Shown here: piece after piece, positions 1 through 64,000 of the stretch | How positions within the stretch are numbered: the stretch's first letter is position 1 | Layout: every line of letters begins with the position of its first letter | DNA from: Penicillus capitatus | Lineage: Eukaryota > Plantae > Chlorophyta | Assembly: GCA_965649825.1 (NCBI GenBank) | Contig: OZ287714.1 | Location: 186,001 to 250,000 of the forward strand | Reading direction: 5' to 3' | DNA length: 64,000 nt | Notes under the pieces: model-generated | The model's input: only the letters and a program-made list of their open reading frames with translations | What the model was told of the DNA's origin: nothing | The model's database searches: none | Program-made: the position numbers and the translations under genes

Positions 1-3000
1 CCTGATCAAGGTGGTTCGCCGTTTCAAGCTTCTCCGAGCAGAGAACGCAGGAGGAACAACATCTTGGGCCGCTGTCGTCATGTCACTGCTCAATCCACTG
101 GTCTCCACAGAGGACGAAGGACAGCAGCTCCTGTCGCTCATCAGACAGGCATTCGGCGAAGAAGCAGAGATAATCGCAAGATCCTGCAAGGAGAAGCACA
201 TCCAGGAGACGAGTCACGGGCTCTCGTTTTTCCAGGGACCTCTCTGCGTTTCCTTCAGTGGATATCGACTGGATCGAAGCCGTCTGTGGAAACACGGCAG
301 TGCTGCGAAGCTCCCTCCCAAGATCTTTCAAGATAAGCTCGTCGAGTTGGCATTCACGATGAAGGCGAGGGAACCAGTGCTCCTGTACGGAGAGACTTCG
401 TTCAAGACAGAACTGATCAGGACGTGGCTGGAGATCTCTGAGATGATGGACAGGGCACAGATGGTACACTTGACGTCCGATTCCGAAGCGACGGAGCTGA
501 TCGGCCAAGTGCGTCTAGCATCCACAGTGGAAGTCCTTGAGATGTTGCTGTCCATCGGCAACTTCATTCTCCGAGAGATCGAGGCAGAGCTCATCGTGAG
601 TGACAAGTCCGAAAACCGACAACTCGACATTCGACGGATTGACTGCGCGAGCGATCTTCCCAGAAGAATCAGTGTACTCAACGAACTCTTCAAGGGAAGA
701 CTAGGAATTCCAGACGATCGGCTCTCGGCTGCCTCTGTCAGAGATACACAGTCTGCACCCTCTGACACGGATGAGAAAATGGAGGATTCGCCGGCCGCCG
801 AGTACCAGGGATCCGGTGATGGTTCAAGCAGCGGTACGGAATGGGGAGGATCTGATGAAGAAGGAGGCCCCGTTCAGAGGGAACAGGAATCGATGGACGA
901 GAACAAGGAGGATTCGCCGGCCGCCGAGGACCAGGGATCCGGTGATGGTTCAAGCAGCGGCACGGAATGGGGAGAAGCTAACGATGAAGACAGAGGCCAG
1001 GTTCAGAGAGAAGAGGAATCGAGGGATGCTGCTGGCAGTTTCTCTGGCGACCGGCACCCAGATGCAGATGCAGAAGTCGAGATCAGCGAAGCAAGGGAAC
1101 GCGCCGAAGAGCCCGAATACAGAGCATTTAACTCAGTCCTCGAAACGGTCAGGGAGATCGTTGATTTGCTCAACGAGGTCTTCGATCAGCACCCACCGGT
1201 TGCCCTGGAACGAGCAGTCCAACGAATGAACCAGTTGTGTGCGTTTATGTCGGATGCCAGTCGGGCTAAGAGCCATGGATGCTTTGTCTTCCGTGATGGT
1301 CCGTTTGTCAATGCCATCACGCTGAAGCACATATGCGTCCTTGAAGACTACGATCGATGTCCACAGTCTGTGACAGAACGACTGAACAGTGCACTCGAAC
1401 TGGATCCGACATTCTCCATTCCTGAGGACACATCTCTCAGCGGAATCGGTGCTGCGACGCTGGATATTCCAGAGACGGGTTACGCGTTCGTAACAACGGC
1501 AAATTTGGAGTCCGCTGCCAAGAAACCGAGACTCTCGGAGGCCACCAAGAGTAGGATCACGCGAATCCACATCCCGGCGTACTCCAGTGAGGATATCATG
1601 TCGATTGTCGATGCGAAGCTCTTCTGCGAGACGAAAGATGATTATCCGAATGAAGCTTCTCAACTGATGGATGCCATCCGAGCCATTCAGTCTGCATCTG
1701 TGGAAGAAACACACGAGAATCCATGCGCCGATTTTCGAAGAACTCTCAGATGGGCCAACTTTGTCATACACCATCCGAGGGAGACCATGACTTTCGAGAG
1801 AATCGTCCTGCTGGGAGCCAGATACTTCTATCTCCTCGGCCTGACGCCAGAACAGCAAAAGAACATCCTGTTGAGTCATTTCGGCGATGAAGTTCGCGCC
1901 TTGGACAAGGCACTCGACGAAGTCAAGGCCACGGAAGGGAACAGCGCCTCCTCCTTTGGCATCACGATCGAAGATCGAATAGGTAGAGGCGATCGATTGG
2001 CTCGATTGGATGGTGTGGGTCTCGCACTGAGCATTCCCCCTCAGACAGAAGGGGACAACGCATGGCGACCTGCGCTGCATAGAACTCCGACAGTCGTGGA
2101 CAACACCGCTCGCATCTTCGCCTCCGTCTGCACCAAGACACCTCTGCTGCTCGAAGGGCCGCCAGGGATCGGGAAGACAGCAGTCGTGGTCGAAGTGGCC
2201 GGGCGTCTGGGGACAGGAGTGGAACGCATCAACTGTTCGAGCGACACGACCGCAGAGCAGTTGTTCGGATCGGATGTTCCGCAGTACAAGGACAATCGGC
2301 GGACATTCGATTGGATGGATGGCAAGCTCGTCGAGGCAATCAAGCAAGGCAGATGGATACTGCTGGACGAGATCAACCTGCTGTCGCCTCAGGTGTTGGA
2401 ATCGCTCGTTCCGTTGCTCAACGGATCGGCTGTCGAGCACGGATTGGCGATTCCCGGTCAGTCGGGGGCAAAGAATCTAACGGTGAAGGATGTCCACATC
2501 TTCGCCACGATGAACCCTGCTGCCGAGGGGGGAGGCAGAACGAAGCTCTCCAGATCCATCCGGAATCTCTTTACGACCGTCGAGCTCGATCCCCAGAGCA
2601 ATGACGAACTGTTTGAGATTCTGAAGAAGCTTTTCAGCGACCGCATCGGTCAGGAGGTCGTCAGTGAGAACAGCATCCAGCAGCTCTTTGACGTTTTCAC
2701 GAGCGTACACCTGATGGTCGAGATGGGAGAGATCAGAGGCGCCAGCAGAAAGCAGAGATTCAATCTGCGCGACCTCGTGGCCGTCAGAGACATCGTGGCT
2801 GGCAACGTCGGCGATCAGCTGTCTCACTACAAGATCGTGGCGACAGATGATTCGAGAAAAGACCTTTCGGACGAAGAGAGAGCCGCCGTGGTGGATGCCG
2901 TGCTTCGCAACGCATTGCAGCTCGTCTTCAAGCATCGATTCGAGAACCAGGCTGCTCAGGAACGCATCCAGAAGGCCATCGATGATGCGGTTGAACAGCC

Positions 3001-6000
3001 AAAACTGCTGGTCGATGAAGCGAACAGCACTTCCATTGACACATCCGTGAGCAATCTGGTCCGCATCGGAAGCGTTTACTTAGACAAGAATCCCGATCGC
3101 GCATCCTCCGGACTTCTGGTGCACACCAAAGAGACGGTCGCGCAGCTCGAATTGCTGGCGGCGGCCAGCCAGTCCACCAGGACCGTCCTGCTGCAGGGAC
3201 CGACGTGCTCCAGGAAGACGTGCCTGGTGAAGGAGCTGGCGGCCTTGACAGGCAGACCGTTACTAGTGCTCTCGTTGCACAGAGACTGTGATGTCTCCGA
3301 TCTGGTCGGCCAGTGGTTGCCGGCAAGGACAGACTCTATTCACGGCCAAGTCCTCCAAGCACTTCTGCACCTTCGCGACAGAATCATAAGAACCGGACTT
3401 GCTCTCTGCGAACGCATTCCCAAGGACAAGCAGACGGAGTTTTACCGGGCGATCAAGAAGGCGCGGTGCGGCAGCGATCCTTCCCAGGAAGCGTCCAGCG
3501 ACAAGCGATTCCATCGGTTTGACTTGGGGATCGGCCACGAACTGGTTCAAGGACTGAAGGATGCCGTCGATTTCCTGGAGAGCATCGATGGAGGATCGAC
3601 GATCTCCTTTGCCGAAGAACTGCATGTCCTGTCAGACAAGCTACCGCCGTCGATGGATGATGCAGACAGGACAGTCGTCTTTCAGTTTGTGACCTCCGAT
3701 CTCGTGAAGGCTCTCAAGTCTGGAACGTTCATTCTGTTCGACAACATCAACGCCGCACCTCCCGAAGTGATCGAGAGAGTGCTGTCGCTCTTCGAAGAGG
3801 AGCCGTTCTTGAATCTCTACGAGCATGCAGAGGGGGAAAGGCTGTCGAGGCAATGCGGCATCCATCCAGATACTCGGCTCTTTGCGACGGCGGACCTCAA
3901 CAGGATCAACACACACAAGCTGTCCAACCCCCTTCTGAACAGAATGATCAAGATCTGGCTACCCGAGATCGATGCAGGGGTCTCCGAAGCAACATCCGAG
4001 TTCCTAGAGAAGCACGAAGTCGTGGAGATTCTGTCAGAGAGGTTCGCTTCCCACGCCGGAGGCAACATGTCTGCTCAGCTCCTCTGCTTTGTCCACGCGA
4101 GAGTCAAAGAGCTTGACAGGAACTGCCAGGTTACCATTGCAAAGGACTCTGGCATCAGTTTCCGCACACTGCTTGAAGCATCCTCCCTCGTCATCTCTCT
4201 CCTCAGAAACGATCAGCCTGTTTTCAACGCTGTTGTGTGGGGCGCATGGCGAGTCTATGCATCTCTCTTGGAGGACGAAGAAGACTGGGTGAAGCTGAAG
4301 GAAGTCATTCGAAGCGCTTGCGAGGCGGCAGCAGAAGTGCCACCGTCCAAGTTCTATGCCATTCGACAGAGCAGAGACGCCGTCAAGCCGTTTGTCGCCG
4401 AGAGCAAAGACATCCGCCTCATCTTTGCATCCGTCGTCCACGTTTCCCTTAAGATCCTGTTCGGACACATCATGAAGATCCAGGACATGGACGCATTCGA
4501 ACGACTCGTCCTCCAGTTCATGAATCGAGTGGCGGTGAAGCTGTATCCGCAGGAGGAGTCGACGATTCGCAAACTCGCGGATGAAGTTCCCAGAGGGGCC
4601 AGGAACAAGGATGCACTCCAACGCGTCTGCGACAGCACTGGATGTCTTCCGCTGACAGAGTTCTTCAAGGCCGTCCATCTCAACGAGAGGCAACGGCTGG
4701 ATTTCGTCTGTGATCATCCTCAGAAGCTGGTGTCTTTGTGCGAGCAGCTCGTCGCCAACTCCTCGTACACTGACTGGGAAGACAGGCGCTTCATGATCGA
4801 GGACATTGCAGATGTGCTGAAGGAACTCGAGGATCTGCTGGAAGCCCTTTCGGCGCAGTCCGAGTTGTCTTCGGATGGCAAGAAGATCGTCGATGTCGTG
4901 CGGCACTGGCGCCCCATAGGAAACCTCTCCGTCTATTTTGTCCCGCTCGAAGATGTCTCCTTCGCGACGTGCTACAGAGAATTGCTCCAAGCGCAAGGCG
5001 TTTGTTGTGACAAGGCAGTGAGCTACAACTTGGAGAAGCTGCTGTCGGAAAGGGTGTCGACATCGGACATGAAACTCAGACATGTCATCGTCAATCTCCT
5101 GAAGAGTAATCAACGCTTGGCAGAAGAACGCAGAAGAATGGCACTGCAGATAGCCATGACGTCGCTCAGATGGAAGACGACATTGATGGTGGACGAACGG
5201 CTGTTGACGGTTCAGAGAGTCCCCGGAAGTGGTGGACACATCTTGGACCTGCAGAAGCTCCTGTGCCAGGCGAAGAAGATCGAGGAGCTGCGGCATCTCG
5301 TTCACGAAGCCATGGAGGTTTACAAATCGGCCAAGAGAGGACAAGGATACTGGAAATATGCCGTGGATGTTGGAAAGACCATCTGGCCCTTTGGTGGTCG
5401 GAGTTTTCAATATTCTTCCGACGGATCTGAAACCGAAGACTTCCCTCCTGACGAGGAGGTCGATGGCGTGACCATGCCCGACATGGCTCCTTACATTGAA
5501 CGGCTCGATGCTATTGTTCAGTCACAAGATGCCGTGTTCCTGTTCGCGGACGAATGGACAGCCACTGTGGAGTTCCACGCAAAGATCTTGAACGATCTGT
5601 CCGCCGGCAGAGAGAGTGGAAGAAAGAATTTGAATCTCGATGCGGTTTTCCCCTCTCTGCTCGGTTCGCGAATGAAGGACCAGCCACAGGATATGTGCGC
5701 CAATGAGCTTGCCCTGATATGGCTCGGGGTTTGCTTCTCGGAGTGGCAGAATCCTATTCCGTGTCGGATCGTGTTGTGCACAGAAGAGAATCTCGCACTC
5801 GATCCGTTTGACGGCAAGGAAAGCACCGTCTCTGCTGTCATTCTTTGTGCAGAGCTGGCTGCTGAGCAGAGAATTGCAGCATTGGCGTCGCTTGTTGTTT
5901 TTGAGAAGACACCTTCAGACGCTGGCAGGGAGACATCCGTAAATGTCAAATCCTACTGCTGTGGGCCGTCCGATCTTTCGCAGTTGACGTGGCTCAGGAA

Positions 6001-9000
6001 ATGGACCGAGATGCATACGGAATACAAGATGGACCTCTCCGATGTGCAGCGGCTGCCCGGAACAGCGACGATTGAGGGACCGTTGTCGCGATTGGGCAGC
6101 GGTCTGATCGCTTTCCTCGACGCACTGCAGTCTTATGGCCAGAATCATCCGACTCCTCACAGTACAGCGCCTTCCGAAGCTGTCCGTACGTGGAAGGATC
6201 TGATCAGGAAGGTGAAGGTACCCAGCAGGAGGCAGGATTTCTCCCGGGCACCTTTGCTGTACCACGGCGTGCTGAAGCTCGACTCTGTTCTTTACCGACA
6301 GCAGTACGGGAACATCGAGAACGAGTCTGACATCTCGTCTGTTGAAGATCTTTTCAGCAAGCAGTTCGTGGCATGGGTCGAAGCCGAAGTCAGGAAAAGC
6401 ATGGCGAAACTCAAGACAGAGGCAACACAGCCTGACCGACGAGAATCGGCCTCCATCGCCTACAGCTTTCTTGAGCACTTTGAGGCATTGAAGAAGTTCC
6501 CGAGTGAAGATCTGGTGTCGAAAGCATCTGAGCTCGAACGTGACATTCGAGCAGCGCATGGAGATCTATTCTTCGCGCTGGATTATATCCGTCCAGTACT
6601 GCGCCTACGAGAGTTCTTAATTGAGTATTCTCTGGTACATCTGGACACATCTGACCCAGGTCTGTGGACCAAGTGCAATGCGGTGACTGCGTTTGTTCTT
6701 GGATCGATTGCCTATTTCAATGGATTTCTGATCGCGGACAGAGACAAGATCAAGCTCGATAGGAAGAAGTCGGCACAGGAGTTCGACGACTGGGATGATA
6801 ACTTGAAGGATCTTGTCGATGAATTGGGCATATCCAGAACAGCTTTGGAGGCCAACAATCTCTACGAGATCTTCCTGCGACTCAAGGATCAGTACGTCCG
6901 CCTCTTGCAGACTGAAGAGCGGAAAAGGACGCTGACCGAGAGCTTGCACGCCGCGGCGGATTCAAGTGCTTCGTCATCCAGACCTCCCTCCAGGAAGTGG
7001 TTAGATGATGACAGATCCAGCAACTTCGCATCCGATCTGAGATCCGGTTACGAGGATCTCTGGCTCAAAGCAAGAGAAATCGCAGACAGAGCCGTGATGG
7101 ACGAGGCTGCTTCGGCGCTCAGTGCATTGACAAGGCGTTCTGTGCGCATCAGTAAGGCGCTTCTGGTCCAGTACCAGAGTAGGTACAATAGCCTCAAAGC
7201 TGAACTCGATCAGGCGAAGAAGAAGAATGCTCGACATCCACCTGTCATTTCCAAAGAGTGTGAGACCTTCGCGCAAAACCTATCCATCTGTCTGCAGAGC
7301 TGTGATTTCTCACTCGTTTCCTCAGAGGCATCTCCTGCAGACCATACAGTCGAGAATCCACACGTGGAGATTGTTAGACGCGTTGCCTCCCTCACGGATC
7401 GAGCAGAGAGTTCCATGAAGACTCTGATGTGGATGGCCAAGAGCACGGCATTCCATGCACGTCTGCGGAAGAGCATGGAGGTCCTGCGAAGCTACGATTT
7501 TGACGACGAGGACCTCAGTAAGAAGAAGGATGTCCTGGAAGAGCTGTCGGATTTGGGAGTCTTTCCTGGTGCTCTGTCCATTCGAATGAAATTCCGCGCA
7601 CTTGACTCCGAGGTCTGCGATGGCCTGATTCAGGAGGCCGCGGTGGAATTGATGAACGCCAAGGCAGACTTCCTTCTTGAAGAGCAGAACAAGATGCTTC
7701 ATCTAGACAAGACTCAAGAAATACAAAACGCATTGGCCTCGATCACATCACTGTGCATGGAAGACAACTCCTGTTCGATGCTGATGGCTCATCAGGTCTT
7801 CAACGCCTTGAGAACACACAGCATGGATCTCTCGGCATGTCTGGACGAATCTGCCACGATGACCAATGTGGCATCTTCTTTCCTATCTGCCGGACTTTCT
7901 GTGGAAGACATCGCTGTTCTTTTCTGCGGAGACTTCAAGATGACGCAACGCACACTGATGGATCTGACGGACGAAAGGAGTTTGGCTTCTGCAGGAGACG
8001 ATCCCGTACAGAAGATGCGTCGAAGAGGTCGACTGGTGTCCTACGGCTACCAGAGGGATAACGGTGATATCATCTACGTTTTCAGTGGCATCACAAAAAC
8101 GGTCGGAAACGCGGTGGCGGCATTTCTCGATTCTGATTGGGGACTGAAGCTTGCATCAGAATCTGGTGACGCGCATACAGAATCTGTGAAGGAGGCGTTG
8201 ATCAGTCTGCAGTTCATTGCGTTGCCTCTTCTGATGATCAGACAGAATTTCAGCTTCCTGTCTTCGCTTCTACAACTGTCGGATTCCGTTGAGGAGCAGA
8301 GAACTGCAAAGGAACTGAGGATGGTGTGCAAGCATACCACAGACGAGCTGAAAAAGGCACGTGACGAGCTGGAGGAAGTAAAGGAGCGAAGAATCTATCA
8401 TCCTATTTCTGATTCAGACTTCATGGACACCGCCTGGTGGATGCGCACTGCAGAGGGAATACAAGCCGAAGAAAGGATCGAAACATTGACCAACAAGAAA
8501 AATGAACTCGGAGAAAAGATGATGGACGCAGACGATCGGCTTCGTCGATTGCAGCCCAAAATCTGTCAGCGTCTCTCGTCTTCCCTACGGGATCTGTTGC
8601 AGGACGGACTGCATTGTCTCAGTCGTATCTTCGGATACGAGACAGAATACTTTGAGAGTTACTTGAAGGCAGAAGACGACATTGCGGACGCTTATGCATT
8701 ATTAATCGAGGACGCCGCCCGTTCCGGTCTCGTGATGTTCAGGGATAGTGATGGCATTCACTCAGAATGGATTATCGCGCTTGAACAGTTGTGTCGAGAA
8801 CTGGATGCATTCAAGCGCGAGCAGCTGTCAGATCTGAACATCGGAGATCCTTTCCGCAACGCTCTGCAGTCTCTTTGCACCGTCGCCTCTCTTGGATCCA
8901 GACGCATCATGCAACTCATCTCCCGCAACTGTGCGAAGGAGTCTGTGAATATGCTGCGCGTCACCGATCTGGAGAGAAGGTTCTTGGATGGATGTGACAC

Positions 9001-12000
9001 TCTCAGAGACGTGTGCATGGATCGCTCCTTTGATGAAGACAGCATCGCAAAAGCATCAGAAGACCTCCTGAATGTTCGAGAAGATCTCCGCATCCTCCGA
9101 GGCAGACTTAGACAGGATGGGGCGTTGCGGTCTGCCGTGGAATACACCGAAAACACAGCGCTGCGAATTGTGGGACACTACAATGCCCTTGTCGATGCAC
9201 AGAATCCAGTGACCTGGTACAGGAAAGCGGTAGAGAGCGGAAGACTTCCTCCGTTACGTTCACACGAGAACAGCAGTTTTCAGAAGGACCTGGATCGCTT
9301 GCCTTCTCTCTGGAAGAGCTGCGCCGCTGGAATCAGATCGGCAATGGAGACCGACTCTCTGTCGAATCCTTTCCAGCTTCTCTCTTTGATGGACAGTCAC
9401 ATCTCGGAGAATGCTGATCTCTACCAGAGTGCATCCTGCTATGCCCATCTATTCTTCCGGAGCATGGCGGAAATGCACCTTACGGTGCACGATCTGTCAA
9501 ATGGGCAATCACATTGCGGCATGACAAACGAAGAATCTCAGTGCTTCCGGGAAGTTTTTGATGTCGGCGCCAACCTGTCGGATATGAATCTGGCACACGC
9601 AGAGGTGTCCCAGGTCCAAGAAACCTTCGCGAGTCTGGAGAATGGATTCAAAAGACTATCAGGTGTGATGATCCAGACACGTAGAAATTCAAAGCCCCTG
9701 TTGATTCAGTACATGGGAAATCTGCGCACACAGTGGTTCTTGCAATGCGTTCTCTGCATCACTAGATCTCTGCAGAAGAAAACGAATGCCGACCAATCCT
9801 TCAAGCCACTGTCTGAACGCCTCGCTGCTGCAAGATACAAGGATGATCATCTCAAGTCTGCCATCATCTTGGCCGATTTTCAGGATGTGACGTCTCTCCA
9901 GGCCACTCTATCGCAAGCGAACATGGCCACCGTCATGAGGGATTTCTCAGATCACGAGATCGAAGTTCTGATGACCGCGGCGACCCTTTTGTCCCAGTTG
10001 CTGTCTGGAGCAGGGCGGAAAATGCTGAAGAAATGGAGAGAGTATCACGCCCTTCCTTCTTCAGTGTCCCTCGAAGTGCTCGAAAAGATGGTGAGAGTCT
10101 CCAAGGATCTCATGCAGACAAACGTTCCAAGTATACTGTCTGCGAATCTTACCTTCGATGAATCAGCTGAATGCATCCTGGAAACAACGAGCAGTTACCT
10201 GATGCAACTCTGCCGGACGATCTCAGGAGACATGCGCGAATCCAGCAGTGCCCTGATTGGAAAACTCGGAGCGTGTTTCAAAGAGGTATCGCTGCGTCAG
10301 TCGGCATGTCAGGATTGCGATGAGCAATACAGGATGCAAATTTCGAAGCTCCTCAAAGCCGAAGAACAAATAAAAGCCGCCGAAAGAAAAGGATGGGAAG
10401 ATTTGTGGATCCAAAGCAAGAAACGGAAACAAAGACTTGGTCAGCAGTTGCGCCTCAAAGCAAAAGAAACTGCAAAACTGTATGCCGAGTTCTGGCGCGA
10501 GGTTGATGCATGCTATCGAAGAGAAATGCAGCCGAAGTGGTATGCCACTCCGAGATCGGTGTATTTGAATCAGAGCAAACGATTACAGGACATCTTGGAA
10601 AAGCAAGAATCTGTTCGACAGCGAAGCACGGCTCTAAAGCCGATACGTCTGAAAAAGATAGGACTGAAGCTTGTTCCGCTGGCCGTCGAAGTGGATTCCT
10701 GGAACATCGGCGTTCAGTTGTTTGAGTCATACGGAGGTCAACTGGAGGTGACATGTGAAGGAGGGGAGGGTGGTCCCTTTTACCTTGACGGTGTCATCCA
10801 GCCTAGCCCTACTGACAGCATGACGTTTGTCGTTTCAATGCCAGCGCGCTTCAACCTTGTGATCATAGTTTCGGTAGATCACTGCATCCATTCGATACGG
10901 CGATTTCCTTTACACCAGCTTTGTCGTTCTCATCAAATGACGGCTCTAATCGGTTCACCTGGAGGATGCAATATTGAATTCCGTACTGCGGCGCATTACA
11001 TGTACATGGCGGTGCCCTTGTCTGTAATTTGGAATCCAAGGACGTCTATGTATGCACATGCAGCGGAAGTCTGTCAGTCGTTTATCGAGCGACTCCAGAA
11101 TCATTATGAAGAATATGATCATCTGTACGGAAAGTTTGAGGGCTGCCACGCGAATGAAAACGAATCCCAGAGACACTTGGAAGAAGCAGATCGAGCACAA
11201 AATCTCCAACAGAGCGATCAGACATCTATGGAAAATTCGTGGCACGCAAAAGCCGTGATGCAGGGCAAACGATTTGCAGAAGATGTTTCACGAAGACTAG
11301 AAGAGGTCCTGGACAGTCTCAATGCCGCAGAAGCTCAAACGCTGCGACTGAATCCGATTCGTGACGGAATCGGGAAGCTGTTTTGCAGTCTTCAATCTCC
11401 TCCAGCTGTGTCTTCGCATCCGGGAATGATACTGGTGACGACCGACGAGTCCTCACTGGCCAATGTCCAATCAGGACAGATGGGGCTCATATGGAATGCC
11501 GAAATGCAGACGATGTTAGAAAAGCTTAACTACGACGTCGATGCACTGCGACGATACGGAAACGAAGCCGTGAGCATCTTGCTGGAGCTTTATGTCATTG
11601 CAGTCTGTCAACATGCGATTGGTGCTGCATCTGAAGAGAAGTTGAAGATGTGTGAGAAGCACCAGCAGGAATGGAAGACCCTTCTCGAGAAGGTTCTTTC
11701 TCCATTCGATCAAGAGATGATGCTGCATCGCGAGTCGCATGTGGAAATGGCTCTGTCCATGGGAAGATCCCGAACATGTTTCGTAAGACTAGTAAAGCAA
11801 CTCGGCGAGAGAATGGAAATCACCCAAAGGCTGGGAACCACAGCCATGAACATTCTCCCCAGAACACAGATGGGACACTCCTCCAAGATTACGATCTGTG
11901 AGGAAGACGGCATGTTATCTTTGAGCAGTCCAGACTGCGCCGTGGACTTTGGCGCGGTCCTATACCAGAAGGACATTCCACTGTCGACACCGAGCACGCA

Positions 12001-15000
12001 TGTCTACACGGTCGAGGTGGAGAATCGCACGAGCGAGGAAATCCGTGTCCATCTCTCGCCAGTGGATCCATCTTCTCAGGCTTTTTATGGAACAGCATCG
12101 ACAGATGTTACTCTGTATGGAAAGACCAGTTGGCACTTCAGATTCGGCATAGATCCTGGTGTCACTGGGCAGATCGCAGAATCGTGGAAGATAACATCTT
12201 CCGATGGAAGACTGGATGCCAGATTCAAGATGATCATCGAAGTCCAGAGACTTGCCGTGCAGCTCAGCACAGACGCCATCGATCTCGGCACTGTCATCAC
12301 CAACTCTCAAGACATCGAACAGACACTGCACATCAAGAATGTGACAGACTTTCCTCTCTTGGTCAAGAGTCAAGTGCAGTTCAGACGCACGCGTACTCAG
12401 TTCACTCTCTCTCCTCAGTCCTTCCATCTGGACGCACGCAGTTCTCAGTCCCTGACAGTGACGATGCATCCTGGTGACATGGATGAGGATGTCGACAGCA
12501 AGATGGTCCTCGGCATCGTCGGCAATATGAGATACATTCCGATGACAGCCCAAGTTACGCGACCGCTGTACGAGTTGGAGACTGACACAGGAAACAAGAT
12601 TGAAAGGATGGTGTTCCGTATGCCGGTGGTCCCACCTTGGAAGAAAACAAAGGCTGTCATTCGAATTCGGAACACAGGAACAGTTCCTGTTATCTATCGT
12701 TTTATTCCGGCATCGTCTCTTCTCAAGATTCGTGGAACTTCTGGTATTGTCCATGTTCGTGAGACATCTTCCGATATCTCGCTTTCAATGAGGCGCCCTT
12801 TTGCAAATCGATTGCGGCAGGAACTCAGAATTCGAATCGTCGGATGCCTCGAAGAAAGACTCGTGATCGAAGGAGAGTGGATGGAACCGATACCGAATTT
12901 CCTGAAACATAATGTCAACTTCGAAGTCCGGCAAGAGCATGTGGATATCATTGCACAGGGAAGCAGATCCATCACACTCGAGGAAACGAATACGGTTGAA
13001 AACAAAGCTGGTGTCCATGTCAACATCTACCCTCCTATCAGCAGGAATTTCGAGTTTGATCAAGATTGCTACTCGCTCGATCCGAACAGTAAAGTGAAAA
13101 TCGTCATGTATTGGAAAGTGCAGACCCTGAAGGTGAAGCAGTCCACCGTTGTCTTCTGCACTGAAAATCAGAAGAAGATAAAATTCACTGTGTGTTTGGT
13201 CATGCCCAAGTTCAACACAGTGATCTGCCATCCTCGCAGTCTCTTCTTCAATCCTCTCAATGTCAGCCAAAAAGAGACGAGAAAACTGGACATATTCACT
13301 AAGAAGCCTACTCTGATCAAGACCCATTTGGTAGAGACGCCCCAGATTCAGTCCTTGTCGCTGAAGTCGAAGATGGCCGTGGGAGGAACAGGTTCCAGCA
13401 AAAAGGGACCTTGGATATTCGGCTCAAATGACATGCCACAAGAGTTTCATCCCAATTGGAACTGTGTGGTCACGCAGATTGAACTGCAGACTGGCACGTC
13501 AACCGGATGGATCGTAGAGACGTTGCAGATTCAATCGGAAGATGACTTCTTGATCAAAGATGATCTGTCACTGTGCCTGCCGCTGACACACAATGTGGTT
13601 CTCCTGGCGTATGTTGGACACGCTTCCTCCGCTGCTCGGCAGATGATGAACTTATGTGCAGAATCCAGTGAAATCAGCAGCTCTCCGAGAAGTGGCGGGA
13701 AGAACTGCCTGCCAAATCTTCATCTTCTCTGTGCGCTTCAGCTGCACCTTGCATCCACTGTCCAAGCGTTCTGTTTTCTGCTGCTCAGCGAAATGTTCAT
13801 GCTGAAATCTGACTGGCCGTTATCCGATGAGCAAGCTGAACATATTCTCGAAAGCGATCCTGAAGACATCCCCAGCGAATGTGCTCAGTATGCAGGAGAT
13901 TTGTTTCGGGAATTGGATGGTATCCGTGATACTTCTCAGAACCTCAAAGAGTATTTTGAGCGTGCTTGCGTGCCTTTTCGGGATGGAAGACGGCCACGCT
14001 TTGAAAACATCTGTCTGCCTTCCATCATTCTGGATGATCTCTCCCCTGGCCTGCGAAGGATGGCTGTAGCTCTGTACATGCTGCGATCAGACTGTCGCGA
14101 AGATCAGCAATGGAAGGCCGCCATCGCATGCCTCAGCGATACCTTTACGGATGAATCAAGGGCATGTCTGTTTGAAAAGTGCGGCAGAGAAATATGGGAA
14201 AGCGGCTCCCAGAATGAACAACGGACTATGAAGAACTGCCTCGAACGAGTGAAGAGCATACTTGTACATGACGTGAATGAACGTATCGAGTTCTGTGAAA
14301 TGATGGAGGGCGTGCTGCAGTGCGGAGATGGAGTCCAGGATTCCGAATCGTTCGGTCAGCGCATTGCCCAGAGCCTCACTGAGCTGTGCCCTACGATCCC
14401 GCCAGCAGTCATCACGAATCTGATGACCATGAAGACATGGAGTACAGCGGAGATTGACCTCGTTGCCCTCAAACAGTATCTGGCGAACGCAGAGACGAAG
14501 GGCGTGATAGACGGTTTGTGCTCCAGAACCGCAGCAGGCGTTTTCGATGCATTCTGCGTCTTGGCCAAGATCAGAGGAGGTGGGACTGGAGAGGCCGTTG
14601 TCCATCATCTGCTGAGCGTGCTTCTTGGCAGAAAAAGAGATTCTGACAATCCTGTCGGTGTGGTGGGCACCCCTATGGATTCGAAGAACATCACTCAGAA
14701 GATCCTACAGAGAGGGAATCTCGAAGAGCTCGTATATCCTCTGTCGATGCTTCACACGGGGAACTACAGAACCTTGCAGCACAGAAACCGATACGTCCAA
14801 CAGATCGCAATCGAGTTGTTCTTTGGGCAGATGGATGACACTGACATTCCCAAAGAGAATCTGGGGTCACTCAAAGAAGGTGTACAGAGGATCATCAGCA
14901 GCACGCTCGACATGGACACAGCAATCTCTGAAGAATTGCATGGATTCACGGAACATCATCGTCAGGAGGCTCTGAAGCGCAGCATGTCCGAGATTGTGAA

Positions 15001-18000
15001 GCTCGATGTCGTCAGTGAGGGAAGCCATGGACTAATTGCTCCACTTAGGAGCATATTAGTTCAATGGTTCAGTCTGGAGACCACCAAGAGTTCTGACATT
15101 CGGAAAGAGATTTTGGACAAGAAGGAAGAAACTCTGAGGCAGGCGCTTATGGTTCTCAAGCCCGAGACTCTCTCAAGCAGCACCAATCCATTCGACTTGG
15201 CCTCGAGAGTTCTCCGGTGTGCTGCAGCCGTGAAGACGACAGAGATCGCGAAACCTGAGGTGGTGAACGGGTTGACACAAGCGGCAGCCGACTTCACACT
15301 AAGCAGTGTCCTGTCTCTCTGCAGAGCACTGGCTCAAGAGATCTCCGGCGTGGATGTTCTATCCGCTGTTCTGGATCTTGTGGAAGAAGAGCGAGAGAGC
15401 GAAAGCCTGAGGAGGGAAATCGTAGAAGCCGTCTTTCCAGAGGAGCACAGCGATTTGCTCCTCTGTGCCATTGATCCCTTCATCAATGGCGGCACAGAGA
15501 TCGACGACGAGACCCGCGACAAAGAGGCGTTCGATACACTCGTGTCTCTGCTGAAGCTTGCCAGAGCCAAAGAGTCTGTCAGTAAGATAGACGGAGAGAA
15601 GAGAATGATGCTTTCAGGCCTTCTCGAAATCAAGTCACTCGTGGATCAGATTGCATCTCTCGAAAAATGGAGCGACTGCAGGAAGAAGAGTGACGTCCTG
15701 AAAGAGATCTTCTTCAGCTTCTATGCATGTGTCATTCCGGATGAGCTCTCCGCCGAAGCCCGCATCTTCAGCAGGATGGCACTCCTTCATTCATTGTACC
15801 GATACTTTGCCGGCGACGTCTGGAAGCAGAAGGAAGCTCTTCACGTCACGCGGTCTGTCAAGCTCGAATTTGAGACGGCAGTTGTCCCAGATGCATCGTA
15901 TCAAGCAGCAATGAGCGATGATGAGGATGAGGGCAAGGGCGTCTCTGTGACAGAAAATGTGTCTAAGGTGCTGGATGGTGGTGGTAGTAGTAGTGAGACT
16001 GCAGTAGGAAAGTCCAGTGCTGTTCCATTGACAGTTGAAACAGACTGGAAGTGGTTCTTGCCGTCCATTGATGTCCCAACCAGTCAAATCGCCCTTTTGT
16101 CAAAAAGTGCCTCACACGATTCTGTCGAGAGAGATGGATCAACCGAGATCAAATCCAACGATCTGCCTGAGTCTTCCACGGCCGTGCCTGCAAACTCCTT
16201 CCAGAGCCTGCAGACAGTGGAGGCCGCTCTCAAAGATGTCTCGCAACGTCTCAAGATTCAGGACGTTTTGGAGGGTCTCCACGATGAAGGCAATTTCACG
16301 ATCATGACGTTCGGTGACATGACACATGCCATTGTCCATCTGAAAGAAACGACTGAGCAATGGTGCGTTCTCTTCGAAAAGGCTGTTCGCCTTTGTCGCC
16401 ATTCGAGGCAGGAAGAAGACATGATGGTCGAGAGCCGAATTGTGTGTGCAGGAATTGATATTAGTTTCCTTTTCCAGTTTCTGCGACAGTACCTTGAAGA
16501 CTTCAGCCTTTTCCAGATGCCAGATGCTATGCAGCCCGTCTACCGCAGCGTCGTGCATTGCTTGAATGCGATTCCCAGGAAAAAGCTTCCGAAGGAACTC
16601 AGAAGTCTCATGGAGGAAGCTGGAGCCACAGAGGCATTCCATGGATACACTATTGACTTCAACATGCCTCCAACGAACGTCCATCACTCGGGCACATCTT
16701 ACGGAAGACCGTCAACTTCTGATTCCGCACGAAAAGCACGAAGACCTGAGGCTACCCGTTTTGAAATTGGCATGCAAGATGGTCCAGATCCGGCCCAGGA
16801 CAAATCGAGTTTCTATGACTTCTTGAAATCGACGGCCGCGATGGATGGATCTCAGACAAAAGACAAAGTCTCTGTGGTGCTGGAGGGAACCGTGGACATC
16901 AAGATCGACTCGGATGCGAAAATCTGGACAGCCGGAACCAGAACAGGGCCAACGGAAGATGCAGTGGACGATGTCAAAGCCACAGGGGCATTTAAGCTCC
17001 CGGATCATCTGGCATGGAGTACTATAGGTGTTCTTGGACAGACCGCCTCTTCCGGCGAAAGAATCCAAAGAATTCCAAGTGTCCAGGAAGATTATTTCGA
17101 CCTCTTCACCGGGGCCGCAGATGACGACGCTGCATTGATTCGCGTAGGGGTCGATTCCAGCCGCGAAGCTGCCCGTAAACGAGTGGAACAGATGTCTCAG
17201 ATGCCATCTCTTTACCATCACGACCAAGAAATCAGCGCAGCTGCGAACCTTCATCCGGTGGAAGATCCAGTCCATCCAGAACCGACGCGCCTCGACAACT
17301 GGACCTATCAACTGCTGCTGGACAATGCCACTTTCACCAAGTGCCTGAAGACAATGATGCATGGATTGGAGAGGGGTTACACAGAGCTTTACAAAGCTGT
17401 CGCCGAAAGGCATGTGATCGAGTGGTGTCTGCTCGTTGACAATTCGGGATCCATGATCACCAAAGAACACCAAATGAAAGAAGCTCTTGTACTGGTGATG
17501 GAGATGCTCCACAGATTGGAGTTCCACTTTGCCGTGGCTCTCTTCGGCGACAGCGCCTCTCAGCGAATGCAGAAGCTCATCAGAGATCCGTTCACTGTCG
17601 ACGTCGGACAACAGATCATCGATGCTTTCACTTTCGACGAAGGAACATTCCCTGCATCAGCCGTCAGAAATGTAGCGCAGAAAGTGTGGCCATTGAGTCT
17701 CTCCCAGGAAGAAAAGAGACAGCATCACAGAGTGATGCTCATGATTGTTGATGGCTTGACTCAGGAACGGAAGAGGGAGGACTATCTGTCCGTGTGCAGA
17801 GAGAAGAACATCAGCTTGGTGGTCCTCAATATCCACGATGACCTGCAAAAGGATTTGATGAGTTCCATCAGAGCACTGTGGACGAGCGTCGGTGCGCAGT
17901 TTGCCATGCTCCATGTGGATGAAGTCGATGCACTGCCAAAAGTTCTCGTCAGTCTGATCGAACAGCAGATGGGTATCATCTACCAAAGCATCACGAATTC

Positions 18001-20031
18001 TCCCCTGCCTGCATCTGCAACGGATTCTGTCCCAGTCGTCCAAAACATTCCCGAAACCGATTTTAGAGACGTCGACTTCGATGCTATCTGCGAAGATTTT
18101 GGCAAGAACGTGTTGCCTGTGCTGCCAGAGGGGTTCACCAGGGAAGACTTCATCGAATGTGACTATCGTCCAGGCGTCATTCCCTTCGCAGAGGAGATGG
18201 GCCGACGGGTCACGAAAGAGATCGAACCGATCGACGTTGAGAAACTGGCAGACGAACTCCAAAGGCAGTACGACGCCCTGCTGACCAATTCGAATGCGAG
18301 AGAGCATCTGAAGGCGGCCGAGAAAGCCTGGATGCAGACCGAGGAGCGTCTGGGATCCGAAATCGGTCGCGTGGCCGAAGCCTTGGAGAGCTACCTTCCA
18401 CACAACGTCTTCAACCGAAAGAGAGCGGATGTGAAGGGACCGACGATTCACATTCCTGGATACATCAAGCATCTGGCGACACAAGGAAGCGAGAAGAAGA
18501 TCTTCGCGAACAAGAAGGGAGGTGGAAGGGCAGAGTACGCCGTCGCGCTCCTCCTGGACATCTCTGTCTCGATGAAGCACGGAATCAAACAAACGTGTGC
18601 TCTGGAAACACTCTTCCTGATGATTGGGGCACTCCAGCAGATGAACATCGACAACTTTTCCGTGGTTCTGTTCGCCGAACAGATTTATCCGATTAAACTG
18701 CCGGATATGGCGTGGGAAGATGCGTGCATCGCCATGCTCATGAAGATTGTAGAGCAGGCACATGAGCCTGCGACCATGGATGCCGATGCACTGCTCTTCT
18801 CCGAGGAGCTGTTGGAATCCAGCAACGTAAGAGGACCCAAGAAGATCTTTATCATGACGGACGGCTATGGAAGCTCTGGTGTGCGACTCGCCTCCGCTTT
18901 GTCCAAACTTGAAGTGTCAGGAATCGATGTTCTGGCGATGAGCGTTGGCCCCGAAGTCTCCTTTGTCAAGAACTGCTACAACAAATGGATCACAGCTGCC
19001 TTTCCTCATCTGTTGCCGAATGCCATCGAACGAATGGAGAATGCCACGCGGACGGCGGCTCATAAGCAGAATGCGAGCCTTGGGGAACCTATGGTCTGGC
19101 TGAACCTTCGCCTTCTCCCAGAAAGCACGAACGAATCCGTCCGAGACATTCTCGAGAAGCAAGAAGCAGTGTTCTCCGACTTGGCACCTATGCGTGAAGA
19201 GAGAGAAGCACGATTGATACGTGGCAACAGACCATCCAGGATGTCAGTGGACATTTGCTTCTGCATGGATTGCACTGGATCTATGGGCCCTTGGATGAAA
19301 GCCGCCGTTGACCAAATCAATGTAAGGCTCACATCTTGGCTGGCAGTCTTAATGTCTTTTGTCGGCAACGTTTAGGTGATTTGCAGTACCATCTCTGAAA
19401 AGATCCAGGAGAAGCATTCTCTCGTGGAATTGGTTTTTAATTTCGGCATGGTTGCCTACAGAGATTACGGAGATGGTGATCGGCACATATGCCCTTGTCC
19501 CTTTGCACAAGGGCCAGATAATGTGCGCCAATTTCTCTCGCAGCAGAAAGCAGGAGGAGGAGATGATCCGGCAGAGGACGTCCTTGGAGGTCTGAATGCT
19601 GCCGTAGAGTTGGAGGGATGGAGCAGCAAAGTGAGATTCTGCATTCTCATTGCCGATATCCCTGGACACGGAAAAGATCTGCACACGAGTGAAATCAAGG
19701 ACAGGTGACCATCGACACTGATCCCTGCTCCGTTTCCAAAAGTTCTGTGCATAGATTTCTAGATGGCGATCCCCGCGGACTCACTGCTGAGGATACAATG
19801 AAGAGAATGCGAGAGAACAAGATCCACTTGCTTTTCTGCAGGATCACGAAATACACTGATATGATGATTGAGAAATTCAAGGCATGCTATGATGAAGGGA
19901 AATACTGTTTGGAGTCTAGGGATTTGGTGCCGCAAGAGGGGGCCTCTTCAACATCCAAAGTCGTCACAGATCAGTTCGGAAAGATCATTGGTGACATGTG
20001 CTCGAATGTCATTGTCGTCAACTTTCTTTAG
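1..20031 (+). CDS. Giant midasin-like AAA+ ATPase with ASH/Ig array and three C-terminal VWA domains (5'-truncated; about 6,640 aa in window)
   Basis: Frame is open from base 2 (L-I-K-V-V-R), so the start lies outside the window. AAA motifs: PVLLYGETSFKT (~374), LLLEGPPGIGKT...WILLDEIN (~2150-2375), VLLQGPTCSRKT...FILFDNIN (~3190-3750), matching midasin D4/D5/D6. MIDAS motifs: DNSGS (17438), DISVS (18557, preceded by a midasin-like W..E...L.....P segment), DCTGS (19268). Introns 19322-19375 (GTAAGG..TTTAG) and 19705-19754 join three track ORFs, ending at stop 20031. Confidence 0.9.
781..1032 (+). repeat. 126-bp (42-aa) tandem duplication inside the giant ORF, acidic/Gly-Ser rich
   Basis: ggaggattcgccggccgccgag starts at 781 and again at 907; peptides EDSPAAEYQGSGDGSSSGTEWGGSDEE.. 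and EDSPAAEDQGSGDGSSSGTEWGEANDE.. Confidence 0.95.
19322..19375 (+). other. Phase-0 spliceosomal intron (54 nt) in the third VWA domain of giant gene 1
   Basis: AAT|GTAAGG...TTTAG|GTG; removal joins AAVDQIN to VICSTISEKI; an equivalent intron is present in the paralog. Confidence 0.9.
19705..19754 (+). other. Phase-2 spliceosomal intron (50 nt) in giant gene 1
   Basis: AG|GTGACC...CATAG|A restores KDRFLDGDP; the paralog has DDR|FPDGDP with an intron at the same point. Confidence 0.9.
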
Positions 20032-20338
20032 CCTTTGCACCAACAAACAAACACGATTGATTCTCATTTTTTGAAACCGATATCATTTTTGCAGTGCTTT
20101 ACGAATGGGCACACCTTGAAACATGAACGTGGAACCTTGAAGGGAAAGTCTTGCGTCCAGTTGCGTCGAGACCAAGTTCTCTTGTTTAGCCCAGTCCATG
20201 AAAACTCTTCAGATCCTCGATCGATTGCTGTATTGAGCTGAACAAGTGGTCATGTAACAAACACCACAGTGTGGGTACGACATGATGCGACGGCACGGCG
20301 TCACGTCAGCTCTTTCCTTCCGGATTCTGCTTGCGGCT

Positions 20339-22062
20339 ATGGATGATGCCAATCTTCAGCTGGCACGCACTTTGATCTCCAAGAGCTACGTCGATCAAGG
20401 CGCCCAGGCGCTCCGTGGACGCAGCAAACGCATTAAGTCTCTGCTCTCCGAGAGAAGGATTCCAAGAGAGGGCTGGGACGACTCAACAATCCAATCTCTC
20501 CTGCATGTAGATGTTAGACCTCTCACACATTCTCACTCCCATTGCACAGGATCTTTCGGCCATGGACTCTAACAACTTTCCAGGAAATGTCGGCGTCGGC
20601 GAAAGAGAAGGCAGACTCATAGCACCTCTTGTCGCACAACGGACGTTCAAGTCACTCCTGGTGCTTCGACACGTAGGATCTCTGGGAGTGGTCTTGTCGT
20701 ACAGTATGGCTCACGGAATTGGTCGCGCTGGAGATGTGACTGCTGAGCAGCCCAAGGCAGCCGGATCATCGTTGATGGCGAAGCTGACCTGTCTTTTGGC
20801 ATCGCATGCATTGGATTTGGCAGGAATGAAAGAACTCGGAACGGTCACGGTGTTGCCACTTGCCACAGGAATGGCATTGACCATGACCTTGTTAGCTGCA
20901 GCATCTCTGAGGCCCAGCAAGGTCACACCTCATCGCAAGCTGCGAAAGCAAAGGGCCGATCTTTCTCCCACAGGCACGATACGTCATCTGGCCACGCATC
21001 GACCAAAAGACCTGTCTGAAATGCATTGTCTCGGCCAATCTGATTCCTGTCGTGATCGAGAATCGTATCGAAGGGAATGATCTGCTGACGGATGTCGCCA
21101 AGATCGAAGAGCAGTTGTGGGAACTGGGTGCAGCGAATGTGGTGTGTGTTCTGTCTACCAGCAGCTGCTTTGCGCCGCGGGGGTGTGACCTCCTTATCGA
21201 CATTGCGAAGCTCTGCGCCCGCCACGACGTTCCCCATGTCATCAACAACGCCTACGGTGTCCAATCCTCTTTCATCTGTCGGTCCGTTTAGCTTCCCAGC
21301 AGCTTCCGTTTTGCAGTGTACATTGCTGACTGATTACCTAGGGAGATCACTGCGGCGGTGAGGCGCGGTCGAGTGGATGCCATCGTACAGAGCACAGACA
21401 AGAACTTTATGGTACCAGTGGGAGGGTCTATCGTCGCTGCACCGGCTCAGAGACCGGAGTTGCTGTCGTCTATCAATGCCTCTTACCCAGGCAGAGCATC
21501 CGCCTCTTCACACCTGGATCTCTTTATCACTCTTCTGCACCTGGGAACAGAGGGATGGTTGCACGTACAGTCCATAGATTTCCGCGGACCGGTCCTTAAA
21601 CAATGATACAGCTTTTGAAGGAGCGCGAAGAGATGTTTGAATATCTGAAACGCGAGATTGACGACGTCACTAAAGAAGTGGGCGAAGTATTGGTGGCCCA
21701 TCCGCGGAATCCGATCTCTTTGGCTGTGACATTGGATCACTTGGATGAGGGAGGGAATACACAATCTGTGACCTCTCTGGGTTCCCAACTCTTTACAAAG
21801 TCCTATCGTTGCGTTTCACTTGTCAAACAACGGGTCCTTTTGTCTTAGATCCGTCTCGGGGACACGTGTCGTGGCAAAAGGCACAAGAAAAGACGTGGCC
21901 GGGTTCTCATTTGGCAGCTACGGAGCGCATCACGATGCTTATCCACACCATTACTTAACAGCCGCAGCTGCTTTGGGATCAAGAAAAGAGGAAATTGATC
22001 GTTTCATTCACAAACTAAAGGCTGTGTATATTGCCGCCCGCAAAAACAAACACGCTCCATAA
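20339..22062 (+). CDS. SEPSECS: O-phosphoseryl-tRNA(Sec) selenium transferase (multi-exon)
   Basis: Motifs MDSNNF..VGVGEREGR, HGIGRAGD..AEQPKAAGSS, WPRIDQKTC, PHVINNAYGVQ, QSTDKNFMVPVGG (PLP lysine), YPGRAS, YLTAAAALG, joined across about six GT-AG introns. Confidence 0.95.
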
Positions 22063-22081
22063 CTCAAGACTGAATTGATTT

Positions 22082-23280
22082 TCATTGCGATGGCCACTGA
22101 GAACACATTTCCCAGATGTCGGACAAGTAGAGCTTAAGCTTCTCAGCCGCGGCCATCTCCTTGCGGAGAAGAGTGGCCTAGAGAGCAATGGTCTCCTGTT
22201 TTCTGAGCGCCACCTGTTCCATTCCCTTACAGCAGGACCACTCTAAACATCCAGACTGGGATTCGAAGAGAGGGGGCGGCCGGGCAGTACTGAGGGAGGG
22301 GGCGGCCGCTGCTGAGATCTCGAATGGAATTAAAGATGCACTGGATAACGTTCTCGATGTTCTGGCAATGCCGTTGGAAATCATCTGGCGGCATCAGTGC
22401 CTGTGACAGATCCGACGCCAACTCACAGAACTCTGTGGAATTCAGCATTCACCTGCACAAGATCCAGCCAGATATGCAGGTTTGCTTTTTCGATCGAGAG
22501 GCGTGCCATGCCATTCAGGAACCTGTAAAATGCGTCTTCGACAGTTGATAACTGTCCGACGGTCCACGACCACTAACCACCATAGGCTTTTGCGCAGACT
22601 TAGATGCCGATTTGAGACAGACACGGACGAGAATGGCTCCACAAAGAGAAGGCATGCATTCTAGAAGAAATGGCAGAGATGACAAGCGATCTTGCTGCAC
22701 ATGTGACGACGCGGGTCCAGGTTGCTGACCTAAAGGCGTTGCCGGGTACTGGGGAGCAACCACATTGGGAATGACAGTATCCGATTCGATATAGATTCTC
22801 GGTAAGGGGACGGAAATGCAACGAACAGGTCATGGTCCCTGCTCGATTTCAGCTCATGTATTAATTGGAGGCAGAAAGTGCGCAGAAAAGTCGACAACAG
22901 ACCGTTGAAAACCAAATCCCAAGCTGGTTCGATAAGCAGGCAAGTAACCTAAGGAACATTTATATTCCCCGTGCTGCTTCGGGGGATCAGGAAGTCTTCC
23001 AGAGCTTCAAATGGAACTTCTCCACGAGCTGCAGATAGCCGAAGGTGCTCAAGTGGCTTTGCCACAAGTTTCGCCTCGCAGCTGGCTGATTCTCTGATCT
23101 CAAGGCTTTAGGTAATTGAGCCTCTGACTTAACTGACTCGGCGTCATCCGTCACGATATAGCAATTTGTCTAGAAACTCAGCGCGCCCTCATGTCACATG
23201 AGCGCCTGTCACTCGAGCACATCTCCCATTAATACCCTTTTCTTGACAGATTGAGGCATGTGATCTGAGACGCTTGCCAT
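22082..23280 (-). CDS. Putative multi-exon hypothetical protein, no recognised family
   Basis: Reverse strand has exon-like blocks (FLNGMARLSIEKANLHIWLDLVQVNAEFHRV; NIENVIQCIFNSIRDLSSGRPLPQYCP; ATLLRKEMAAAEKLKLYLSDIWEMCSQWPSQ*) flanked by GTGAGT/GTAAGG/GTCAGC donors and YAG acceptors. Phasing is not fully resolved; boundaries are tentative. Confidence 0.35.
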
Positions 23281-26200
23281 GAAATCATGCTAACATTCTT
23301 TCTGTATAAATATTGACTGATTCTTTCCGGCTTATCGATCACTTGATAGATTATGCAAGCGCGACTCTGGGAAATAATGACCATTTTTTCTCAAAAAATG
23401 TTGTGTTTTTATGATTACTCCAGGACATCAAGTGATCAGGGCTCTCCGGTGAGCGTCTTCGCTGTTTCCTCCGTTGTGGCACCGCCCATGAGAAGAAGGT
23501 CGTCGGCATAAGCTTGTAGGTGCACGCCTGGATCCTTCGGCATTTGCTAGACTTCGTTTATTCCCAAAATGAGCAACAGTAGTTGTTATGGAAGAAGAGA
23601 AGAGGAAGGATATAGGAAGTGAAGTCAAATCAAGCCGCCAGCAGAGCGTCGTATGACGTCAGCATGACGTTAGACTCGCGTCATGCAGGGTGGCATAAAA
23701 ATTGGGGGTTTTCTTGTATCAGACTCAGCCTTTTTAAACACACGTTTACGTTCTCTTTCTCTCGCACCAAAATCCGCCGTATCAAGAGACTCAACGGCGA
23801 GCCCTGTGAACCCCCCTTTGCTTCCGTGTCAACGCATAGTGAGTATCTTCCAATCTTAAGTCGTGCGGATCATTCTTGTCGGGCATATGAGATAGATGCC
23901 TGTCTGATTTTGGCTATCTGGGATAGGCAATTGGAAAAATAAGAACGCTTTCAATCAGGGTACTGGTGAATTGTACAACGACGGCATTTTGAATTCTCCC
24001 TTTAAGATTTCTCAACTTTGTTTGTTTTCTTCGATTATGTTCGCTTGTCTTCCGGCGCCAGTACAACAATTCTTTGCGGAAAGAAGCGCGTCAGTTGGTC
24101 AGGTATAATAGAGCATTAAGTGTGCTCATCGTCTCTAGTAGATATGTTCTGCTAATTTTGTCGAACGTGGCATTCAAGTCAAGAGCCAATCCATAAGCCA
24201 CTTCCCCTGCTTGTGTGCGGTCTTCGATCTAGTCGGTGACTGGGACGAGGGCTTCAAACGTTCCCCTGGCAGGACGGAAGTCCAATTGGCATGAGTTAAG
24301 AACCTCTTTGCTTCCCGCCGAAATTTATGGCGATTGACAACCGGCGTTTTAACACAGTTGGCGAAAGAATCGAGCAGGCTGATCGATCTCAAGTTGAGAC
24401 GGAGTTTCCGGGGTTAAAAATAACTGTTTGATGGCTATTGATCGAGACACTTTATCCTTCGGTTGATCATAACAAAGATTCTAACTAGAAGTTAGTTAGC
24501 GAAACTCTGGTTTAACGCAAAGGAAAAAGACCCACACTATGCAACGTATTGTGACAACAATATTAAGTGCAACGAATGTAATCTAAGCTCTTGTAAACGC
24601 TGCTTGTAATTTGGGCACTTGCCAGACAAAAAAATATATTGCAGAACTTCACATTCCTAAATTGCATGGCCGAAGGATGTCAAGAGTAGATTACAGACGT
24701 TGCATGGAAAACGATCTTGAACGTCAAGGAAAGGATGATTGCGACTAGTAGATAACGGATATCCGTCCGCCTTAGTTGCGTCGAAAGAGTAAATGTCTCA
24801 TTGCCTTGCTGCCTGGAAATGTGCCTTCGTTTTATAGATTTAGAGCTTCGTTGGGAGCATTTTACTTATGAGGAAACTTACAATATGCCACACCACAACA
24901 ATTGGACACATCCAGACCAAAAGCTGCGCGAAAGGGACACCCGAACTCTACAGTCTGTGCAATTTCTTTTCAGAAAAAAGCCATATTCGACGGGAAGTAA
25001 CGCCAATGACGAAGTTTACAAGTCATACATTTGTTTTGCGTATCTCGCTCTTAAGTACCTTTTTCAACTTAGAAGTTCGAAGATAACGTGGTGGCGAAAG
25101 AGAACGGCCACATATCCCTCCAAAAACCCAAACCGCAGTTGTGAAGCAAGTGTTTCTCTTTCAGGCAGTTCGGAAACAACCTTAAAAGACTTGGTGATGT
25201 GTTAAACCGCGAAAAGTGAAACGATTCTTCAGCAAAAATAACATTTCTTTTGCACGGAAACCAACCAAATGCGCGTTTAAGTAACATTTTTTGAGCCGGG
25301 AGATGAAGCTGTAGTCTCTAGGGGAAATACTATATAAGAAACAATGACTGAGTTAAATAAACTGATAACATTGACCTTGGCCCACTAGACCTTCTCCTGA
25401 TTCGTCTGAAATAGTTATTGTGCGGATGGGCTTAATCAATCTATCTGCGAAAAAGTAGGTAAGTCTATCTGCGATCGAAAAGTATCGCCAAAGCGACGGG
25501 ATGTCTGATCGGGATGCAAAACAAAAAACACTAACGATGATGATGTGACAAAAAAGTCCATACATTGTCATGGATGACGGGAGACTTATAAGGGATCAGC
25601 AGGGAGATAGAGTCTATTACAGAGCAAGGACAGAGCACTTGCTATACTCTGTAGGCACAAGACAAGTTGAGAAAAAAACAGGCATGCAGCAAACTTCGGT
25701 AAAACCGTCATAAACACCGCTTTTACCAGGAAAACCTCATTTCGAAGTTGAAGACACGTTTGATAGCAACAAACAAAAGCAGACATGAATGTAGCGAGTG
25801 CGGTGTAGTCGAACTCGACGCTGCTGCAATGGAGAAGAGACATTGCAAGTCAAAGATCATTGATGCCTGGATGACGAAGACGTGTCCAACAGGTCAGGCA
25901 AGATAGATATCCCATCTATGCATAAGTAGTACATAAGGAAGGATATATGATGAAGCTTCTTAGCTTGTGATTTCGGAGCATGTTTAGATAAACCTGAACA
26001 TTGGCAAGAAGAGACAAAACAAATGGGTCCTTGACAAGCTGCCTTATCGTCTTCCATTCGTTTCAGAGTGTTGCGAGGTTGTTGACTCTCACATTTTCGA
26101 GGGATTGATCCCGATTGCGACTCCCACTGACTTAGGTTTGAATATGTACGAATCATAATTTAGCCGACCGAAAAGAAAGAGTAACAGAGTGACGGATTTA

Positions 26201-27072
26201 GATTGGTCGTGAATGAATGCACGATAATCTATACAACAGTTTCTGCCAGCAGAGAAATGGTCCATAAAACCACGATTCGAGAAAACGATTTAAGATGGAA
26301 ATAAGTACTGAGAAGACTAGAAGACCGGACAGGTTAATCGGTGATACAGACGAAGTAAGAGAGTTATGGAGCAGTCATGTGCATGGGCTAAGTGGGATAG
26401 GGCGACATTTAGAGGATATGCCGGGACGCGCACCGAGAAGCATCTCCATAGAATGACAGTAAGGTCAGTTGTGTATGGTGGAAGAAGACATTGTTATACA
26501 GAACCGGCTTTCCGAATATTCGGCTATGCGTAGACATTCACAAGACAGTGGTGTTACTGATGCAGTGGAACAAAGGCACGATCACTCGAATAACGTTCGG
26601 ACTCGCGGAAGAGCACTTCATATGTCGCATGGGTGTTTGGTTACTTTACCATGATCCCTGTCCACGAATAAACGTCGCCGGAAACACTTGTCGTATTTTC
26701 GCGGCAATCCCCATATGGGCGTCATGCGACTCAAAAAAGGAAGAATCTCTGCAAACGTCAAACAGGCGGGGTGTTATGATGTGACGACTGTCATAACGAG
26801 AGAAGTATCGTGATGCTTCGTAGAGTCATGCAGCAACTGGATGACGTGACCCATGGTGAAAACAGCCAGATGACTGAAACACCATACGAAAGTCAAACCA
26901 TCGAATTCATCACACTACATGGCAAGATGGATGTGTTTCTTTACAGAATACATCTTTGCTGAGAGCATTGAACCAATGTATGTTTCAAAAGGTTACAAGA
27001 ACATGCAGGAAAGGACAGTTATTCAAAAAACACCGCGGCTGATTTTTAAAGCAAACACCTTGCTTATCGTGT

Positions 27073-28494
27073 CTAGACCTTCATGTATACTCTCTGGTCT
27101 GGAGATGCGGTCCACGTCTTTTCACTGTCTGTGAAAGTGGTGATCATCTCCAGACTGACCTCGGGTTTGTCACGGGCAGCCAGGTGTCCGCACTGTTCAA
27201 TCTTCAGAAACGTCAGCAGATCATAAGTCTGAACCTCACCGGCCTGTTCGCCGTTCACCTTCCAGATTTCTTTGGCTGCCTGTTTCCATTCTGCAGCCGA
27301 TGTCCATTTCATGGCTTCGATCCAATCTCGAACACCTATATAATTGCAAATGAGATCCTGGTCTCCCGCATAGATCAATATCGGCAATCCTTTGTCCAGG
27401 AGTCGGGCCACTGAAGGCGTCATGTCTGTTTCTTTGTCCCAGCGAAAGGAATCATAAACTGACGTGTTGCAATGCATGTATTTTTTGTCTTCTGGAATTT
27501 GAAATCGCTTTTTCATTTGGGGCAGATTCATAAATCTTTCCAGTTTCTTCATATCATGACAGTCATCATCATCTGAGCAAGTGCGTCTGACATCGTACAC
27601 ATCGATATGGGGTTTTGCGTCCACTACTGGAGAGTACAATCCTTTTGAGCACAAATTAAAGGCATCCCCCGCGTAACACGATTTCATTTCAGCGAAATCT
27701 TTAAGTGCACTACAAAGAGCAAGGATAAGATTGCACATCTGCCAATGCTCCAACAGATTATTCTTGGTTTCTTCGTCAATCAGTTTCATCTCGTACCCAT
27801 ACACAGGGTACGAACGGTACTGCAATGAAGGATTTGTCCATGGATTACCAATAGCCATCGCCTTCAGAGGGATATGCATCTCGTCTCCCTTCTCATTGGC
27901 ATCTAAGATGCGATTTGCAATTGGTGGAAGATAGTGGCCAGCATACGATTCTCCGGCAAGGAAAAGCGGCTTCTGCTTCTCATCCCGATGTTCTTCGTAG
28001 AAGGCATAGAAGAACTGGAGAATGTGTTCGGCTACCTGCTCTTCTGTCGTCACTTTGTCGTCTTCGGAACCGTAACTGAATCCCACATCCAGGGGATGGT
28101 CCACAAAGATGATGTTGTATGCCGTATCCCAGCCGTGAGGATTCCAACAGAGAGTCAGATCGTCCAGGATCCGGTATGGACCGTTCTCCAGGAAGAGACC
28201 AATGAGCGAGGAGCATCCAGGTCCGCCATTGGTCCAGAAGAGGAGCGGCGCATCAGGGTCATCGTGTCTGTTTTTGATGTACATGTAGAACATGTGACCA
28301 CCGTCTGTTCCGTCGATAGTGAAGTAGCCTCCGCTGTGGGCATCTGGTTTGAGAAACTTAAAAGAATCTTCATTGACCGCCGTCGTCGACATCAGCGGCG
28401 CCATCTCGAGGTCCCACTCGACAATGCGCCCGCCACCAAGACATAAAGTCAATAGGGATAGACAGCAAAGACGCCAGAAAAGTTTCGTGGACAT
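27073..28494 (-). CDS. Serine carboxypeptidase, peptidase family S10, secreted; intronless
   Basis: Signal peptide, WTNGGPGCSS, GESYAGHY (catalytic Ser), GDQDLICN (Asp), CGHLA (His). Confidence 0.95.
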   Translation of the reverse strand: MSTKLFWRLCCLSLLTLCLGGGRIVEWDLEMAPLMSTTAVNEDSFKFLKPDAHSGGYFTIDGTDGGHMFYMYIKNRHDDPDAPLLFWTNGGPGCSSLIGLFLENGPYRILDDLTLCWNPHGWDTAYNIIFVDHPLDVGFSYGSEDDKVTTEEQVAEHILQFFYAFYEEHRDEKQKPLFLAGESYAGHYLPPIANRILDANEKGDEMHIPLKAMAIGNPWTNPSLQYRSYPVYGYEMKLIDEETKNNLLEHWQMCNLILALCSALKDFAEMKSCYAGDAFNLCSKGLYSPVVDAKPHIDVYDVRRTCSDDDDCHDMKKLERFMNLPQMKKRFQIPEDKKYMHCNTSVYDSFRWDKETDMTPSVARLLDKGLPILIYAGDQDLICNYIGVRDWIEAMKWTSAAEWKQAAKEIWKVNGEQAGEVQTYDLLTFLKIEQCGHLAARDKPEVSLEMITTFTDSEKTWTASPDQRVYMKV

Positions 28495-28668
28495 CGAGCG
28501 TTTTAAACGGCGATTAGTGATTCTCTCGACTCAGTTTTCCGCAAGCTTCGTTTTCAAGTCGATCAGGTAAAAGAGCCAGTGCGGCATGAAGAAAAGATCT
28601 TTGCCAGCCACCTTGCTCTACGCTGATAGTCTATCATTACGATTTCGCGTCATTAGTCTTTTGGCCAC

Positions 28669-29861
28669 ATGTGGACAGGAGTCGCGGGTACGCAGCTTGA
28701 AAATGGATCACCCTTGTGGCTTAAGAAGCGCTGCGGCACGATAAACAGTGCCTTGCCAATAGAACGCCATTGCCGATCGGTCGCAATTGCTGTCCCAAGA
28801 GCGACGTCACGACCAGAGACAGAGCTCGTTGTGGACGTCGAAAACGTATCTCCACGGACACTGTTTGAGACAGGAACCATGGATTTGACGACGACTGGAG
28901 CAACGACTTCTTTTTCGAGAGAACCACTCATCTCTGAGAAGCTCGTCGTGTTCATCCGCCATGGATTTAGTACCTGGAATGAACAGCGACGAATTCAGGC
29001 AAGAAAAGCCAACAGTCGATGATAACTCAGTGACTGTCGCAGGGAGCTTCGGAAGAGTCACTCTTGACGCCGTTTGGCGAAGAACAGGCACTTCGATGCA
29101 AGCAGGCCCTTTCTGGGCTGCATTTTGACAGGTAGATGGTTATGGATGTTTCATGCTGTCTGAGTGAGATCGTCTTTGATTAGCTGTTTCGCGAGTCCGA
29201 TACGAAGAGCACTGAGAACAGCAGAGCTGGTTTGGGAAGATCGAGATGGTCCACTTGTTTTGATGGACGGCTTACGAGAAGCCGATCTTGGAATCCTACA
29301 AGGATTGAAGAATGGTATGGCGTCCAGCGCAGATAGCAGACCGAATGTTCTGTGTTGTTTAGAAGTGGCAGCGGTAGAATATGCAGAACTCTACAGGTCT
29401 TATTTCCTGTTCATATCTTGACCACCAACTGCGACATACTTACAGAGCGTGGAGAGATCAACCAGAGCATTTTTGCGTAGATGGGCGTTATCCCGTACAT
29501 GAGGTGTTTGAGCAGGCACAGACGGCCTGGAAAGGTACATAACAACCCATCAATGGGGAGCAGATAATCAATTCTTGTACTGGCAGATATCCTAGCGAGT
29601 CCTGGAGTTGGTCATCTAGTCGTGACGCACAAATCGATTCTCCGAGCCATGCTGTGCACAGCATTGAGATTGCCCCCGTCCAGTTTTCGCTGTGTTGATG
29701 TCAGTAACGGAGGAATCTGCACATTTCGGTCAGCAGAGTGGCACAAGTAGTTCTCAACTTTAAGGAGATGCGTGTATTCTAGGATTAACAAACGAGGAGA
29801 GCCGATGATGACGGGACTTAATCTCACATCTCATCTGCATGTAGCTGACGTGTATTACTAA
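28669..29861 (+). CDS. Histidine phosphatase (PGAM family), 2-carboxy-D-arabinitol-1-phosphatase-like, with N-terminal transit-like peptide; multi-exon
   Basis: VFIRHGFSTWNEQRRIQ|GASEESLLT, SPIRRALRTAE, LREADLG..QGL, DGRYPVHE, VVTHKS, SNGGI; resembles plant CA1P phosphatase from memory; the first intron is GC-AG. Confidence 0.85.
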
Positions 29862-30272
29862 ACCTCGCTTTGGAGTATTCTCACGCTTTTGTTAGCGGTC
29901 GTTTATGTATAGACACGTAATTCATGGCCAACAACACGAGGTAAGCCTGGAATGTGCAAACAACAGTGAATTCGGCGAATCGGAGTGCGAAAACTGTATA
30001 TGTTCATACGTGATTTCATGCATGGCGGTTAGTCATAAGAGGTCTTTTCTTTAAAATCGACGGTGTCCGAGCTTCGTCGATTTCAATCCACCGATTTGCC
30101 GACTGATAGCACGAGGCTTGATAACCTCCTCCAGCGAGGAGCGTCAACATTTCTTCGTGGTCTCAGAACAATTGCTCTCCGCTCTCGTGAACAACTCCGT
30201 CTTTTGTACATAGTCAGAGAATCTTAGCACCTACTGCCCACATTCCGCTGCTTTTGCGCAGCCGCTGGAGAT

Positions 30273-33200
30273 ATGGGAACTCGTCGCCCTCCTCGTTTAG
30301 GTAACAACAAACCGATTTTAACTTACACGCCCTCAAACGGCACGAGACGCACGCGAAACTTTCTAAGCAGTTTCTCAACAAGAGCCGCTTACTTTAAAGA
30401 CCCTCGTCGGTTGTCCGCTGAATCATTTTCTTGGTGCTTTAGGTCTGCTGGTCCTATTAATTGCCGCTTTCTCGATTCATGAAGCCACTTCCCGCTCTCT
30501 CTCACAAAAAGAGAATGGGAGTCCGCCTCCAGGAGGGTTTCTAGAAGACGAAGTTCCACTGACTGTAGTCAGCACGACACCCGAAAAACTACGGACGGGT
30601 GGAAAAATAGCCGTAACCGGACGTGAATCGCTCACTGTACGCCTTCTTCTCCTCGTCGGCGACATGAGCATCTAACGCGTTCGACTTCCTAGGTTGTTCT
30701 AAGTCGTCCAGTTCTTCCAATTGGGCAACTGGTCGACGAAAAAACGTTTAACGAGAAGGTATGCGCGCACTACCACACATACAAGCCGCCAATGACTGCT
30801 AACGTATCTTCTGTTACTCTAGAGACCGTTCTCCCTCTCTCCGGAGATCAGTGGAAACTATAGATGGTTGACGACATATATTGTGGAATTTGAACCTGCT
30901 GAAGACTGGGCGTCTGACTTGGAAGTTGACTTTGAGTGGAATTCCGATCTCGTTACCTACGATGGTAAGTCATGGCCTGTCACGCTCATGTGAGTGAGAT
31001 GTGTTCTGTGAAGGTGTACCCTTCACTGTTCGCGGAAATGCTGCATCTCGGCTCACAACACCTGCGCTTAACTTATCCGCTGTGGCCGTGACATCCAGGA
31101 CCGCAAACAATCTCACGGATAACTTCTGGGATGCATTTGTGGGCACCAGTTTCGATATATTGCCAGAAATGCCGGTCGATGGTGTGGCTGGTTATCCCTT
31201 TTGTCCAGGATGTGACATGTTTGGCATGTAGCGTACATCCAACTCGTCGCGAGTTCGCCCATCAACTTGGACGTTCTTCAGACGTCACTTCTGGTAAAAG
31301 ATGAAAGACGAATCGTATCTGTATGATCACACGGTGGCGATTTAGGTTGTCGATCCACTTACAAATGGAAATCCTCCTGTGTCAGTGAGTGTTGCAGAAT
31401 GTGTTATTCCTGAAATTCCTTGCGCTGACGTAAGCTCTCATCGATTGGCATATATTGGCATGCATGTCTTGTCTGTTTTAGTGTCTTTCTGAAGAAGTCG
31501 ATGGGGAGCAAAGAGGCGGCGGAAGAAGCGAACCAGATCAGCCGGTTTATGGATCATACTATGGCGGAGAGGAAGAAGAGGAAGAAGAGGAAAAAGTCGT
31601 TGAACAGCCAAAAGAGAAAGAAATCGTGTTGACTGGAGCATCCAGCAGCTGCATCAATATTTCCTTCGCTCACGACCAAGAACAAGGCTTCACCCAAGGA
31701 CGCAGGTATTCTCTCGTCTTGCCGTCCGATACTCAGTACAGCAACGACGCCGGACCATTGACGAAAGACGTCTCGATCAATTTCGCTGGGCTGAGAGATT
31801 TCAGAGTGCCCTTTGTCGAAGATTCGAAATTCAATGTCAGCAGCTCGCGTCTATTCATGTGGATTCCGCATGGACTGGCCGATGGTCAAAATCTGACAGA
31901 TTTCCCAATGAAACTCGTCCGTGCAAAGACTGGACAAGACGTAAGAATATTCACGCAATACCTCGAACCTTCTTCATCACGGCACGCGATCTGCAGGTTG
32001 ATTTCTCTCTCGAGCTCGTTAGTAAATCGGTAATCCGCGTCAATGCAAACTTCAACCCGGGATCGACATACAGGTACGAGATCTGGCAATCAAAACGAAG
32101 ATGGCATTGACACCTTTTCTGTGGTTTCTAGGATCAGTGTCTTCGAATCGCCTTCGTTCAAAGATGGCTACGGCCTCAGTCTCAAGAGATCCAACATCAA
32201 CTTCTTGGCAGCACCCATTGAGCCTTTCTTTGGTGCCATGACCGTTCCAACAGATGTTAAGTAGGAACTCGATGTTACTGGTTACACCTTCTGATTCTTG
32301 TGCGATTAGGCTTGCTATCTTCGAAGAAGGACAAGATTGGGGAGAGAAGATCGTCGTTGTCTCCAAGGGCAGTCCTTTGTCAGACGACAGCGTTTGTAAG
32401 CGGGAAGGGTCGGCAATCTTCTCCTGGGACATCAGTGACCCAGAATCCGGCCTCCCTCTTCTCTCAACAGAACCGTTGGACACCTCTGTCACTGACATCC
32501 TTGGCGTTGCAGGTGCGACGACGCTATCCAGTTAAGCGGATGACTAACACCACATCTGTTTCTCCATTCAGCTGATCGTTTGGTCGATGAGCGCACAGAC
32601 ATTGCAGGAGACACGCAAGAAATGGACATCACAAAGCTTCTCAAGACATCCGGCCTCGTTGCTGGATCGTACTGCAGGTTTGAACAGATTCTCTGCGTGA
32701 TGTCTATCTAACATGGTTCGCCAGGAATGACATGCACTATCCACTTGTGGTTTGCGAGACAGAACTCCAAGTTGTCGTCTTGATCACGAGTGCCGTTACT
32801 TCCAAAGGACGGACAGCATTGGTGTGGGTGACAAACATGAAGAATTCTTCCCCCGTTGCCGACGCAACAGTTGCTCTCTATGAACCGACCGGCAAGGTAA
32901 GCAAGAGACATGTATTTGACGCCAGATGCGTATCACGGTGGTGATGGTACAGAACAAGTTTAAGGAAGTGAGTGACGGAGAAACTGACAAAGATGGCGCT
33001 GCTCTTTTGTCTATCGACGGTGGCAGCAGCGAACTGCATGCCGTTGTTACATCCGACGGAAAATCTGTTTACGTTCCACATGTCGAAGTGCAAAATGGAG
33101 TGGTGTCTGCCATCAGCGATTCTGTTATCCTTGATCGTCCTATTGCCCGCCCTGGTGAATGGCTACGTGTGAAAGGTCGAATACCCAACCTGTTATTGCT

Positions 33201-36200
33201 GACTTACGTATCGTATTCCTTTCCTTCTAGGTTATGTTATGCAACGAGATGGTGGCGACTATCTCCCAACTGACGTCAAGAATATCCGCGTGGTCGTTTC
33301 GCCTTCGATGGTGCGAAGCACAAAGGAATCCGACGTGATTGGTATTACAAGATTCAATAAGGACTTTGGAAGTTATACTCTGAGTTTGAGAATTCCGTTG
33401 AGTGTGATTGCTGTTCACCACACCATCAGAGTCGAAGCAGATCTTCCTGGCGGTGGCACTTACGTCGGAAAGCCAGAACCCTTCACTGTTCTCAACTCTC
33501 GCAGAGCTCCTGCCGTGTTGACAGTCAATGCTCCCGTCTGGGCGCTGCCAAACAAAAAAGTCAAAGTCAAATCTGGGGTGACGAGCTTCGCTGGTGCACC
33601 CATTGAAGATGCACGACTCCTCTTCGTTTGGAGCATTCAGGGTAAGAGATCGCATTCCTTGTGTCGTATGCGATGATCGCATTTGTGCAGATGATGCGAG
33701 AGATGACGATGATGAAGCACTGACAGGACGTGTTGTTTCATACACGGATGGTTCTGGAGAAGCGTCGGCGACGATCGATTTAGCCAAATTTGCCAACTCG
33801 CCCTCGGCAGGAACGATTCTCCAGATCACCGCACACTACACAGGACCTTCAGGAGAACGTGTTGAAAGCAGCACGACTGTCAGACTTGAACCAGCTGATG
33901 TGGATATCGTGCTTCAGAAAACAGTGGATACAGATCTGCCACAGCAGGAATTCGGCATCAGAGCTGCCGTCTATGATCTTTCAGGAAAGCGTCTGACGAC
34001 CCGAGAAACAGTCACCTATGCATTGAAGCAGATCCCAGAGTTCAGATCGAACGGACGGCCAACATTGAAGCCGACCACATCCAGTTCAGAAGCTCCAGGG
34101 AAAACTATTGAGAAATGTGAACAGTCCTACAGAAGCACAGAGTTCTGCAGATTCAAACTTCCAAAGATGGGTCAGTATGTCGTCGAAGCATGTGTCAAAG
34201 TCGGTAAATCCAAAGCCTGCAAACGTTCGTACATGGGAAAAACAAAGAATGCGTGGGAAACAACACCACTCGAACAACATCTGCCATTTGGTGTGACTCC
34301 CATCACAACAGGACCCTACAAAGTCGGCGATGAAGCCTCGTTCTTGATCGAGAATCCGTTTGGTGATGTGACTGTCTTGATGGCTTGGGGATCGAGAGAT
34401 GAAGTCAAAACAAAGGTGGTGACGGTAAAGACAGGTTCGACGACGCTGGAGTTTAAGGTGGACGATGTCTGCACGGCCAACTGCGCCTTGTCTATTTCTG
34501 CAGCCATTCCCCGACAAAAGAAAGGTCTTGCCAGTGAAATTTCCGTCCCTGTTAGTGCTGTCTTTGACCCATCCATGCCACACAACGAGCACTACACGAC
34601 TGTGATCGAGACAAAGAGAGAGAAAGCTACTCTGGCGATGAAGGTGTCTGTTCCTGGTATCAAGATGGATAATGGCGTTCCTCTGATGGAGCCAGGTCTC
34701 AATGCCTCAGTCAGAGTGACATTCGACAGAAAGGGGCCTGTTGAAATCACTGCATTTGCAATCGATACAAAAATACTGGATCTGCTGCCCTCTCCTCTTA
34801 AGGATGTGTCTGATGATTTCGTTTCAGACCTATCCGACTACTTCCGATACAAAAGTACTTCTGAAAACATGGTGGCACCTGGAGCCATCGATGCCATTAC
34901 TAAAGCAAATGAAGCACGCAAAAAACTGGACCCATGGTTCAGAATGATTACTACTTTGCAGCCTTCTGAAGAAACCGCAGACATTCAACTGACAGATGAT
35001 CAGTACCTCGAACAATATGTACAGTACCTGACTGTCGTGCCCCGCTCGCCTGCAGAAAAGGCAGCGGCAGCAGCTGCACCTGTGAGCATAACTAACATTG
35101 AAGAAGATGAGCCGACAGAGACACCAGCCCCATTCAGCAGAGTTGCACTGCTAACTAGGCCAACTTATGCAACACCAATACTGTTCGAGAGCTACACCGC
35201 TTCTGGCGGTGTTTGGTTAGTGAACTTCGAAGGACCCAAAGAGGGTGGAGAGTTCATGATCCGCGCATACGCATCCTCAGGCACTGGACTCTTCGGTAGC
35301 GACGAGGTCCGAGTGAGAGTGAAGAGAAACATTGCAGTGACCCATGACTTCCCCGCCTTCACCCGTCTGGGAGATGTCTTTGAGGCGGCCATCAAGATCA
35401 GCACTCTAAAGGTGGCAGAGAAACCCATTGCTTTGACCATTGAACCTTCCGAGAACTTGAAGATGGAGGGAGCAGAAGAGCAGAACGTCCATATGGGAAA
35501 ATCGCTCGAGAAAGAAATTCGTGTCACGTTCACGGCGAAGGGCGTCGGTGAGTCGACCATCAAGATCGTGGCAGACGACGGTACAGGAAACGATGCAAAA
35601 ACGACCATTCGTTTGACCATCTACGGTCCACAGCCACCTGTTGTTCTCGGATCAGCCTTCCCAGTCTCGGGAGACGCCGCTGAGGAGCCAAGCAGTGAAA
35701 TGATTGTTCCAAATGCACTCGAAGGAAGTGGATCCCTCGTCGTTGCCGCCGGAGAAGGGCATCTCCCTGGACTCTTGCTCTTGGCTGATCAGATCTATTC
35801 TCAAGACTCCTTCACCTGTCCGATCTCAGCTGACTTTGTGGTTGCCACGCTTGCCATCCCGGCCATCGTCGATTTCTATTATCCATGGAGCCCAGATCCA
35901 AACTTGTTGCCTGAGTTCTATGTAGAGCTGGTCAATGGCATACTCGCAACGTACCAGACTGCCTTGACAACGATCTACACAGACTCGACATCCGTGAGTC
36001 TTGGGTTAGAAGTCGAAGTCCCTTGTCAAGCAGGTGGCATCTCAAAACCTGGTGTCTCTCTGGAACAAAACGCAAAGGGCATTATCATCATCGACAATGT
36101 GGAGAAACGTCTAAAGGAGCACAACTTGGAGGTGCGTCCTCTCATCCATCGCCAAACAATGCATGATGACTTGTCTTGTGTCATTCCTTAGGAGATCTAC

Positions 36201-37677
36201 AAAAACACAGCAGCTGTGTTTACAGCAAGGAGAACGTGGATGTCTGTGCTCGAAGATGGTCTTGTGGATGAAGCGACAGCTGCCAGAGAGCAGAAGGAGG
36301 TCATCAGCACATCGATTGTCGCCGTTGCACGTTATGCATTGGGACCCGATTGGGCTCCTCCAAAGGGAACACCTGAAGACATCGTGAAAGATCTGTCAAT
36401 GGATCGTTTGAAGAAAGAATTCAATTCGATGACTGTGGAAAGTCAGGCTTACTACGCTCTGGCTCTTCTGTCCGCCAAGAAGGTGGACCGGGCCGAAGTG
36501 AGAAAGGTTTTCGGGTCCTGGGAAAACAAGATTACGACAGCTGGAAACAGAGCCTATGTGACATCTGGCAAAGATTCCGTCACTGCTGATAGCAGTCTGG
36601 CAAACAGCCTTGTCTTCTTGGCCATGGTTCGTGGCGAGGCCAGCGACAATCTACTCAAGAGAATGGCATACTATGTGACAGCTCCGATCTCAGATCCTTA
36701 TGGCTTCAATGACTACTCCATTTACGCAAAGATGGTGGCAATGATTGGTCTGGCAGATTATGATGCCAGTCTCAAGCCTAAGAAAAACAACCTCAGACTC
36801 GAACTGCGATCTGGCACTATTATTTTGTTCTCCGCCTCTTTCACTCCAGGACGTCATCCAGTGTCTGCTCAATCGACGGCATGGGAAGATCTCGGCAACA
36901 ATCCTGGACCCATCCAGGTTTTCCCTCAAGGGGATGGCGAGATTAACGTGGCCATTGCGATGAAGTATGTTCCCAGTGACGCATTAGATAACCCAATCTA
37001 TAAGGGTATCTACGTCAACCGGGTGATCCAGCTAGACAGCGCTGGTCCTATGAGTGAAGGAGTTTCCAAAGTTCCGGTGGGAACTGTCGTCAACATTAAG
37101 ATCCATTTCATGACACCTACGGTCCTGGAACATACAACTGTTCAAGTATCTCTTCCGGCAGGGTTAGAACCTGTGCAATTAGGGGGAGAGGGCGCAGAGT
37201 TCTGCCCGATTCCATTTTTCGACCTCTTCAGTGATAAATTTTACCCAGACTGCCCAGAGCAGGTTAGCCTCTCTCTGCCTCCACACACAGTGCCGAGTCC
37301 TAATGCTTCTGTGTTTGTCTGTTCTGCAGATTACATTGGCCGATCAGGTTCAGTTTGTGTATAAGAGTGTGAGCGCAGGCGCACACACTGTGACCTTGAA
37401 AGCCGTTGCCGCGATCTCTGGAAGCTTTGGTGTGCCCCCTGCTCGTGTTTTTGTGACCGATACTCCGTCGATCATGGGTATGAGTAGCACTGCACGATTG
37501 GACATCTGCAAGGCGTCGGAAAAGAAGTGCGCGATAGAAACAGTCGACACGGAATTCATTGCAACCGAGTGCAAGAACAACTGCAATGGAAATGGGGTCT
37601 GCGATCTCAGCAACGGAAAATGCTCATGTTTCTATGGCTTCGGGGGAGACGACTGTCAAAAAGCTGGAGCTGCTTAG
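30273..37677 (+). CDS. Bacterial-type alpha-2-macroglobulin-like protein, secreted, with C-terminal EGF domain; about 17 introns, roughly 2,100 aa
   Basis: Spliced N-terminus MGTRRPPRLGLLVLLIAAFSI (signal peptide); GNYRWLTTYIVEFEP (Big_5-like); LVWVTNMKNSSPVADATVALY; ILDRPIARPGEWLRVKG (MG2); FAGAPIEDA; AIDTKILDL; FMIRAYASSGTGLFGS...FPAFTRLGD; VGTVVNI...SLPAGLEP and GSFGVPPARV (MG10); CKNNCNGNGVCDLSNGKCSCFYGFGGDDC (EGF). Confidence 0.85.
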
Positions 37678-37935
37678 AGTCGTTGATGTGACATTTGCGT
37701 AAGAAATCAACGACACAGAAAAAACAGTAATTATAAAATTCGACCTCATGTCTGTCGTTCTGTTACTTTCCTTACTGCGCAAACGTGATTTCATGGGAAG
37801 CCTTCAGCAATTAATCTTCAATCGTCTAGAACGACGGTTTGTCTCATAATCACAGACTGTAAGCAGCTTTCTGGACGTGTTAAATTGTCGTCATTCTTAA
37901 CAAACGGAACCTTCGTGAAGTGACGCGATCCGACG

Positions 37936-37954
37936 CATACATACATACATACAT
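37936..37954. repeat. (CATA)n microsatellite upstream of QSOX
   Basis: catacatacatacatacat read directly. Confidence 0.8.
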
Positions 37955-37995
37955 CGTTTCTCTGAACGCTCGCACAGGGACGTCTACGGCGCAAG

Positions 37996-39468
37996 ATGCG
38001 TCGGGCACTCGCGTTACTCTTTACGCTGAAATGTCTCTCGACTGTTCTGGCCTCCCATGCTGTCGTCACAGTGGAGACACCTGCGATAGACTTTGGTGTG
38101 GATAATTTTACACAGGAGCTAAGTGACGTCCGTTATGCGGGGAGCACCTGGCTCATCGAGTATTATGCGCACTGGTGTCCACACTGTCAGCATTTCAAAC
38201 CCATTTACGAAAAGATTGGCGCGTTCTTTAATAAAGAGCCCCGTCCGGAGCCTCTTCTCTGGGTGGCCCGCGTCGATTGTGCAGAAAAGGGGAACATGGC
38301 TCTCTGTGACAAATTCCTCGTTAAGTCATTTCCAACAATCTTGCTGGGTGGCGTTTCTGACTTTTTGGAACACAACGAAAAGAATCTAATGCCCATTCCA
38401 TCCAAACAACCACAAGCCATGATCGACTCTATCAATGCAAAGCTGGGAACACACTATGCGTTCGACGAGAAGAAGAAAACATCTGCACATCCAGTTGAAA
38501 AATGGAAGGATGCAGAGACGAAAGGATTTGGTGTGGACGATGTGGAGCGGGCCACTGTTGAACTCTTTGAGTATCTCTTTAGCTCGACACTCATTCTGCA
38601 GTCCTCAGAGGTGCGTCAGGATTTCCTGCAATGGATTACCTTGCTGTCAGAAGCGCATCCTTCTCCTCGCTGTCGACAAGGCTTTCGCTATGTGAAGAAA
38701 CAGATCGGCGTGCTGTGGCCGGAGACTTCGGTGAAGCCGATTCCGCATATGTCTCGTCTACATGTGTGCACTGTCCAATACGAGAAGAAGGAATGGCAGT
38801 CCTGTGCTGCTTCCGTTCCAGAAAAGCGTGGCTTCACCTGTGGACTGTGGCAGCTGCTCCATGCACTGTCTGTTGGTATTGAGGACCAGCAGACCGATCT
38901 TTGGATGCAGGGTGTCCGTGCATTTGCCCGGCACTTCTTCGGCTGCGCAGAATGTGCCAAACACTTTCTCTTGACCCTTGACAGAGAAGAGGCGAGAAGA
39001 GTGCAGTCTCGAAGAGAGCTGATCATGTGGCTGTGGTCCATACACAACCTCGTTAATAAGAGACTCGGCAGAGAAGAAAGAGAGAATGGAATGGGAGATC
39101 CAGAGTTCCCCAAAGTCCAGTGGCCTCCTGTCCGGCTCTGTCCTCAGTGTCATAGTACCTCCCATAGTGAAGACCAGGTCGACTGGAATGAGTATGAGGT
39201 TTTGGAATTCCTCGATCGCTTCTATGCTTCAGTGGATGAAGAGGAGCGGCCCATGAGTGTCAGTCGCAAGGAATTGATAGATGGCGAGCGAGAGTTCACT
39301 TCTGTAGATGTCTTTTCCAAAGAGGATGCCACTGCCATGGAACTCCATGCAAGGACGGGTGTCGATATCACCTGGTATGTCTTGATCGTGATGATCATCC
39401 TTGTTGTTGTTTTGGTGAAAAGAAGCAGAAGACGTAAACTTGTTCCAAATGCAAAGGATATTCTGTGA
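37996..39468 (+). CDS. QSOX: Quiescin sulfhydryl oxidase (thioredoxin + ERV/ALR); intronless
   Basis: Signal peptide, WCPHC, FTCGLWQLLH, FFGCAECAKHF, WLWSIHNLVNKRL, WPPVRLCPQC, C-terminal TM helix followed by KRSRRRK. Confidence 0.95.
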   Translation: MRRALALLFTLKCLSTVLASHAVVTVETPAIDFGVDNFTQELSDVRYAGSTWLIEYYAHWCPHCQHFKPIYEKIGAFFNKEPRPEPLLWVARVDCAEKGNMALCDKFLVKSFPTILLGGVSDFLEHNEKNLMPIPSKQPQAMIDSINAKLGTHYAFDEKKKTSAHPVEKWKDAETKGFGVDDVERATVELFEYLFSSTLILQSSEVRQDFLQWITLLSEAHPSPRCRQGFRYVKKQIGVLWPETSVKPIPHMSRLHVCTVQYEKKEWQSCAASVPEKRGFTCGLWQLLHALSVGIEDQQTDLWMQGVRAFARHFFGCAECAKHFLLTLDREEARRVQSRRELIMWLWSIHNLVNKRLGREERENGMGDPEFPKVQWPPVRLCPQCHSTSHSEDQVDWNEYEVLEFLDRFYASVDEEERPMSVSRKELIDGEREFTSVDVFSKEDATAMELHARTGVDITWYVLIVMIILVVVLVKRSRRRKLVPNAKDIL

Positions 39469-39512
39469 GGCACGTTTTTTGGGAAGTGGGATGCCCATGG
39501 ACCTTCCCTCGA

Positions 39513-40551
39513 TCATGTTGTCGAATCGATTGGAATAATCGTCGATGTCTTTACAGGACACTGTCTTCCCATGAACTCCTCGATATCGCACGGACTCGCC
39601 TGTAAACAAACATCTCTTTGAATCCTGTGTTGGAGAACACTGAATGTGGACGACCTTAAGAAGGAGTGACTGTTCAGCAAATGTTCGCTGTATGGATTGG
39701 AAAAACTGTTCTTTAGTTCGGAATTTTCTATGGAGTGAGCACAAGAAGGCGTCGTGACTGCGATTCTGTCATCGTCTTTCTATTCGTGACGGTTATGGGT
39801 AGATGGATAAGTACTTGTCTGTATTGGGGCTGTCTCGGTGGCTGTTTCAGTGCCTTCATTCTTGCAGGCTCAATGTCCCAGAGAAAAGAAGTGTGATGCA
39901 GCCAGCGATCCTTCACAATAGATTGCGCATTTCCTCCAAACTTCAGATCCCCAAACACATAGTCTGAACCATAAGGATCACACGTGTCAGGATTCTTCGT
40001 GTTCGATGTACCATTGTCCCGAAGCTGAAAATCGCCCAACTCTGAAAAAGCAGGCGAGTACAGATCTCTTGTCCACTGCATGATGGGTCGAGGATACGGA
40101 TGCACATGAGGCAATGTGGATTTCTAAACGCATAAGACATACACGTAGAGAGAATGTATGAGAGACGCGTGTTTCAGTAGTGTGACCTGAAAGATCAGCG
40201 TGACCAAGAGCGCGTTATCATCTATCAAAACCGTTCCTCCACCAGAGAACCGCCGAACCATCGAAGTGATACCCACTTTCTTCGCTCGTCGGACGTCCAC
40301 CACATCATCCAGTTTCCTATCACGATCAATCGCAGCGTCGATACGAATTGCCAGAATGCAAGTGGGGGCCACGCAGAGATGCCCAGAACGATCGTCGGCT
40401 GTGCAATGTCGCTGTTTGCGATGCACCAATTGCGTTCGTCTGTGCGCAACAGCACCTCTTCCAGATGAAGCTGCTGAAGGATCGGCATGCGATGGAGACG
40501 CAGAAAATGAACGACGCGAGAGACCATGACAGCAACGACGATGAGGAACAT
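39513..40551 (-). CDS. Lipoate-protein ligase A-like (BPL/LplA/LipB family); multi-exon
   Basis: ILQQLHLEEVLLR, IVLGIS, VRRFSGGGTV, DYVFGDLKFGGNAQSIVKDRWLHHTSFLWD, QPQYRQ|NRSHDAFL. Start codon is uncertain (40551 or a nearby ATG). Confidence 0.85.
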
Positions 40552-40573
40552 CTACTCGAAGACATGCGTCTAC

Positions 40574-41369
40574 TTAATCACTCTCCGATGAAGCATCTTC
40601 CTGCGAGATGGGATGCCTTCCGCGCTCGGCAAACCAGTCAATAAACTCCTCCAGAGACACCACTCCATTGTTGTCTTTATCAATTTCGGCAAAGATCTGC
40701 TCAACCTCACTCTCTGACCATCCCAATGTCATGATGGCGCTGAAGAATTCATCTCGGTCGAGTGTGTTGTCTCCGTTGTCGTCGTACACTCTAAAGGCAT
40801 GGATAGGAAGACGAGATGGATAGAGGTGCGATCGGCATTGCCTGAAGATCTCGGTGATGTCTTCCATCATCTCTGGGTCCAGTTTCGTTTTCTTCTCCTT
40901 CTGAAAGGGACGCGCTGTGTCGATCATGGATCTCAGATCGTCGTGGGAAGTGGATGGGAACAAAGCTCGCATCAACTGAGCAAAGGATATGCGTCCCTGT
41001 TTGTGGATATCTGCTTTGTTGAAAAGACTTGTTGCCACTGCGAGCAACTGTGGGGTATTATGCTGCACGTACGTTTTGAATTCGCGTAAACGCACTCTTC
41101 CACTATCATCACGATCAATTTCACAGAAGACTTGATAGATCATCTTCAGATCCGATGCACTAGAAAACACAGGGCTGCCACAAGGTAGTAATGGCGTGGT
41201 TCTACTTCACAAGTGTCATATCAAACACACGTGTGCCAGACAGGCGATTCAATCCTGCATGACCTTTGACCCAAAAACACGTTCTTGGCAGCCTGCTCGT
41301 CGATCTAGAAATCACAGTTCTCTTAGAAAGATGGCGATGATTGATCAGATGTCGTACCCAGATCTCCAT
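40574..41369 (-). CDS. Four-EF-hand calcium-binding (calmodulin-like) protein; 5' end tentative
   Basis: DRDDSGRVRLREF, DIHKQGRISFAQL, DDNGDNTLDRDEF, DKDNNGVVSLEEF; in-frame GC-AG intron at 40791-40841; tentative upstream exons MEIW|IDEQAAKNVFLGQR. Confidence 0.8.
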
Positions 41370-41871
41370 TTGTCAAAAGACTTGACACTTCTGCGGGCGT
41401 TGCTGTGACATTGCATCACCCTGAGGCACAATTGCCATATCCCTGCCTATCTATCAGAATAGACAACCTGTGATGCTTCCGAATGGCCTGCGCCTCCACA
41501 CCGTGATGACAGATCTGTTGACATATACGAGAAATGAACATGCCTTATGGAAATGCGTCTTCTGAACTTTGTTGTCCACTCCTGTCCCCAGAAAGGCAAA
41601 GAATGTATTCCAGACGTGTATTGGCACCCGACTCTGTTACATAAGAGCAACAGGATACATGCATCCAGGACTGCTGTCGAGAAGACATTGAGTCTCATGA
41701 GCTCTTTCTTGAACACATGGATATCGATTCGTTGCATCTGGTTTTTGTCGATGGTCTCGAAGATATCATCGGCCGCGTCATACTTTGCGCAAAGTGACAC
41801 TTCTTGTCCACTGAGCACGATGCATACTATTCGCTCCATTTCGATTCTGCGTGTGTTCGTTCGTTTTCTCG

Positions 41872-42920
41872 ATCGGCATTCCGAAAGAGGTTCTCCGAGA
41901 TGGAAGCGCTGGCAGATCCGGCATACGAACAGGTCGTTCTATCAAAAGGTGTTTAAACTGTCGCTGTCAGATGTGTGTTTGATTCCATTGCTCTTCTTTC
42001 CAGCCCCTGGATACGAGTACAAGGACGAGCAAGGATGCATACAGGGTCCGTTTCCCGCCATTGCCTTTTTCACCTGGGGTCTCAAAGGACTCTTGCCTCC
42101 GACGATCACACTGAGACGCCCAGGTCGTCGAGAATTCCGTCCCCTGTCGTATTTTGAATCGGAGATATTGATTGTCGCTCGAATTCAGTTAACAAATCAG
42201 ATGCTGTATAGAAAGGAATGGTTCTATCTGGATGCCAGTCAACAAGTCCAGGGACCCTTCTCCGCTGCAGACATGACTGGATATGTGGCCACGCGTTACA
42301 TGAGGGAATCTGTCAAGTTTTACGGAAGAGCCATCCAACAAGACAACATACCGCCGCCATCTGCAGCCTCTCCAGAGTTCCACAGTTATGGACATCTCCT
42401 CGACAAAACAATGAAAGAATACAGGGAAGAGATCAAGGTGCATGTCATCCGAGATTCCCCCTCTTAAATAAAGACACGTGTGTTGTGTTAGCGCTGGAGA
42501 GAAAGAGTGTATGGAAGGGAGGCATCCATGAAGCATCCGGATACAAGGGAAATGGCAAATGGTCTGAACAACGGCGTGGAAGCATCTTCAGATGCGGGAT
42601 CGATGAGGACCTCAGCTCTGCCCATATTGACTCCAGTTCCGCCCTCATCGATCGAAAGTGTGACGCAAGTCCCAGAGCTGACATTCAATGAACTGAGAGA
42701 TAAATACACCCACCGTCTCTTCTCTGATCCGGAACAGGTCTGGTATGTGGTACACGAGAACAAGGTTATTGGCCCGTTTGACACGTTGGAGTCGCACGCT
42801 TCTCACTTCGATGCACACAAGCTACTCGGCAGCACGAGAAGAAATGTACCCTTCTCTGATAAGCAAGTCTTTGCCACCTTTGAAGAACATCTCAATCGAT
42901 TGCATCATGCTGGCATATGA
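41872..42920 (+). CDS. Protein with three GYF-like domains; start not resolved
   Basis: YEYKDEQGCIQGPF, WFYLDASQQVQGPFS, WYVVHENKVIGPF; intron after YREEIK (~42439-42491) joins ORFs 41547-42467 and 42507-42920. Confidence 0.7.
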
Positions 42921-43045
42921 TGGTATGGTGATTTTGGTTTGAATGGCGTTTCTGTGTTGTTGTTATTAAGGAAGAGATGTGTGCGTTATAAACAATGTTT
43001 GATAAAAGTGCATCCATTACAGCAACAGATTTCCGGAATTCTTTG

Positions 43046-44482
43046 TCAAGGATCAGTGGCTTTGTTGATCACGGATGGTGCAAAGTACTGTCCTAGTACA
43101 GGAAAGGACATCCAATCCTGTGGATATCCCGCCCACCAACGATGACTCTGCTTCTCTTTACGGACTGTCAGAAACCGAAATGCAGCTTGTTCGGATGCAA
43201 TGCACCATGGCTTACATCTCTGCAAACAACGACACTGGCACACCTCCGTTCAAAGACTGGAGAGGCATGGAGGCACCTGTGGCTTTGTAATGAGGACGGC
43301 GGCTGCACGAGATGCATCCCATCCCGGATTTGGAGATTGCGCCGCCAAAGCCAGCATGTATGCAGTGGCGAAGGTGTCACCGGCACCGTTTGTGTCGATG
43401 ACCTTGTCAACTTTCGTCGCATTGATGTCCATCTGAGAATATCCTTCAACAAATTCTGTTGCTCCTTTGTCTCCTCGCGTAATCAGCAATCGATCACTGG
43501 AGGACACCACCTTTGCAAGGTCTTCTTTAGACCATGGATCAGATTCCACATCGGACAGGAAAACAGATACCCCTTCACCCAAGCTTTTCTGCAGATGCAC
43601 TCCAATGCGTTATGTTTCGGAACAAAGGGATGCGTGCCAGCAGGAGAGGATGTGGGGCATTGTAGGCAAACACTTTTCCATCTGCAGCTGTGTCCCTCTG
43701 AAAGCCTTGTGCTGCCAGGCCAATCTGCTGAGGCAACAGCCGGTTCTGAATATCTGTACACACAGAGAACCCAATCTGTCACATCATGAAAGAGAGATAC
43801 TCAAAACGACTTCTCCATTTGACAAAGGAAGGCGAATAGACATCTGTGGGGAGTAACGGCATGATCAAGACCGTCTTGGCCAAACGGCACTGCAGAGGAA
43901 CGTGGTGCAGATCAAGAGTGATGGAAGGTCGGCCAGTGACGTGCAACACACGTTTATGACCTGTCACATCATCCGCCTTCACTGAACAGTCCCTCATGGT
44001 TGTCGAATCTCACCCCACCACGTGTAGGTGTGCACAAATGTCAGCGATTCTTTGTCTGGCACAATATGCAGGTCGTGATTTTTAAAAATAGACAAATCGG
44101 CATCTGGCCCAGCAGCTGCAGCAATCTCACTGTCTTGAGACATTCACACATGTGTAGTCGTGGACTCACTCGTCACAACACAAGCTCTCTTTCCTTGTGC
44201 TTCCAGTACTGCCGAAGCATAAGAAATCGCACCACCCTGCCACACCATCCATGATTCCTCAAGTATCTATACATGATGTGAAAGGGGAAACGCACAACGG
44301 TGCGGTTGCCGTCGACGATGTCGATTGTCACGTTTCCGACGAGCAGCACTTCGGGTCTGGACACAGACAACAGACTTTCTGGATCATTGCAGTTGAGAAG
44401 ACCCGCACCGAAGCCGCTGAAGCATCAGCAGTGTCCCAATGGCAAGTGCTGCCGTCAGAGCGAAGAACGAAATGTGCCGCAT
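43046..44482 (-). CDS. PfkB/ribokinase-family carbohydrate kinase with N-terminal hydrophobic signal/anchor; multi-exon
   Basis: VLLVGNVTIDIV, GGAISYAS, LITRGDKGA, DTNGAGDTFATAYM (PfkB signature 2). Confidence 0.85.
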
Positions 44483-44679
44483 GGTTTCCCGTCGACGCGG
44501 TTATCGCAGTAAAGGATGACGGTCGTAGATTCTCCGGCTCACAAGTATAGACAATGCAAAGGCGAAGCCATCGATGACGTCACATCACAAAAAATCCGAC
44601 GATTCAAAAAATAAACAATCGAACAATGAGAAAAGGACACCAGGCATCAGGATACTCCTCAAGATGCCGCCGCCATCGT

Positions 44680-46564
44680 CTAGTCTTGATATCTCATGGA
44701 GCTCTTCTCGAATCCAATAGTGGGAAAGTGCTTAGCATACAGCGTCACATCATTACCCAGTGCTTCGATCTCCGGAGATTTGTTCTGCTCTAGGTATCGA
44801 TTGAAGTCTTTTACTTTGGAGCCAATCTCTTTTTCGGCCTTGGCCTTAATGTCTTTGGCAATGACGACCCCGCGATCGACGAATTCTGCGACTTTGTCGA
44901 AGTCGCGTTCCGTGAATCCGCGGGTCGTCAGTGCTGGCGTCCCCATGCGCAATCCTCCAGGGATCATGGCACTGACGTCTCCAGGGACAGTGTTCTTGTT
45001 GCATGCAATGTGTGCCATTTCTAAGACGCGTTCCACCCGTGCGCCGTCGACGCCTTTCGGTCTGAGATCCAGCAACAGCAGATGGTTTTCTGTTCCCCCG
45101 GACACAAGGGTGTAGCCTCTCGACATCAATCCATTCGCCAACGCTTGGCAGTTTTTCAGAACCTGAATCTGGTATTCCTTGAACTCTGGGCTCAGGGCTT
45201 GTTTGAGGGCGCAGGCCAATCCAGAAATCGTGTGATTGTGGGGTCCTCCTTGGAGGCCAGGAAAGACGGCGAAGTTGATTTTGCTATCCAGATCGTACAT
45301 GATCGGCGTCCCTTTCTTATCGACGCCTTTCTGGCCTTTCCGATAGAAAATCATCGCGCCGCGAGGGCCCCTCAATGATTTATGTGTCGTGGTGGTCACC
45401 ACGTCGCAATGCTCAAAAGGACCAGGAATGACATCTGCTGCAACCAAGCCACTGATGTGTGCCATGTCTCCTGCAGGGACAGCATTGAGAATGAGCTGCC
45501 GGTAAGATAGAATACAGCATTACCCAATAGAATAGCCTTCGCTTTGTCAGCAATCTGACGCATTCTTGGGTAATCATAGTGTCGAGAATAGGCAGAAAAG
45601 CCAGCAATAATGATCTTCGGTCGGAAAAGCATCGCCATCTCCTCAAGTTTGTCATAGTCAATGAGGCCAGTCTCTTCGTTCAGGCGATAAGCCATTGTCT
45701 AAAGGACAGAAAGATATGCGGACGGGATCATGAGAAGTACGATCGGCATTTCGATGTACCTCGAAGTAGATGGAGACAGCTGAGATCTTTTTTGTGTCTG
45801 TTTGGTATCCATGACTCAAGTGACCTCCATGTGGCAGATCCAAAGCCATGATTCGATCGTGCGGCTTGAGCAGTGCTGTGTAGACTTGAAAATTGGATGG
45901 TGATCCAGAGAGGGACTGCACATTGACACCCCATTTTTCGGGATCTAACCTATAGGCCTCTAGTGCCCGTTTCTGACACAGACTCTCTGCCATATCGATA
46001 AACTCATTGCCACCATAATATCTCGCTCCTGGATATCCCTCAGAATACTTGTTTGTCATGACAGATCCAACAGCCTCCAACACGGATGCAGATGTAAAGT
46101 TTTCAGACGGAATCAATTCCAGTCCCTGGGAATACAGTGATCTTCTCACTCAGCCTTGGGCAGATGAAGAAGAGGGCAGCACCTTGTACTGGCGGTTTTT
46201 CTCTTTTTCGATGATATCGAACAATTCAGGATCCATCTCGGACAGCGGAGCATTCATCTTCGACACCCATTTCTACAGTTGTCATTGAAGGGGATGAAAA
46301 ACGATGTCCGTCTGATGGCACTATACCGGTAGTTCTTCTGCCTCTGGTGACGCCGCCGGCTGCGAACACACATAATTGGCGAAGAAAGCACGTAACGGAC
46401 AAGGAGCTTACCACTGCCGCAAAAGACTGCGTGGCCAAAAGCTGAACAACGAACAAGAAATGATGAGCACATCGGCTTCTCGGATTCGAGGGAGCAGATC
46501 ATACCGGTTGAAGTCGGGTCACAAGGCTTCTGACTCCAGATACCGTCCGCGTCAATCCATACAT
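44680..46564 (-). CDS. SHMT: Serine hydroxymethyltransferase, mitochondrial type; multi-exon
   Basis: [65 protein letters not shown]; Arg/Ser/Thr-rich presequence [20 protein letters not shown]. Confidence 0.97.
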
Positions 46565-46903
46565 GATGGAACAAAGCGTCACAATGGGCGACAAGAAGAG
46601 AGATGAAAGAACAAGAGCGACACGAGCAAACGCGATTCTATACTACCTCAAATGGCGTACGACGTTGTTTGTTCAACGTCACATCTTCGCCCCTTTCGTT
46701 TCACTTAATGACCAATCGCTTCTTTCATTTCGTCGAATGTCTTTCAATGGGAACCATTGTTAGCGATCGTTCAGCACAAGGACCCTTCCCATCATCTAAA
46801 CCCTTTCCAAATGTCAAAAAGCTAAAAACGAAACGATGTTATGCGTTTGAACATTCATGACGCACTCATGTAATGTTTGTTCTGCAAAAGAGCTCAAGCA
46901 GAT

Positions 46904-48764
46904 TTAGACGGCGGCTCCGCCGGCTGCGGCCAATGGTGCGGACACAAGACCCAAAGATGTAAAGACTTCGTGAGCCTTTGAGTTCTTTTCCGTTTTGTTT
47001 TCGCGGTCGATGGCAAAACAGACAAAAATAGTGTTGACGGCATCGATGAGCAGAGTGGAGAAGAAATGCAGGACACTCATCATCAGGATGAATGAGATCA
47101 GGAACATGTACCAAGACCATGCACGGACATCTGTCAAATCATCTTCGTCGTTCCAAGTGTTTCTGGCAGCCAGAGCCAACACGACAGCCACAGATCCCGA
47201 CATCAAGAACGAACATACAAACAGGACGATGGGCGGGAACCACCTGACGTATGCACAGACGCTCTTTTAGCCATATACAAGACAGGTGCGTGTTTCTTAC
47301 CAAATAGCATAGGCATTGATGAAATTCTGAGTCATCATGTTCACCACACCCTTTCCAGCCGAGAAAAACGATTCTCCCGTGATGGCCATTCGGACGGTGG
47401 CGAAATCTGTCACCCATTCGATGATATGGGCAATGAATCCAATCAAACAGGCCAGACAGGCAGCCAGCCATTTGAATCGCGAATTCTCATCCTGTGCTTG
47501 TTTGGCAATCCATTCGGATAGTCGACGAATGATATTGGAGATCGTCAAGATCAGGCTGCTCAAGACCAAAGATCCAAAGGATGAGGTCAGCGCAAACCTA
47601 AAGCAAAGGCTTTTATGACGAGCACCTGCCAGTGAAGGTAAGGACGTACCCTAACGATTTCATGATAGACATGTTTCCTCGGTTCTCTTCGTCTGCGAAG
47701 TACCACTGAGAAACGACTCCAGCCACGACGTAGACTCGGATTTGGTTCAGTAAAAAGATGACCCAGATAACCATGATGAGAAGGAGGACCCAGTAACCGG
47801 TTACCCAACCATCCATGTTCCAGTCACAACAGTCCACATCAAATCCCGTGAGGTAATGCACACACTCGTCAGGGAAAAGATCTCTATCTGCTGTGTTATT
47901 GACATCGAATGTTCCATTGGTGAGTGCCAGAACACCAAAACACAGCAGTCCTGTGAGACAAGCCAATAGGACGAAATTGGTACACACACTGAAGAAGACC
48001 AGATCAAGGTTGTCTCGAATGCCATCTGCACCCAAATCTAACAGCTTGCTGGTAAGATTGAGCTGGGAATGCAAAAGCAGTAAGGGAATGGCAATGACAA
48101 CGCCCACACAGATATACGCCCAGCCCCACTTGTCCTCGTACACGACAATGAGAATGATCCCAGCAGCCAGAGGGACAGCGACGAGAAGAGTAGCCACAGT
48201 GTACACCATGACTGCCGCAAAGTAGGAGAACAGCAAAATAAAGATAAAGCCCATAACAACGGCAGCACCGGTCGAAGCAAGCACCCAGACCCATGCATGG
48301 TCCAAAAACTCAAGGAAACTCGACTGGTTTGGGTCTCGAATAGCGACCTCGCCCGGTTGCTCGCCGGGAATGGCAAAAGCTGCTTGTTGCTTTAGGGACC
48401 TCCTAAGCGGCGTCTCGCCGTCAACCGAATCCATAGCCACGACTGACTCCGTTTCGGAGGCGCTGGTTGCGTTCGCGCCTGACTCCGACTCCGGGAGGGG
48501 ACAGTAGTCCGGATTCGTGTGATACTCTTTGTCGAACAGCCGAGAAGCATGGTCGTTCCTGTGCAGAGAGAAGCGTCATGTGTGTTGCTGTCGCGAAACG
48601 AAGGCGTACATGTTGACGCCGGCGTAGATCCCGAACCCGAGGGTGAGTCCGACGAGGAGGAGGAAGAACACTGTCCATAGGAGGTCCCTCACGGGTCGAT
48701 TATCGTACTCGAACCCGGGGCCTCCCTCTGGTTCCTTCTCCGTCGGTTCCGAAGTCTCAGGCAT
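46904..48764 (-). CDS. Choline transporter-like (CTL/SLC44) membrane protein; multi-exon
   Basis: RPVRDLLWTVFF near the N-terminus, multiple TM helices, VVAGVVSQWYF, FGSLVLS, FATVRMAITGESFFSAGK, DAVNTIFVCFAIDRE. Confidence 0.9.
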
Positions 48765-48846
48765 TTGGAGATCGCACGCAAACTCAAAATGTCGCAAAAC
48801 TGACGTGCCGCGTTATATGCCGCGCCGCTACTGCATTTATGACAAG
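48765..48846. promoter_or_regulatory. Candidate bidirectional promoter (82 bp between divergent ATGs)
   Basis: CTL ATG at 48764 (-) and TTC4 ATG at 48847 (+); contains TGACGTG and GCCGCG-type GC-rich motifs. Promoter function is inferred from geometry only. Confidence 0.5.
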
Positions 48847-50343
48847 ATGGATAATGATGCTGAGAACGACAGCGATGCTGCTCTACCGGCACTGCTGTGG
48901 GATACGCTACCCGAAAATGCAGAAAACCATCCAGACTGTATGGCCATTCATTCGCTGATGTATGACGAGTCGACACTGGAGGAGCAAATCGAGAACTTCA
49001 AGGTGAGCAGTGCGATTCTGAGCACTTGTGATCCTGAAGGTTGCTGCTGCGTCTGTGCAGGAACAGGGAAATCAGAGACTGAAAGTGGCACTCAAGAGCA
49101 ATAACAAACTCTACTTTCAAGAAGCGATTAAATACTACACGCAAGGCATCGATGTTAAACTGGAAGGGCGCCCCGAATTGCGATCTGTTCTTTTCAGCAA
49201 CCGAGCTCAGGCACAGATTCATCTGAGTTAACTGAGCTTCGATGTGGACATCTTGAGACAGAGAATGCATGGTCTGTGACTGTTTAGAGAACTGGAGGAA
49301 AGCATTGGATGACAGCGAGACGGCGATAAAGATTGATGCAACGAACATTAAGGTCACTGTGCATCCAATGTGTTCTGCTGGAATGTCTTTGCTGGAAGGC
49401 ATACTATCGCGGTGCCAAATCTGCGCTAAGATTAGATGAAGTTGCCACCGCATTGCATTACTGTGAAACGGGATTGTCCCAGGATCCTTCAAACAAAGAC
49501 CTCGTTCAACTCTCAAACGTTGTCACCCACTCAATCATTCTTTATGCTCTCGCCGAGACGAGCGGCTCTGCAGGATGCAGCACGGAGAAACGCTGTGATT
49601 GAAGAGCAAAGGAAGCATTCGGAGCAGGAGAAGGCCACACTTAAACGGGATGCTGAAGAACTCTTGGCGCAGTTTGCTAAGAGGAATATCAGGTTGTCTT
49701 CTGGACACAGATCATCATGTTCAGCATCGTTTTTTGGCCAGACTCTGTCAATCGAACTTCAAGGTGGGCAAACGGAAGCCATTCGTTGACGCAGATGGAG
49801 TTCTGCACTGGCCCGTGCTGTTTGTCTATCCCGAATCAATGCAGCAAGATATCATTGAGGATGTATCTGAAACAGATTTGGTCTCGGAACTCCTGGATGT
49901 GGTAAAACCGAACACGGATCAGATCGCTTTCTAGTCACACCGTCTGCAGATGTTTTCTTCCGAGGCTCCCCCACTTCCGTGGGATACAGCTAGGGAGTAC
50001 AGACGGGACACGATTGACGTCTACTATCTAGCCAATGCGGGAGAGCCTTTCTCTCATGTCTGTAGACGTTCTGGCATGCATTCGTTTTGTTGATCCACCT
50101 GTGTGACACTAGGGAGAAATGGAGAGTGTGTTGATGGGAGAATATCACGGGGATCCAGAATTGCATGCCCCAAAGATGTACGGAGAACGAGCAGCCTCCT
50201 TTATACATGTCCTACCCAGTTGGAGCATCCACAGTGTGCTGAAGAGAACAGATTGCATTGTTCCTGGTGTTCCCACTTTCTTCATCGTGGCTCGAGGATC
50301 AAACTACCACCGCCGATTTCTGGAATCTGTTGCAAGAAGATAG
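48847..50343 (+). CDS. TTC4: TPR co-chaperone TTC4/Cns1 family; multi-exon
   Basis: ENFK|EQGN, AIKYYTQG, LFSNRAQAQ, IKAYYRGAK, wheel domain LHWPVLFVYPE, VPGVPTFFIV. Confidence 0.9.
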
Positions 50344-50791
50344 AACGAACTAGCTGTCTTGGATTCTCTTAATACCTCTGAGTTCACTCGTTGGACGCTA
50401 ATATCCAAGACAACAATGCTTATTCATGGCTGTCATTCCGAATGGCGACACTCGTGTCGAACGCAGATAATATGATGAGTGACGAACATGCTAACAGATG
50501 GCGGAAATGGCTGGAGTTTCTTCGCGGCACATCTGCAGATTCGCATGTTACCGAACACGGAACTTCATTATCGACAGTAACACGTTGAGTTGACGTCTTC
50601 ATGTTACTGACATTGATCATGCCAAACGAAGGATAGTCAAAAACACCGTGAGAGACAAAGAGCAAACTTATGTCTCTCCTTCAATCCCCAATACAGTCTT
50701 CAAAAGTAAGTTATGACGAATGCTGAAACCATGAATTGTTTTTTGGTCTGGAAGACTGAGTCTCCATTCAAAGGCAGGACACAGCATGTGA

Positions 50792-53700
50792 TCAGAAAAA
50801 TGAAACGAGAATGACATCTGTAATCATGTCTGAGACGATTGCACCGAATCGTGCAACCACTTCCTTGCTCAGTCCATCAACGTCTTCAATTCCGCCTTCA
50901 TCCTCATCAAACAGAGGGCGACAATGCAATTCTCGACGATCATTGTCGTCATAGAGTTCTCTAAACCTCTCAAACATCATATCCGTTGACGCGTGGATTT
51001 TGCATCCCATGAAGAAGATGTTCCTGTCAATGATCTTTCGTATGATAGCATCTGTCTTCAGCCCAGTAGGATCTCCATCTGGAAACCTATTATACGGTGA
51101 ACCGTCTAGTCGATATCTTTGCAGAATAGAATGCGAAGATACCTGTCGTCAAATCCTCCATGGAGTTCGACGCCGTGACCAGGTGAATCGGCAATAAGGA
51201 TGAGAAACCGTGCTTTGCTGCTCCACTTCAGCTCTGTAGCTGCAAGCAATCCGCCCAACACATCTTCGGCGCCGTCATTTCCTCCAAATGCTTCTTGTTC
51301 CTTCAAAAACTCTCTTAGCTTGTCTGTTCCACTCTCAAATTCACAGCGACAGATTTGGTATTCTTTTCCATCTCCATAGTCTCTGTAAGCCACCATTCCA
51401 AAACGAATGTCCACCGTCATATCAGGATTCTGATTTGTGATCTCCCTCTGGATGTGCTCAGATATTTTCTAAACAAAACAACTTCGATGCATCTGCAGGC
51501 CACGAATGAAACAGTGTTCTTCACCTGTACTTGATCAGTGGCTGCCTCAATCAGATCGTCCATAGACGATGTACAATCCATGACGAAGCAGATGTCAACG
51601 GAGAAGGTCGAAGGACCACTTCCGTCTTTATCTTTCAAGAATTCTTTCTTTGCTTTCAGCATCTTCTGGAGTTCAGGAAAGAGACGCTCTGGATTATCTA
51701 GAAGCTCTTCCATTGCGGTCTGATTGCCCGTCAGCATTGCCACTGCCGCTCCTTCATCCTTTGCTGCTGCTGCATTGCCTTCGTGCAGTCTTGAAATCTC
51801 GACCTTGTCCATCACACTTTCCAATGCGTCCGGCACGAGCTGAGGCAATGCGGCTGTGATCCATTTGTTGTAGCACTTCTTAACAAAGGAAGGTTCGACT
51901 CCCACATCGATGGCAAGAACATCAATCCCTGACTCTTCCAGTTTCTGCAGAGAAGCTGCAAGTCTGACACCCGTACTACCGTATCCATCTGTGAGGACAA
52001 TGATCTTCTTTGCCCCTCGACAGTCGCTTCTGTCAAGCAACCGTTCAGCCAAGAGCAATGCATCAGCATCTTTCGTCACGGGCTCATTTCTCTGTTTCAT
52101 AAGACTGATGAAAGCAGCGATGGACACGTCTTCCCACATGGCGTCTGCCAACTTCACTGGAAAAAAGTTATCACCAAAGAGAAGAAGGGTAAAGTTCTCG
52201 AGATTCATCTGCTTCAGAGCGCCAATCAATAAGAGAACTGTCTCGAGGACACATGTTTGTTTTCTGCCATGCGTCATTGAAACAGATATATCCAACACGA
52301 TGGCCACCGAATACTCGGATTTGCCACCTCCTTTTCGGCTGGCAAAGATCTTCTTCTCGGCTCCCTTCGTCGCCAAGTGCTTGATGAATCCTGGCAGATG
52401 GATCGACGGTCCTTTGATATCAGGTCTCTTTCTTGCAGAGACATTCTGTGGAAGGAAATCCTCCAATGCCTCTGTCATTCTCTCGATGTCGACGCTCAGT
52501 CTATCTTCTGCTCGCATCCAGGCAGCCGCTGCTGTCTTCGAACGTGTGATCTGTTCGGGACTTGCCAATAGACGGGTGAATGCTTCATGCCAACTGTCAA
52601 TGAACTTCTCAGCCAATTCTTCTTTGCATTCAGGGCTCTTGGTGACCATCTGAGTCATCTGGATGCTATAAGGCACGGCGTCTTGCTGATAATCGCATTC
52701 ATAGAAATCCTCTCGTCGGAGACCTGGTTTGGAAATCTGCTGCTCTCCCAGATTCTCAAGCACAGCATCATAATTCGTGTCCAATCTCAGCTCAGAAAAC
52801 CAATCATCTGTTCCAATTTGTGACAAATCAGACGATTTGGTATCATGCTTTTTTGTAGGTTTCCAGTACTCATTCAGCACAGCCTTGATCATCTCGCTGA
52901 TGCATGCTGGAAGAGTAACAAAATCCTGTTCAACATCCAGGACTTGAAAATTCAGTGCAACGCGATCCCATAAACCTTGAACCATGTCCAACATCTCTCT
53001 GTGTGCTTCGTTCGTCAGATTCAGCACAACAAGTGCCATAGATCTCCTCGCGCATATAACACTATAGTCTTGTCGTTTTCTCTCTTGAGTGATGCCATCC
53101 GTGATCAAGAACATGACTCTGTGGCATCGAGGGTCTTCGTCTTCTTCTGATGAACTGGTAGGCCAAACGGTCTCTGCAGCATTTGCAATGGCAGTTGCTA
53201 TATATGTGCCTTGATCATATGAGAAGGACTCAATCACTTTCTGTCCGATGACGTCAGTAAAATGATCTGTGACCATTTTCAGCATCTGTTGAGAGTTTCG
53301 ATCGCCAAAGCGGGTCACTGCAAATGGCTGTTCCATTCTTCTCAGAATCTCCATGGTCAATGCCAACGCCACATTCATCTGAATACTCTTGCGCTGCATA
53401 GATCCAGAGTTGTCAATCAAGATACACCATTCAATTCGATGCATTTCCACAGTCGTCTGATAGAATTGTTCAAAACACGGTTGACATCGCTGCATGATGG
53501 AAATCAACATGCGAATGAAGTCTTCATTCTCCAGCAGCTTTTCATAAGTAGACTTACGATTGGTATTTAGATCAAGTTTGATCGGCTCGTCCAGCGTCTT
53601 TCCGCCCGTCCTTGCATTAATCTCCTTGGCATCTTTGAAAAGCTGCACCATGTCCTCATCGTCCAATGTCTTGTCCAGTAGCATTTTCTGAGCAGAATAG

Positions 53701-56700
53701 TCGCCTTCGAAATCAACCATGTCATTGTCTGCCGCAGCCTGTTTGACCTGTCCACGTTCCGCTTCGCCGGGCAGTCCCCGACCATCTCTCTCCTGATCGT
53801 CGTCAATCTTTTTGGACGTATCTATATGCTTCGGCAACTTGACATCGGACTCTCCAGCCATGTCTTCTTGGCCCGATTCTCTGCGATTGATATACTCTTT
53901 TCCCAGATGATGTATCTGTGTATCTGTCCCAAGGTCAATAACGAAATCGAGCATGTTGCGTTGTCTTTCCAGACTCTTCTGCTCTTTTTCAAAGTTGTCC
54001 AAATCTTCCATCATCTTCCGATGGTAGGCAGGCCGTCCTTGCAAAGTCGATGAAGGATAATCCCTTTGCAACCCTGAATACAATGACATGCCAGGTCTTG
54101 TGTATGTATTATCCATCCATCCGCCATAGTTTCCCTGACGGCCCATATGTCTGTAGATAGACGGCATGATGAAATCGTCCGTAGTGTTCTCTTTCACAAC
54201 AACGGTCGATCCACATTCCTGCAGTAATTTCCTCGACATCTTATGCAGACCTTCTCTGGGAATGATGTTTAGATATACAAGGACACTGTCTTGCATGGTC
54301 GTGAATGCACTTGGCATTGTGAACAAACTGCAGGATTCGAGGTGTTGTTGCAGAAAGCAGAAAACTGAGACGACGTCGATGCCAGAACAGAGAATGGCAC
54401 CCTGTAGACTGTCGACTTCACTGTTTGCGGCATACCTGCTCTTGCAGACACTTGCTTCGAAGAGCAACGTCCACATAATCGCCGCCTTCTTCAATTTGAC
54501 TAGGAAATCAATGACATTCTCAAACTTCAGAACACGACACCCTTCCATAGAAGACAACTTCTCTGCTCCAGATTCAATTGATTTATGGATGTCTTTCATC
54601 ACATTCTCCACTTCTTCCAGTTGTTCAGATATGCTTTGACCGCCATCTGCTTCAGGTGGCGTCTCGTCTTTGGGACTCACACGACGTGGTGGTCTTTCAG
54701 ATGGTTTGTTGCCTTGATCTCTTTCTGTCCCTGATGGACTCTGGACATCATCCAACAACCAGCATTGCTTGTTTGCCTCTTCTTCTTCGACTGCATTCTC
54801 AGATGGATTGTGTACACCGCCGCCAAGTTCACCTGATCTCATGTCCGATAAGTTATCTATTTCAGTATTATCATCCACATCTTGTGTTTTTGGCGGATCT
54901 GTCTTTTCGAATCTCAGTGCGTTGGAATCTGGAATGGCAACGCTGTCTTTCTCTTTCCACGGTCCATTGTAGAATCGAAAGAGTGATGTCAAAAGAGCTA
55001 TCTTAGAGACAGCACTTGCTGTCGGGGAATTGTTTTTCTTTGAAAGTGCAAAGGCATAGAGGTTGAAGAAGATGCTCAAGACACACTGGCTTCTCTTTCT
55101 GTGTTGACCCCATTCTCCCAGATCGCCAACAGCCTTGGTCAAGTTTTCGATCTTTTGTGCCCCATCAAGAGAACCCTCTTCGACTGGACCCTGTGAACAG
55201 ATTGCATTCTTGGCTCGAATCACTGCTCCCAGACAGTCAAATGCGCTTCGTCTCTCAGGATCACAGTCCAGCACTTCGTATACGTAATCGAGAATTTCCA
55301 CTTCTCCTGTCTCGACGAATTGGCCGATGGTTGCAAGCATCGTATCGATAATGTTCTGGGAATACAGTATCCGTAACATGTCGACCTTTATGGACACAAT
55401 CCCCTTCGCCGTCCTTCCTCTGTCGATTGCCGTAAGAATTTGACGGAGAGAATCCGACTTGGGGCCAGCATCCACCAGAGAACGACAGAGTGATATGACG
55501 TTCTCTTTGGATAATCTGGAGGGAAAGGATGACAGTGCGTTGACGATCATATGACCCTCTCCCTCTCCATTCAGAGTGGACGCGAACTGATAGATTCTCG
55601 CCAGCAGGATCCAGGGATGTGTCTTTGACTGGAACTGCGCAAGCCTAAGCGCAATTAATGCTGTTTGCAAGTCCTTTAGCGATTCGTCGATGCTCTGTCT
55701 TTTTTCTTCTTGGTCAAAGCGCTTCTTGTCGATCTCGGGACTCGTGATGTCCTTCAAGTAGTCGAACCAGTAGAAGATCTTTGATTCAATCTCACTGTCC
55801 ATCTCTTTGACATCCTGCATCATTGTCTCTCTTGGCATGGCATCGGCAGCACGCCATTCTTGCACACGGTTAAGGGATCTCGCAGGATTGGAGGAGGAGT
55901 GCACATGTCTTGATGTAGTGGCGCTGTATCCATCGTGTTCCAAACTGACACCCATCTCTTCTTTATAGGCTTGCGTCTTCAGTGACATCATTGTCGCATT
56001 GTCCATTTCGCATTTCTGCTGGAGAACGGCAAAGAAAGCCGACGACACGATTTCTCTAATGAAGGAGAACCTCTGCCGATAGAGATCCAAGGAACCGTGA
56101 AGCTGCCATAGAGGAGTGAGTATATTGCTCATACCACATGTCTGTAGCAGGGATCGAGCCGTTTGCTTCAATAATCCAATGTCGCAATCGGACTTGAAAA
56201 ATTCAGAGTTTTTGACGTCTTCTTTGGACAGCATCTCGATCAAGTGCAGTGCAAGACAATTTGTGGATGGCTGCGGATTGCATTTTAGCGAAATTCTGCA
56301 GAAACCATGAAGGACATCCCAACCATCGTTCGAGCACGTCTTGTTAAGTATGTCTCGGCGATCAGCTTCGATAAGTTGGATAAGCATCTCTTCCTTGGCA
56401 CTGGTGTCAGATCTCACTGCATTTGCAAAGCAAGACTTCAGATGAATGGGATAAAGACACAACTCGATGGCATGGGAGAGCTTCTCTTCTCCCCCAGAGG
56501 ATCCTTGACATACTGCAAGTATGCCATCCAGCAACACACATGCAGCAAGGGGATTGTCATCTGCCAGTGGCATGGACTTCAGCCATTCAACACACCCAGC
56601 AAATGTCAATGAATCGTTCTGAAAGGCGCTGTAGATTTGATCACATGCAGTGTCCATCAAGAAGGAGCTGGCTGTGTCTAAGAGATTGGCTCTGAGCAAC

Positions 56701-59700
56701 GCCACAGCAGCATTCCATTGTTGTTCTTCCGGACATGTCGCATGCATCACCACATAGATTGCTTGAGCCAATGCTTGTCTTTCTTCGTCCACATGCATCT
56801 CTTCCACAACTTTGACGAAGCTACCGTGGAGCGCTGTCCCTTTGTCGGATAGGTATGCCTTCATCAGATCTGAAAACCGCCATGTGAGTGACGACAAACA
56901 GCGTTTGCCACTTCCTGATCGTGCTGCGGTTAGTTTTTCATCGCAGAGTTTCACTGCAGATTCGACTGTTTGGTCGAGGATCTGTTTGACCACTTCACCG
57001 GTAAGCGCCCAATGGCATCCCAGCATTTCCAGTTCGCACAACATCTGCAGAAGAGCCATATGCTCCGAGGCAGATTGCCTTTGTTGACACAAGAGTCTTG
57101 CAATCGGCAATATCCTTGGCAGAGAAGAGTGGAAGTCAGCACTTCCCGCATGTTGGTCGATCGAACCATCTCCTTTTGCTTTCCACAGTTCAAACTTGGA
57201 GTAAGGGCCAGACACACATCCCACAATCGCTATCTTGCGCTGTAGGAACTTGCACTTGGCAGGATTCTCATGCAGGAAAACCTTGTCACGCGATTCGACG
57301 AGCACATTCTCCGCGATCCATCCAGGGCGGTCTCCCACCTTGAGCCGGATGTTCAATCCATTCTGCCTGTTGTTGGTTGGTCGGAACTCGCTCGGAATGT
57401 CTTCCGATCCAAAATCCCATGGACCCCTCTCATGGTGCGTCCTTGACTGAGAATTCAGCAGCGTCGCCGTCTCGCAGCACACGGATGATGGCTTCGTGGT
57501 CACGATCGAGAATGGCGAGTCTGTTGCGACATTGAACGACAGCATTGGAGCGTTGCGTGGCTTCCAGTTCTGGATGAGCTGCCAGTCCTGGGCAGTAACA
57601 TCGAAGGCGAAGTCGGCAGGCGGTTGCAGACACACGACAAAGCTCATCTCTTTTCCAGTCTCTGTGACAAACACGATTCTGTGTTCTGACTCCTTCAGCT
57701 GCTTGACCTTCCAGGTCATCTGGAATTCTTGTTCGCTGCCCTTTTCGAGATAATACTCCTCTTGGTCAAAATGAAAATATTCACTCTTTGGTGGATACAC
57801 TGTGACAGCAATCTGTTTGTGCACGAGGGTATTAGCCGCTGTGAGGCACAGTTCTTTGCCATCTTCACTCTCTCTTACGATAGACGCCAGCTTCTTAGGA
57901 TCGACGCTAAAGACGACCTTCTGCTTTTCGAAAGAGGGTGTCGGATCTTGCCAAGATGCATTGATTCGTAGACCCCGAGATGCAGCTCCTTCGACAAAGA
58001 TCTTGAGCTCCTCGGTGTGCTGGCCTTCTTTGTCATGGCTGATGGACAACTTCACGGGGTATGTCTTCCCCACGTCAACTGTCCCACGCGAAAAGGAGAG
58101 CTTTACATTTCGACTGTCTGTTCGGAGTTCAAAGACAACGGGCACTTGGCCGACATTCTTGATCTGGAAAGCGCGACGGGCTGTTCGCCGGACTTTGATA
58201 TCTGAGAGATACCAGGTATCATCGATTTTTCGATGACGGTTATCAAACAGTTCGAAATGGGGCTTCTTTATCTGGACAGTGAGCGGCAGGTATCTGTAAT
58301 TCTGCATGGCGCCTATGACAAGAAACGTTTCGACTGACTCTTCCTTCAATCCCGACTTCAACCAGACGGTAAAGGGTCTCTCGTTCCCTGCTTGGAGAGT
58401 CATGCGTGATTCCTCCAAGGACAGAGAGCTGGTAATGCGCATGTGCTGGATCTGGGATTTGACGAGAACGGGCAGAGTTGTCATGTTCTTGACAGACACA
58501 GAGCGTTTCTGCGCTTCAGATGCAGTTCGTACAACTCCGAAATTAATCTTCGACATGCTCAGCTGAATGGCTAGTCTCTGAATGTTGACTTTCAGAACAA
58601 ATGTGGCATCCAGCTCTTTATCGCCAGAGGTTATGCACCACGTCTCTCGTATCTCTCCATGTGCAGAGTCTTTGAGTGCGAACTCCAGATTCTTCGAAGC
58701 CTCGCCAGCTAACTGGATATTCTCTGTGGCTCTCAAAAGAAAGCAGGCGGCGTTAGAGTCTTCGGGTGTGATTTGGATCTGCAAATTGAAAGAAGATCGA
58801 TTGACAATCTCCATTGTGTAGACACGGGTCTGTCCATGCTTTTTGCTAAGGTCTTTGGCATGTAAGAGAGTTCCAAAATCGATCTCCTTTCTTGCATCGC
58901 TCAGAATCAAGCCTCTACTCTCCGAATGAATGATAACAATCTTGGGAATGTTGCTGAGGTTCGTTTGGGAGAGGTATTTTGGAGTGTGATTTCTGCAAGT
59001 CCCTAGTTCCCTCTTCCGTTTGACGAGGTCGGAAAAACAGCCAGACCACTGCACTTGTGCTTGGGCAAGTGCTTTAACAGCCTTCAACCAGTTGCTTGTC
59101 TTGAATTCAATGAGATCCTTCTCTCCGTGCAGTAGACAAGATTGTTTCATACGACTGATCAGCTCTAACTGCTTGGTATCGAACAAGTCGAGTCTTCTTT
59201 CGGTTGGAGATCTTAGACAGTCCAAGCATGAACGACAGAATTCATCCAGATAAGAATTCTGCACTGCCCTTCGACTGAAGACTTCCATTTTGATAACAAT
59301 GGATTGGATCTCTTCAAACGCTTCTTGCACCTTAGGCGACCAGCCTTTTTTCGAGCTCGAGGTGGAAGGACAACTGGATTCGCGTGTGCTCATTCTCCAG
59401 GTGGAAAACTGAGAACGCTTGGCGACTGCCTTGGCTAGTGCACCTGCTGCTTGTTCGATTTTGAAACGGTCGTGAACAAGAACTTCATTGGCTTTATTGA
59501 AATTCCTTATGGCAGATCTCCATTCTTCCACTTGGTGAAACTGCTTACGAGCTTGATGATACCACTGCATCTCTTCAACTTGTCGAGAAGGAGGCAGTTG
59601 CCGAAGTGCATAACGATCCCGATATCCGTATTCAGGGACGTCCTCGAGAGATCTGCGATGCTCCTCTCTCTCGAAGTTCTCCGCTAAGCATCTCATGCGG

Positions 59701-62700
59701 TTCGTGTAATCCAGGATACCCCCTCGGGATGATGGTTCGTAACCTGTCTCTGATGTTTCCAGACTCACGTAGATCGCCTTGGTGTCAATCGAAAAAGTAA
59801 TGCTGGGACCATGATATTCCATTGGTTTGCACTCGAGGTTGGTGTAATCGCTTTCCAACTCCTTCATTGTGTAGCGCTTTCTGTATTCTTTTCTTCTTTC
59901 GTTGTAAACCACGGTCAATCGAAAAGACTCATCATCATTGACGTCGTACGAAATCTCTTTGTTCTCTGCGGAATAGGTTTGCAGCGAGACGTGGTGCACG
60001 TTTCCAGCAGTGACGCCATTCTCGTCTGCATAGATCTGAAAGAAAGTGCCTGGGTTTGTTATGCCGATCGACAAAATGCTCAAAGTGATCTTGACAACCT
60101 TTCTCCTCAGAGGACCATAATCTAAAGGGGCATCTGTCATATTGACTCTCTGTTGCCGAGAAGTCTGCCCACGCTGTTCCCGTTGCACCCGTTGCGCCTT
60201 TTGTTGCTTTGGGCGACGTTTCATAAGCATTTCCAGATAGCTGCTCATGGCGACGAAGGCATCCAAATTCTCAAAACGCAAACGGTCTGGCAGATTCTTG
60301 GACTGGGGTCCAAAAAGCCTCCATGCTTGTTGATAGCAATCAAACATCTGCTCTGTCGAAAGAGTGAGATTGTCATCGTCAAAGAACGCAGTGGACAGCC
60401 TTTCTTGCATTTGCCAGCCTGTGTCTTCTACCATGAGATGCCTCATCAACGGTTGGTTTTCGATCAATTCATCAAATCCCTTCTCGCAGGTCGTGTACAG
60501 TTCTTCAAACTTCTCTGTGAGATGCTTGACATTTTTTCTCAAGTCGTCGACATCCTCTCCAATCTTCGCCGAATAAATAAACATGTCTTTATGAATGCCT
60601 GCATACAGACATCGCAAGATGGCGCATGCTTCATCAAGAACACCAACTGTTCCTTCTTTATTATCATTCTCTGGTTGGAGCACCAGCTCTGCGGGTTGCT
60701 TCATCAACTGACTGTGTGCATTAAGGAACACGACACTCTTTTCAATCAGAGTTCTGGATGATTGCAGCACGCTACATGTCTTCCACCATTCGAAAAGCTT
60801 CTGTCCCGCAGATGCTGGGAGTTGGTTTACTAGGAGGGATATTGCGTGCAACCGGTCCATGAGTTCTCTGTCATTGAGTGAGCTAAGACCAGCTGACCCC
60901 TCTCCTTTCACATTTGGAGGTTCTTTTTGGAGATGCAAAGGTTGCAAGAACTGCTCTAAAGGCAACCGCGTTATGCTACCGGCACCGGACTCGTCTTTCT
61001 CACAGTTCGAGGCCACTGGGTCGACGTCTCTTTTTGATTCTCGGAGAGATCGCATGCAACACTCAGCGCTTTCAAACCACCAGTGATCCAGTGCTCTTGT
61101 CAAGAATTCCACGAGAAAAGGACCAGGCCGCTGTCGGTGTCGAAGCATCACTTCTGTCAGCTCGGAGAACTGTTCCTTCAGCTCCTTGAATACATCTTGC
61201 ATCTCGTTTATTTGGAGGGACAGAGGTCGCTGTCGACAGGCTTCGAGCAGCACATCTTTGACTTTTAGCAGAAGCTCTTTTTCCTTCTCTTGTCCTGAAC
61301 AGCTGAACATTCGAAAATTATTTATTTTCTTGACCATGTCTCGCATTCCCTGGATAAACAGTCGAGATGTGTAGGAGACGGAGGCGTACAGATGTCCATA
61401 TTTCGTCAGGAAAGTCTCGATATTCCACAAAAGCTCAAAAGGATCTGCCAGAAATTCATCCACTGTTCTTTCTGTGGAAAGGAACCAGTTATGCCAGATG
61501 CATTGAACCGACTCAAATACGCGCCGCAATTCTGGTGCATCATTCAGTGGCAGTGGTTGAAAATGACCTTCCTTTTTGGCCTCTTGAACCCTCGGAAGCA
61601 ACTTCATTGTGTACAGATCTGTTTTTTCGATGCTGTCTATCTTTGAACAGCAAAGACTGACGGTGGACAGGATCAGGTTCTGTGTGTAAGCTGCAGATGC
61701 GAAGGCATCTGGTTTGCCGATGCAACGCTCCTTCCATTCCCTATATTTGCTTTCGTCCTCCAAGAGATCCACACACAGTTCCCGGATTCCACCATCATTC
61801 GCCGCAGGACCTGTGCAGGCCTCTCGAAGTGTCTCCCACTTCTCTCTGAGCTTTTTGGAATCTTGATGCGGACTGTTTTGGTTTTTACTGAATTCCAGAC
61901 TTGAGGCCGTGCGAAGGAGATACAGAATGCGTTCATTGCCAATCGAGAGCAAAGTACACACGTCTTGAATCGCTTCTCGCACAGGATCACCCTTTTCGAG
62001 GGAACACAGGTCTTTTGTGCAAAAATCTTCAAGTTTTTTTATCCATCCATTCAACTTGTTTTCGACGGATCCCTCGGGGGATGGATGATCCTTCAGGAAA
62101 TCATTCGCCTGCCGTCCAACTTCCTTGCAGACCTCCCCTGCGGCCTCTTGGTTTGCAGCTGTCTCTCCATTGAGCATCTCGTGGAGTTCTGGCAAATCAG
62201 TTCCCAGCATTGACTCACACAGGTCTAGACCTTTGGTGGCTAATCCTTGAAATCTGCTCGACAAGTCTGCGCACAAATCCATCTTTCGTCTGTCGATTGC
62301 GTTTTTATTTTCTTCTATCTTTATCTGTAAATTCCTTAGATCTTTTTTTGTATCATCTAGCTCTTGTAGGGAGCGGATAACGTCAGCCTGGCAATGTTGT
62401 GAGAACATCGTTTCTGACATAGGATATCTTTGGTACTGTATTATCCTCTCTTCCAGTCTTCTTTGGTTTTTGAGCCGAGTGCTCCATCCTGCATCCAGAT
62501 CTGCTGCTCGTTTTTGAACTTCCTCTTTGGATGACAATCGTATTTCCTTAACAAATTGAACGAACTTTGTACGAGACAGCCAGACGGACAGCCAGACGAA
62601 TTGGAAAGCGATCACGATTTCTCGAACGATTGGTTGTTTGTCCTGATCCTCGATGCATCCCAGAAACGAATCCCACTTTCCATCTTTAAGTGCTTCAACT

Positions 62701-64000
62701 GCAGTGTTCATTTTTTCGGCGAAATCTCTAAAGATCTGTGCTTTGGTGCCGCGATCAGTCAACAATGCATGACGCGCCAACAGTCCTCCACTCCCATCGA
62801 CATCCAGACAAGCGGATTTTCTTGGCTGGTGTGTGATACAGTCATGGGCGACGCTTCTGTTAAAACTGAAAATGACTGCAACATCGTCTTCCGTGAGCTC
62901 AGGGCATAAGAATGAGAAGTTTGCACTTGCCATCGACGAATGCGAAGCAAGGCGTGTTCTCAGTTTTGCTGCATGCTCCCTCAGTTTCTCAAAGGTCGAA
63001 ATGGCTTGCAGCACCGTCAGCGTCTTTCCAGAACACATGTCGAGTAGACCGATGATTCCATTTTTTATGTCCTCAGCTCGCCACGCCCGCAGCAGTTCAC
63101 GATATGGTCCTAAGAGATGTTTAGCTTTCATGCTGATGAGCTCGTCGACAGCTGCATGGATAAGAACATCGTGTACCTCTTGTTTACTGGCTTCAAAAGT
63201 CAACTGCAGCTCCAGTTTGTCAGAGAATACATGCAGCTGAGATAATTCAGTGACCCTTTTACTCTTTTCCTTTGGATCCTCCGCCTTTTTGTAACACCGG
63301 ATGATTTCAGCTGCTTTCTTCGATAGAGCTTGATGTTGACAAGACTGCATCCATGACATCAGCTGTTCCAAGAACTTTTCGGTATCTTCTGGTCTCTCAA
63401 GTTCCTCTGTCAAGCACTTCTCTAGATCGTTCATCGGATTCGTGTTCGTCCAGCCACTTTCAGCAAAAGTGGACGGTAAGTTATTCACTGGAGCGAAGGA
63501 GGATTCTCGCAGACAGCTGTCATACATTATGCTCAACTCTTTGCTTTCTTGTGCCACTGAGAAGTGTTTTTCACTGTCCTCATTCAACATCGATCTATTC
63601 AGATCTTGAAGATTGCCCAATTTGTCGCCGTATCTGTCCAATGTATCCATACTGCACGTTGACGGGTCCAGCCTATCCAGTTCCTTACACGTCTTGATGG
63701 CTTCCCTCATTATGGTGGCAGACGTTTGCTGGGGGCTCTTCTTCGCTTCTTGCCACAGACTTTGATACTTGCTCTTCAGGGTGCGAATCTCATACTTGTA
63801 TCGGTCCAACTGTGAACTCCATCCTGAATCGGGCCTACTCCTCATCAGATTGACATCACTGTCACCGAGTAGATTGCTGTCTTTTATTTCTTTCAGTTGC
63901 GCATACATACACTTCATTTCACCGAATACATCATTCAGACCATTTCTTTGCAGCAAGTCTTCTGAAATGCCCAATTCTTTAATGAGGCCCGTGTATCTCT
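50792..64000 (-). CDS. Paralog of giant gene 1: helical stalk, ASH/Ig array and three VWA domains (5'-truncated; about 4,360 aa in window)
   Basis: Frame is open to the window end (R-Y-T-G-L-I-K-E-L-G-I-S, aligning with DLVDELGIS at ~6821 of gene 1). IDFGTLL/INFGVV Ig repeats at ~57230-58890; MIDAS DNSGS (~53400), DISVS (~52280), DCTSS (~51565); introns 51469-51524 and 51087-51142; stop at 50792. Confidence 0.9.

What the first reader, a model, noticed from the sequence alone, without database searches (positions are those of the whole stretch)
1..20031. Giant non-canonical midasin derivative: AAA+ ring, huge stalk, Ig array and triple VWA
Seen: about 6,640 aa in window, starting only near the fourth AAA module. 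Known: canonical midasin/Rea1 is about 4,900-5,600 aa in total, with six AAA modules, a helical linker, a D/E-rich tether and one MIDAS domain. This protein keeps the D4-D6 signatures (including DN at the D6 Walker B) and the midasin-type MIDAS lead-in, but adds ASH/PapD-like Ig repeats and two more VWA domains. Inference: the full protein may approach 8,000 aa and be a neofunctionalised mechanochemical machine acting on substrates other than ribosome-biogenesis UBL proteins. By loose analogy with other giant AAA+ proteins such as RNF213, a surveillance role is possible but untested.
Basis: partly seen in the sequence, partly recalled or inferred. Interest (0 to 1): 0.85.

Follow-up and report, generated by a model that had tools for sequence, protein, structure and literature searches.

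The report
Giant sister-family relative of midasin
The first 20 kb of the window encode most of an intact protein of about 8,400 residues, from an uncharacterised family that is sister to the ribosome-assembly motor midasin and occurs patchily across eukaryotes; a second, divergent copy lies at the other end of the same window.

Summary
Window 2-20031 (+) is one gene: a stop-free exon of 6,440 codons, two tiny GT..AG introns (54 and 50 nt) and two short exons, 6,641 codons in all.

It encodes:
- AAA modules D4-D6 of a six-module ring
- a ~2,600-aa helix-rich linker
- an ASH/PapD-type Ig array
- a further ~1,200-aa region
- three VWA domains

The ortholog in a related species adds 1,783 residues upstream (N-domain, D1-D3), so the full length is about 8,400 aa.

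It is midasin-related but not MDN1. The AAA ring separates from canonical midasins of animals, fungi, plants, an oomycete and Mesostigma with 100/100 support, and Mesostigma has both kinds. D2 lacks midasin's large insert. Only D1, D3 and D5 keep intact Walker motifs. There is no D/E-rich tether and no detectable linker similarity.

VWA2 keeps the midasin-specific MIDAS loop (Rea1 E4656-K4700).

Relatives occur in green algae, a chlorarachniophyte, a cryptophyte, Amoebophrya and rotifers. All are unnamed, and I found no literature on them. A 30%-identical paralog sits at 50792-64000 (-).

The likely mechanism is an ATP-driven, MIDAS-mediated puller or remodeller of an unknown non-ribosomal substrate. 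The function is untested, and nothing supports a surveillance role.

The parts
2..19321 (+). G1 exon 1: 6,440 codons, open at the window's left edge
   Evidence: Stop-free translation. It is 77%/72% identical to adjacent ORFs P0002+P0003 of a related species. dN/dS is 0.31 overall.
329..1615 (+). AAA module D4 (aa 110-538). Walker A is degenerate (GETSFKT, nt 389-409) and Walker B is VLEDYD (nt 1334-1354). The module is split by an acidic insert of ~245 aa (nt 521-1258) that holds a 126-nt tandem duplication (769-863 / 895-989).
   Evidence: Module HMM and Pfam AAA_5; motif alignment; composition; direct repeat at 89% identity.
2084..2635 (+). AAA module D5 (aa 695-878), with intact Walker A GPPGIGKT (nt 2156-2179) and Walker B ILLDEIN (nt 2357-2377)
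   Evidence: AAA_5 at 1.1e-22 over the full-length profile. This is the best stretch matching Rea1/Mdn1 AAA5. Motifs.
3125..3976 (+). AAA module D6 (aa 1042-1325), split. Walker A is GPTCSRKT (nt 3197-3220) and Walker B is ILFDNIN (nt 3731-3751).
   Evidence: G1 695-1324 aligns to Rea1 1676-2239, which I read as AAA5-AAA6.
3977..11878 (+). Linker or 'stalk' (aa 1326-3959), with helix-former-rich composition
   Evidence: No Pfam hit and no PDB sequence hit. hhalign against the canonical midasin linker gives nothing (best E 0.2). Composition; dN/dS 0.29-0.42.
11879..13630 (+). ASH/PapD-like Ig array (aa 3960-4543): at least four beta-sandwich domains, and a fifth that is uncertain
   Evidence: Pfam, AF2, Foldseek. 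Conserved in P0001, P0086-P0091 and G2.
13631..17221 (+). Second region without recognisable domains (aa 4544-5740), between the Ig array and VWA1. There is no D/E-rich tether.
   Evidence: No Pfam or PDB hit. The D/E profile shows only local peaks.
17222..18061 (+). VWA1 (aa 5741-6020), with MIDAS motif D-N-S-G-S (nt 17435-17455) and a beta4 'VDG' (nt 17744-17761)
   Evidence: Pfam VWA at 3.8e-8. The family HMM hits the midasin MIDAS domain, best 8e-24. dN/dS is 0.14.
18287..19225 (+). VWA2 with the midasin-type lead-in loop (aa 6096-6408). The loop starts near nt 18395. MIDAS motif is D-I-S-V-S (nt 18554-18574) and 'TDG' is at nt 18854-18871.
   Evidence: Pfam VWA at 2.7e-5. The family HMM hits 55 of 56 canonical midasins, best 1e-31, including the lead-in. 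In a PDB profile search the best match is the Rea1 MIDAS domain, chain residues 4544-4706.
19238..19321 (+). Start of VWA3 at the end of exon 1, with motif D-C-T-G-S (nt 19265-19285)
   Evidence: Read directly from the sequence. It aligns with the VWA_4-type third domain of relatives.
19322..19375 (+). Intron 1 (54 nt, GTAAGG..TTTAG), in frame and containing the TAG that ends the long ORF
   Evidence: Sequence reading. The homologous position is interrupted in G2 and in L001, where P0003 ends at the same point.
19376..19704 (+). Exon 2: the core of VWA3 (..YRDYGD.., ..LIADIPGHG..)
   Evidence: 35-45% identical to the third VWA of Bryopsis, Amoebophrya and Chlorarachnion relatives. That domain is Pfam VWA_4 in those relatives.
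19705..19754 (+). Intron 2 (50 nt, GT..AG), splitting a codon after its second base
   Evidence: Sequence reading. G2 has an intron at the same position and phase.
19755..20031 (+). Exon 3: the end of VWA3, then the conserved tail helix and C-terminus ..VIVVNFL, then the stop
   Evidence: The tail motif is conserved across the family.
50792..64000 (-). G2, a second giant paralog that runs off the right edge. It has an Ig array, VWA1, VWA2 and an intron-split VWA3, and ends ..VILVSFF.
   Evidence: Pfam. It is 30% identical to G1 over ~2,600 aa. Exon structure. Its upstream part, with six AAA modules, is in L002, which is 99.76% identical to the window.

Best explanation
**What it is.** G1 is the 3' four-fifths of an intact, selectively constrained gene. 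The gene encodes a single-chain hexa-AAA+ mechanoenzyme of about 8,400 residues. It belongs to a distinct, uncharacterised eukaryotic family that is sister to midasin (MDN1/Rea1), not to the ribosome-biogenesis midasin itself.

**Shown here**
- A six-module AAA_5 ring, with D4-D6 in the window and D1-D3 in the ortholog.
- Only D1, D3 and D5 keep canonical Walker A and B motifs.
- A spacer of ~4,400 residues between the ring and VWA1, holding an ASH-type Ig array.
- Two MIDAS-competent VWA domains of midasin type. VWA2 retains the counterpart of the Rea1 loop E4656-K4700.
- A third VWA of the VWA_4 type.
- A family-wide conserved C-terminal tail.

**Inferred mechanism, by analogy with Rea1**
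- ATP hydrolysis at the three intact sites remodels the linker relative to the ring.
- VWA2, and probably VWA1 and VWA3, hold acidic residues of protein ligands through a bound metal ion.
- Linker movement pulls on the ligand-bound VWA head. This would extract or reposition a component of a large assembly.
- The rigid Ig array serves as a spacer or docking platform.
- The conserved C-terminal tail may dock back onto the ring.

The substrate is unknown. It is probably not the pre-60S particle.
For: **One real gene**
- 6,440 stop-free codons plus two spliced exons.
- Collinear orthologs at 61-77% identity.
- dN/dS of 0.14-0.42 along the whole length.
- A 7,408-aa Chlorarachnion transcript model spans four AAA modules through to a fourth VWA and the family's conserved C-terminal tail.

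**Midasin relationship**
- The best PDB hits are Rea1/Mdn1 (5e-89), followed only by MoxR-type NorQ and CbbQ.
- The VWA2 profile hits the MIDAS domain plus lead-in of 55 of 56 canonical midasins (1e-31) and of Rea1 in the PDB.
- The Rea1 residues aligned, renumbered by +57, are the E4656-K4700 loop. PMC11603028 reports that this loop is essential for substrate removal and contacts the linker top.

**Separate family**
- The concatenated ring tree splits it from canonical MDN1 with 100/100 support. The G1, Mesostigma Mv01936, JGI and Rotaria clade has 98/97 support.
- Mesostigma has both kinds.
- D2 has no large insert, while D4 has a 250-320-aa insert.
- D2, D4 and D6 are degenerate. In Rea1, AAA2-AAA5 are all catalytically complete (PMC11603028).

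**Distribution**
- 392 cluster representatives (one per 50%-identity cluster) match the VWA1-VWA2 query (E<=0.001), 116 at E<=1e-30, several of 4,000-7,750 aa.
- Named members come from green algae, Chlorarachnion, Rhodomonas, Amoebophrya and rotifers.

**MIDAS competence**
- DxSxS and the beta4 Asp are present in VWA1 and VWA2 and conserved across the family, together with a conserved Thr in the position where MIDAS domains usually have one.
Against: - No functional, localisation or expression data exist for any member.
- The linker shows no detectable similarity to the Rea1 linker, so a Rea1-like swing is assumed, not shown.
- The AF2 model of VWA1-VWA2 was unusable (pLDDT 38).
- The N-terminal ~1,780 residues of G1 itself were not seen and are inferred from an ortholog at 82% nucleotide identity.
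- Module-by-module orthology to midasin D1-D6 was not resolved. The family's even-numbered modules cluster with each other rather than with their midasin counterparts.
- Whether this genome also has a canonical MDN1 was not determined.
Confidence: 0.65

Rival explanations
1. It is simply this organism's highly divergent canonical MDN1, doing the usual pre-60S remodelling.
For: The ring is midasin-like and VWA2 keeps the midasin MIDAS loop. A canonical MDN1 from the same genome was not retrieved in my searches.
Against: - The family splits from all canonical midasins with 100/100 support.
- Mesostigma carries both a canonical midasin (P0026) and a family member (P0006).
- Two copies at 30% identity lie in this one window.
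- There is no AAA2 insert, D2 and D4 are degenerate, and there is no D/E-rich tether.
- My searches were limited by protein length and by shared words, so failing to find MDN1 is not evidence that it is absent.
Confidence: 0.05
2. It is a cilium-, basal-body- or centrosome-associated remodeller. The ASH-type Ig array would target the motor to microtubule-based structures, where the VWA head extracts or loads components.
For: The Ig array matches HYDIN/CFAP65/Cep192-type ASH domains. Its best structural matches are ciliary central-apparatus proteins and the CEP192 SPD-2 domain. From general knowledge, not tested here, all named host taxa make flagella or cilia at some stage.
Against: - ASH/PapD/MSP folds also occur in non-ciliary proteins, so this is fold-level similarity only (TM-scores 0.2-0.4, 10-14% identity).
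- Most eukaryotes are ciliated, so the phyletic pattern does not discriminate.
- The family appears absent from well-studied ciliated models, since no named hits from them appeared's sampled names.
Confidence: 0.2
3. It is a surveillance or immune-type giant NTPase, the reader's RNF213 analogy. It would be related in logic to prokaryotic MoxR-vWA conflict systems.
For: - dN/dS is fairly high for a large conserved machine (0.3-0.4 in the linker and Ig array).
- Distribution is patchy, with multiple paralogs.
- MoxR-vWA pairs are cores of prokaryotic conflict systems (PMC7159879).
Against: - Pfam found no effector domain (E3 ligase, nuclease, protease, TIR or similar) anywhere in the 6,641 residues.
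- The paralogs are ancient (30% identity) with conserved intron positions, and do not form a recent, diversifying array.
- VWA1 is under strong constraint (dN/dS 0.14).
Confidence: 0.1
4. It is an artefact: several adjacent genes read as one, or a decaying pseudogene.
For: In metagenome assemblies the orthologs are called as 2-4 adjacent ORFs.
Against: - The window ORF is continuous for 19.3 kb.
- The breaks in other assemblies are short in-frame or phase-consistent introns, or ORF overlaps.
- The architecture is collinear in relatives, including the long Chlorarachnion transcript model.
- Purifying selection acts throughout.
- Antisense ORFs have no Pfam domains.
Confidence: 0.02

Closest known systems
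Midasin (MDN1 / Rea1 / Mdn1)
   Same: - Single chain with six AAA_5 modules, of which D5 is the best conserved.
- D6 is split and carries DN at Walker B, as in plant and animal midasins.
- There is an AAA_lid_7 trace.
- A long linker follows the ring.
- The MIDAS-type VWA has DxSxS and the conserved pre-beta1 loop (Rea1 E4656-K4700).

(PMC11603028)
   Different: - It forms a separate clade with 100/100 support.
- D2 has no large helix-2 insert, whereas D4 has a 250-320-aa acidic insert.
- D2 and D4 are catalytically degenerate, leaving an alternating D1/D3/D5 pattern.
- The ring-to-VWA spacer is about 4,400 aa, against about 2,300, and shows no detectable similarity.
- There is no D/E-rich tether.
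- It has an ASH Ig array.
- The MIDAS-type VWA is duplicated, and a VWA_4-type domain follows (with a fourth VWA in most relatives).
- It has a conserved C-terminal tail.
- It is about 8,400 aa, against roughly 4,900-5,500 for typical canonical midasins.
Dynein heavy chain
   Same: A single-chain hexa-AAA+ ring that mixes hydrolytic and non-hydrolytic modules and drives a mechanical linker (general knowledge; PMC3495828 for the shared MoxR ancestry).
   Different: No dynein appeared in the PDB sequence search at E<=1e-3. Dynein has no VWA domain, and this protein has no microtubule-binding stalk signature.
MoxR-class AAA+ with VWA partners (NorQ/NorD, CbbQ/CbbO, RavA/ViaA)
   Same: The AAA_5-type module is the next-best PDB match after midasin (NorQ 2e-8, CbbQ 6e-6). 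An AAA+ ring is functionally coupled to a MIDAS-bearing VWA domain (PMC7159879, PMC13036017).
   Different: Those are homo-hexamers of one-module proteins with the VWA on a separate polypeptide. Here six modules and three VWA domains are fused in one giant chain.
VWA8
   Same: From memory only: a eukaryotic protein that combines AAA_5-type modules with a C-terminal VWA.
   Different: It is about 1,900 aa and mitochondrial, and it was not compared directly. No VWA8-like protein appeared among hits of 660-2,100 aa, but that search pre-filters by shared words.
HYDIN / CFAP47 / CFAP65 / CEP192 ASH-domain arrays
   Same: Tandem ASH/PapD-like beta-sandwich domains.
   Different: Similarity is at fold level only (10-14% identity). 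Those proteins have no AAA+ or VWA parts.
RNF213
   Different: No sequence similarity was found and there is no E3 module. The analogy rests on size and fold class only.

Membership tests
Midasin (MDN1/Rea1) | Six tandem AAA_5 modules in one polypeptide | tested here: met
   D4-D6 are in the window. The ortholog P0002 and paralog G2 (L002) each show six modules. D1-D3 of G1 itself lie outside the window.
Midasin (MDN1/Rea1) | Groups with canonical midasins in an AAA-ring phylogeny | tested here: not met
   IQ-TREE on 1,098 concatenated module columns shows all canonical MDN1 (animal, fungal, plant, oomycete, Mesostigma P0026) on one side, and G1 and its relatives on the other. Support is 100/100 and the branch length 1.03. 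The tree is unrooted.
Midasin (MDN1/Rea1) | Large helix-2 insert in AAA2 (the auto-inhibitory AAA2H2alpha) | tested here: not met
   D2 is contiguous in P0002, P0004, P0005 and G2. In most canonical midasins examined it is split by an insert of ~60-190 aa (or spans an enlarged region). The family's large insert is in D4 instead (PMC11603028).
Midasin (MDN1/Rea1) | Complete catalytic motifs in AAA2-AAA5 | tested here: not met
   D2 Walker B is IVDN. D4 has GE(T/S)SFKT and VLED. Only D1, D3 and D5 are intact.
Midasin (MDN1/Rea1) | Linker of ~1,700 aa (stem/middle/top) homologous to Rea1's | tested here: inconclusive
   hhalign of an 11-sequence family linker alignment against a 17-sequence canonical alignment gave best E 0.2 and probability 0.3%. 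There were no PDB hits. The profiles are shallow and no structure comparison was possible.
Midasin (MDN1/Rea1) | D/E-rich tether of ~600 aa before the MIDAS domain | tested here: not met
   No extended acidic region lies upstream of VWA1 or VWA2. The only stretch with 24-29% D+E over 200 aa is the D4 insert.
Midasin (MDN1/Rea1) | MIDAS domain with the conserved pre-beta1 loop (Rea1 E4656-K4700) and the DxSxS motif | tested here: met
   This applies to VWA2. The family HMM aligns from the lead-in onward to 55 of 56 midasins (1e-31). The best PDB hit is Rea1 chain residues 4544-4706, which are native residues 4601-4763. DISVS and TDG are present. Unlike in midasin, VWA2 is not the terminal domain.
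Midasin (MDN1/Rea1) | Removes Ytm1/Rsa4-type UBL factors from pre-60S particles | not testable with these tools
   Needs biochemistry or genetics.
ASH / PapD-like Ig domain | Profile match above the curated threshold, and a beta-sandwich fold | tested here: met
   PF22544 scores 32.5 (cutoff 25.5), PF15780 scores 29.6 (cutoff 27) and PF00345 scores 25.6 (cutoff 23) for one repeat. The AF2 model is all-beta and Foldseek matches ASH arrays at E 1e-17. The other repeats are supported only by the model, partly at low confidence.
VWA / MIDAS domain | Pfam VWA above threshold, with DxSxS plus the distal Thr and Asp | tested here: met
   VWA1 scores 34.2 bits with DNSGS and VDG. VWA2 scores 24.9 bits with DISVS and TDG. 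VWA3 has DCTGS, and homology to the VWA_4 domain of relatives is indirect.
Giant AAA-Ig-multiVWA family (unnamed; G1, G2, Bryopsis GMH42204.1, Mesostigma Mv01936, Chlorarachnion MMETSP0109 model, Adineta CAF0973759.1) | Collinear architecture of ring, spacer of ~4,300-5,400 aa, VWA1, VWA2 with lead-in, VWA_4-type VWA3, and a tail ending [VILM][DE..][YFH][LMF] | tested here: met
   Domain maps for 18 members, tails and G1/G2 exons. G1, G2 and Mv01936 lack the fourth VWA that most members have.

The most novel reading that the evidence does not exclude
G1 and G2 represent a previously undescribed, ancient lineage of single-chain hexa-AAA+ mechanoenzymes. The lineage may date to the last eukaryotic common ancestor and would stand beside dynein and midasin. 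It has an alternating active/inactive ring, a spacer about twice the length of midasin's that carries an ASH array, and a head with several MIDAS sites. That head could grip two or three ligands at once and work on a large non-ribosomal assembly, perhaps a ciliary or centrosomal one. The family has since been lost from most model organisms.
Probability: 0.4. Interest if true: 0.78.

Novelty: new variant of a known kind. Interest (0 to 1): 0.62.

Why it matters
Midasin is treated as a single-copy, universally conserved eukaryotic motor with one job, maturing the 60S ribosomal subunit.

A sister family of still larger proteins would show that the midasin design (ring, linker, MIDAS) was reused for something else. 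This family keeps the ring and the key MIDAS loop. It changes which ATP sites are active, doubles the spacer, adds an Ig array and multiplies the ligand-binding heads.

It offers a natural comparison for open questions about how Rea1 transmits force from ring to MIDAS. It also adds a new entry to the short list of single-chain hexa-AAA+ machines.

The family is present in rotifers and in several algal groups, but unnamed everywhere. A modest experimental effort (localisation, pull-downs with the VWA domains) could assign a first function.

Tried and rejected
1. A single-sequence PDB search with the C-terminal 940 aa found nothing. Only a five-sequence profile recovered the Rea1 MIDAS domain.
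2. The AF2 model of VWA1-VWA2 (741 aa, five-sequence alignment) had pLDDT 38. It was unusable and I did not send it to Foldseek.
3. The AF2 model of the Ig array is good only for residues 230-440 of the piece, and the fifth domain is unreliable.
4. hhalign of the family linker against the midasin linker showed no similarity. phmmer of aa 1326-5740 against the PDB gave only sub-threshold PapD-chaperone hits at the Ig repeat.
5. The per-module tree (183 columns, FastTree) separates the family from canonical midasins for every module. It does not recover Dn-to-Dn orthology: the family's D2, D4 and D6 cluster together, and so do midasin's. It therefore cannot say whether the rings were assembled before or after the split.
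6. Tandem Repeats Finder found nothing in 1-20100. The two-copy 126-nt duplication in the D4 insert was found with the repeat finder.
7. Four full-text literature searches for a midasin paralog or midasin-like giant AAA/VWA protein found no description of this family. The papers I opened were about other things.
10. The six largest antisense ORFs inside G1 have no Pfam hits and I take them as non-coding.
11. No transmembrane-like segment is present.

Full report
**1. What is in the sequence**

The + strand from position 2 to 19375 is one stop-free reading frame that runs off the left edge of the window. About 6,450 stop-free codons in ~50% GC DNA cannot arise by chance; (61/64)^6450 is about 1e-135.

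The frame ends at a TAG that lies inside a 54-nt GT..AG interval (19322-19375). Translation continues in the same frame at 19376. A second 50-nt GT..AG interval (19705-19754) splits a codon, and the reading frame then runs to a stop at 20029-20031.

The same two interruptions, at the same positions and phases, occur in the paralog G2. The ortholog's ORF P0003 ends at the first of them. These are therefore real mini-introns. I searched the three exon pieces separately throughout.

**2. Domain anatomy**

Pfam finds AAA_5 in three places. A module HMM built from G1's D5 and iterated on relatives gives these positions:

| Module | Residues | Walker A | Walker B | State |
|---|---|---|---|---|
| D4 | 110-173 + 420-538 | GETSFKT | VLED | degenerate |
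| D5 | 695-878 | GPPGIGKT | LLDE | intact |
| D6 | 1042-1112 + 1220-1325 | GPTCSRKT | FDN | degenerate |

D4 is split by an acidic, low-complexity insert of ~245 aa. The insert contains a 126-nt tandem duplication.

After the ring come:
- about 2,630 residues with no Pfam or PDB match and a helix-favouring composition;
- an all-beta region at aa 3960-4543;
- about 1,200 further residues without recognisable domains;
- VWA1 at aa 5741-6020, with DNSGS and VDG;
- VWA2 at aa 6096-6408, with DISVS and TDG;
- VWA3, which starts with DCTGS at the end of exon 1 and is completed by exons 2 and 3.

One repeat of the all-beta region passes the curated thresholds of the HYDIN/CFA65-like Ig, ASH and PapD_N models. 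The AF2 model shows at least four beta-sandwich domains, two of them at pLDDT 80-87. Its best structural matches are ASH-array proteins of the ciliary central apparatus and the CEP192 SPD-2 domain.

VWA3's pieces have no Pfam hit on their own. Exon 2 aligns at 35-45% identity with the third VWA of intron-free relatives, and that domain is Pfam VWA_4.

No transmembrane-like segment is present. Antisense ORFs have no domains.

**3. Full length and reality of the gene**

Two adjacent ORFs on a metagenomic contig from a related species (L001, 82% nucleotide identity) are 77% and 72% identical to G1. Window residue 1 corresponds to residue 1784 of the first ORF. That upstream part holds an N-terminal region of ~800 aa and modules D1-D3. 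The whole protein is therefore about 8,400 residues.

Nei-Gojobori dN/dS between the two orthologs is 0.31 overall:

| Region | dN/dS |
|---|---|
| Ring | 0.18-0.31 |
| Linker and Ig array | 0.29-0.42 |
| VWA1 | 0.14 |

Every part is under purifying selection.

A 7,408-aa Chlorarachnion transcript model spans four AAA modules through to the last VWA. This supports a single product of this size in at least one member.

**4. Relationship to midasin**

Against solved structures the N-terminal 1,800 residues match only Rea1/Mdn1 strongly (5e-89). G1 695-1324 aligns to Rea1 1676-2239, which I read as AAA5-AAA6 from my knowledge of Rea1's layout. MoxR-type NorQ and CbbQ follow at much weaker scores, and dynein does not appear.

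Family HMMs for VWA1 and VWA2 both hit the C-terminal MIDAS domain of canonical midasins. VWA2 does so more strongly (55 of 56, best 1e-31), and its alignment starts ~75 profile positions before the DxSxS strand and so includes the lead-in. A five-sequence profile finds the Rea1 MIDAS domain as its best PDB match.

Renumbering that alignment by +57 to the native sequence shows that the lead-in is the E4656-K4700 loop. PMC11603028 reports that this loop is highly conserved, is required for substrate removal and contacts the linker top.

**5. Why it is not MDN1**

A maximum-likelihood tree of the six concatenated modules separates two groups with 100/100 support. One group holds all canonical midasins sampled: two animals, two fungi, a plant, an oomycete, one unnamed Logan-derived protein and Mesostigma Mv12798. 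The other holds G1 and its relatives. Within it, G1, its ortholog, Mesostigma Mv01936, a JGI protein and two Rotaria proteins form a clade with 98/97 support.

Mesostigma thus has one gene of each kind.

Further differences from canonical midasin:
- D2 is contiguous, whereas in most canonical midasins examined it is split by a large insert (the auto-inhibitory AAA2H2alpha of Rea1).
- The family's large insert is in D4.
- D2 (IVDN), D4 and D6 are degenerate, so only D1, D3 and D5 look hydrolytic. Rea1 has complete motifs in AAA2-AAA5 (PMC11603028).
- No D/E-rich tether precedes the VWA domains.
- The distance from ring to first VWA is 4,300-5,400 residues in all members, against about 2,500 in midasin.
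- Profile-profile comparison finds no linker similarity. This is a weak negative result.

The per-module tree did not resolve which family module corresponds to which midasin module.

**6. The family**

An exhaustive search with VWA1-VWA2 found 392 cluster representatives (one per 50%-identity cluster) at E<=1e-3, of which 116 are at E<=1e-30. Several of these are 4,000-7,750 residues long with the module near the C-terminus.

Named members:

| Organism | Accession or source | Length (aa) |
|---|---|---|
| Bryopsis sp. KO-2023 | GMH42204.1 | 6,477 |
| Cymbomonas tetramitiformis | KAK3259693.1 | 1,799 |
| Mesostigma viride | Mv01936 | 7,189 |
| Chlorarachnion reptans | MMETSP0109 | 7,408 |
| Rhodomonas salina | EukProt EP00961 | 2,618 |
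| Amoebophrya sp. A120 | CAD7924203.1 | 2,544 |
| Adineta steineri | CAF0973759.1 | 4,370 |
| Brachionus calyciflorus | CAF0989470.1 (partial) | 2,379 |
| Rotaria sp. (two proteins) | unnamed | 4,984 and 4,118 |

All are annotated as hypothetical, 'VWFA domain-containing' or 'MoxR-like ATPase/YegL'. Four literature searches found no description of the family.

Most members have a fourth VWA after VWA3. G1, G2 and Mv01936 do not.

All complete members end in an amphipathic helix followed by [VILM][DE..][YFH][LMF]-COOH. Among 149 hits the endings include DYL 16 times, DFL 10 times and DHL 5 times, against a background of 0.0009 per position. G1 ends VVNFL.

**7. Surroundings**

The window comes from a green alga. 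The neighbouring S10 carboxypeptidase is found at 100% identity on a 6.93-Mb contig, and its nearest named relatives are from Bryopsis, then other chlorophytes and plants.

The remaining genes are ordinary eukaryotic ones: SepSecS, a QSOX-like Erv1/thioredoxin protein, a GYF-domain protein, SHMT, a choline-transporter-like protein and an EF-hand protein.

The most relevant neighbour is G2 at 50792-64000 on the minus strand. It is convergent with G1 and has the same Ig, VWA1, VWA2 and split-VWA3 layout. It is 30% identical to G1 over ~2,600 residues and 23% over part of the linker. Its upstream part was recovered from a contig 99.76% identical to the window and has six AAA modules. Its total is about 8,300 residues.

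**8. Mechanism**

The architecture and motif states above are shown. The mechanism is inferred by analogy with Rea1 (PMC11603028):
- ATP turnover, here predicted at D1, D3 and D5, remodels the linker relative to the ring.
- VWA2, with the conserved loop, is the counterpart of the working MIDAS domain. It binds an acidic residue of a protein ligand through its metal ion, and VWA1 and VWA3 probably provide further grips.
- Linker movement pulls on the loaded head.
- The Ig array would act as a rigid spacer or docking platform.
- The conserved C-terminal tail could dock in cis on the ring.

The substrate is unknown. The ASH-type Ig array gives a weak pointer to ciliary or centrosomal structures. 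Nothing supports an immune role.

**9. Verdict**

Novelty is a new variant of a known kind, apparently undescribed in the literature I could search. Interest is 0.62.

Noticed in passing
window 50792-64000 (-), continuing in L002 1-14607: A second giant gene (G2) of the same family lies convergent with G1. It is 30% identical over the Ig-to-VWA part and has the same two mini-introns in VWA3. Its upstream ORFs (887+1621+1338 aa), on a contig 99.76% identical to the window, carry six AAA modules.
   Followed up: yes
window ~19960-20028 (G1 C-terminus); 50795-50860 (G2 C-terminus): The extreme C-terminus is conserved across the family: an amphipathic helix followed by [VILM][DE..][YFH][LMF]-COOH. 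DYL, DFL, DHL and EYL dominate among 149 relatives. G1 ends VVNFL and G2 ends LVSFF. It resembles a docking tail of the HbYX type, but this is untested.
   Followed up: partly
window 769-1026: A 126-nt tandem duplication (89% identity) inside the acidic insert of AAA module D4 encodes two copies of a D/E/S/G-rich repeat.
   Followed up: partly
relatives P0091, P0098, P0110, P0123, P0136 (C-terminal ~200 aa): Most family members carry a fourth VWA domain after VWA3. G1, G2 and Mesostigma Mv01936 go straight from VWA3 to the tail helix.
   Followed up: partly
L001 23811-23854: In the related species the ortholog is called as two ORFs that overlap by 44 nt, at a point where G1 (aa ~2808-2814) is continuous. 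This could be an intron, a frameshift or an assembly error there.
   Followed up: no
window 20282-21080 (+): Exon-like ORFs match SepSecS (selenocysteine synthase) immediately downstream of G1. The organism probably makes selenoproteins.
   Followed up: no
window 33594-37364 (+): Two adjacent long ORFs (865 and 382 aa). The first has no Pfam hit and the second has a sub-threshold match to the bacterial alpha-2-macroglobulin MG10 domain. They may be one gene of unknown function.
   Followed up: no
window 24000-28000: GC content dips to 42-45%, against about 49-52% elsewhere, around the serine carboxypeptidase gene (27073-28494, -).
   Followed up: no
module tree (P0002, P0004, P0005 against canonical midasins): The family's even-numbered modules (D2, D4, D6) cluster with each other, and so do the even-numbered modules of midasin, rather than Dn with Dn. 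This could reflect parallel ring assembly, within-protein co-evolution or a long-branch artefact.
   Followed up: no

Follow-up and report, generated by a model that had tools for sequence, protein, structure and literature searches.

The gene at 30273..37677 of the 64-kb window (the whole stretch of Penicillus capitatus DNA that was analysed) resides in the nuclear genome of a green alga that is allied to the Bryopsidales. It encodes an alpha-2-macroglobulin (A2M) of bacterial architecture, not an animal-type thioester-containing protein (TEP). Together with its orthologs it represents a third branch of A2Ms, which is eukaryotic, long established, secreted, thioester-less, bacterial in style and uncharacterised. 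A2M and TEP proteins are textbook components of animal innate immunity, and the bacterial versions are regarded as guards of the cell envelope. For the Penicillus protein we infer, with a probability of roughly 60%, a role as an extracellular, bait-triggered trap that would hold proteases non-covalently.

Gene structure and domain order

A single gene on the + strand occupies all of 30273-37677, running from start codon to stop codon through 18 exons: 30273-30300, 30371-30636, 30693-30758, 30823-30964, 31014-31181 and 31232-31293 (exons 1-6), 31346-31429, 31482-31940, 31997-32073, 32132-32260, 32310-32512 and 32572-32677 (7-12), and 32725-32896, 32953-33175, 33231-33641, 33691-36131, 36192-37262 and 37330-37677 (13-18). 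All 17 introns are of the GT-AG type and measure 47-70 nt, with a mean of 56. The coding sequence of 6456 nt translates into 2151 aa and holds one stop, the terminal one. The model was built on conserved blocks from three orthologous loci and on GT-AG sites. Junctions 2-17 (16 of 17) are gapless against the transcript-derived ortholog P0282 and the EukProt proteins P0280 and P0281, and exon 1 (MGTRRPPRL with a GTAAC donor) has a counterpart in the relative L002 (MKRKPMHPL with a GTAAG donor). P0282 is a 2142-aa ORF whose source contigs are RNA-like and 6.5-6.7 kb long. The ortholog contigs are transcript-like and come from two RNA-type samples; transcription is thus seen in a relative rather than in Penicillus itself.

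All features described below lie on the + strand. The product is predicted to be secretory. Its signal peptide region (aa 1-48; 30273..30486) spans intron 1 and contains the hydrophobic core FLGALGLLVLLIAAFSI (30427-30477), with likely cleavage after HEATS. The call rests on a hydropathy scan and comparison with ortholog cores: a hydrophobic segment at aa 29-45 is followed by an A-x-[AS]|R cleavage pattern that is kept in orthologs, and the N-terminus is hydrophobic in 48 of 65 full-length family members. A Big_5-like first β-domain follows at aa 71-156 (30553..30930), matching positions 124-203 of the bacterial A2M profile; in the bacterial relative P0284, Pfam places Big_5 at 136-234. The protein has two acidic low-complexity inserts. 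One, at aa 261-320 (31394..31625), includes an EEEEEEEE run, is variable and gapped in the alignment with 22-34% identity to orthologs, and has an equivalent in an ortholog model (aa 242-308) that is disordered, with pLDDT below 50. Further along, bMG3-like (aa 626-675) and MG2-like (aa ~713-800) macroglobulin (MG) domains lie at 32810..33445. The motif LVWVTN..PVADATV falls inside the bMG3 match and LDRPIARPGE at the start of MG2, and when the family profile is compared with E. coli YfhM, this segment scores highest.

The C-terminal half opens with an A2M_BRD-like bait-region domain at aa 1072-1230 (34308..34784), which covers positions 7-140 of the 140-position Pfam model below threshold. 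Alignment and model then place a hypervariable, disordered bait-like stretch at aa ~1311-1360 (35025..35174), containing VVPRSPAEKAAAAAAPVSITNIEEDEPTETPAPFSRVALL. Its position between the bait-region domain and MG7 is that of A2M baits. Conservation is lowest here (14% identity to orthologs), the best-conserved parts of the protein lie on either side, and aa 1325-1360 are modelled with pLDDT below 50. The A2M (MG7) domain at aa 1373-1436 (35211..35402) is a sub-threshold Pfam match that aligns with YfhM 957-1025. An α-helical thioester-type domain (TED) spans aa ~1557-1875 (35763..36779) nested in β-domains, and is split by intron 16; the AlphaFold model shows it as helical, at residues 658-975 counted within the modelled stretch, and most of it has a pLDDT over 85. 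The bacterial-type MG10 domain, split by intron 17, lies at aa 1951-2076 (37005..37449) and contains both LPAGLE and GSFGVPPA. In the full gene model it matches Pfam bMG10 (PF17973; profile 1-124 of 131) with 44.1 bits, the cut-off being 26.2. A C-terminal EGF module at aa 2117-2147 (37570..37662) matches EGF_Teneurin and EGF_2 just below their cut-offs; only four residues follow it, and a transmembrane or GPI-like tail is absent.

Much of this had been anticipated in the initial annotation, which estimated about 17 introns and proposed a signal peptide, an EGF tail and a series of A2M motifs. The gene model contains exactly that number of introns, both ends of the protein are as proposed, and the motifs are all real and occur in the order given. 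Of the Pfam domains it listed for searching, bMG10 scores above its cut-off, and A2M_BRD and A2M are collinear but sub-threshold in the Penicillus protein.

Loss of the thioester and the proposed trap

Cys1575 occupies the alignment column of the bacterial YP[YF]xCxEQ motif, but the Glu-Gln is replaced to give a degenerate C-P-I-S site (35817-35828). At this column 41 of the aligned bacterial relatives have CxEQ; in orthologs it reads CPIS or CPV[EDH], and in Volvox not even the cysteine is kept. A C-x-E-Q motif in the TED was found in no eukaryotic family member examined, and as judged from these alignments the thioester has been lost in all members of the eukaryotic clade seen. This absence had gone unmentioned in the initial annotation. 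With the thioester gone, a non-covalent mechanism is to be expected in place of a covalent one.

The closest functional parallel is provided by Type II A2Ms such as Pseudomonas aeruginosa MagD and E. coli YfaS. They share with the Penicillus protein a large monomer-type body, bacterial-type MG domains, a bait region, the lack of a CxEQ thioester and export from the cytoplasm, MagD being compared by its described features. MagD captures protease non-covalently once its bait is cleaved, although it has no thioester (PMC5764988). By analogy, the Penicillus protein would be exported to the wall or extracellular space, where a foreign or endogenous protease may cut the exposed bait loop. The MG/TED body would then rearrange and hold the protease non-covalently, as in MagD, and the EGF module may serve to attach the protein to wall or matrix partners.

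There are also clear differences from MagD, a protein of ~1500 aa that is encoded in the six-gene mag operon and stabilised by MagB at the inner membrane. The Penicillus gene is monocistronic, an operon being impossible here, and its 2151-aa product bears a Big_5-like extension at the N-terminus, a signal peptide of eukaryotic type and an EGF tail. Two points were counted against a trap. MagD acts in a multi-protein Mag complex, and such partners are not evident at the Penicillus locus, where a general Pfam scan of the neighbours in the window returned nothing suggestive of them. The loss of the thioester, moreover, could instead mean that trapping itself was lost.

The latter possibility leads to a less likely alternative, in which the A2M scaffold was kept, trapping disappeared and the protein now serves as a structural, adhesive or wound-plug component of the matrix, to which the rigid MG/TED body and the EGF module would lend their building blocks. 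The absence of the thioester from every eukaryotic member is compatible with such a change, as are the two acidic inserts. The EGF tail was gained specifically in the green-algal branch, being present in 24 of 27 core-chlorophyte members compared with 4 of 51 other members. Siphonous algae form protein-rich wound plugs, and the near relatives of the Penicillus gene are siphonous algae. However, unicellular flagellates and amoebae have family members too, lacking the EGF tail, which means that a role in plugs or walls cannot be ancestral. The exposed hypervariable loop, exactly at the bait position between the most conserved regions, has the look of a protease-facing bait, and MagD shows that capture can persist without a thioester. 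On this evidence we favour the non-covalent trap.

Fold and relation to known A2Ms

The assignment to A2Ms of bacterial architecture rests on profiles and on predicted structure. Across 21 family members, Pfam matches are significant for bMG10 in all 21, A2M in 19, A2M_BRD in 12, bMG3 in ten, MG2 in nine and Big_5 in three. In the Penicillus protein A2M_BRD, A2M, EGF and bMG3 are sub-threshold yet collinear (bMG3 reaches 20.5 bits, short of its cut-off at 34.9); Big_5 and MG2 go unreported. The stretch aa 71-2095 aligns in order with a profile built from bacterial A2Ms of ~2000 aa (E 3.4e-66); within this match aa 71-156 fall on the Big_5 region of the profile, and aa 559-1525 are collinear with it. 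Searched against the PDB, the family profile found by sequence only the Type I A2Ms E. coli YfhM (3.8e-14) and Salmonella A2M (2.3e-9), in four collinear segments. Single-sequence searches were insensitive: a word-indexed search with the 865-aa exon returned three proteins only, phmmer with either protein half against the PDB gave EGF matches only or nothing, and an NCBIfam search of the protein gave no match.

The AlphaFold model of aa 900-2090 has a pLDDT of 79.6 and a pTM of 0.62. For the N-terminal 1150 aa, the 57%-identical ortholog P0282 was modelled instead of the Penicillus protein (pLDDT 71.7, pTM 0.44), and this half is all β. Given these pTM values, the relative placement of domains is uncertain in both models. 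They nevertheless display the overall A2M/TEP fold, a chain of MG domains with a bait domain and a helical TED before the last MG, and resemble A2M/TEP structures along their entire length. Foldseek ranks Type I A2Ms first for both halves: 4u48 (1.5e-39) and 5a42 (3.5e-39) over ~1270 columns for the C-terminal model, and 5a42 (2.1e-23) and 4u48 (1.2e-22) over ~830-840 columns for the N-terminal one. The bacterial rather than animal-TEP architecture proposed in the initial annotation is therefore supported by Pfam, by the family and bacterial profiles and by Foldseek.

Type I A2Ms (E. coli YfhM/ECAM and Salmonella Sa-A2M; 5a42, 4ziq, 4rtd, 4u48) are thus the best structural match and have bMG10 in common with the Penicillus protein. 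ECAM, however, is ~500 aa shorter. It carries a CLEQ thioester, is anchored as a lipoprotein and has pbpC beside its gene, and the Penicillus A2M possesses none of the three. In place of the Type I lipobox, the Penicillus protein begins with a signal sequence of eukaryotic type whose coding region is split by an intron. A closer match in length is offered by the ~2000-aa Big_5 A2Ms of Myxococcota, Acidobacteriota (Blastocatellia) and Chloroflexota (for instance P0284 and P0291), which share the Pfam order Big_5, bMG3, MG2, A2M_BRD, A2M, bMG10 at near-equal coordinates. They differ in that most retain CxEQ and in lacking EGF modules and introns. A Myxococcota example has no adjacent pbpC either.

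Two other identities can be set aside. Membership of the CAGE complex family (Tetrahymena CAGE1, Dictyostelium AbpF) was considered and rejected as highly improbable. CAGE proteins are cage-forming proteins of ~2300 aa from Gram-negative bacteria and microbial eukaryotes including Volvox and Dictyostelium, and some of their β-domains resemble A2M MG domains (bioRxiv 10.1101/2025.09.22.677704). The sizes are similar, and the patchy distribution over green algae, Dictyostelium and bacteria is strikingly so. Yet the D. purpureum CAGE homolog XP_003286438 (DICPUDRAFT_77330) is a different gene from the A2M-family member XP_003294015 (DICPUDRAFT_99830). CAGE proteins have no Pfam domains and begin with ~440 aa of α-helix, and the eukaryotic ones have no signal peptide (bioRxiv 10.1101/2025.09.22.677704), whereas the A2M family has an all-β N-terminal 1150 aa in the P0282 model, Pfam A2M domains and a signal peptide. 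Foldseek returned no CAGE entry among the matches of either model.

That the protein is an animal-type TEP acting as a covalent, complement-like opsonin is scarcely conceivable: the fold does match CD109, C5, A2ML1 and TEP1 (E 1e-37 to 1e-31), but none of the marks of animal A2Ms, complement proteins or TEPs was found, with neither CxEQ nor GCGEQ, no Pfam match to A2M_recep (PF07677), TED_complement (PF07678) or anaphylatoxin, no sequence match of the family profile to animal TEPs (C3 is best, at E 2.3), and an N-terminal half (P0282 model) that aligns over ~590 columns to animal TEPs (~1e-16) compared with ~830 to bacterial A2Ms.

A eukaryotic family and its origin

The gene is resident and not a contaminant, as its 17 introns, neighbour-like composition, conserved synteny and 6.9-Mb contig make clear. 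Its GC content (0.497), GC3 (0.499) and codon usage match those of neighbouring genes. A His_Phos_1 gene lies upstream and a QSOX gene downstream; the flanking genes are eukaryotic, and both they and the synteny with His_Phos_1 are kept in three relatives. The initial annotation had argued from intron density against contamination, and the other features agree. It had also noted that pbpC is missing nearby: among the window ORFs scanned, no transglycosylase or transpeptidase (pbpC-like) domain was found. The 64-kb window contains no rRNA or tRNA genes. The algal host proposed in the initial annotation is confirmed, as a green alga, by a neighbouring SHMT gene and the A2M tree. A stramenopile lead, raised by EGF similarity to tubular mastigoneme proteins, was dropped because the same SHMT gene and tree point to green algae.

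In the tree the gene nests with Bryopsis and Ostreobium (100% bootstrap). The wider eukaryotic clade to which it belongs comprises 75 or more full-length clusters at 50% identity, and an NJ bootstrap of 93% sets this clade apart from every one of the 64 bacterial A2Ms sampled. Named members come from the Chlorophyceae, the Ulvophyceae, the streptophyte Mesostigma and the amoebozoans Dictyostelium purpureum and Clydonella. Orthologs include Bryopsis sp. KO-2023 GMH39924/GMH44595, Ostreobium CAD7702674, Gonium KXZ55787, Dunaliella KAF5837388, XP_003294015 of D. purpureum and proteins of Volvox and Mesostigma. They share the full-length architecture, the signal peptide and the thioester loss, with the EGF tail in the green-algal ones, at 20-36% identity (52-57% for the closest relatives). 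They are annotated merely as hypothetical, EGF-like or bMG10-domain proteins, and we found no study of them; a literature search on algal, amoebal and stramenopile A2Ms or bMG10 likewise found no description of the family.

The green-algal part of the gene tree matches the classes with 97-100% support, which indicates vertical descent within green algae. Membership in one eukaryotic clade implies that any transfer was ancient and not specific to Penicillus. The bacterial Pfam signatures (bMG10, bMG3, Big_5) and the nearest non-eukaryotic relatives, the ~2000-aa A2Ms of Myxococcota, Blastocatellia and Chloroflexota, might have suggested a recent or lineage-specific bacterial transfer into Penicillus. 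This is effectively refuted, as is bacterial contamination, by the eukaryotic clade and its taxonomic order, by the introns, composition, synteny and contig, and by identities of 13-17% to bacterial proteins versus 26-57% to algal orthologs. Distances between eukaryotes and bacteria are saturated (2.4-3.0) with no closest bacterial group, and for this reason a bacterial donor cannot be named. A bacterial origin is plausible but would have to be very old. The reading of the initial annotation thus finds partial support: the bacterial architecture holds, but an old horizontal transfer into an alga is not supported in the form put forward. The spread over green algae and amoebozoans comes close to the broad eukaryotic distribution that the annotation named as speaking against the transfer; a lack of A2M hits, which would also have done so, was not seen, bMG10 being significant.

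More speculatively, and with the odds against it, thioester-less bacterial-style A2Ms may constitute an ancient eukaryotic family that already existed at, or close to, the root of Archaeplastida as well as that of Amoebozoa. If true, A2M-type protease traps of eukaryotes would be older than animals, and the accepted view that TEPs arose in animals and that bacteria acquired their A2Ms from them would have to be revised. In this family free-living protists and algae would then possess an extracellular defence against the proteases of bacteria or predators.

The family spans green algae, with the model-adjacent Volvox, Gonium and Dunaliella, and Amoebozoa with Dictyostelium purpureum. This opens to direct test the age of A2M traps, the direction of their movement between bacteria and eukaryotes, and protease capture by a monomeric A2M that has neither a thioester nor partners of the Mag type. 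For algal biology, it provides a candidate extracellular defence or wall-associated factor.

Gene structure and genomic neighbourhood

On the forward strand of the window, mechanical ORFs comprise long open frames at 33594-36191 and 36216-37364 with many short ones in varying frames upstream, and the single pieces give only weak Pfam matches to A2M (alpha-2-macroglobulin), A2M_BRD, bMG10, bMG3 and EGF. The long exon, used as query in a word-indexed protein search, returned the orthologs P0002 (63% identity) and P0003 (53%), whose contigs (L001-L003) carry the entire orthologous locus, including the upstream His_Phos_1 gene. To build a model, we mapped stop-to-stop translations of these loci onto the window, which yielded 16 conserved blocks whose frames alternate, and enumerated frame-preserving GT-AG pairs between blocks. 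The resulting CDS (+ strand, start codon at 30273, stop codon at 37675-37677) consists of 18 exons and 17 introns, its 6456 nt encoding 2151 aa. Intron lengths range from 47 to 70 nt (mean 56), and several introns carry a branch site resembling CTAAC. Introns 2–17 were verified, every junction being gapless against P0282, a 57%-identical ortholog, and two EukProt proteins. Exon 1 we infer: exon 2 holds no in-frame ATG upstream of the hydrophobic core, and L002 has an equivalent basic first exon of 9 codons ending in G/GTAAG. The model bears out the coordinates, strand and estimate of about 17 introns in the initial annotation. P0282 is a 2142-aa ORF spanning 6.5–6.7 kb contigs from two samples with short flanks; these contigs are thus assembled transcripts, and the orthologous gene is transcribed in a relative. 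In L001 (4431-8303, corresponding to window 33691-37677), a single exon encodes the last 1290 aa; introns 16 and 17 are missing there but both present in L002 and L003, so introns have been gained or lost among these relatives.

Directly upstream lies a multi-exon His_Phos_1 gene with an RHG motif (~28669-29860, +). This adjacency is kept in all three related loci, and the EukProt gene model P0280 fuses the two genes. A single-exon S10 serine carboxypeptidase (27073-28494, –; Pfam E 3e-107) about 1.8 kb upstream places a secretory-pathway protease gene close to the A2M-like gene. Downstream, 320 nt past the A2M stop codon, begins a single-exon QSOX-type sulfhydryl oxidase (37996-39468, +; Thioredoxin and Erv1/Alr, signal peptide, C-terminal transmembrane segment); a gene for a secretory disulfide-forming enzyme hence adjoins one for a secreted protein with 26 cysteines. 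The region is flanked by two giant uninterrupted ORFs of 6454 aa (11-19375, +) and 4185 aa (51417-63974, –), paralogs with 30% identity across ~2700 aa. Both have HYDIN/ASH-like Ig domains and C-terminal VWA domains, the former also dynein-type AAA_5 ATPase modules, and their intron-free frames contrast with the 17-intron A2M gene. They nearly touch the window edges and may continue past them. At 24001-28000, in the interval separating the carboxypeptidase gene from the first giant ORF, the GC content falls to 0.42–0.45, compared with ~0.49–0.52 elsewhere.

A bacterial-type architecture without a thioester

We identify the encoded protein, with a probability of roughly 0.9, as a bacterial-type A2M that lacks the thioester and belongs to a eukaryotic clade. 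The spliced protein passes the Pfam threshold for bMG10 (44.1 bits against a curated 26.2), and sub-threshold matches to bMG3 (aa 626-675), A2M_BRD (aa 1072-1230), A2M/MG7 (aa 1373-1436) and EGF (aa 2117-2147) follow in canonical order. When aa 900-2090 were searched exhaustively with HMMER against 1.84 billion representatives, 620 relatives emerged, 89 of them below 1e-30, and many relatives are collinear and 2000–2400 aa long. An alignment of the gene model with 20 relatives is conserved at the N-terminus, in the body and in the C-terminal EGF. When its 21 members were scanned separately, bMG10 was matched in all, A2M in 19, A2M_BRD in 12, bMG3 and EGF in 10 each, MG2 in 9 and Big_5 in 3.

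Searched against the PDB, the profile of this alignment matches only two kinds of A2M, E. coli YfhM/ECAM at 3.8e-14 in four collinear segments and Salmonella A2M at 2.3e-9, whereas the sole animal thioester-containing protein (TEP) up to E ≤ 10 is C3 (E 2.3). Conversely, a profile of 38 bacterial ~2000-aa A2Ms taken from the profile search matches the window protein at 3.4e-66 over three collinear stretches (hmm 124-203, 512-1418 and 1600-1954 to aa 71-156, 559-1525 and 1749-2095, respectively). One bacterial A2M of this length (P0284) carries Big_5, bMG3, MG2, A2M_BRD, A2M and bMG10 at nearly the same coordinates as the algal protein.

The predicted fold likewise comprises a complete bacterial-type A2M body. 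AlphaFold2 modelling of aa 900-2090 with 56 homologs (pLDDT 79.6, pTM 0.62) produced, in order, beta sandwiches, a helix-containing low-confidence stretch, beta domains, a ~320-residue all-helical domain and a last beta domain. Its top Foldseek matches in the PDB are Salmonella A2M (1.5e-39) and native ECAM (3.5e-39), followed by CD109, C5, A2ML1 and A2M, all over ~1250–1350 columns. For the N-terminal part, aa 1-1150 of P0282 stood in for the window protein (pLDDT 71.7); outside the signal sequence and a pair of disordered inserts, this model is all beta. It matches ECAM at 2.1e-23 over 840 columns and Salmonella A2M at 1.2e-22, but animal TEPs more weakly (~1e-16 over ~590 columns), and so the extra N-terminal domains, as modelled, are of the bacterial kind.

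In the alignment with bacterial relatives, Cys1575 shares a column with the thioester Cys of the bacterial YP[YF]xCxEQ motif. CxEQ is kept in 41 of the aligned bacterial proteins and is absent from the thioester-type domain of all eukaryotic members: the window protein reads C-P-I-S instead of C-x-E-Q, close orthologs read CPIS or CPV[EDH], and in Volvox the Cys is gone too. The only C-x-E-Q of the window protein is a CPEQ at aa 2033, inside bMG10. This loss, which had initially gone unnoticed, changes the expected chemistry.

Sliding-window identity against three orthologs revealed two hypervariable segments, an acidic insert (aa 261-320) and a segment at aa ~1311-1360 with 14% identity, flanked by the two best-conserved parts of the protein. 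The latter is an exposed, fast-evolving loop that overlaps a region of pLDDT <50 and lies between BRD and MG7, the location of the bait in A2Ms. At the N-terminus, a 17-residue hydrophobic core precedes HEATS/R; orthologs have short n-regions and A-x-A/R after the core, and such a hydrophobic N-terminus occurs in 48 of 65 full-length family members. The signal peptide and EGF tail described from the sequence alone thus hold. The EGF was added in green algae, and the protein stops 4 residues past it, without a membrane anchor. Among PDB sequences, the EGF tail (37570-37662) most resembles EGF repeats from tubular mastigoneme proteins of stramenopiles (9ufe, E 8e-5), which briefly suggested a stramenopile host, a candidate we rejected; its pattern C.NGNG.CD...G.C.C..G..G.DC is also found in teneurin-type EGFs.

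CAGE proteins, a family of ~2300-aa cage-forming proteins with A2M-like beta domains described in a 2025–26 preprint, occur in Volvox, some Chlamydomonas, Dictyostelium and Gram-negative bacteria (bioRxiv 10.1101/2025.09.22.677704), a patchy distribution very like that of the algal A2M family. However, D. purpureum carries distinct genes for the two, CAGE has ~440 helical residues at its N-terminus, where the P0282 model is all beta, and neither Pfam domains nor eukaryotic signal peptides, and no CAGE structure appears among the Foldseek matches; these are therefore different families.

Distribution and origin

The gene sits on a 6.93-Mb contig, and its GC, GC3 and codon usage resemble those of neighbouring genes. 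The window also contains the 3' exon (44680-45465, –) of a serine hydroxymethyltransferase gene, a fragment whose closest sequences are from Viridiplantae; a 97%-identical protein is encoded on other large contigs in ENA (271 kb and 4.1 Mb), pointing to very close relatives or haplotypes of the organism in public assemblies. Named family members come from Ulvophyceae (Bryopsis, with two paralogs, and Ostreobium), Chlorophyceae (Edaphochlamys, two species of Volvox, Gonium, Chlamydomonas sp. UWO241, C. schloesseri and Dunaliella), Streptophyta (Mesostigma) and Amoebozoa (Dictyostelium purpureum and Clydonella). The family hence covers at least two eukaryotic supergroups.

We computed an unrooted neighbour-joining tree (143 sequences ≥1500 aa, 1419 columns, Kimura distances, 100 bootstraps), a weak method with saturated distances. 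It splits 64 bacterial from 79 eukaryote-type sequences at 93% bootstrap, 13 of the latter bearing organism names and the rest being assigned by clustering. The window protein pairs with P0282 (100%), the pair groups with two EukProt proteins (100%), and this group joins Bryopsis and Ostreobium (100%); a core-chlorophyte clade receives 97%. Two short bacterial sequences (P0339 and P0349) fall near the base of the eukaryotic clade. Together with the neighbour-like composition, these groupings make the gene an old resident, vertically inherited at least within Chlorophyta. The old horizontal transfer into an alga that had been proposed is therefore supported only in part: the bacterial domain signatures are compatible with a bacterial origin, but one neither recent nor alga-specific, as the family extends to Amoebozoa. 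Because distances are saturated, the bacterial donor cannot be named.

Putative function

Family members are recorded as hypothetical, 'EGF-like domain-containing' or, automatically, 'Bacterial alpha-2-macroglobulin MG10 domain-containing protein', and the literature searched, with limited coverage, contained no published description of them. While neither the A2M fold nor a subtype without the thioester is new, the combination of a eukaryotic, secreted, Big_5-to-bMG10 protein, EGF-tailed in green algae, and its occurrence in green algae and Amoebozoa are undescribed.

In Type I bacterial and animal A2Ms, the protease is trapped after bait cleavage, and the thioester adds covalent help. The Pseudomonas Type II protein MagD, which lacks CxEQ, is cleaved at its bait and retains the protease non-covalently (PMC5764988). 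A structural or adhesive role in the matrix, with an A2M scaffold that no longer traps, is the main rival and appears rather unlikely. By analogy with MagD, we tentatively favour protease trapping, though at somewhat less than even odds: the algal A2M would act extracellularly as a protease trap or decoy that is triggered at its bait and binds non-covalently, and its EGF module may serve for attachment.

Follow-up and report, generated by a model that had tools for sequence, protein, structure and literature searches.

The 64,000-nt stretch analysed here (the window), from a chlorophyte green alga, contains two giant genes in convergent orientation, gene 1 on the forward strand and gene 2 on the reverse strand, together with the genes that lie between them (Table 1). 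Gene 1 runs off the window start and comprises 6,641 codons in the window, interrupted by two introns of 54 and 50 nt; its AAA modules upstream of AAA4 would be encoded before the window, judging by a 4,617-aa upstream ORF in its orthologue. Gene 2 is represented in the window by its 3' 13.2 kb, which form three exons with 4,364 codons plus the stop codon and no internal stop. The long exon of gene 2 corresponds to an uninterrupted frame of 4,193 codons that runs past the window end, its splice donor (GTGAAG) directly follows DQVQ, and the C-terminal tail is similar to the tail of distant members of the protein family described below. The initial annotation of this DNA had noted that the convergent pair encloses about 30 kb of other genes, and this interval, measured at 30.8 kb, holds genes with Pfam matches to SepSecS, serine carboxypeptidase S10, A2M-like, QSOX, GYF, SHMT and choline-transporter-like proteins. 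Searches of the window for tRNA genes, Rfam families and tandem repeats found none.

Table 1. Features of gene 1, gene 2 and the interval between them, in window coordinates.
Feature	Position	Strand	Details
Gene 1 long exon	2..19321	+	Holds AAA4-AAA6, linker, Ig array, VWA1, VWA2 and start of VWA3
Gene 1 AAA4	389-412	+	Degenerate Walker A
Gene 1 AAA5	2156-2179; 2354-2377	+	Walker A; Walker B
Gene 1 AAA6	3197-3220	+	
Gene 1 Ig array	11789-13711	+	
Gene 1 VWA1	17423-17968	+	
Gene 1 VWA2	18527-19048	+	
Gene 1 exon 2	19376..19704	+	
Gene 1 last exon	19755..20031	+	Stop codon included
Interval between convergent 3' ends	20032..50791	.	30.8 kb; stop codons 30,760 bp apart
Gene 2 last exon	50792..51086	-	Stop codon included; tail ends ...DVILVSFF, stop
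Gene 2 VWA3 and tail	50792..51605	-	Interrupted by both introns; MIDAS-like D-C-T-S-S at 51581-51561
Gene 2 intron 2	51087..51142	-	56 nt, GT..AG, phase 2, within Arg codon of DDR/F
Gene 2 exon 2	51143..51468	-	Middle of VWA3; aligns with gene 1 exon 2
Gene 2 intron 1	51469..51524	-	56 nt, GT..AG, phase 0, after DQVQ
Gene 2 long exon, in-window part	51525..64000	-	Frame read from 63998; residues 1-4158 of in-window protein
Gene 2 VWA2	51801..52322	-	MIDAS D-I-S-V-S at 52295-52275; Pfam VWA 47 bits
Gene 2 VWA1	52887..53435	-	MIDAS D-N-S-G-S at 53417-53397; Pfam VWA_2 43.8 bits
Gene 2 ASH/HYDIN-type Ig array	57129..59036	-	Residues ~1655-2290; homologous to modelled gene 1 array

Gene 2 is, on protein sequence comparison, an ancient paralogue of gene 1 with ~31% identity. 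BLASTP aligned residues 1536-4364 of gene 2 with residues 3812-6641 of gene 1 (31.0% identity over 2,946 columns, E = 0) and residues 5-1139 of gene 2 with residues 2271-3411 of gene 1 (22.9% identity, E = 6e-55). The initial annotation had described gene 2 as colinear with gene 1 from ELGIS to the C-terminus, with both introns at equivalent codons and phases and a strongly conserved VWA2, and had suggested a pairwise alignment. These observations held up: the colinear part of gene 1 has 4,368 residues and that of gene 2 has 4,357, the VWA2 strings that had been quoted are present, and the splice models of the two genes agree, with intron 1 in phase 0 after DQIN (gene 1) or DQVQ (gene 2) and intron 2 in phase 2 within the Arg codon of KDR/F (gene 1) or DDR/F (gene 2). 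The global alignment gave 30.2% identity over 4,165 positions, with the highest values over the last ~600 residues (47-54%), where VWA2 was the most conserved part of gene 2 (54% identity to gene 1), and the lowest in the middle (17-29%). The middle had been called a highly diverged stalk, of which the divergence was borne out while the word stalk is an analogy only, this region being one in which a helical linker and Ig domains of the ASH/HYDIN type are found. Chance likeness of the two genes is excluded by the E value of 0 and by the two intron sites that are equal in position and phase. An assembly artefact or a recent inverted repeat was rejected, as the two arms are only ~30% identical as proteins and have next to no identity as DNA.

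The pair had also been read in the initial annotation as an old local duplication. The duplication is indeed old, since gene 1 and gene 2 each share 80-85% identity with their own orthologue in a related alga and ~31% with each other; a local origin is likely but not proven. The intron sites do match, but they are not specific to the pair: both sites and phases are also present in two proteins (P0154 and P0163) of a third paralogue type, and the shared introns therefore reflect an inherited ancestral gene structure. In the genomes of related algae, which have at least three paralogue types, this third type maps to other places. In a neighbour-joining tree of 4,685 columns, the split uniting gene 1 and gene 2 received 90% bootstrap support, a grouping that could be due to long-branch attraction because the two carry the longest branches in that tree, and a tree of the 656-column C-terminal alignment did not resolve the branching order of the paralogue types. 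In a related species, one contig of 4.08 Mb carries the orthologues of both genes, again in convergent orientation but separated by about 282 kb, so that a spacing of 31 kb is not necessarily the ancestral one; synteny with that species covers window positions 3-22874 and 34690-55474 and is broken at 22,875-34,689. It is thus conceivable that these two old paralogues originated apart from each other and that a later rearrangement or deletion brought them to 31 kb, in which case the introns would be uninformative about a local event; the presence of the same two introns in an unlinked paralogue type, the wider spacing in the related species, the synteny break inside the interval and the C-terminal tree would all fit such a history. 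We nevertheless hold it to be doubtful, as the long alignment groups the two genes, the two remain convergent and on one chromosome segment in both species, and two of about three to four family members would rarely fall within 0.3 Mb by chance in a genome with contigs of up to 4-7 Mb. The pair may instead have arisen by DNA-level duplication on the same chromosome, which appears the most likely route given that the ancestral two-intron 3' structure was duplicated together with the coding sequence.

Gene 2 could be followed beyond the window in a copy of the locus (L006) that is 99.9% identical to window positions 41417-64000 and reaches 10,583 bp further. The AAA ring, which the initial annotation had recommended looking for there, is present and open in this 10.6-kb extension, with three further introns of 52, 53 and 46 nt and AAA_5 matches of 154.5 and 92.7 bits. 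Over L006 and the window together, the reading frame stays open for at least 7,842 codons and crosses five introns with canonical GT..AG ends, and six Walker A sites mark six midasin-type AAA modules, with canonical Walker A and B motifs kept in only three of the six (AAA1, AAA3 and AAA5). The next called ORF upstream, outside the L006 locus, adds ~526 residues, and gene 2 as a whole comprises at least about 8,370 codons with at least five short introns.

The protein encoded by gene 2 begins with an N-terminal domain and six AAA_5 modules in a single chain (for gene 1 in the window, AAA_5 scored 160.6 bits), followed by a mostly helical linker of ~1,400 residues, more helical sequence, about six ASH/HYDIN-type Ig domains, another helical region, an acidic segment and three VWA domains. 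The VWA matches of both genes (49.8 bits for gene 1 and 47 bits for gene 2) lie well above the Pfam cut-off of 23.8, and MIDAS motifs of the form DxSxS or DxTxS are present in each of the three VWA domains in gene 1 and gene 2 alike (DNSGS, DISVS, and DCTGS or DCTSS); a profile of the C-terminal module returned weak generic VWA matches only among solved structures. The Ig array of gene 2 matched the Pfam family HYDIN_VesB_CFA65-like_Ig (28.7 bits, cut-off 25.5), and that of gene 1 gave a borderline ASH match (26.9, cut-off 27). An AlphaFold2 model of the gene 1 array was all-beta with a pLDDT of 81.9, and the top 23 Foldseek matches to it were ciliary central-apparatus proteins (E = 1e-27 to 1e-13), at TM-scores of 0.2-0.38, which are low and indicate that only the domain type is common to the array and these proteins. 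In a search with gene 1 residues ~1400-3900, the linker had no sequence match at E <= 1 in solved structures, the midasin linker included, and its AlphaFold2 model was mostly helical but unreliable (pLDDT 51); otherwise the middle regions gave marginal matches to PapD-like chaperones only.

The initial annotation had proposed that the pair defines a family and is not a one-off, in agreement with an exhaustive profile search that returned 596 matches with lengths of up to 7,751 aa; 152 of these reached E <= 1e-30, many of them spanning the full profile, which puts the strong representatives of the family at no fewer than 152. Named members occur in Bryopsis, Mesostigma, Chlorarachnion and the rotifers Adineta and Brachionus, and further members come from unnamed marine eukaryotes; the database entries found carry the label hypothetical, and one metagenomic member is labelled 'MoxR-like ATPase/YegL'. 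The hallmark of the family, a C-terminal module of VWA1, VWA2 and VWA3 whose flanks are conserved (for example WTYxLL and [IF]EWC[IL][LM][VI]DNSGSM) and an Ig array upstream, was found in gene 1 and gene 2. An Ig array can be recognised in the members from Bryopsis, Adineta and Mesostigma and in two further proteins (P0037 and P0038), most relatives have four VWA domains where gene 1 and gene 2 have three, and inserts of OTU and RING-like type occur in distant members. No family members were found in the viral contigs searched, and the literature searched contained no description of a giant AAA6-Ig-VWA family and no biochemical or localisation data on its members. Gene 1 and gene 2 belong to a previously undescribed midasin-like family of green algae and scattered other eukaryotes. 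A homologue search based on a word index was unfit for this genome and its relatives: with the C-terminal 709 residues as query it returned five matches and missed their own ORF, and with the Ig region it returned none. Its negatives were accordingly given no weight, and the family is based on the profile search.

By analogy with midasin (Rea1), the proteins would act as remodellers, in which ATP turnover in AAA1, AAA3 and AAA5 might move the linker, while the C-terminal MIDAS domains might hold a protein ligand by its acidic residues and the machine would thereby pull on or remodel a large assembly; the Ig array may serve as a docking scaffold. A different role is suggested by the Ig array itself, whose fold is closest to ciliary central-apparatus proteins and which has Pfam matches to ASH, CFAP65 and Cep192 domains, namely that of a structural or docking part of cilia or centrosomes, with the AAA ring as a regulatory switch and not a force generator. 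Every named host lineage has flagellate or ciliated cells; cilia are, however, present in most eukaryotes, so that the distribution discriminates poorly for this reading, and the TM-scores tie the array to ciliary proteins by domain type alone. With the ring in the same switch-like role, the proteins could also be sensors of a conflict or immune type, as the patchy distribution, the several paralogues, the fast-evolving middle, the OTU and RING-like inserts of distant members and a match of gene 1 AAA5 to Pfam bpMoxR might suggest, although the orthologue comparisons of gene 1 and gene 2 gave ω below 0.5 throughout and no sign of positive selection at the resolution used. Taken together, we judge a ciliary, centrosomal or sensor role of this kind unlikely, and the midasin-like remodeller is the reading followed below.

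Among solved structures, midasin (MDN1/Rea1) was by far the best match, module for module, to both gene 1 (E = 1e-93, with AAA5 on residues 1532-1717 of S. pombe midasin) and gene 2 (E = 1.6e-101, with AAA3 on midasin residues 895-1054). Midasin is generally treated as a lone relative of dynein, encoded by a single-copy universal gene, with the single task of releasing assembly factors from pre-60S ribosomes, on which it acts via the UBL-domain ligands Rsa4 and Ytm1. The likeness extends to the six AAA_5 modules, the long non-AAA region after the ring, the acidic stretches (short in the gene 1 and gene 2 proteins) and the C-terminal MIDAS VWA, and together with a weak AAA_lid_7 match and a weak match to the midasin MIDAS domain it might be taken to mean that gene 1 and gene 2 are a duplicated canonical midasin for 60S ribosome biogenesis. 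This is highly improbable, as the proteins reach about 8,400 residues compared with ~4,700-4,900 for the solved chains of S. pombe and S. cerevisiae, and carry three VWA domains (most relatives have four), whereas midasins of ~4,700-5,600 aa in total have a single MIDAS domain after a D/E-rich region. In addition, the Ig array is absent from midasin, the linker has no detectable sequence similarity to that of midasin, canonical Walker motifs are confined to AAA1, AAA3 and AAA5, and the family is multi-copy and patchy in contrast to the single-copy, universal midasin gene.

Both genes are intact and under purifying selection, as the initial annotation had supposed. For selection, dN/dS was taken from comparisons with orthologues and not from the paralogue pair itself, whose synonymous sites are saturated at ~30% protein identity. 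Gene 1 compared with its orthologue L007 gave a dS of 0.45 and an ω of 0.30 over 6,413 codons, with ω of 0.13-0.26 in the AAA and VWA parts and 0.3-0.47 in the middle. Gene 2 compared with its orthologue L011, which keeps both introns (intron 1, 55 nt; intron 2, 57 nt), gave a dS of 0.40 and an ω of 0.27 over 1,515 stop-free codons; in VWA2, ω was 0.10. A 2.1-kb fragment of a gene-2-type copy (L001) lies next to retrotransposon genes on another contig of the same sample; it is flanked by unrelated sequence and was assigned to a different organism at lower coverage, and its use as the main selection evidence, as a gene 2 orthologue of a second organism, was set aside because it is no more than such a short fragment between unrelated sequences. 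It is barely credible that gene 2 should be a pseudogene, in decay or without function, whose frame merely happens to be open within the window: its long branch in the C-terminal tree, further than gene 1 from the other members, and the fragment beside retrotransposon genes could hint at decay, but the open codons across five canonical introns, the low ω values, the stop-free orthologue comparison, the retained Walker and MIDAS motifs and the foreign origin of the fragment argue against it.

Collectively, gene 2 is seen as an intact, selected giant relative of midasin and an ancient paralogue of gene 1. Its gene structure, intactness, purifying selection, domain composition and family were demonstrated by the analysis, while the presumed local duplication that gave rise to the pair and the putative work as a remodeller by analogy are inferred; this account as a whole we consider probable. 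The pair constitutes a natural experiment, in which the ring and VWA2-VWA3 are conserved and the middle has diverged under purifying selection on both copies; this contrast indicates which parts are important and suggests that the copies have specialised.

Other known systems share single elements of this architecture. The prokaryotic MoxR family and its vWA partners (NorQ/NorD, CbbQ/CbbO and RavA/ViaA) also pair a MoxR-type ATPase with a MIDAS vWA, and chains of NorQ and of CbbQ were matched by the AAA modules at E = 1e-8 to 1e-5; in those systems, however, a single AAA module hexamerises and the vWA protein is separate, whereas here both are joined in one eukaryotic chain whose gene has introns. 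HYDIN, CFAP65 and CFAP47 as well as ASPM and Cep192 have tandem ASH/PapD-like Ig domains, as seen in Pfam and fold matches, but all of these are without an AAA ring and without VWA. VWA8, the dynein heavy chain and RNF213 likewise contain dynein-related AAA modules in one chain. VWA8 also ends in a VWA domain (PMC8517341). VWA8 differs in its size of ~1,900 aa and its fewer AAA modules, dynein, to which the match was weak (E = 6e-4), in its coiled-coil stalk with a microtubule-binding domain and its lack of VWA, and RNF213 in its E3 ligase module; none of the three combines an Ig array with multiple VWA domains. The family may, as a tentative proposal that we hold with less than even confidence, represent a distinct lineage of eukaryotic six-AAA single-chain proteins beside dynein, midasin and RNF213, which would have branched early from midasin and would act on a non-ribosomal and possibly ciliary or centrosomal target; the alga would then keep at least three specialised paralogues, two of them linked since an ancient inverted duplication. 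The midasin-type six-module ring is also found built into a much larger protein, with three to four metal-site 'hands' and an Ig array whose type is otherwise known from ciliary central-apparatus proteins. The present analysis supplies concrete intron-containing gene models for a locus of ~25 kb, which ORF-based callers break into pieces.

A six-frame scan revealed one very long open frame at each end of the window, the two on opposite strands: gene 1 (the giant midasin-like gene at the window start) and gene 2 (its paralogue at the window end), with short GT..AG introns (46-57 nt) whose splice sites are legible directly in the sequence. Their stop codons face each other across 30,760 bp of ordinary housekeeping genes, in line with the initial annotation, which described a convergent pair enclosing about 30 kb of other genes. 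The colinearity it reported from ELGIS to the C-terminus was recovered by BLASTP (31% identity over 2,946 columns, E = 0; 23% over 1,173 columns, E = 6e-55), with a global identity of 30.2%. Over the final ~600 residues (VWA2 and VWA3) identity was 47-54%, against 30-34% in the vicinity of the Ig array and VWA1 and 17-29% elsewhere, matching the strongly conserved VWA2 and diverged middle described earlier, and each of the three VWA domains retained a MIDAS-type motif in both copies (DNSGS, DISVS, and DCTGS or DCTSS). Both introns lie at equivalent codons and phases, as claimed: intron 1 (phase 0) follows DQIN in gene 1 and DQVQ in gene 2, and intron 2 (phase 2) falls within the Arg codon preceding F-x-DGDP in both.

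The presence of an undisrupted AAA ring of gene 2 beyond the window had been set beforehand as a check on the paralogue finding. An exhaustive profile search retrieved P0006, gene 2's own long ORF, whose contig (6.93 Mb) yielded a copy of the locus (L006) that shares 99.9% identity with window 41417-64000 and runs 10,583 bp beyond the window end. Gene 2 stays open in this extension across three further introns (52, 53 and 46 nt) and encodes six AAA modules; the ring is thus present and undisrupted, and the paralogue finding withstands this check. AAA1, AAA3 and AAA5 have canonical Walker A and B motifs, while AAA2 carries a D-N Walker B, AAA4 a degenerate Walker A, and AAA6 GGTCSKKT with D-D; AAA4-AAA6 of gene 1 follow this pattern too, and gene 1 aligns to the extension at 38%. 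Because another called ORF upstream contributes ~526 residues, gene 2 comprises at least ~8,370 codons, and gene 1 is estimated at ~8,400 codons from the 4,617-aa upstream ORF of its orthologue. In two AAA modules of gene 2 an intron interrupts the Walker A motif, in both at almost the same position, and the AAA5 Walker A of gene 1 is without an intron (see table).

Orthologues of both genes were compared in a related alga (ENA ERZ26696514). Against its gene 1 locus, L007, gene 1 showed 82% nucleotide identity over window 3-22874 (dS 0.45, omega 0.30), with omega ranging from 0.13 to 0.26 across the AAA and VWA parts and from 0.3 to 0.47 in the middle; the lone apparent frame break of the orthologue is a 52-nt GT..AG intron (GTAAGG..TTTGCAG, L007 ~9950-10005). 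Against L011, the gene 2 locus, gene 2 showed 85.6% identity over window 34690-55474 (dS 0.40, omega 0.27 over 1,515 codons), with no stops in those codons, both introns conserved and an omega of 0.10 in VWA2. The low omega values of both genes, together with the absence of stops in L011, indicate at the sequence level that both copies are functional genes under purifying selection, and the proposal that two open, selected copies had been kept was upheld. The 52-nt intron corresponds to uninterrupted coding sequence in gene 1 (window ~8378-8430), apparently a case of an intron recently gained or lost (intronisation or exonisation) between close species.

The pair had been read as an old local duplication, with shared introns as its sign. 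In a C-terminal tree, one clade (100% bootstrap) united gene 1 and gene 2 with P0154/P0163 (a third paralogue type), P0010/P0011 (a fourth group) and a marine metagenome member (L002), and a Bryopsis protein was its sister (96%); the inner branching order of the paralogue types was not settled. Gene 1 and gene 2 grouped together in 90% of bootstraps over 4,685 ungapped columns, with both branches long and long-branch attraction a caveat. The third type, which is found on different contigs and among different neighbouring genes, shares both C-terminal introns, codon and phase included; the intron identity, though real, therefore reflects ancestral gene structure and is not specific to the pair. 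In the related species, both orthologues lie on one 4.08-Mb contig and are likewise convergent, but ~282 kb apart versus 31 kb in the window (L007 locus 1.840-1.871 Mb, gene 1 3' end at ~1.862 Mb; gene 2 3' end near 2.144 Mb), and synteny breaks within window 22,875-34,689 (L007 diverges after 22874; L011 ends at 34690, its flank limit). The pair is best explained by a duplication that was ancient and took place within one chromosome, in agreement with the old age proposed, but the 31-kb spacing may be derived. A 2.1-kb gene-2-type fragment (88% nucleotide identity, omega 0.30, no stop) was also observed in L001, abruptly flanked by unrelated sequence and next to ORFs for reverse transcriptase, RNase H and integrase. 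This contig has 38x coverage versus 344x for the window's contig in the same ENA sample, which suggests that a second, related alga is present and carries the fragment in transposon-rich DNA. The third type occurs in the related species and in this low-coverage alga, and retains a fourth VWA domain.

Midasin was far and away the closest match to the AAA part, and its modules pair with those of the two genes in the same sequence, indicating that the ring is homologous as a whole; the rest of the protein departs from midasin. The linker is predicted to be mostly helical (AlphaFold2, low confidence) and had no detectable similarity to any solved structure. The beta-sandwich (Ig) array gave Pfam matches of the ASH/HYDIN/CFAP65/Cep192 type and an AlphaFold2 model with a pLDDT of 81.9, for which the best 23 Foldseek matches were all ciliary central-apparatus proteins (E = 1e-27 to 1e-13), with cadherins and titin ranking behind (1e-13 to 1e-12). 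The C-terminus holds three VWA domains, and a fourth is found in most of the distant relatives; gene 1 and gene 2 have lost it and retained the tail. Assignment as midasin orthologues was rejected, given the multiple VWA domains, Ig array, far greater length and several copies. The two genes instead represent the midasin-type AAA-MIDAS machine in a new architectural form, of interest to AAA+ and algal biologists.

The claim of a family rather than a one-off was substantiated: out of 1.84 billion representatives, a C-terminal-module profile matched 596 proteins at E ≤ 1e-3, of which 152 reached E ≤ 1e-30, and many of the matches are 4,000-7,750 aa in length. Named members come from Bryopsis sp. 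KO-2023 (hypothetical protein), Mesostigma viride, Chlorarachnion reptans, Adineta steineri ('VWFA domain-containing protein') and Brachionus calyciflorus, and one metagenomic cluster is annotated 'MoxR-like ATPase/YegL'. The Chlorarachnion sequence derives from a transcriptome, which shows transcription for at least this one member. The Ig array could be recognised in the members from Bryopsis, Adineta and Mesostigma and in two others. In their long middle regions, the distant member P0037 has an OTU-like cysteine protease domain (residues ~3060-3260, Pfam 31.2 bits, above cut-off) and P0043 (Chlorarachnion) a RING-like zinc finger insert (~5240-5290, below cut-off), which hints at a link to ubiquitin signalling. 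No members were found in viral contigs, and we found no paper describing the giant AAA-Ig-VWA family.

In midasin/Rea1, the ring drives the linker; assembly factors are pulled off pre-60S particles through the MIDAS domain, which binds an acidic residue in the ubiquitin-like domain of a ligand. By analogy, AAA1, AAA3 and AAA5 would turn over ATP, as many as three MIDAS sites would grip ligands, and the Ig array would dock the machine onto a large assembly. The modelled fold kinship of this array to central-apparatus proteins makes a ciliary or centrosomal structure a candidate target; a conflict-system role is another possible lead, suggested by how patchily the family is distributed, by its multiple paralogues and by the OTU and RING accretions.

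Coordinates of features in the window (unprefixed) and in related loci
Feature	Position	Strand	Remarks
Gene 1 exons	2-19321, 19376-19704, 19755-20031	+	6,641 codons; truncated by window start
Gene 2 exons	63998-51525, 51468-51143, 51086-50792	-	4,364 codons; truncated by window end
Ig array, gene 1	11789-13711		
Ig array, gene 2	57129-59036		
Gene 1 AAA4 insert	769-1026		acidic, Ser/Gly-rich; direct repeat of ~126-129 nt (769-863 and 895-989, 89% identical)
Gene 1 AAA5 Walker A	2156-2179		
SepSecS	20258-21500		directly downstream of gene 1
Serine carboxypeptidase	27073-28494		
Alpha-2-macroglobulin-like	33594-37364		two neighbouring long ORFs; weak A2M, A2M_BRD, bMG10 matches
QSOX	37996-39468		adjoins A2M-like ORFs
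GYF-domain			between the pair
SHMT			between the pair
Choline-transporter-like			between the pair
Gene 2 intron in AAA1	L006:952-1003		GVGK|T
Gene 2 intron in AAA5	L006:5889-5941		GIG|KT
Third type (~8,350 aa)	L009:10001-28206; L008:10001-23585		
Gene-2-type fragment	L001:3184-5277		= window 54154-52067

Among the intervening genes, SHMT has chlorophyte algae as its best named relatives (Flechtneria 72%, Scenedesmaceae 70%, Neomeris 67%), which identifies the source of the window as a green alga. The presence of SepSecS (O-phosphoseryl-tRNA(Sec) selenium transferase) indicates that the alga uses selenocysteine, and its adjacency to gene 1 is also retained in the related species (L007 and a further locus, L010). 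The A2M-like ORFs are probably one thioester-protein-like gene interrupted by an intron. GC content falls to 42-45% at window 24-28 kb, inside the interval in which synteny breaks and which also contains the serine carboxypeptidase gene, and the repeat in the low-complexity loop of gene 1 AAA4 is a recent internal duplication.
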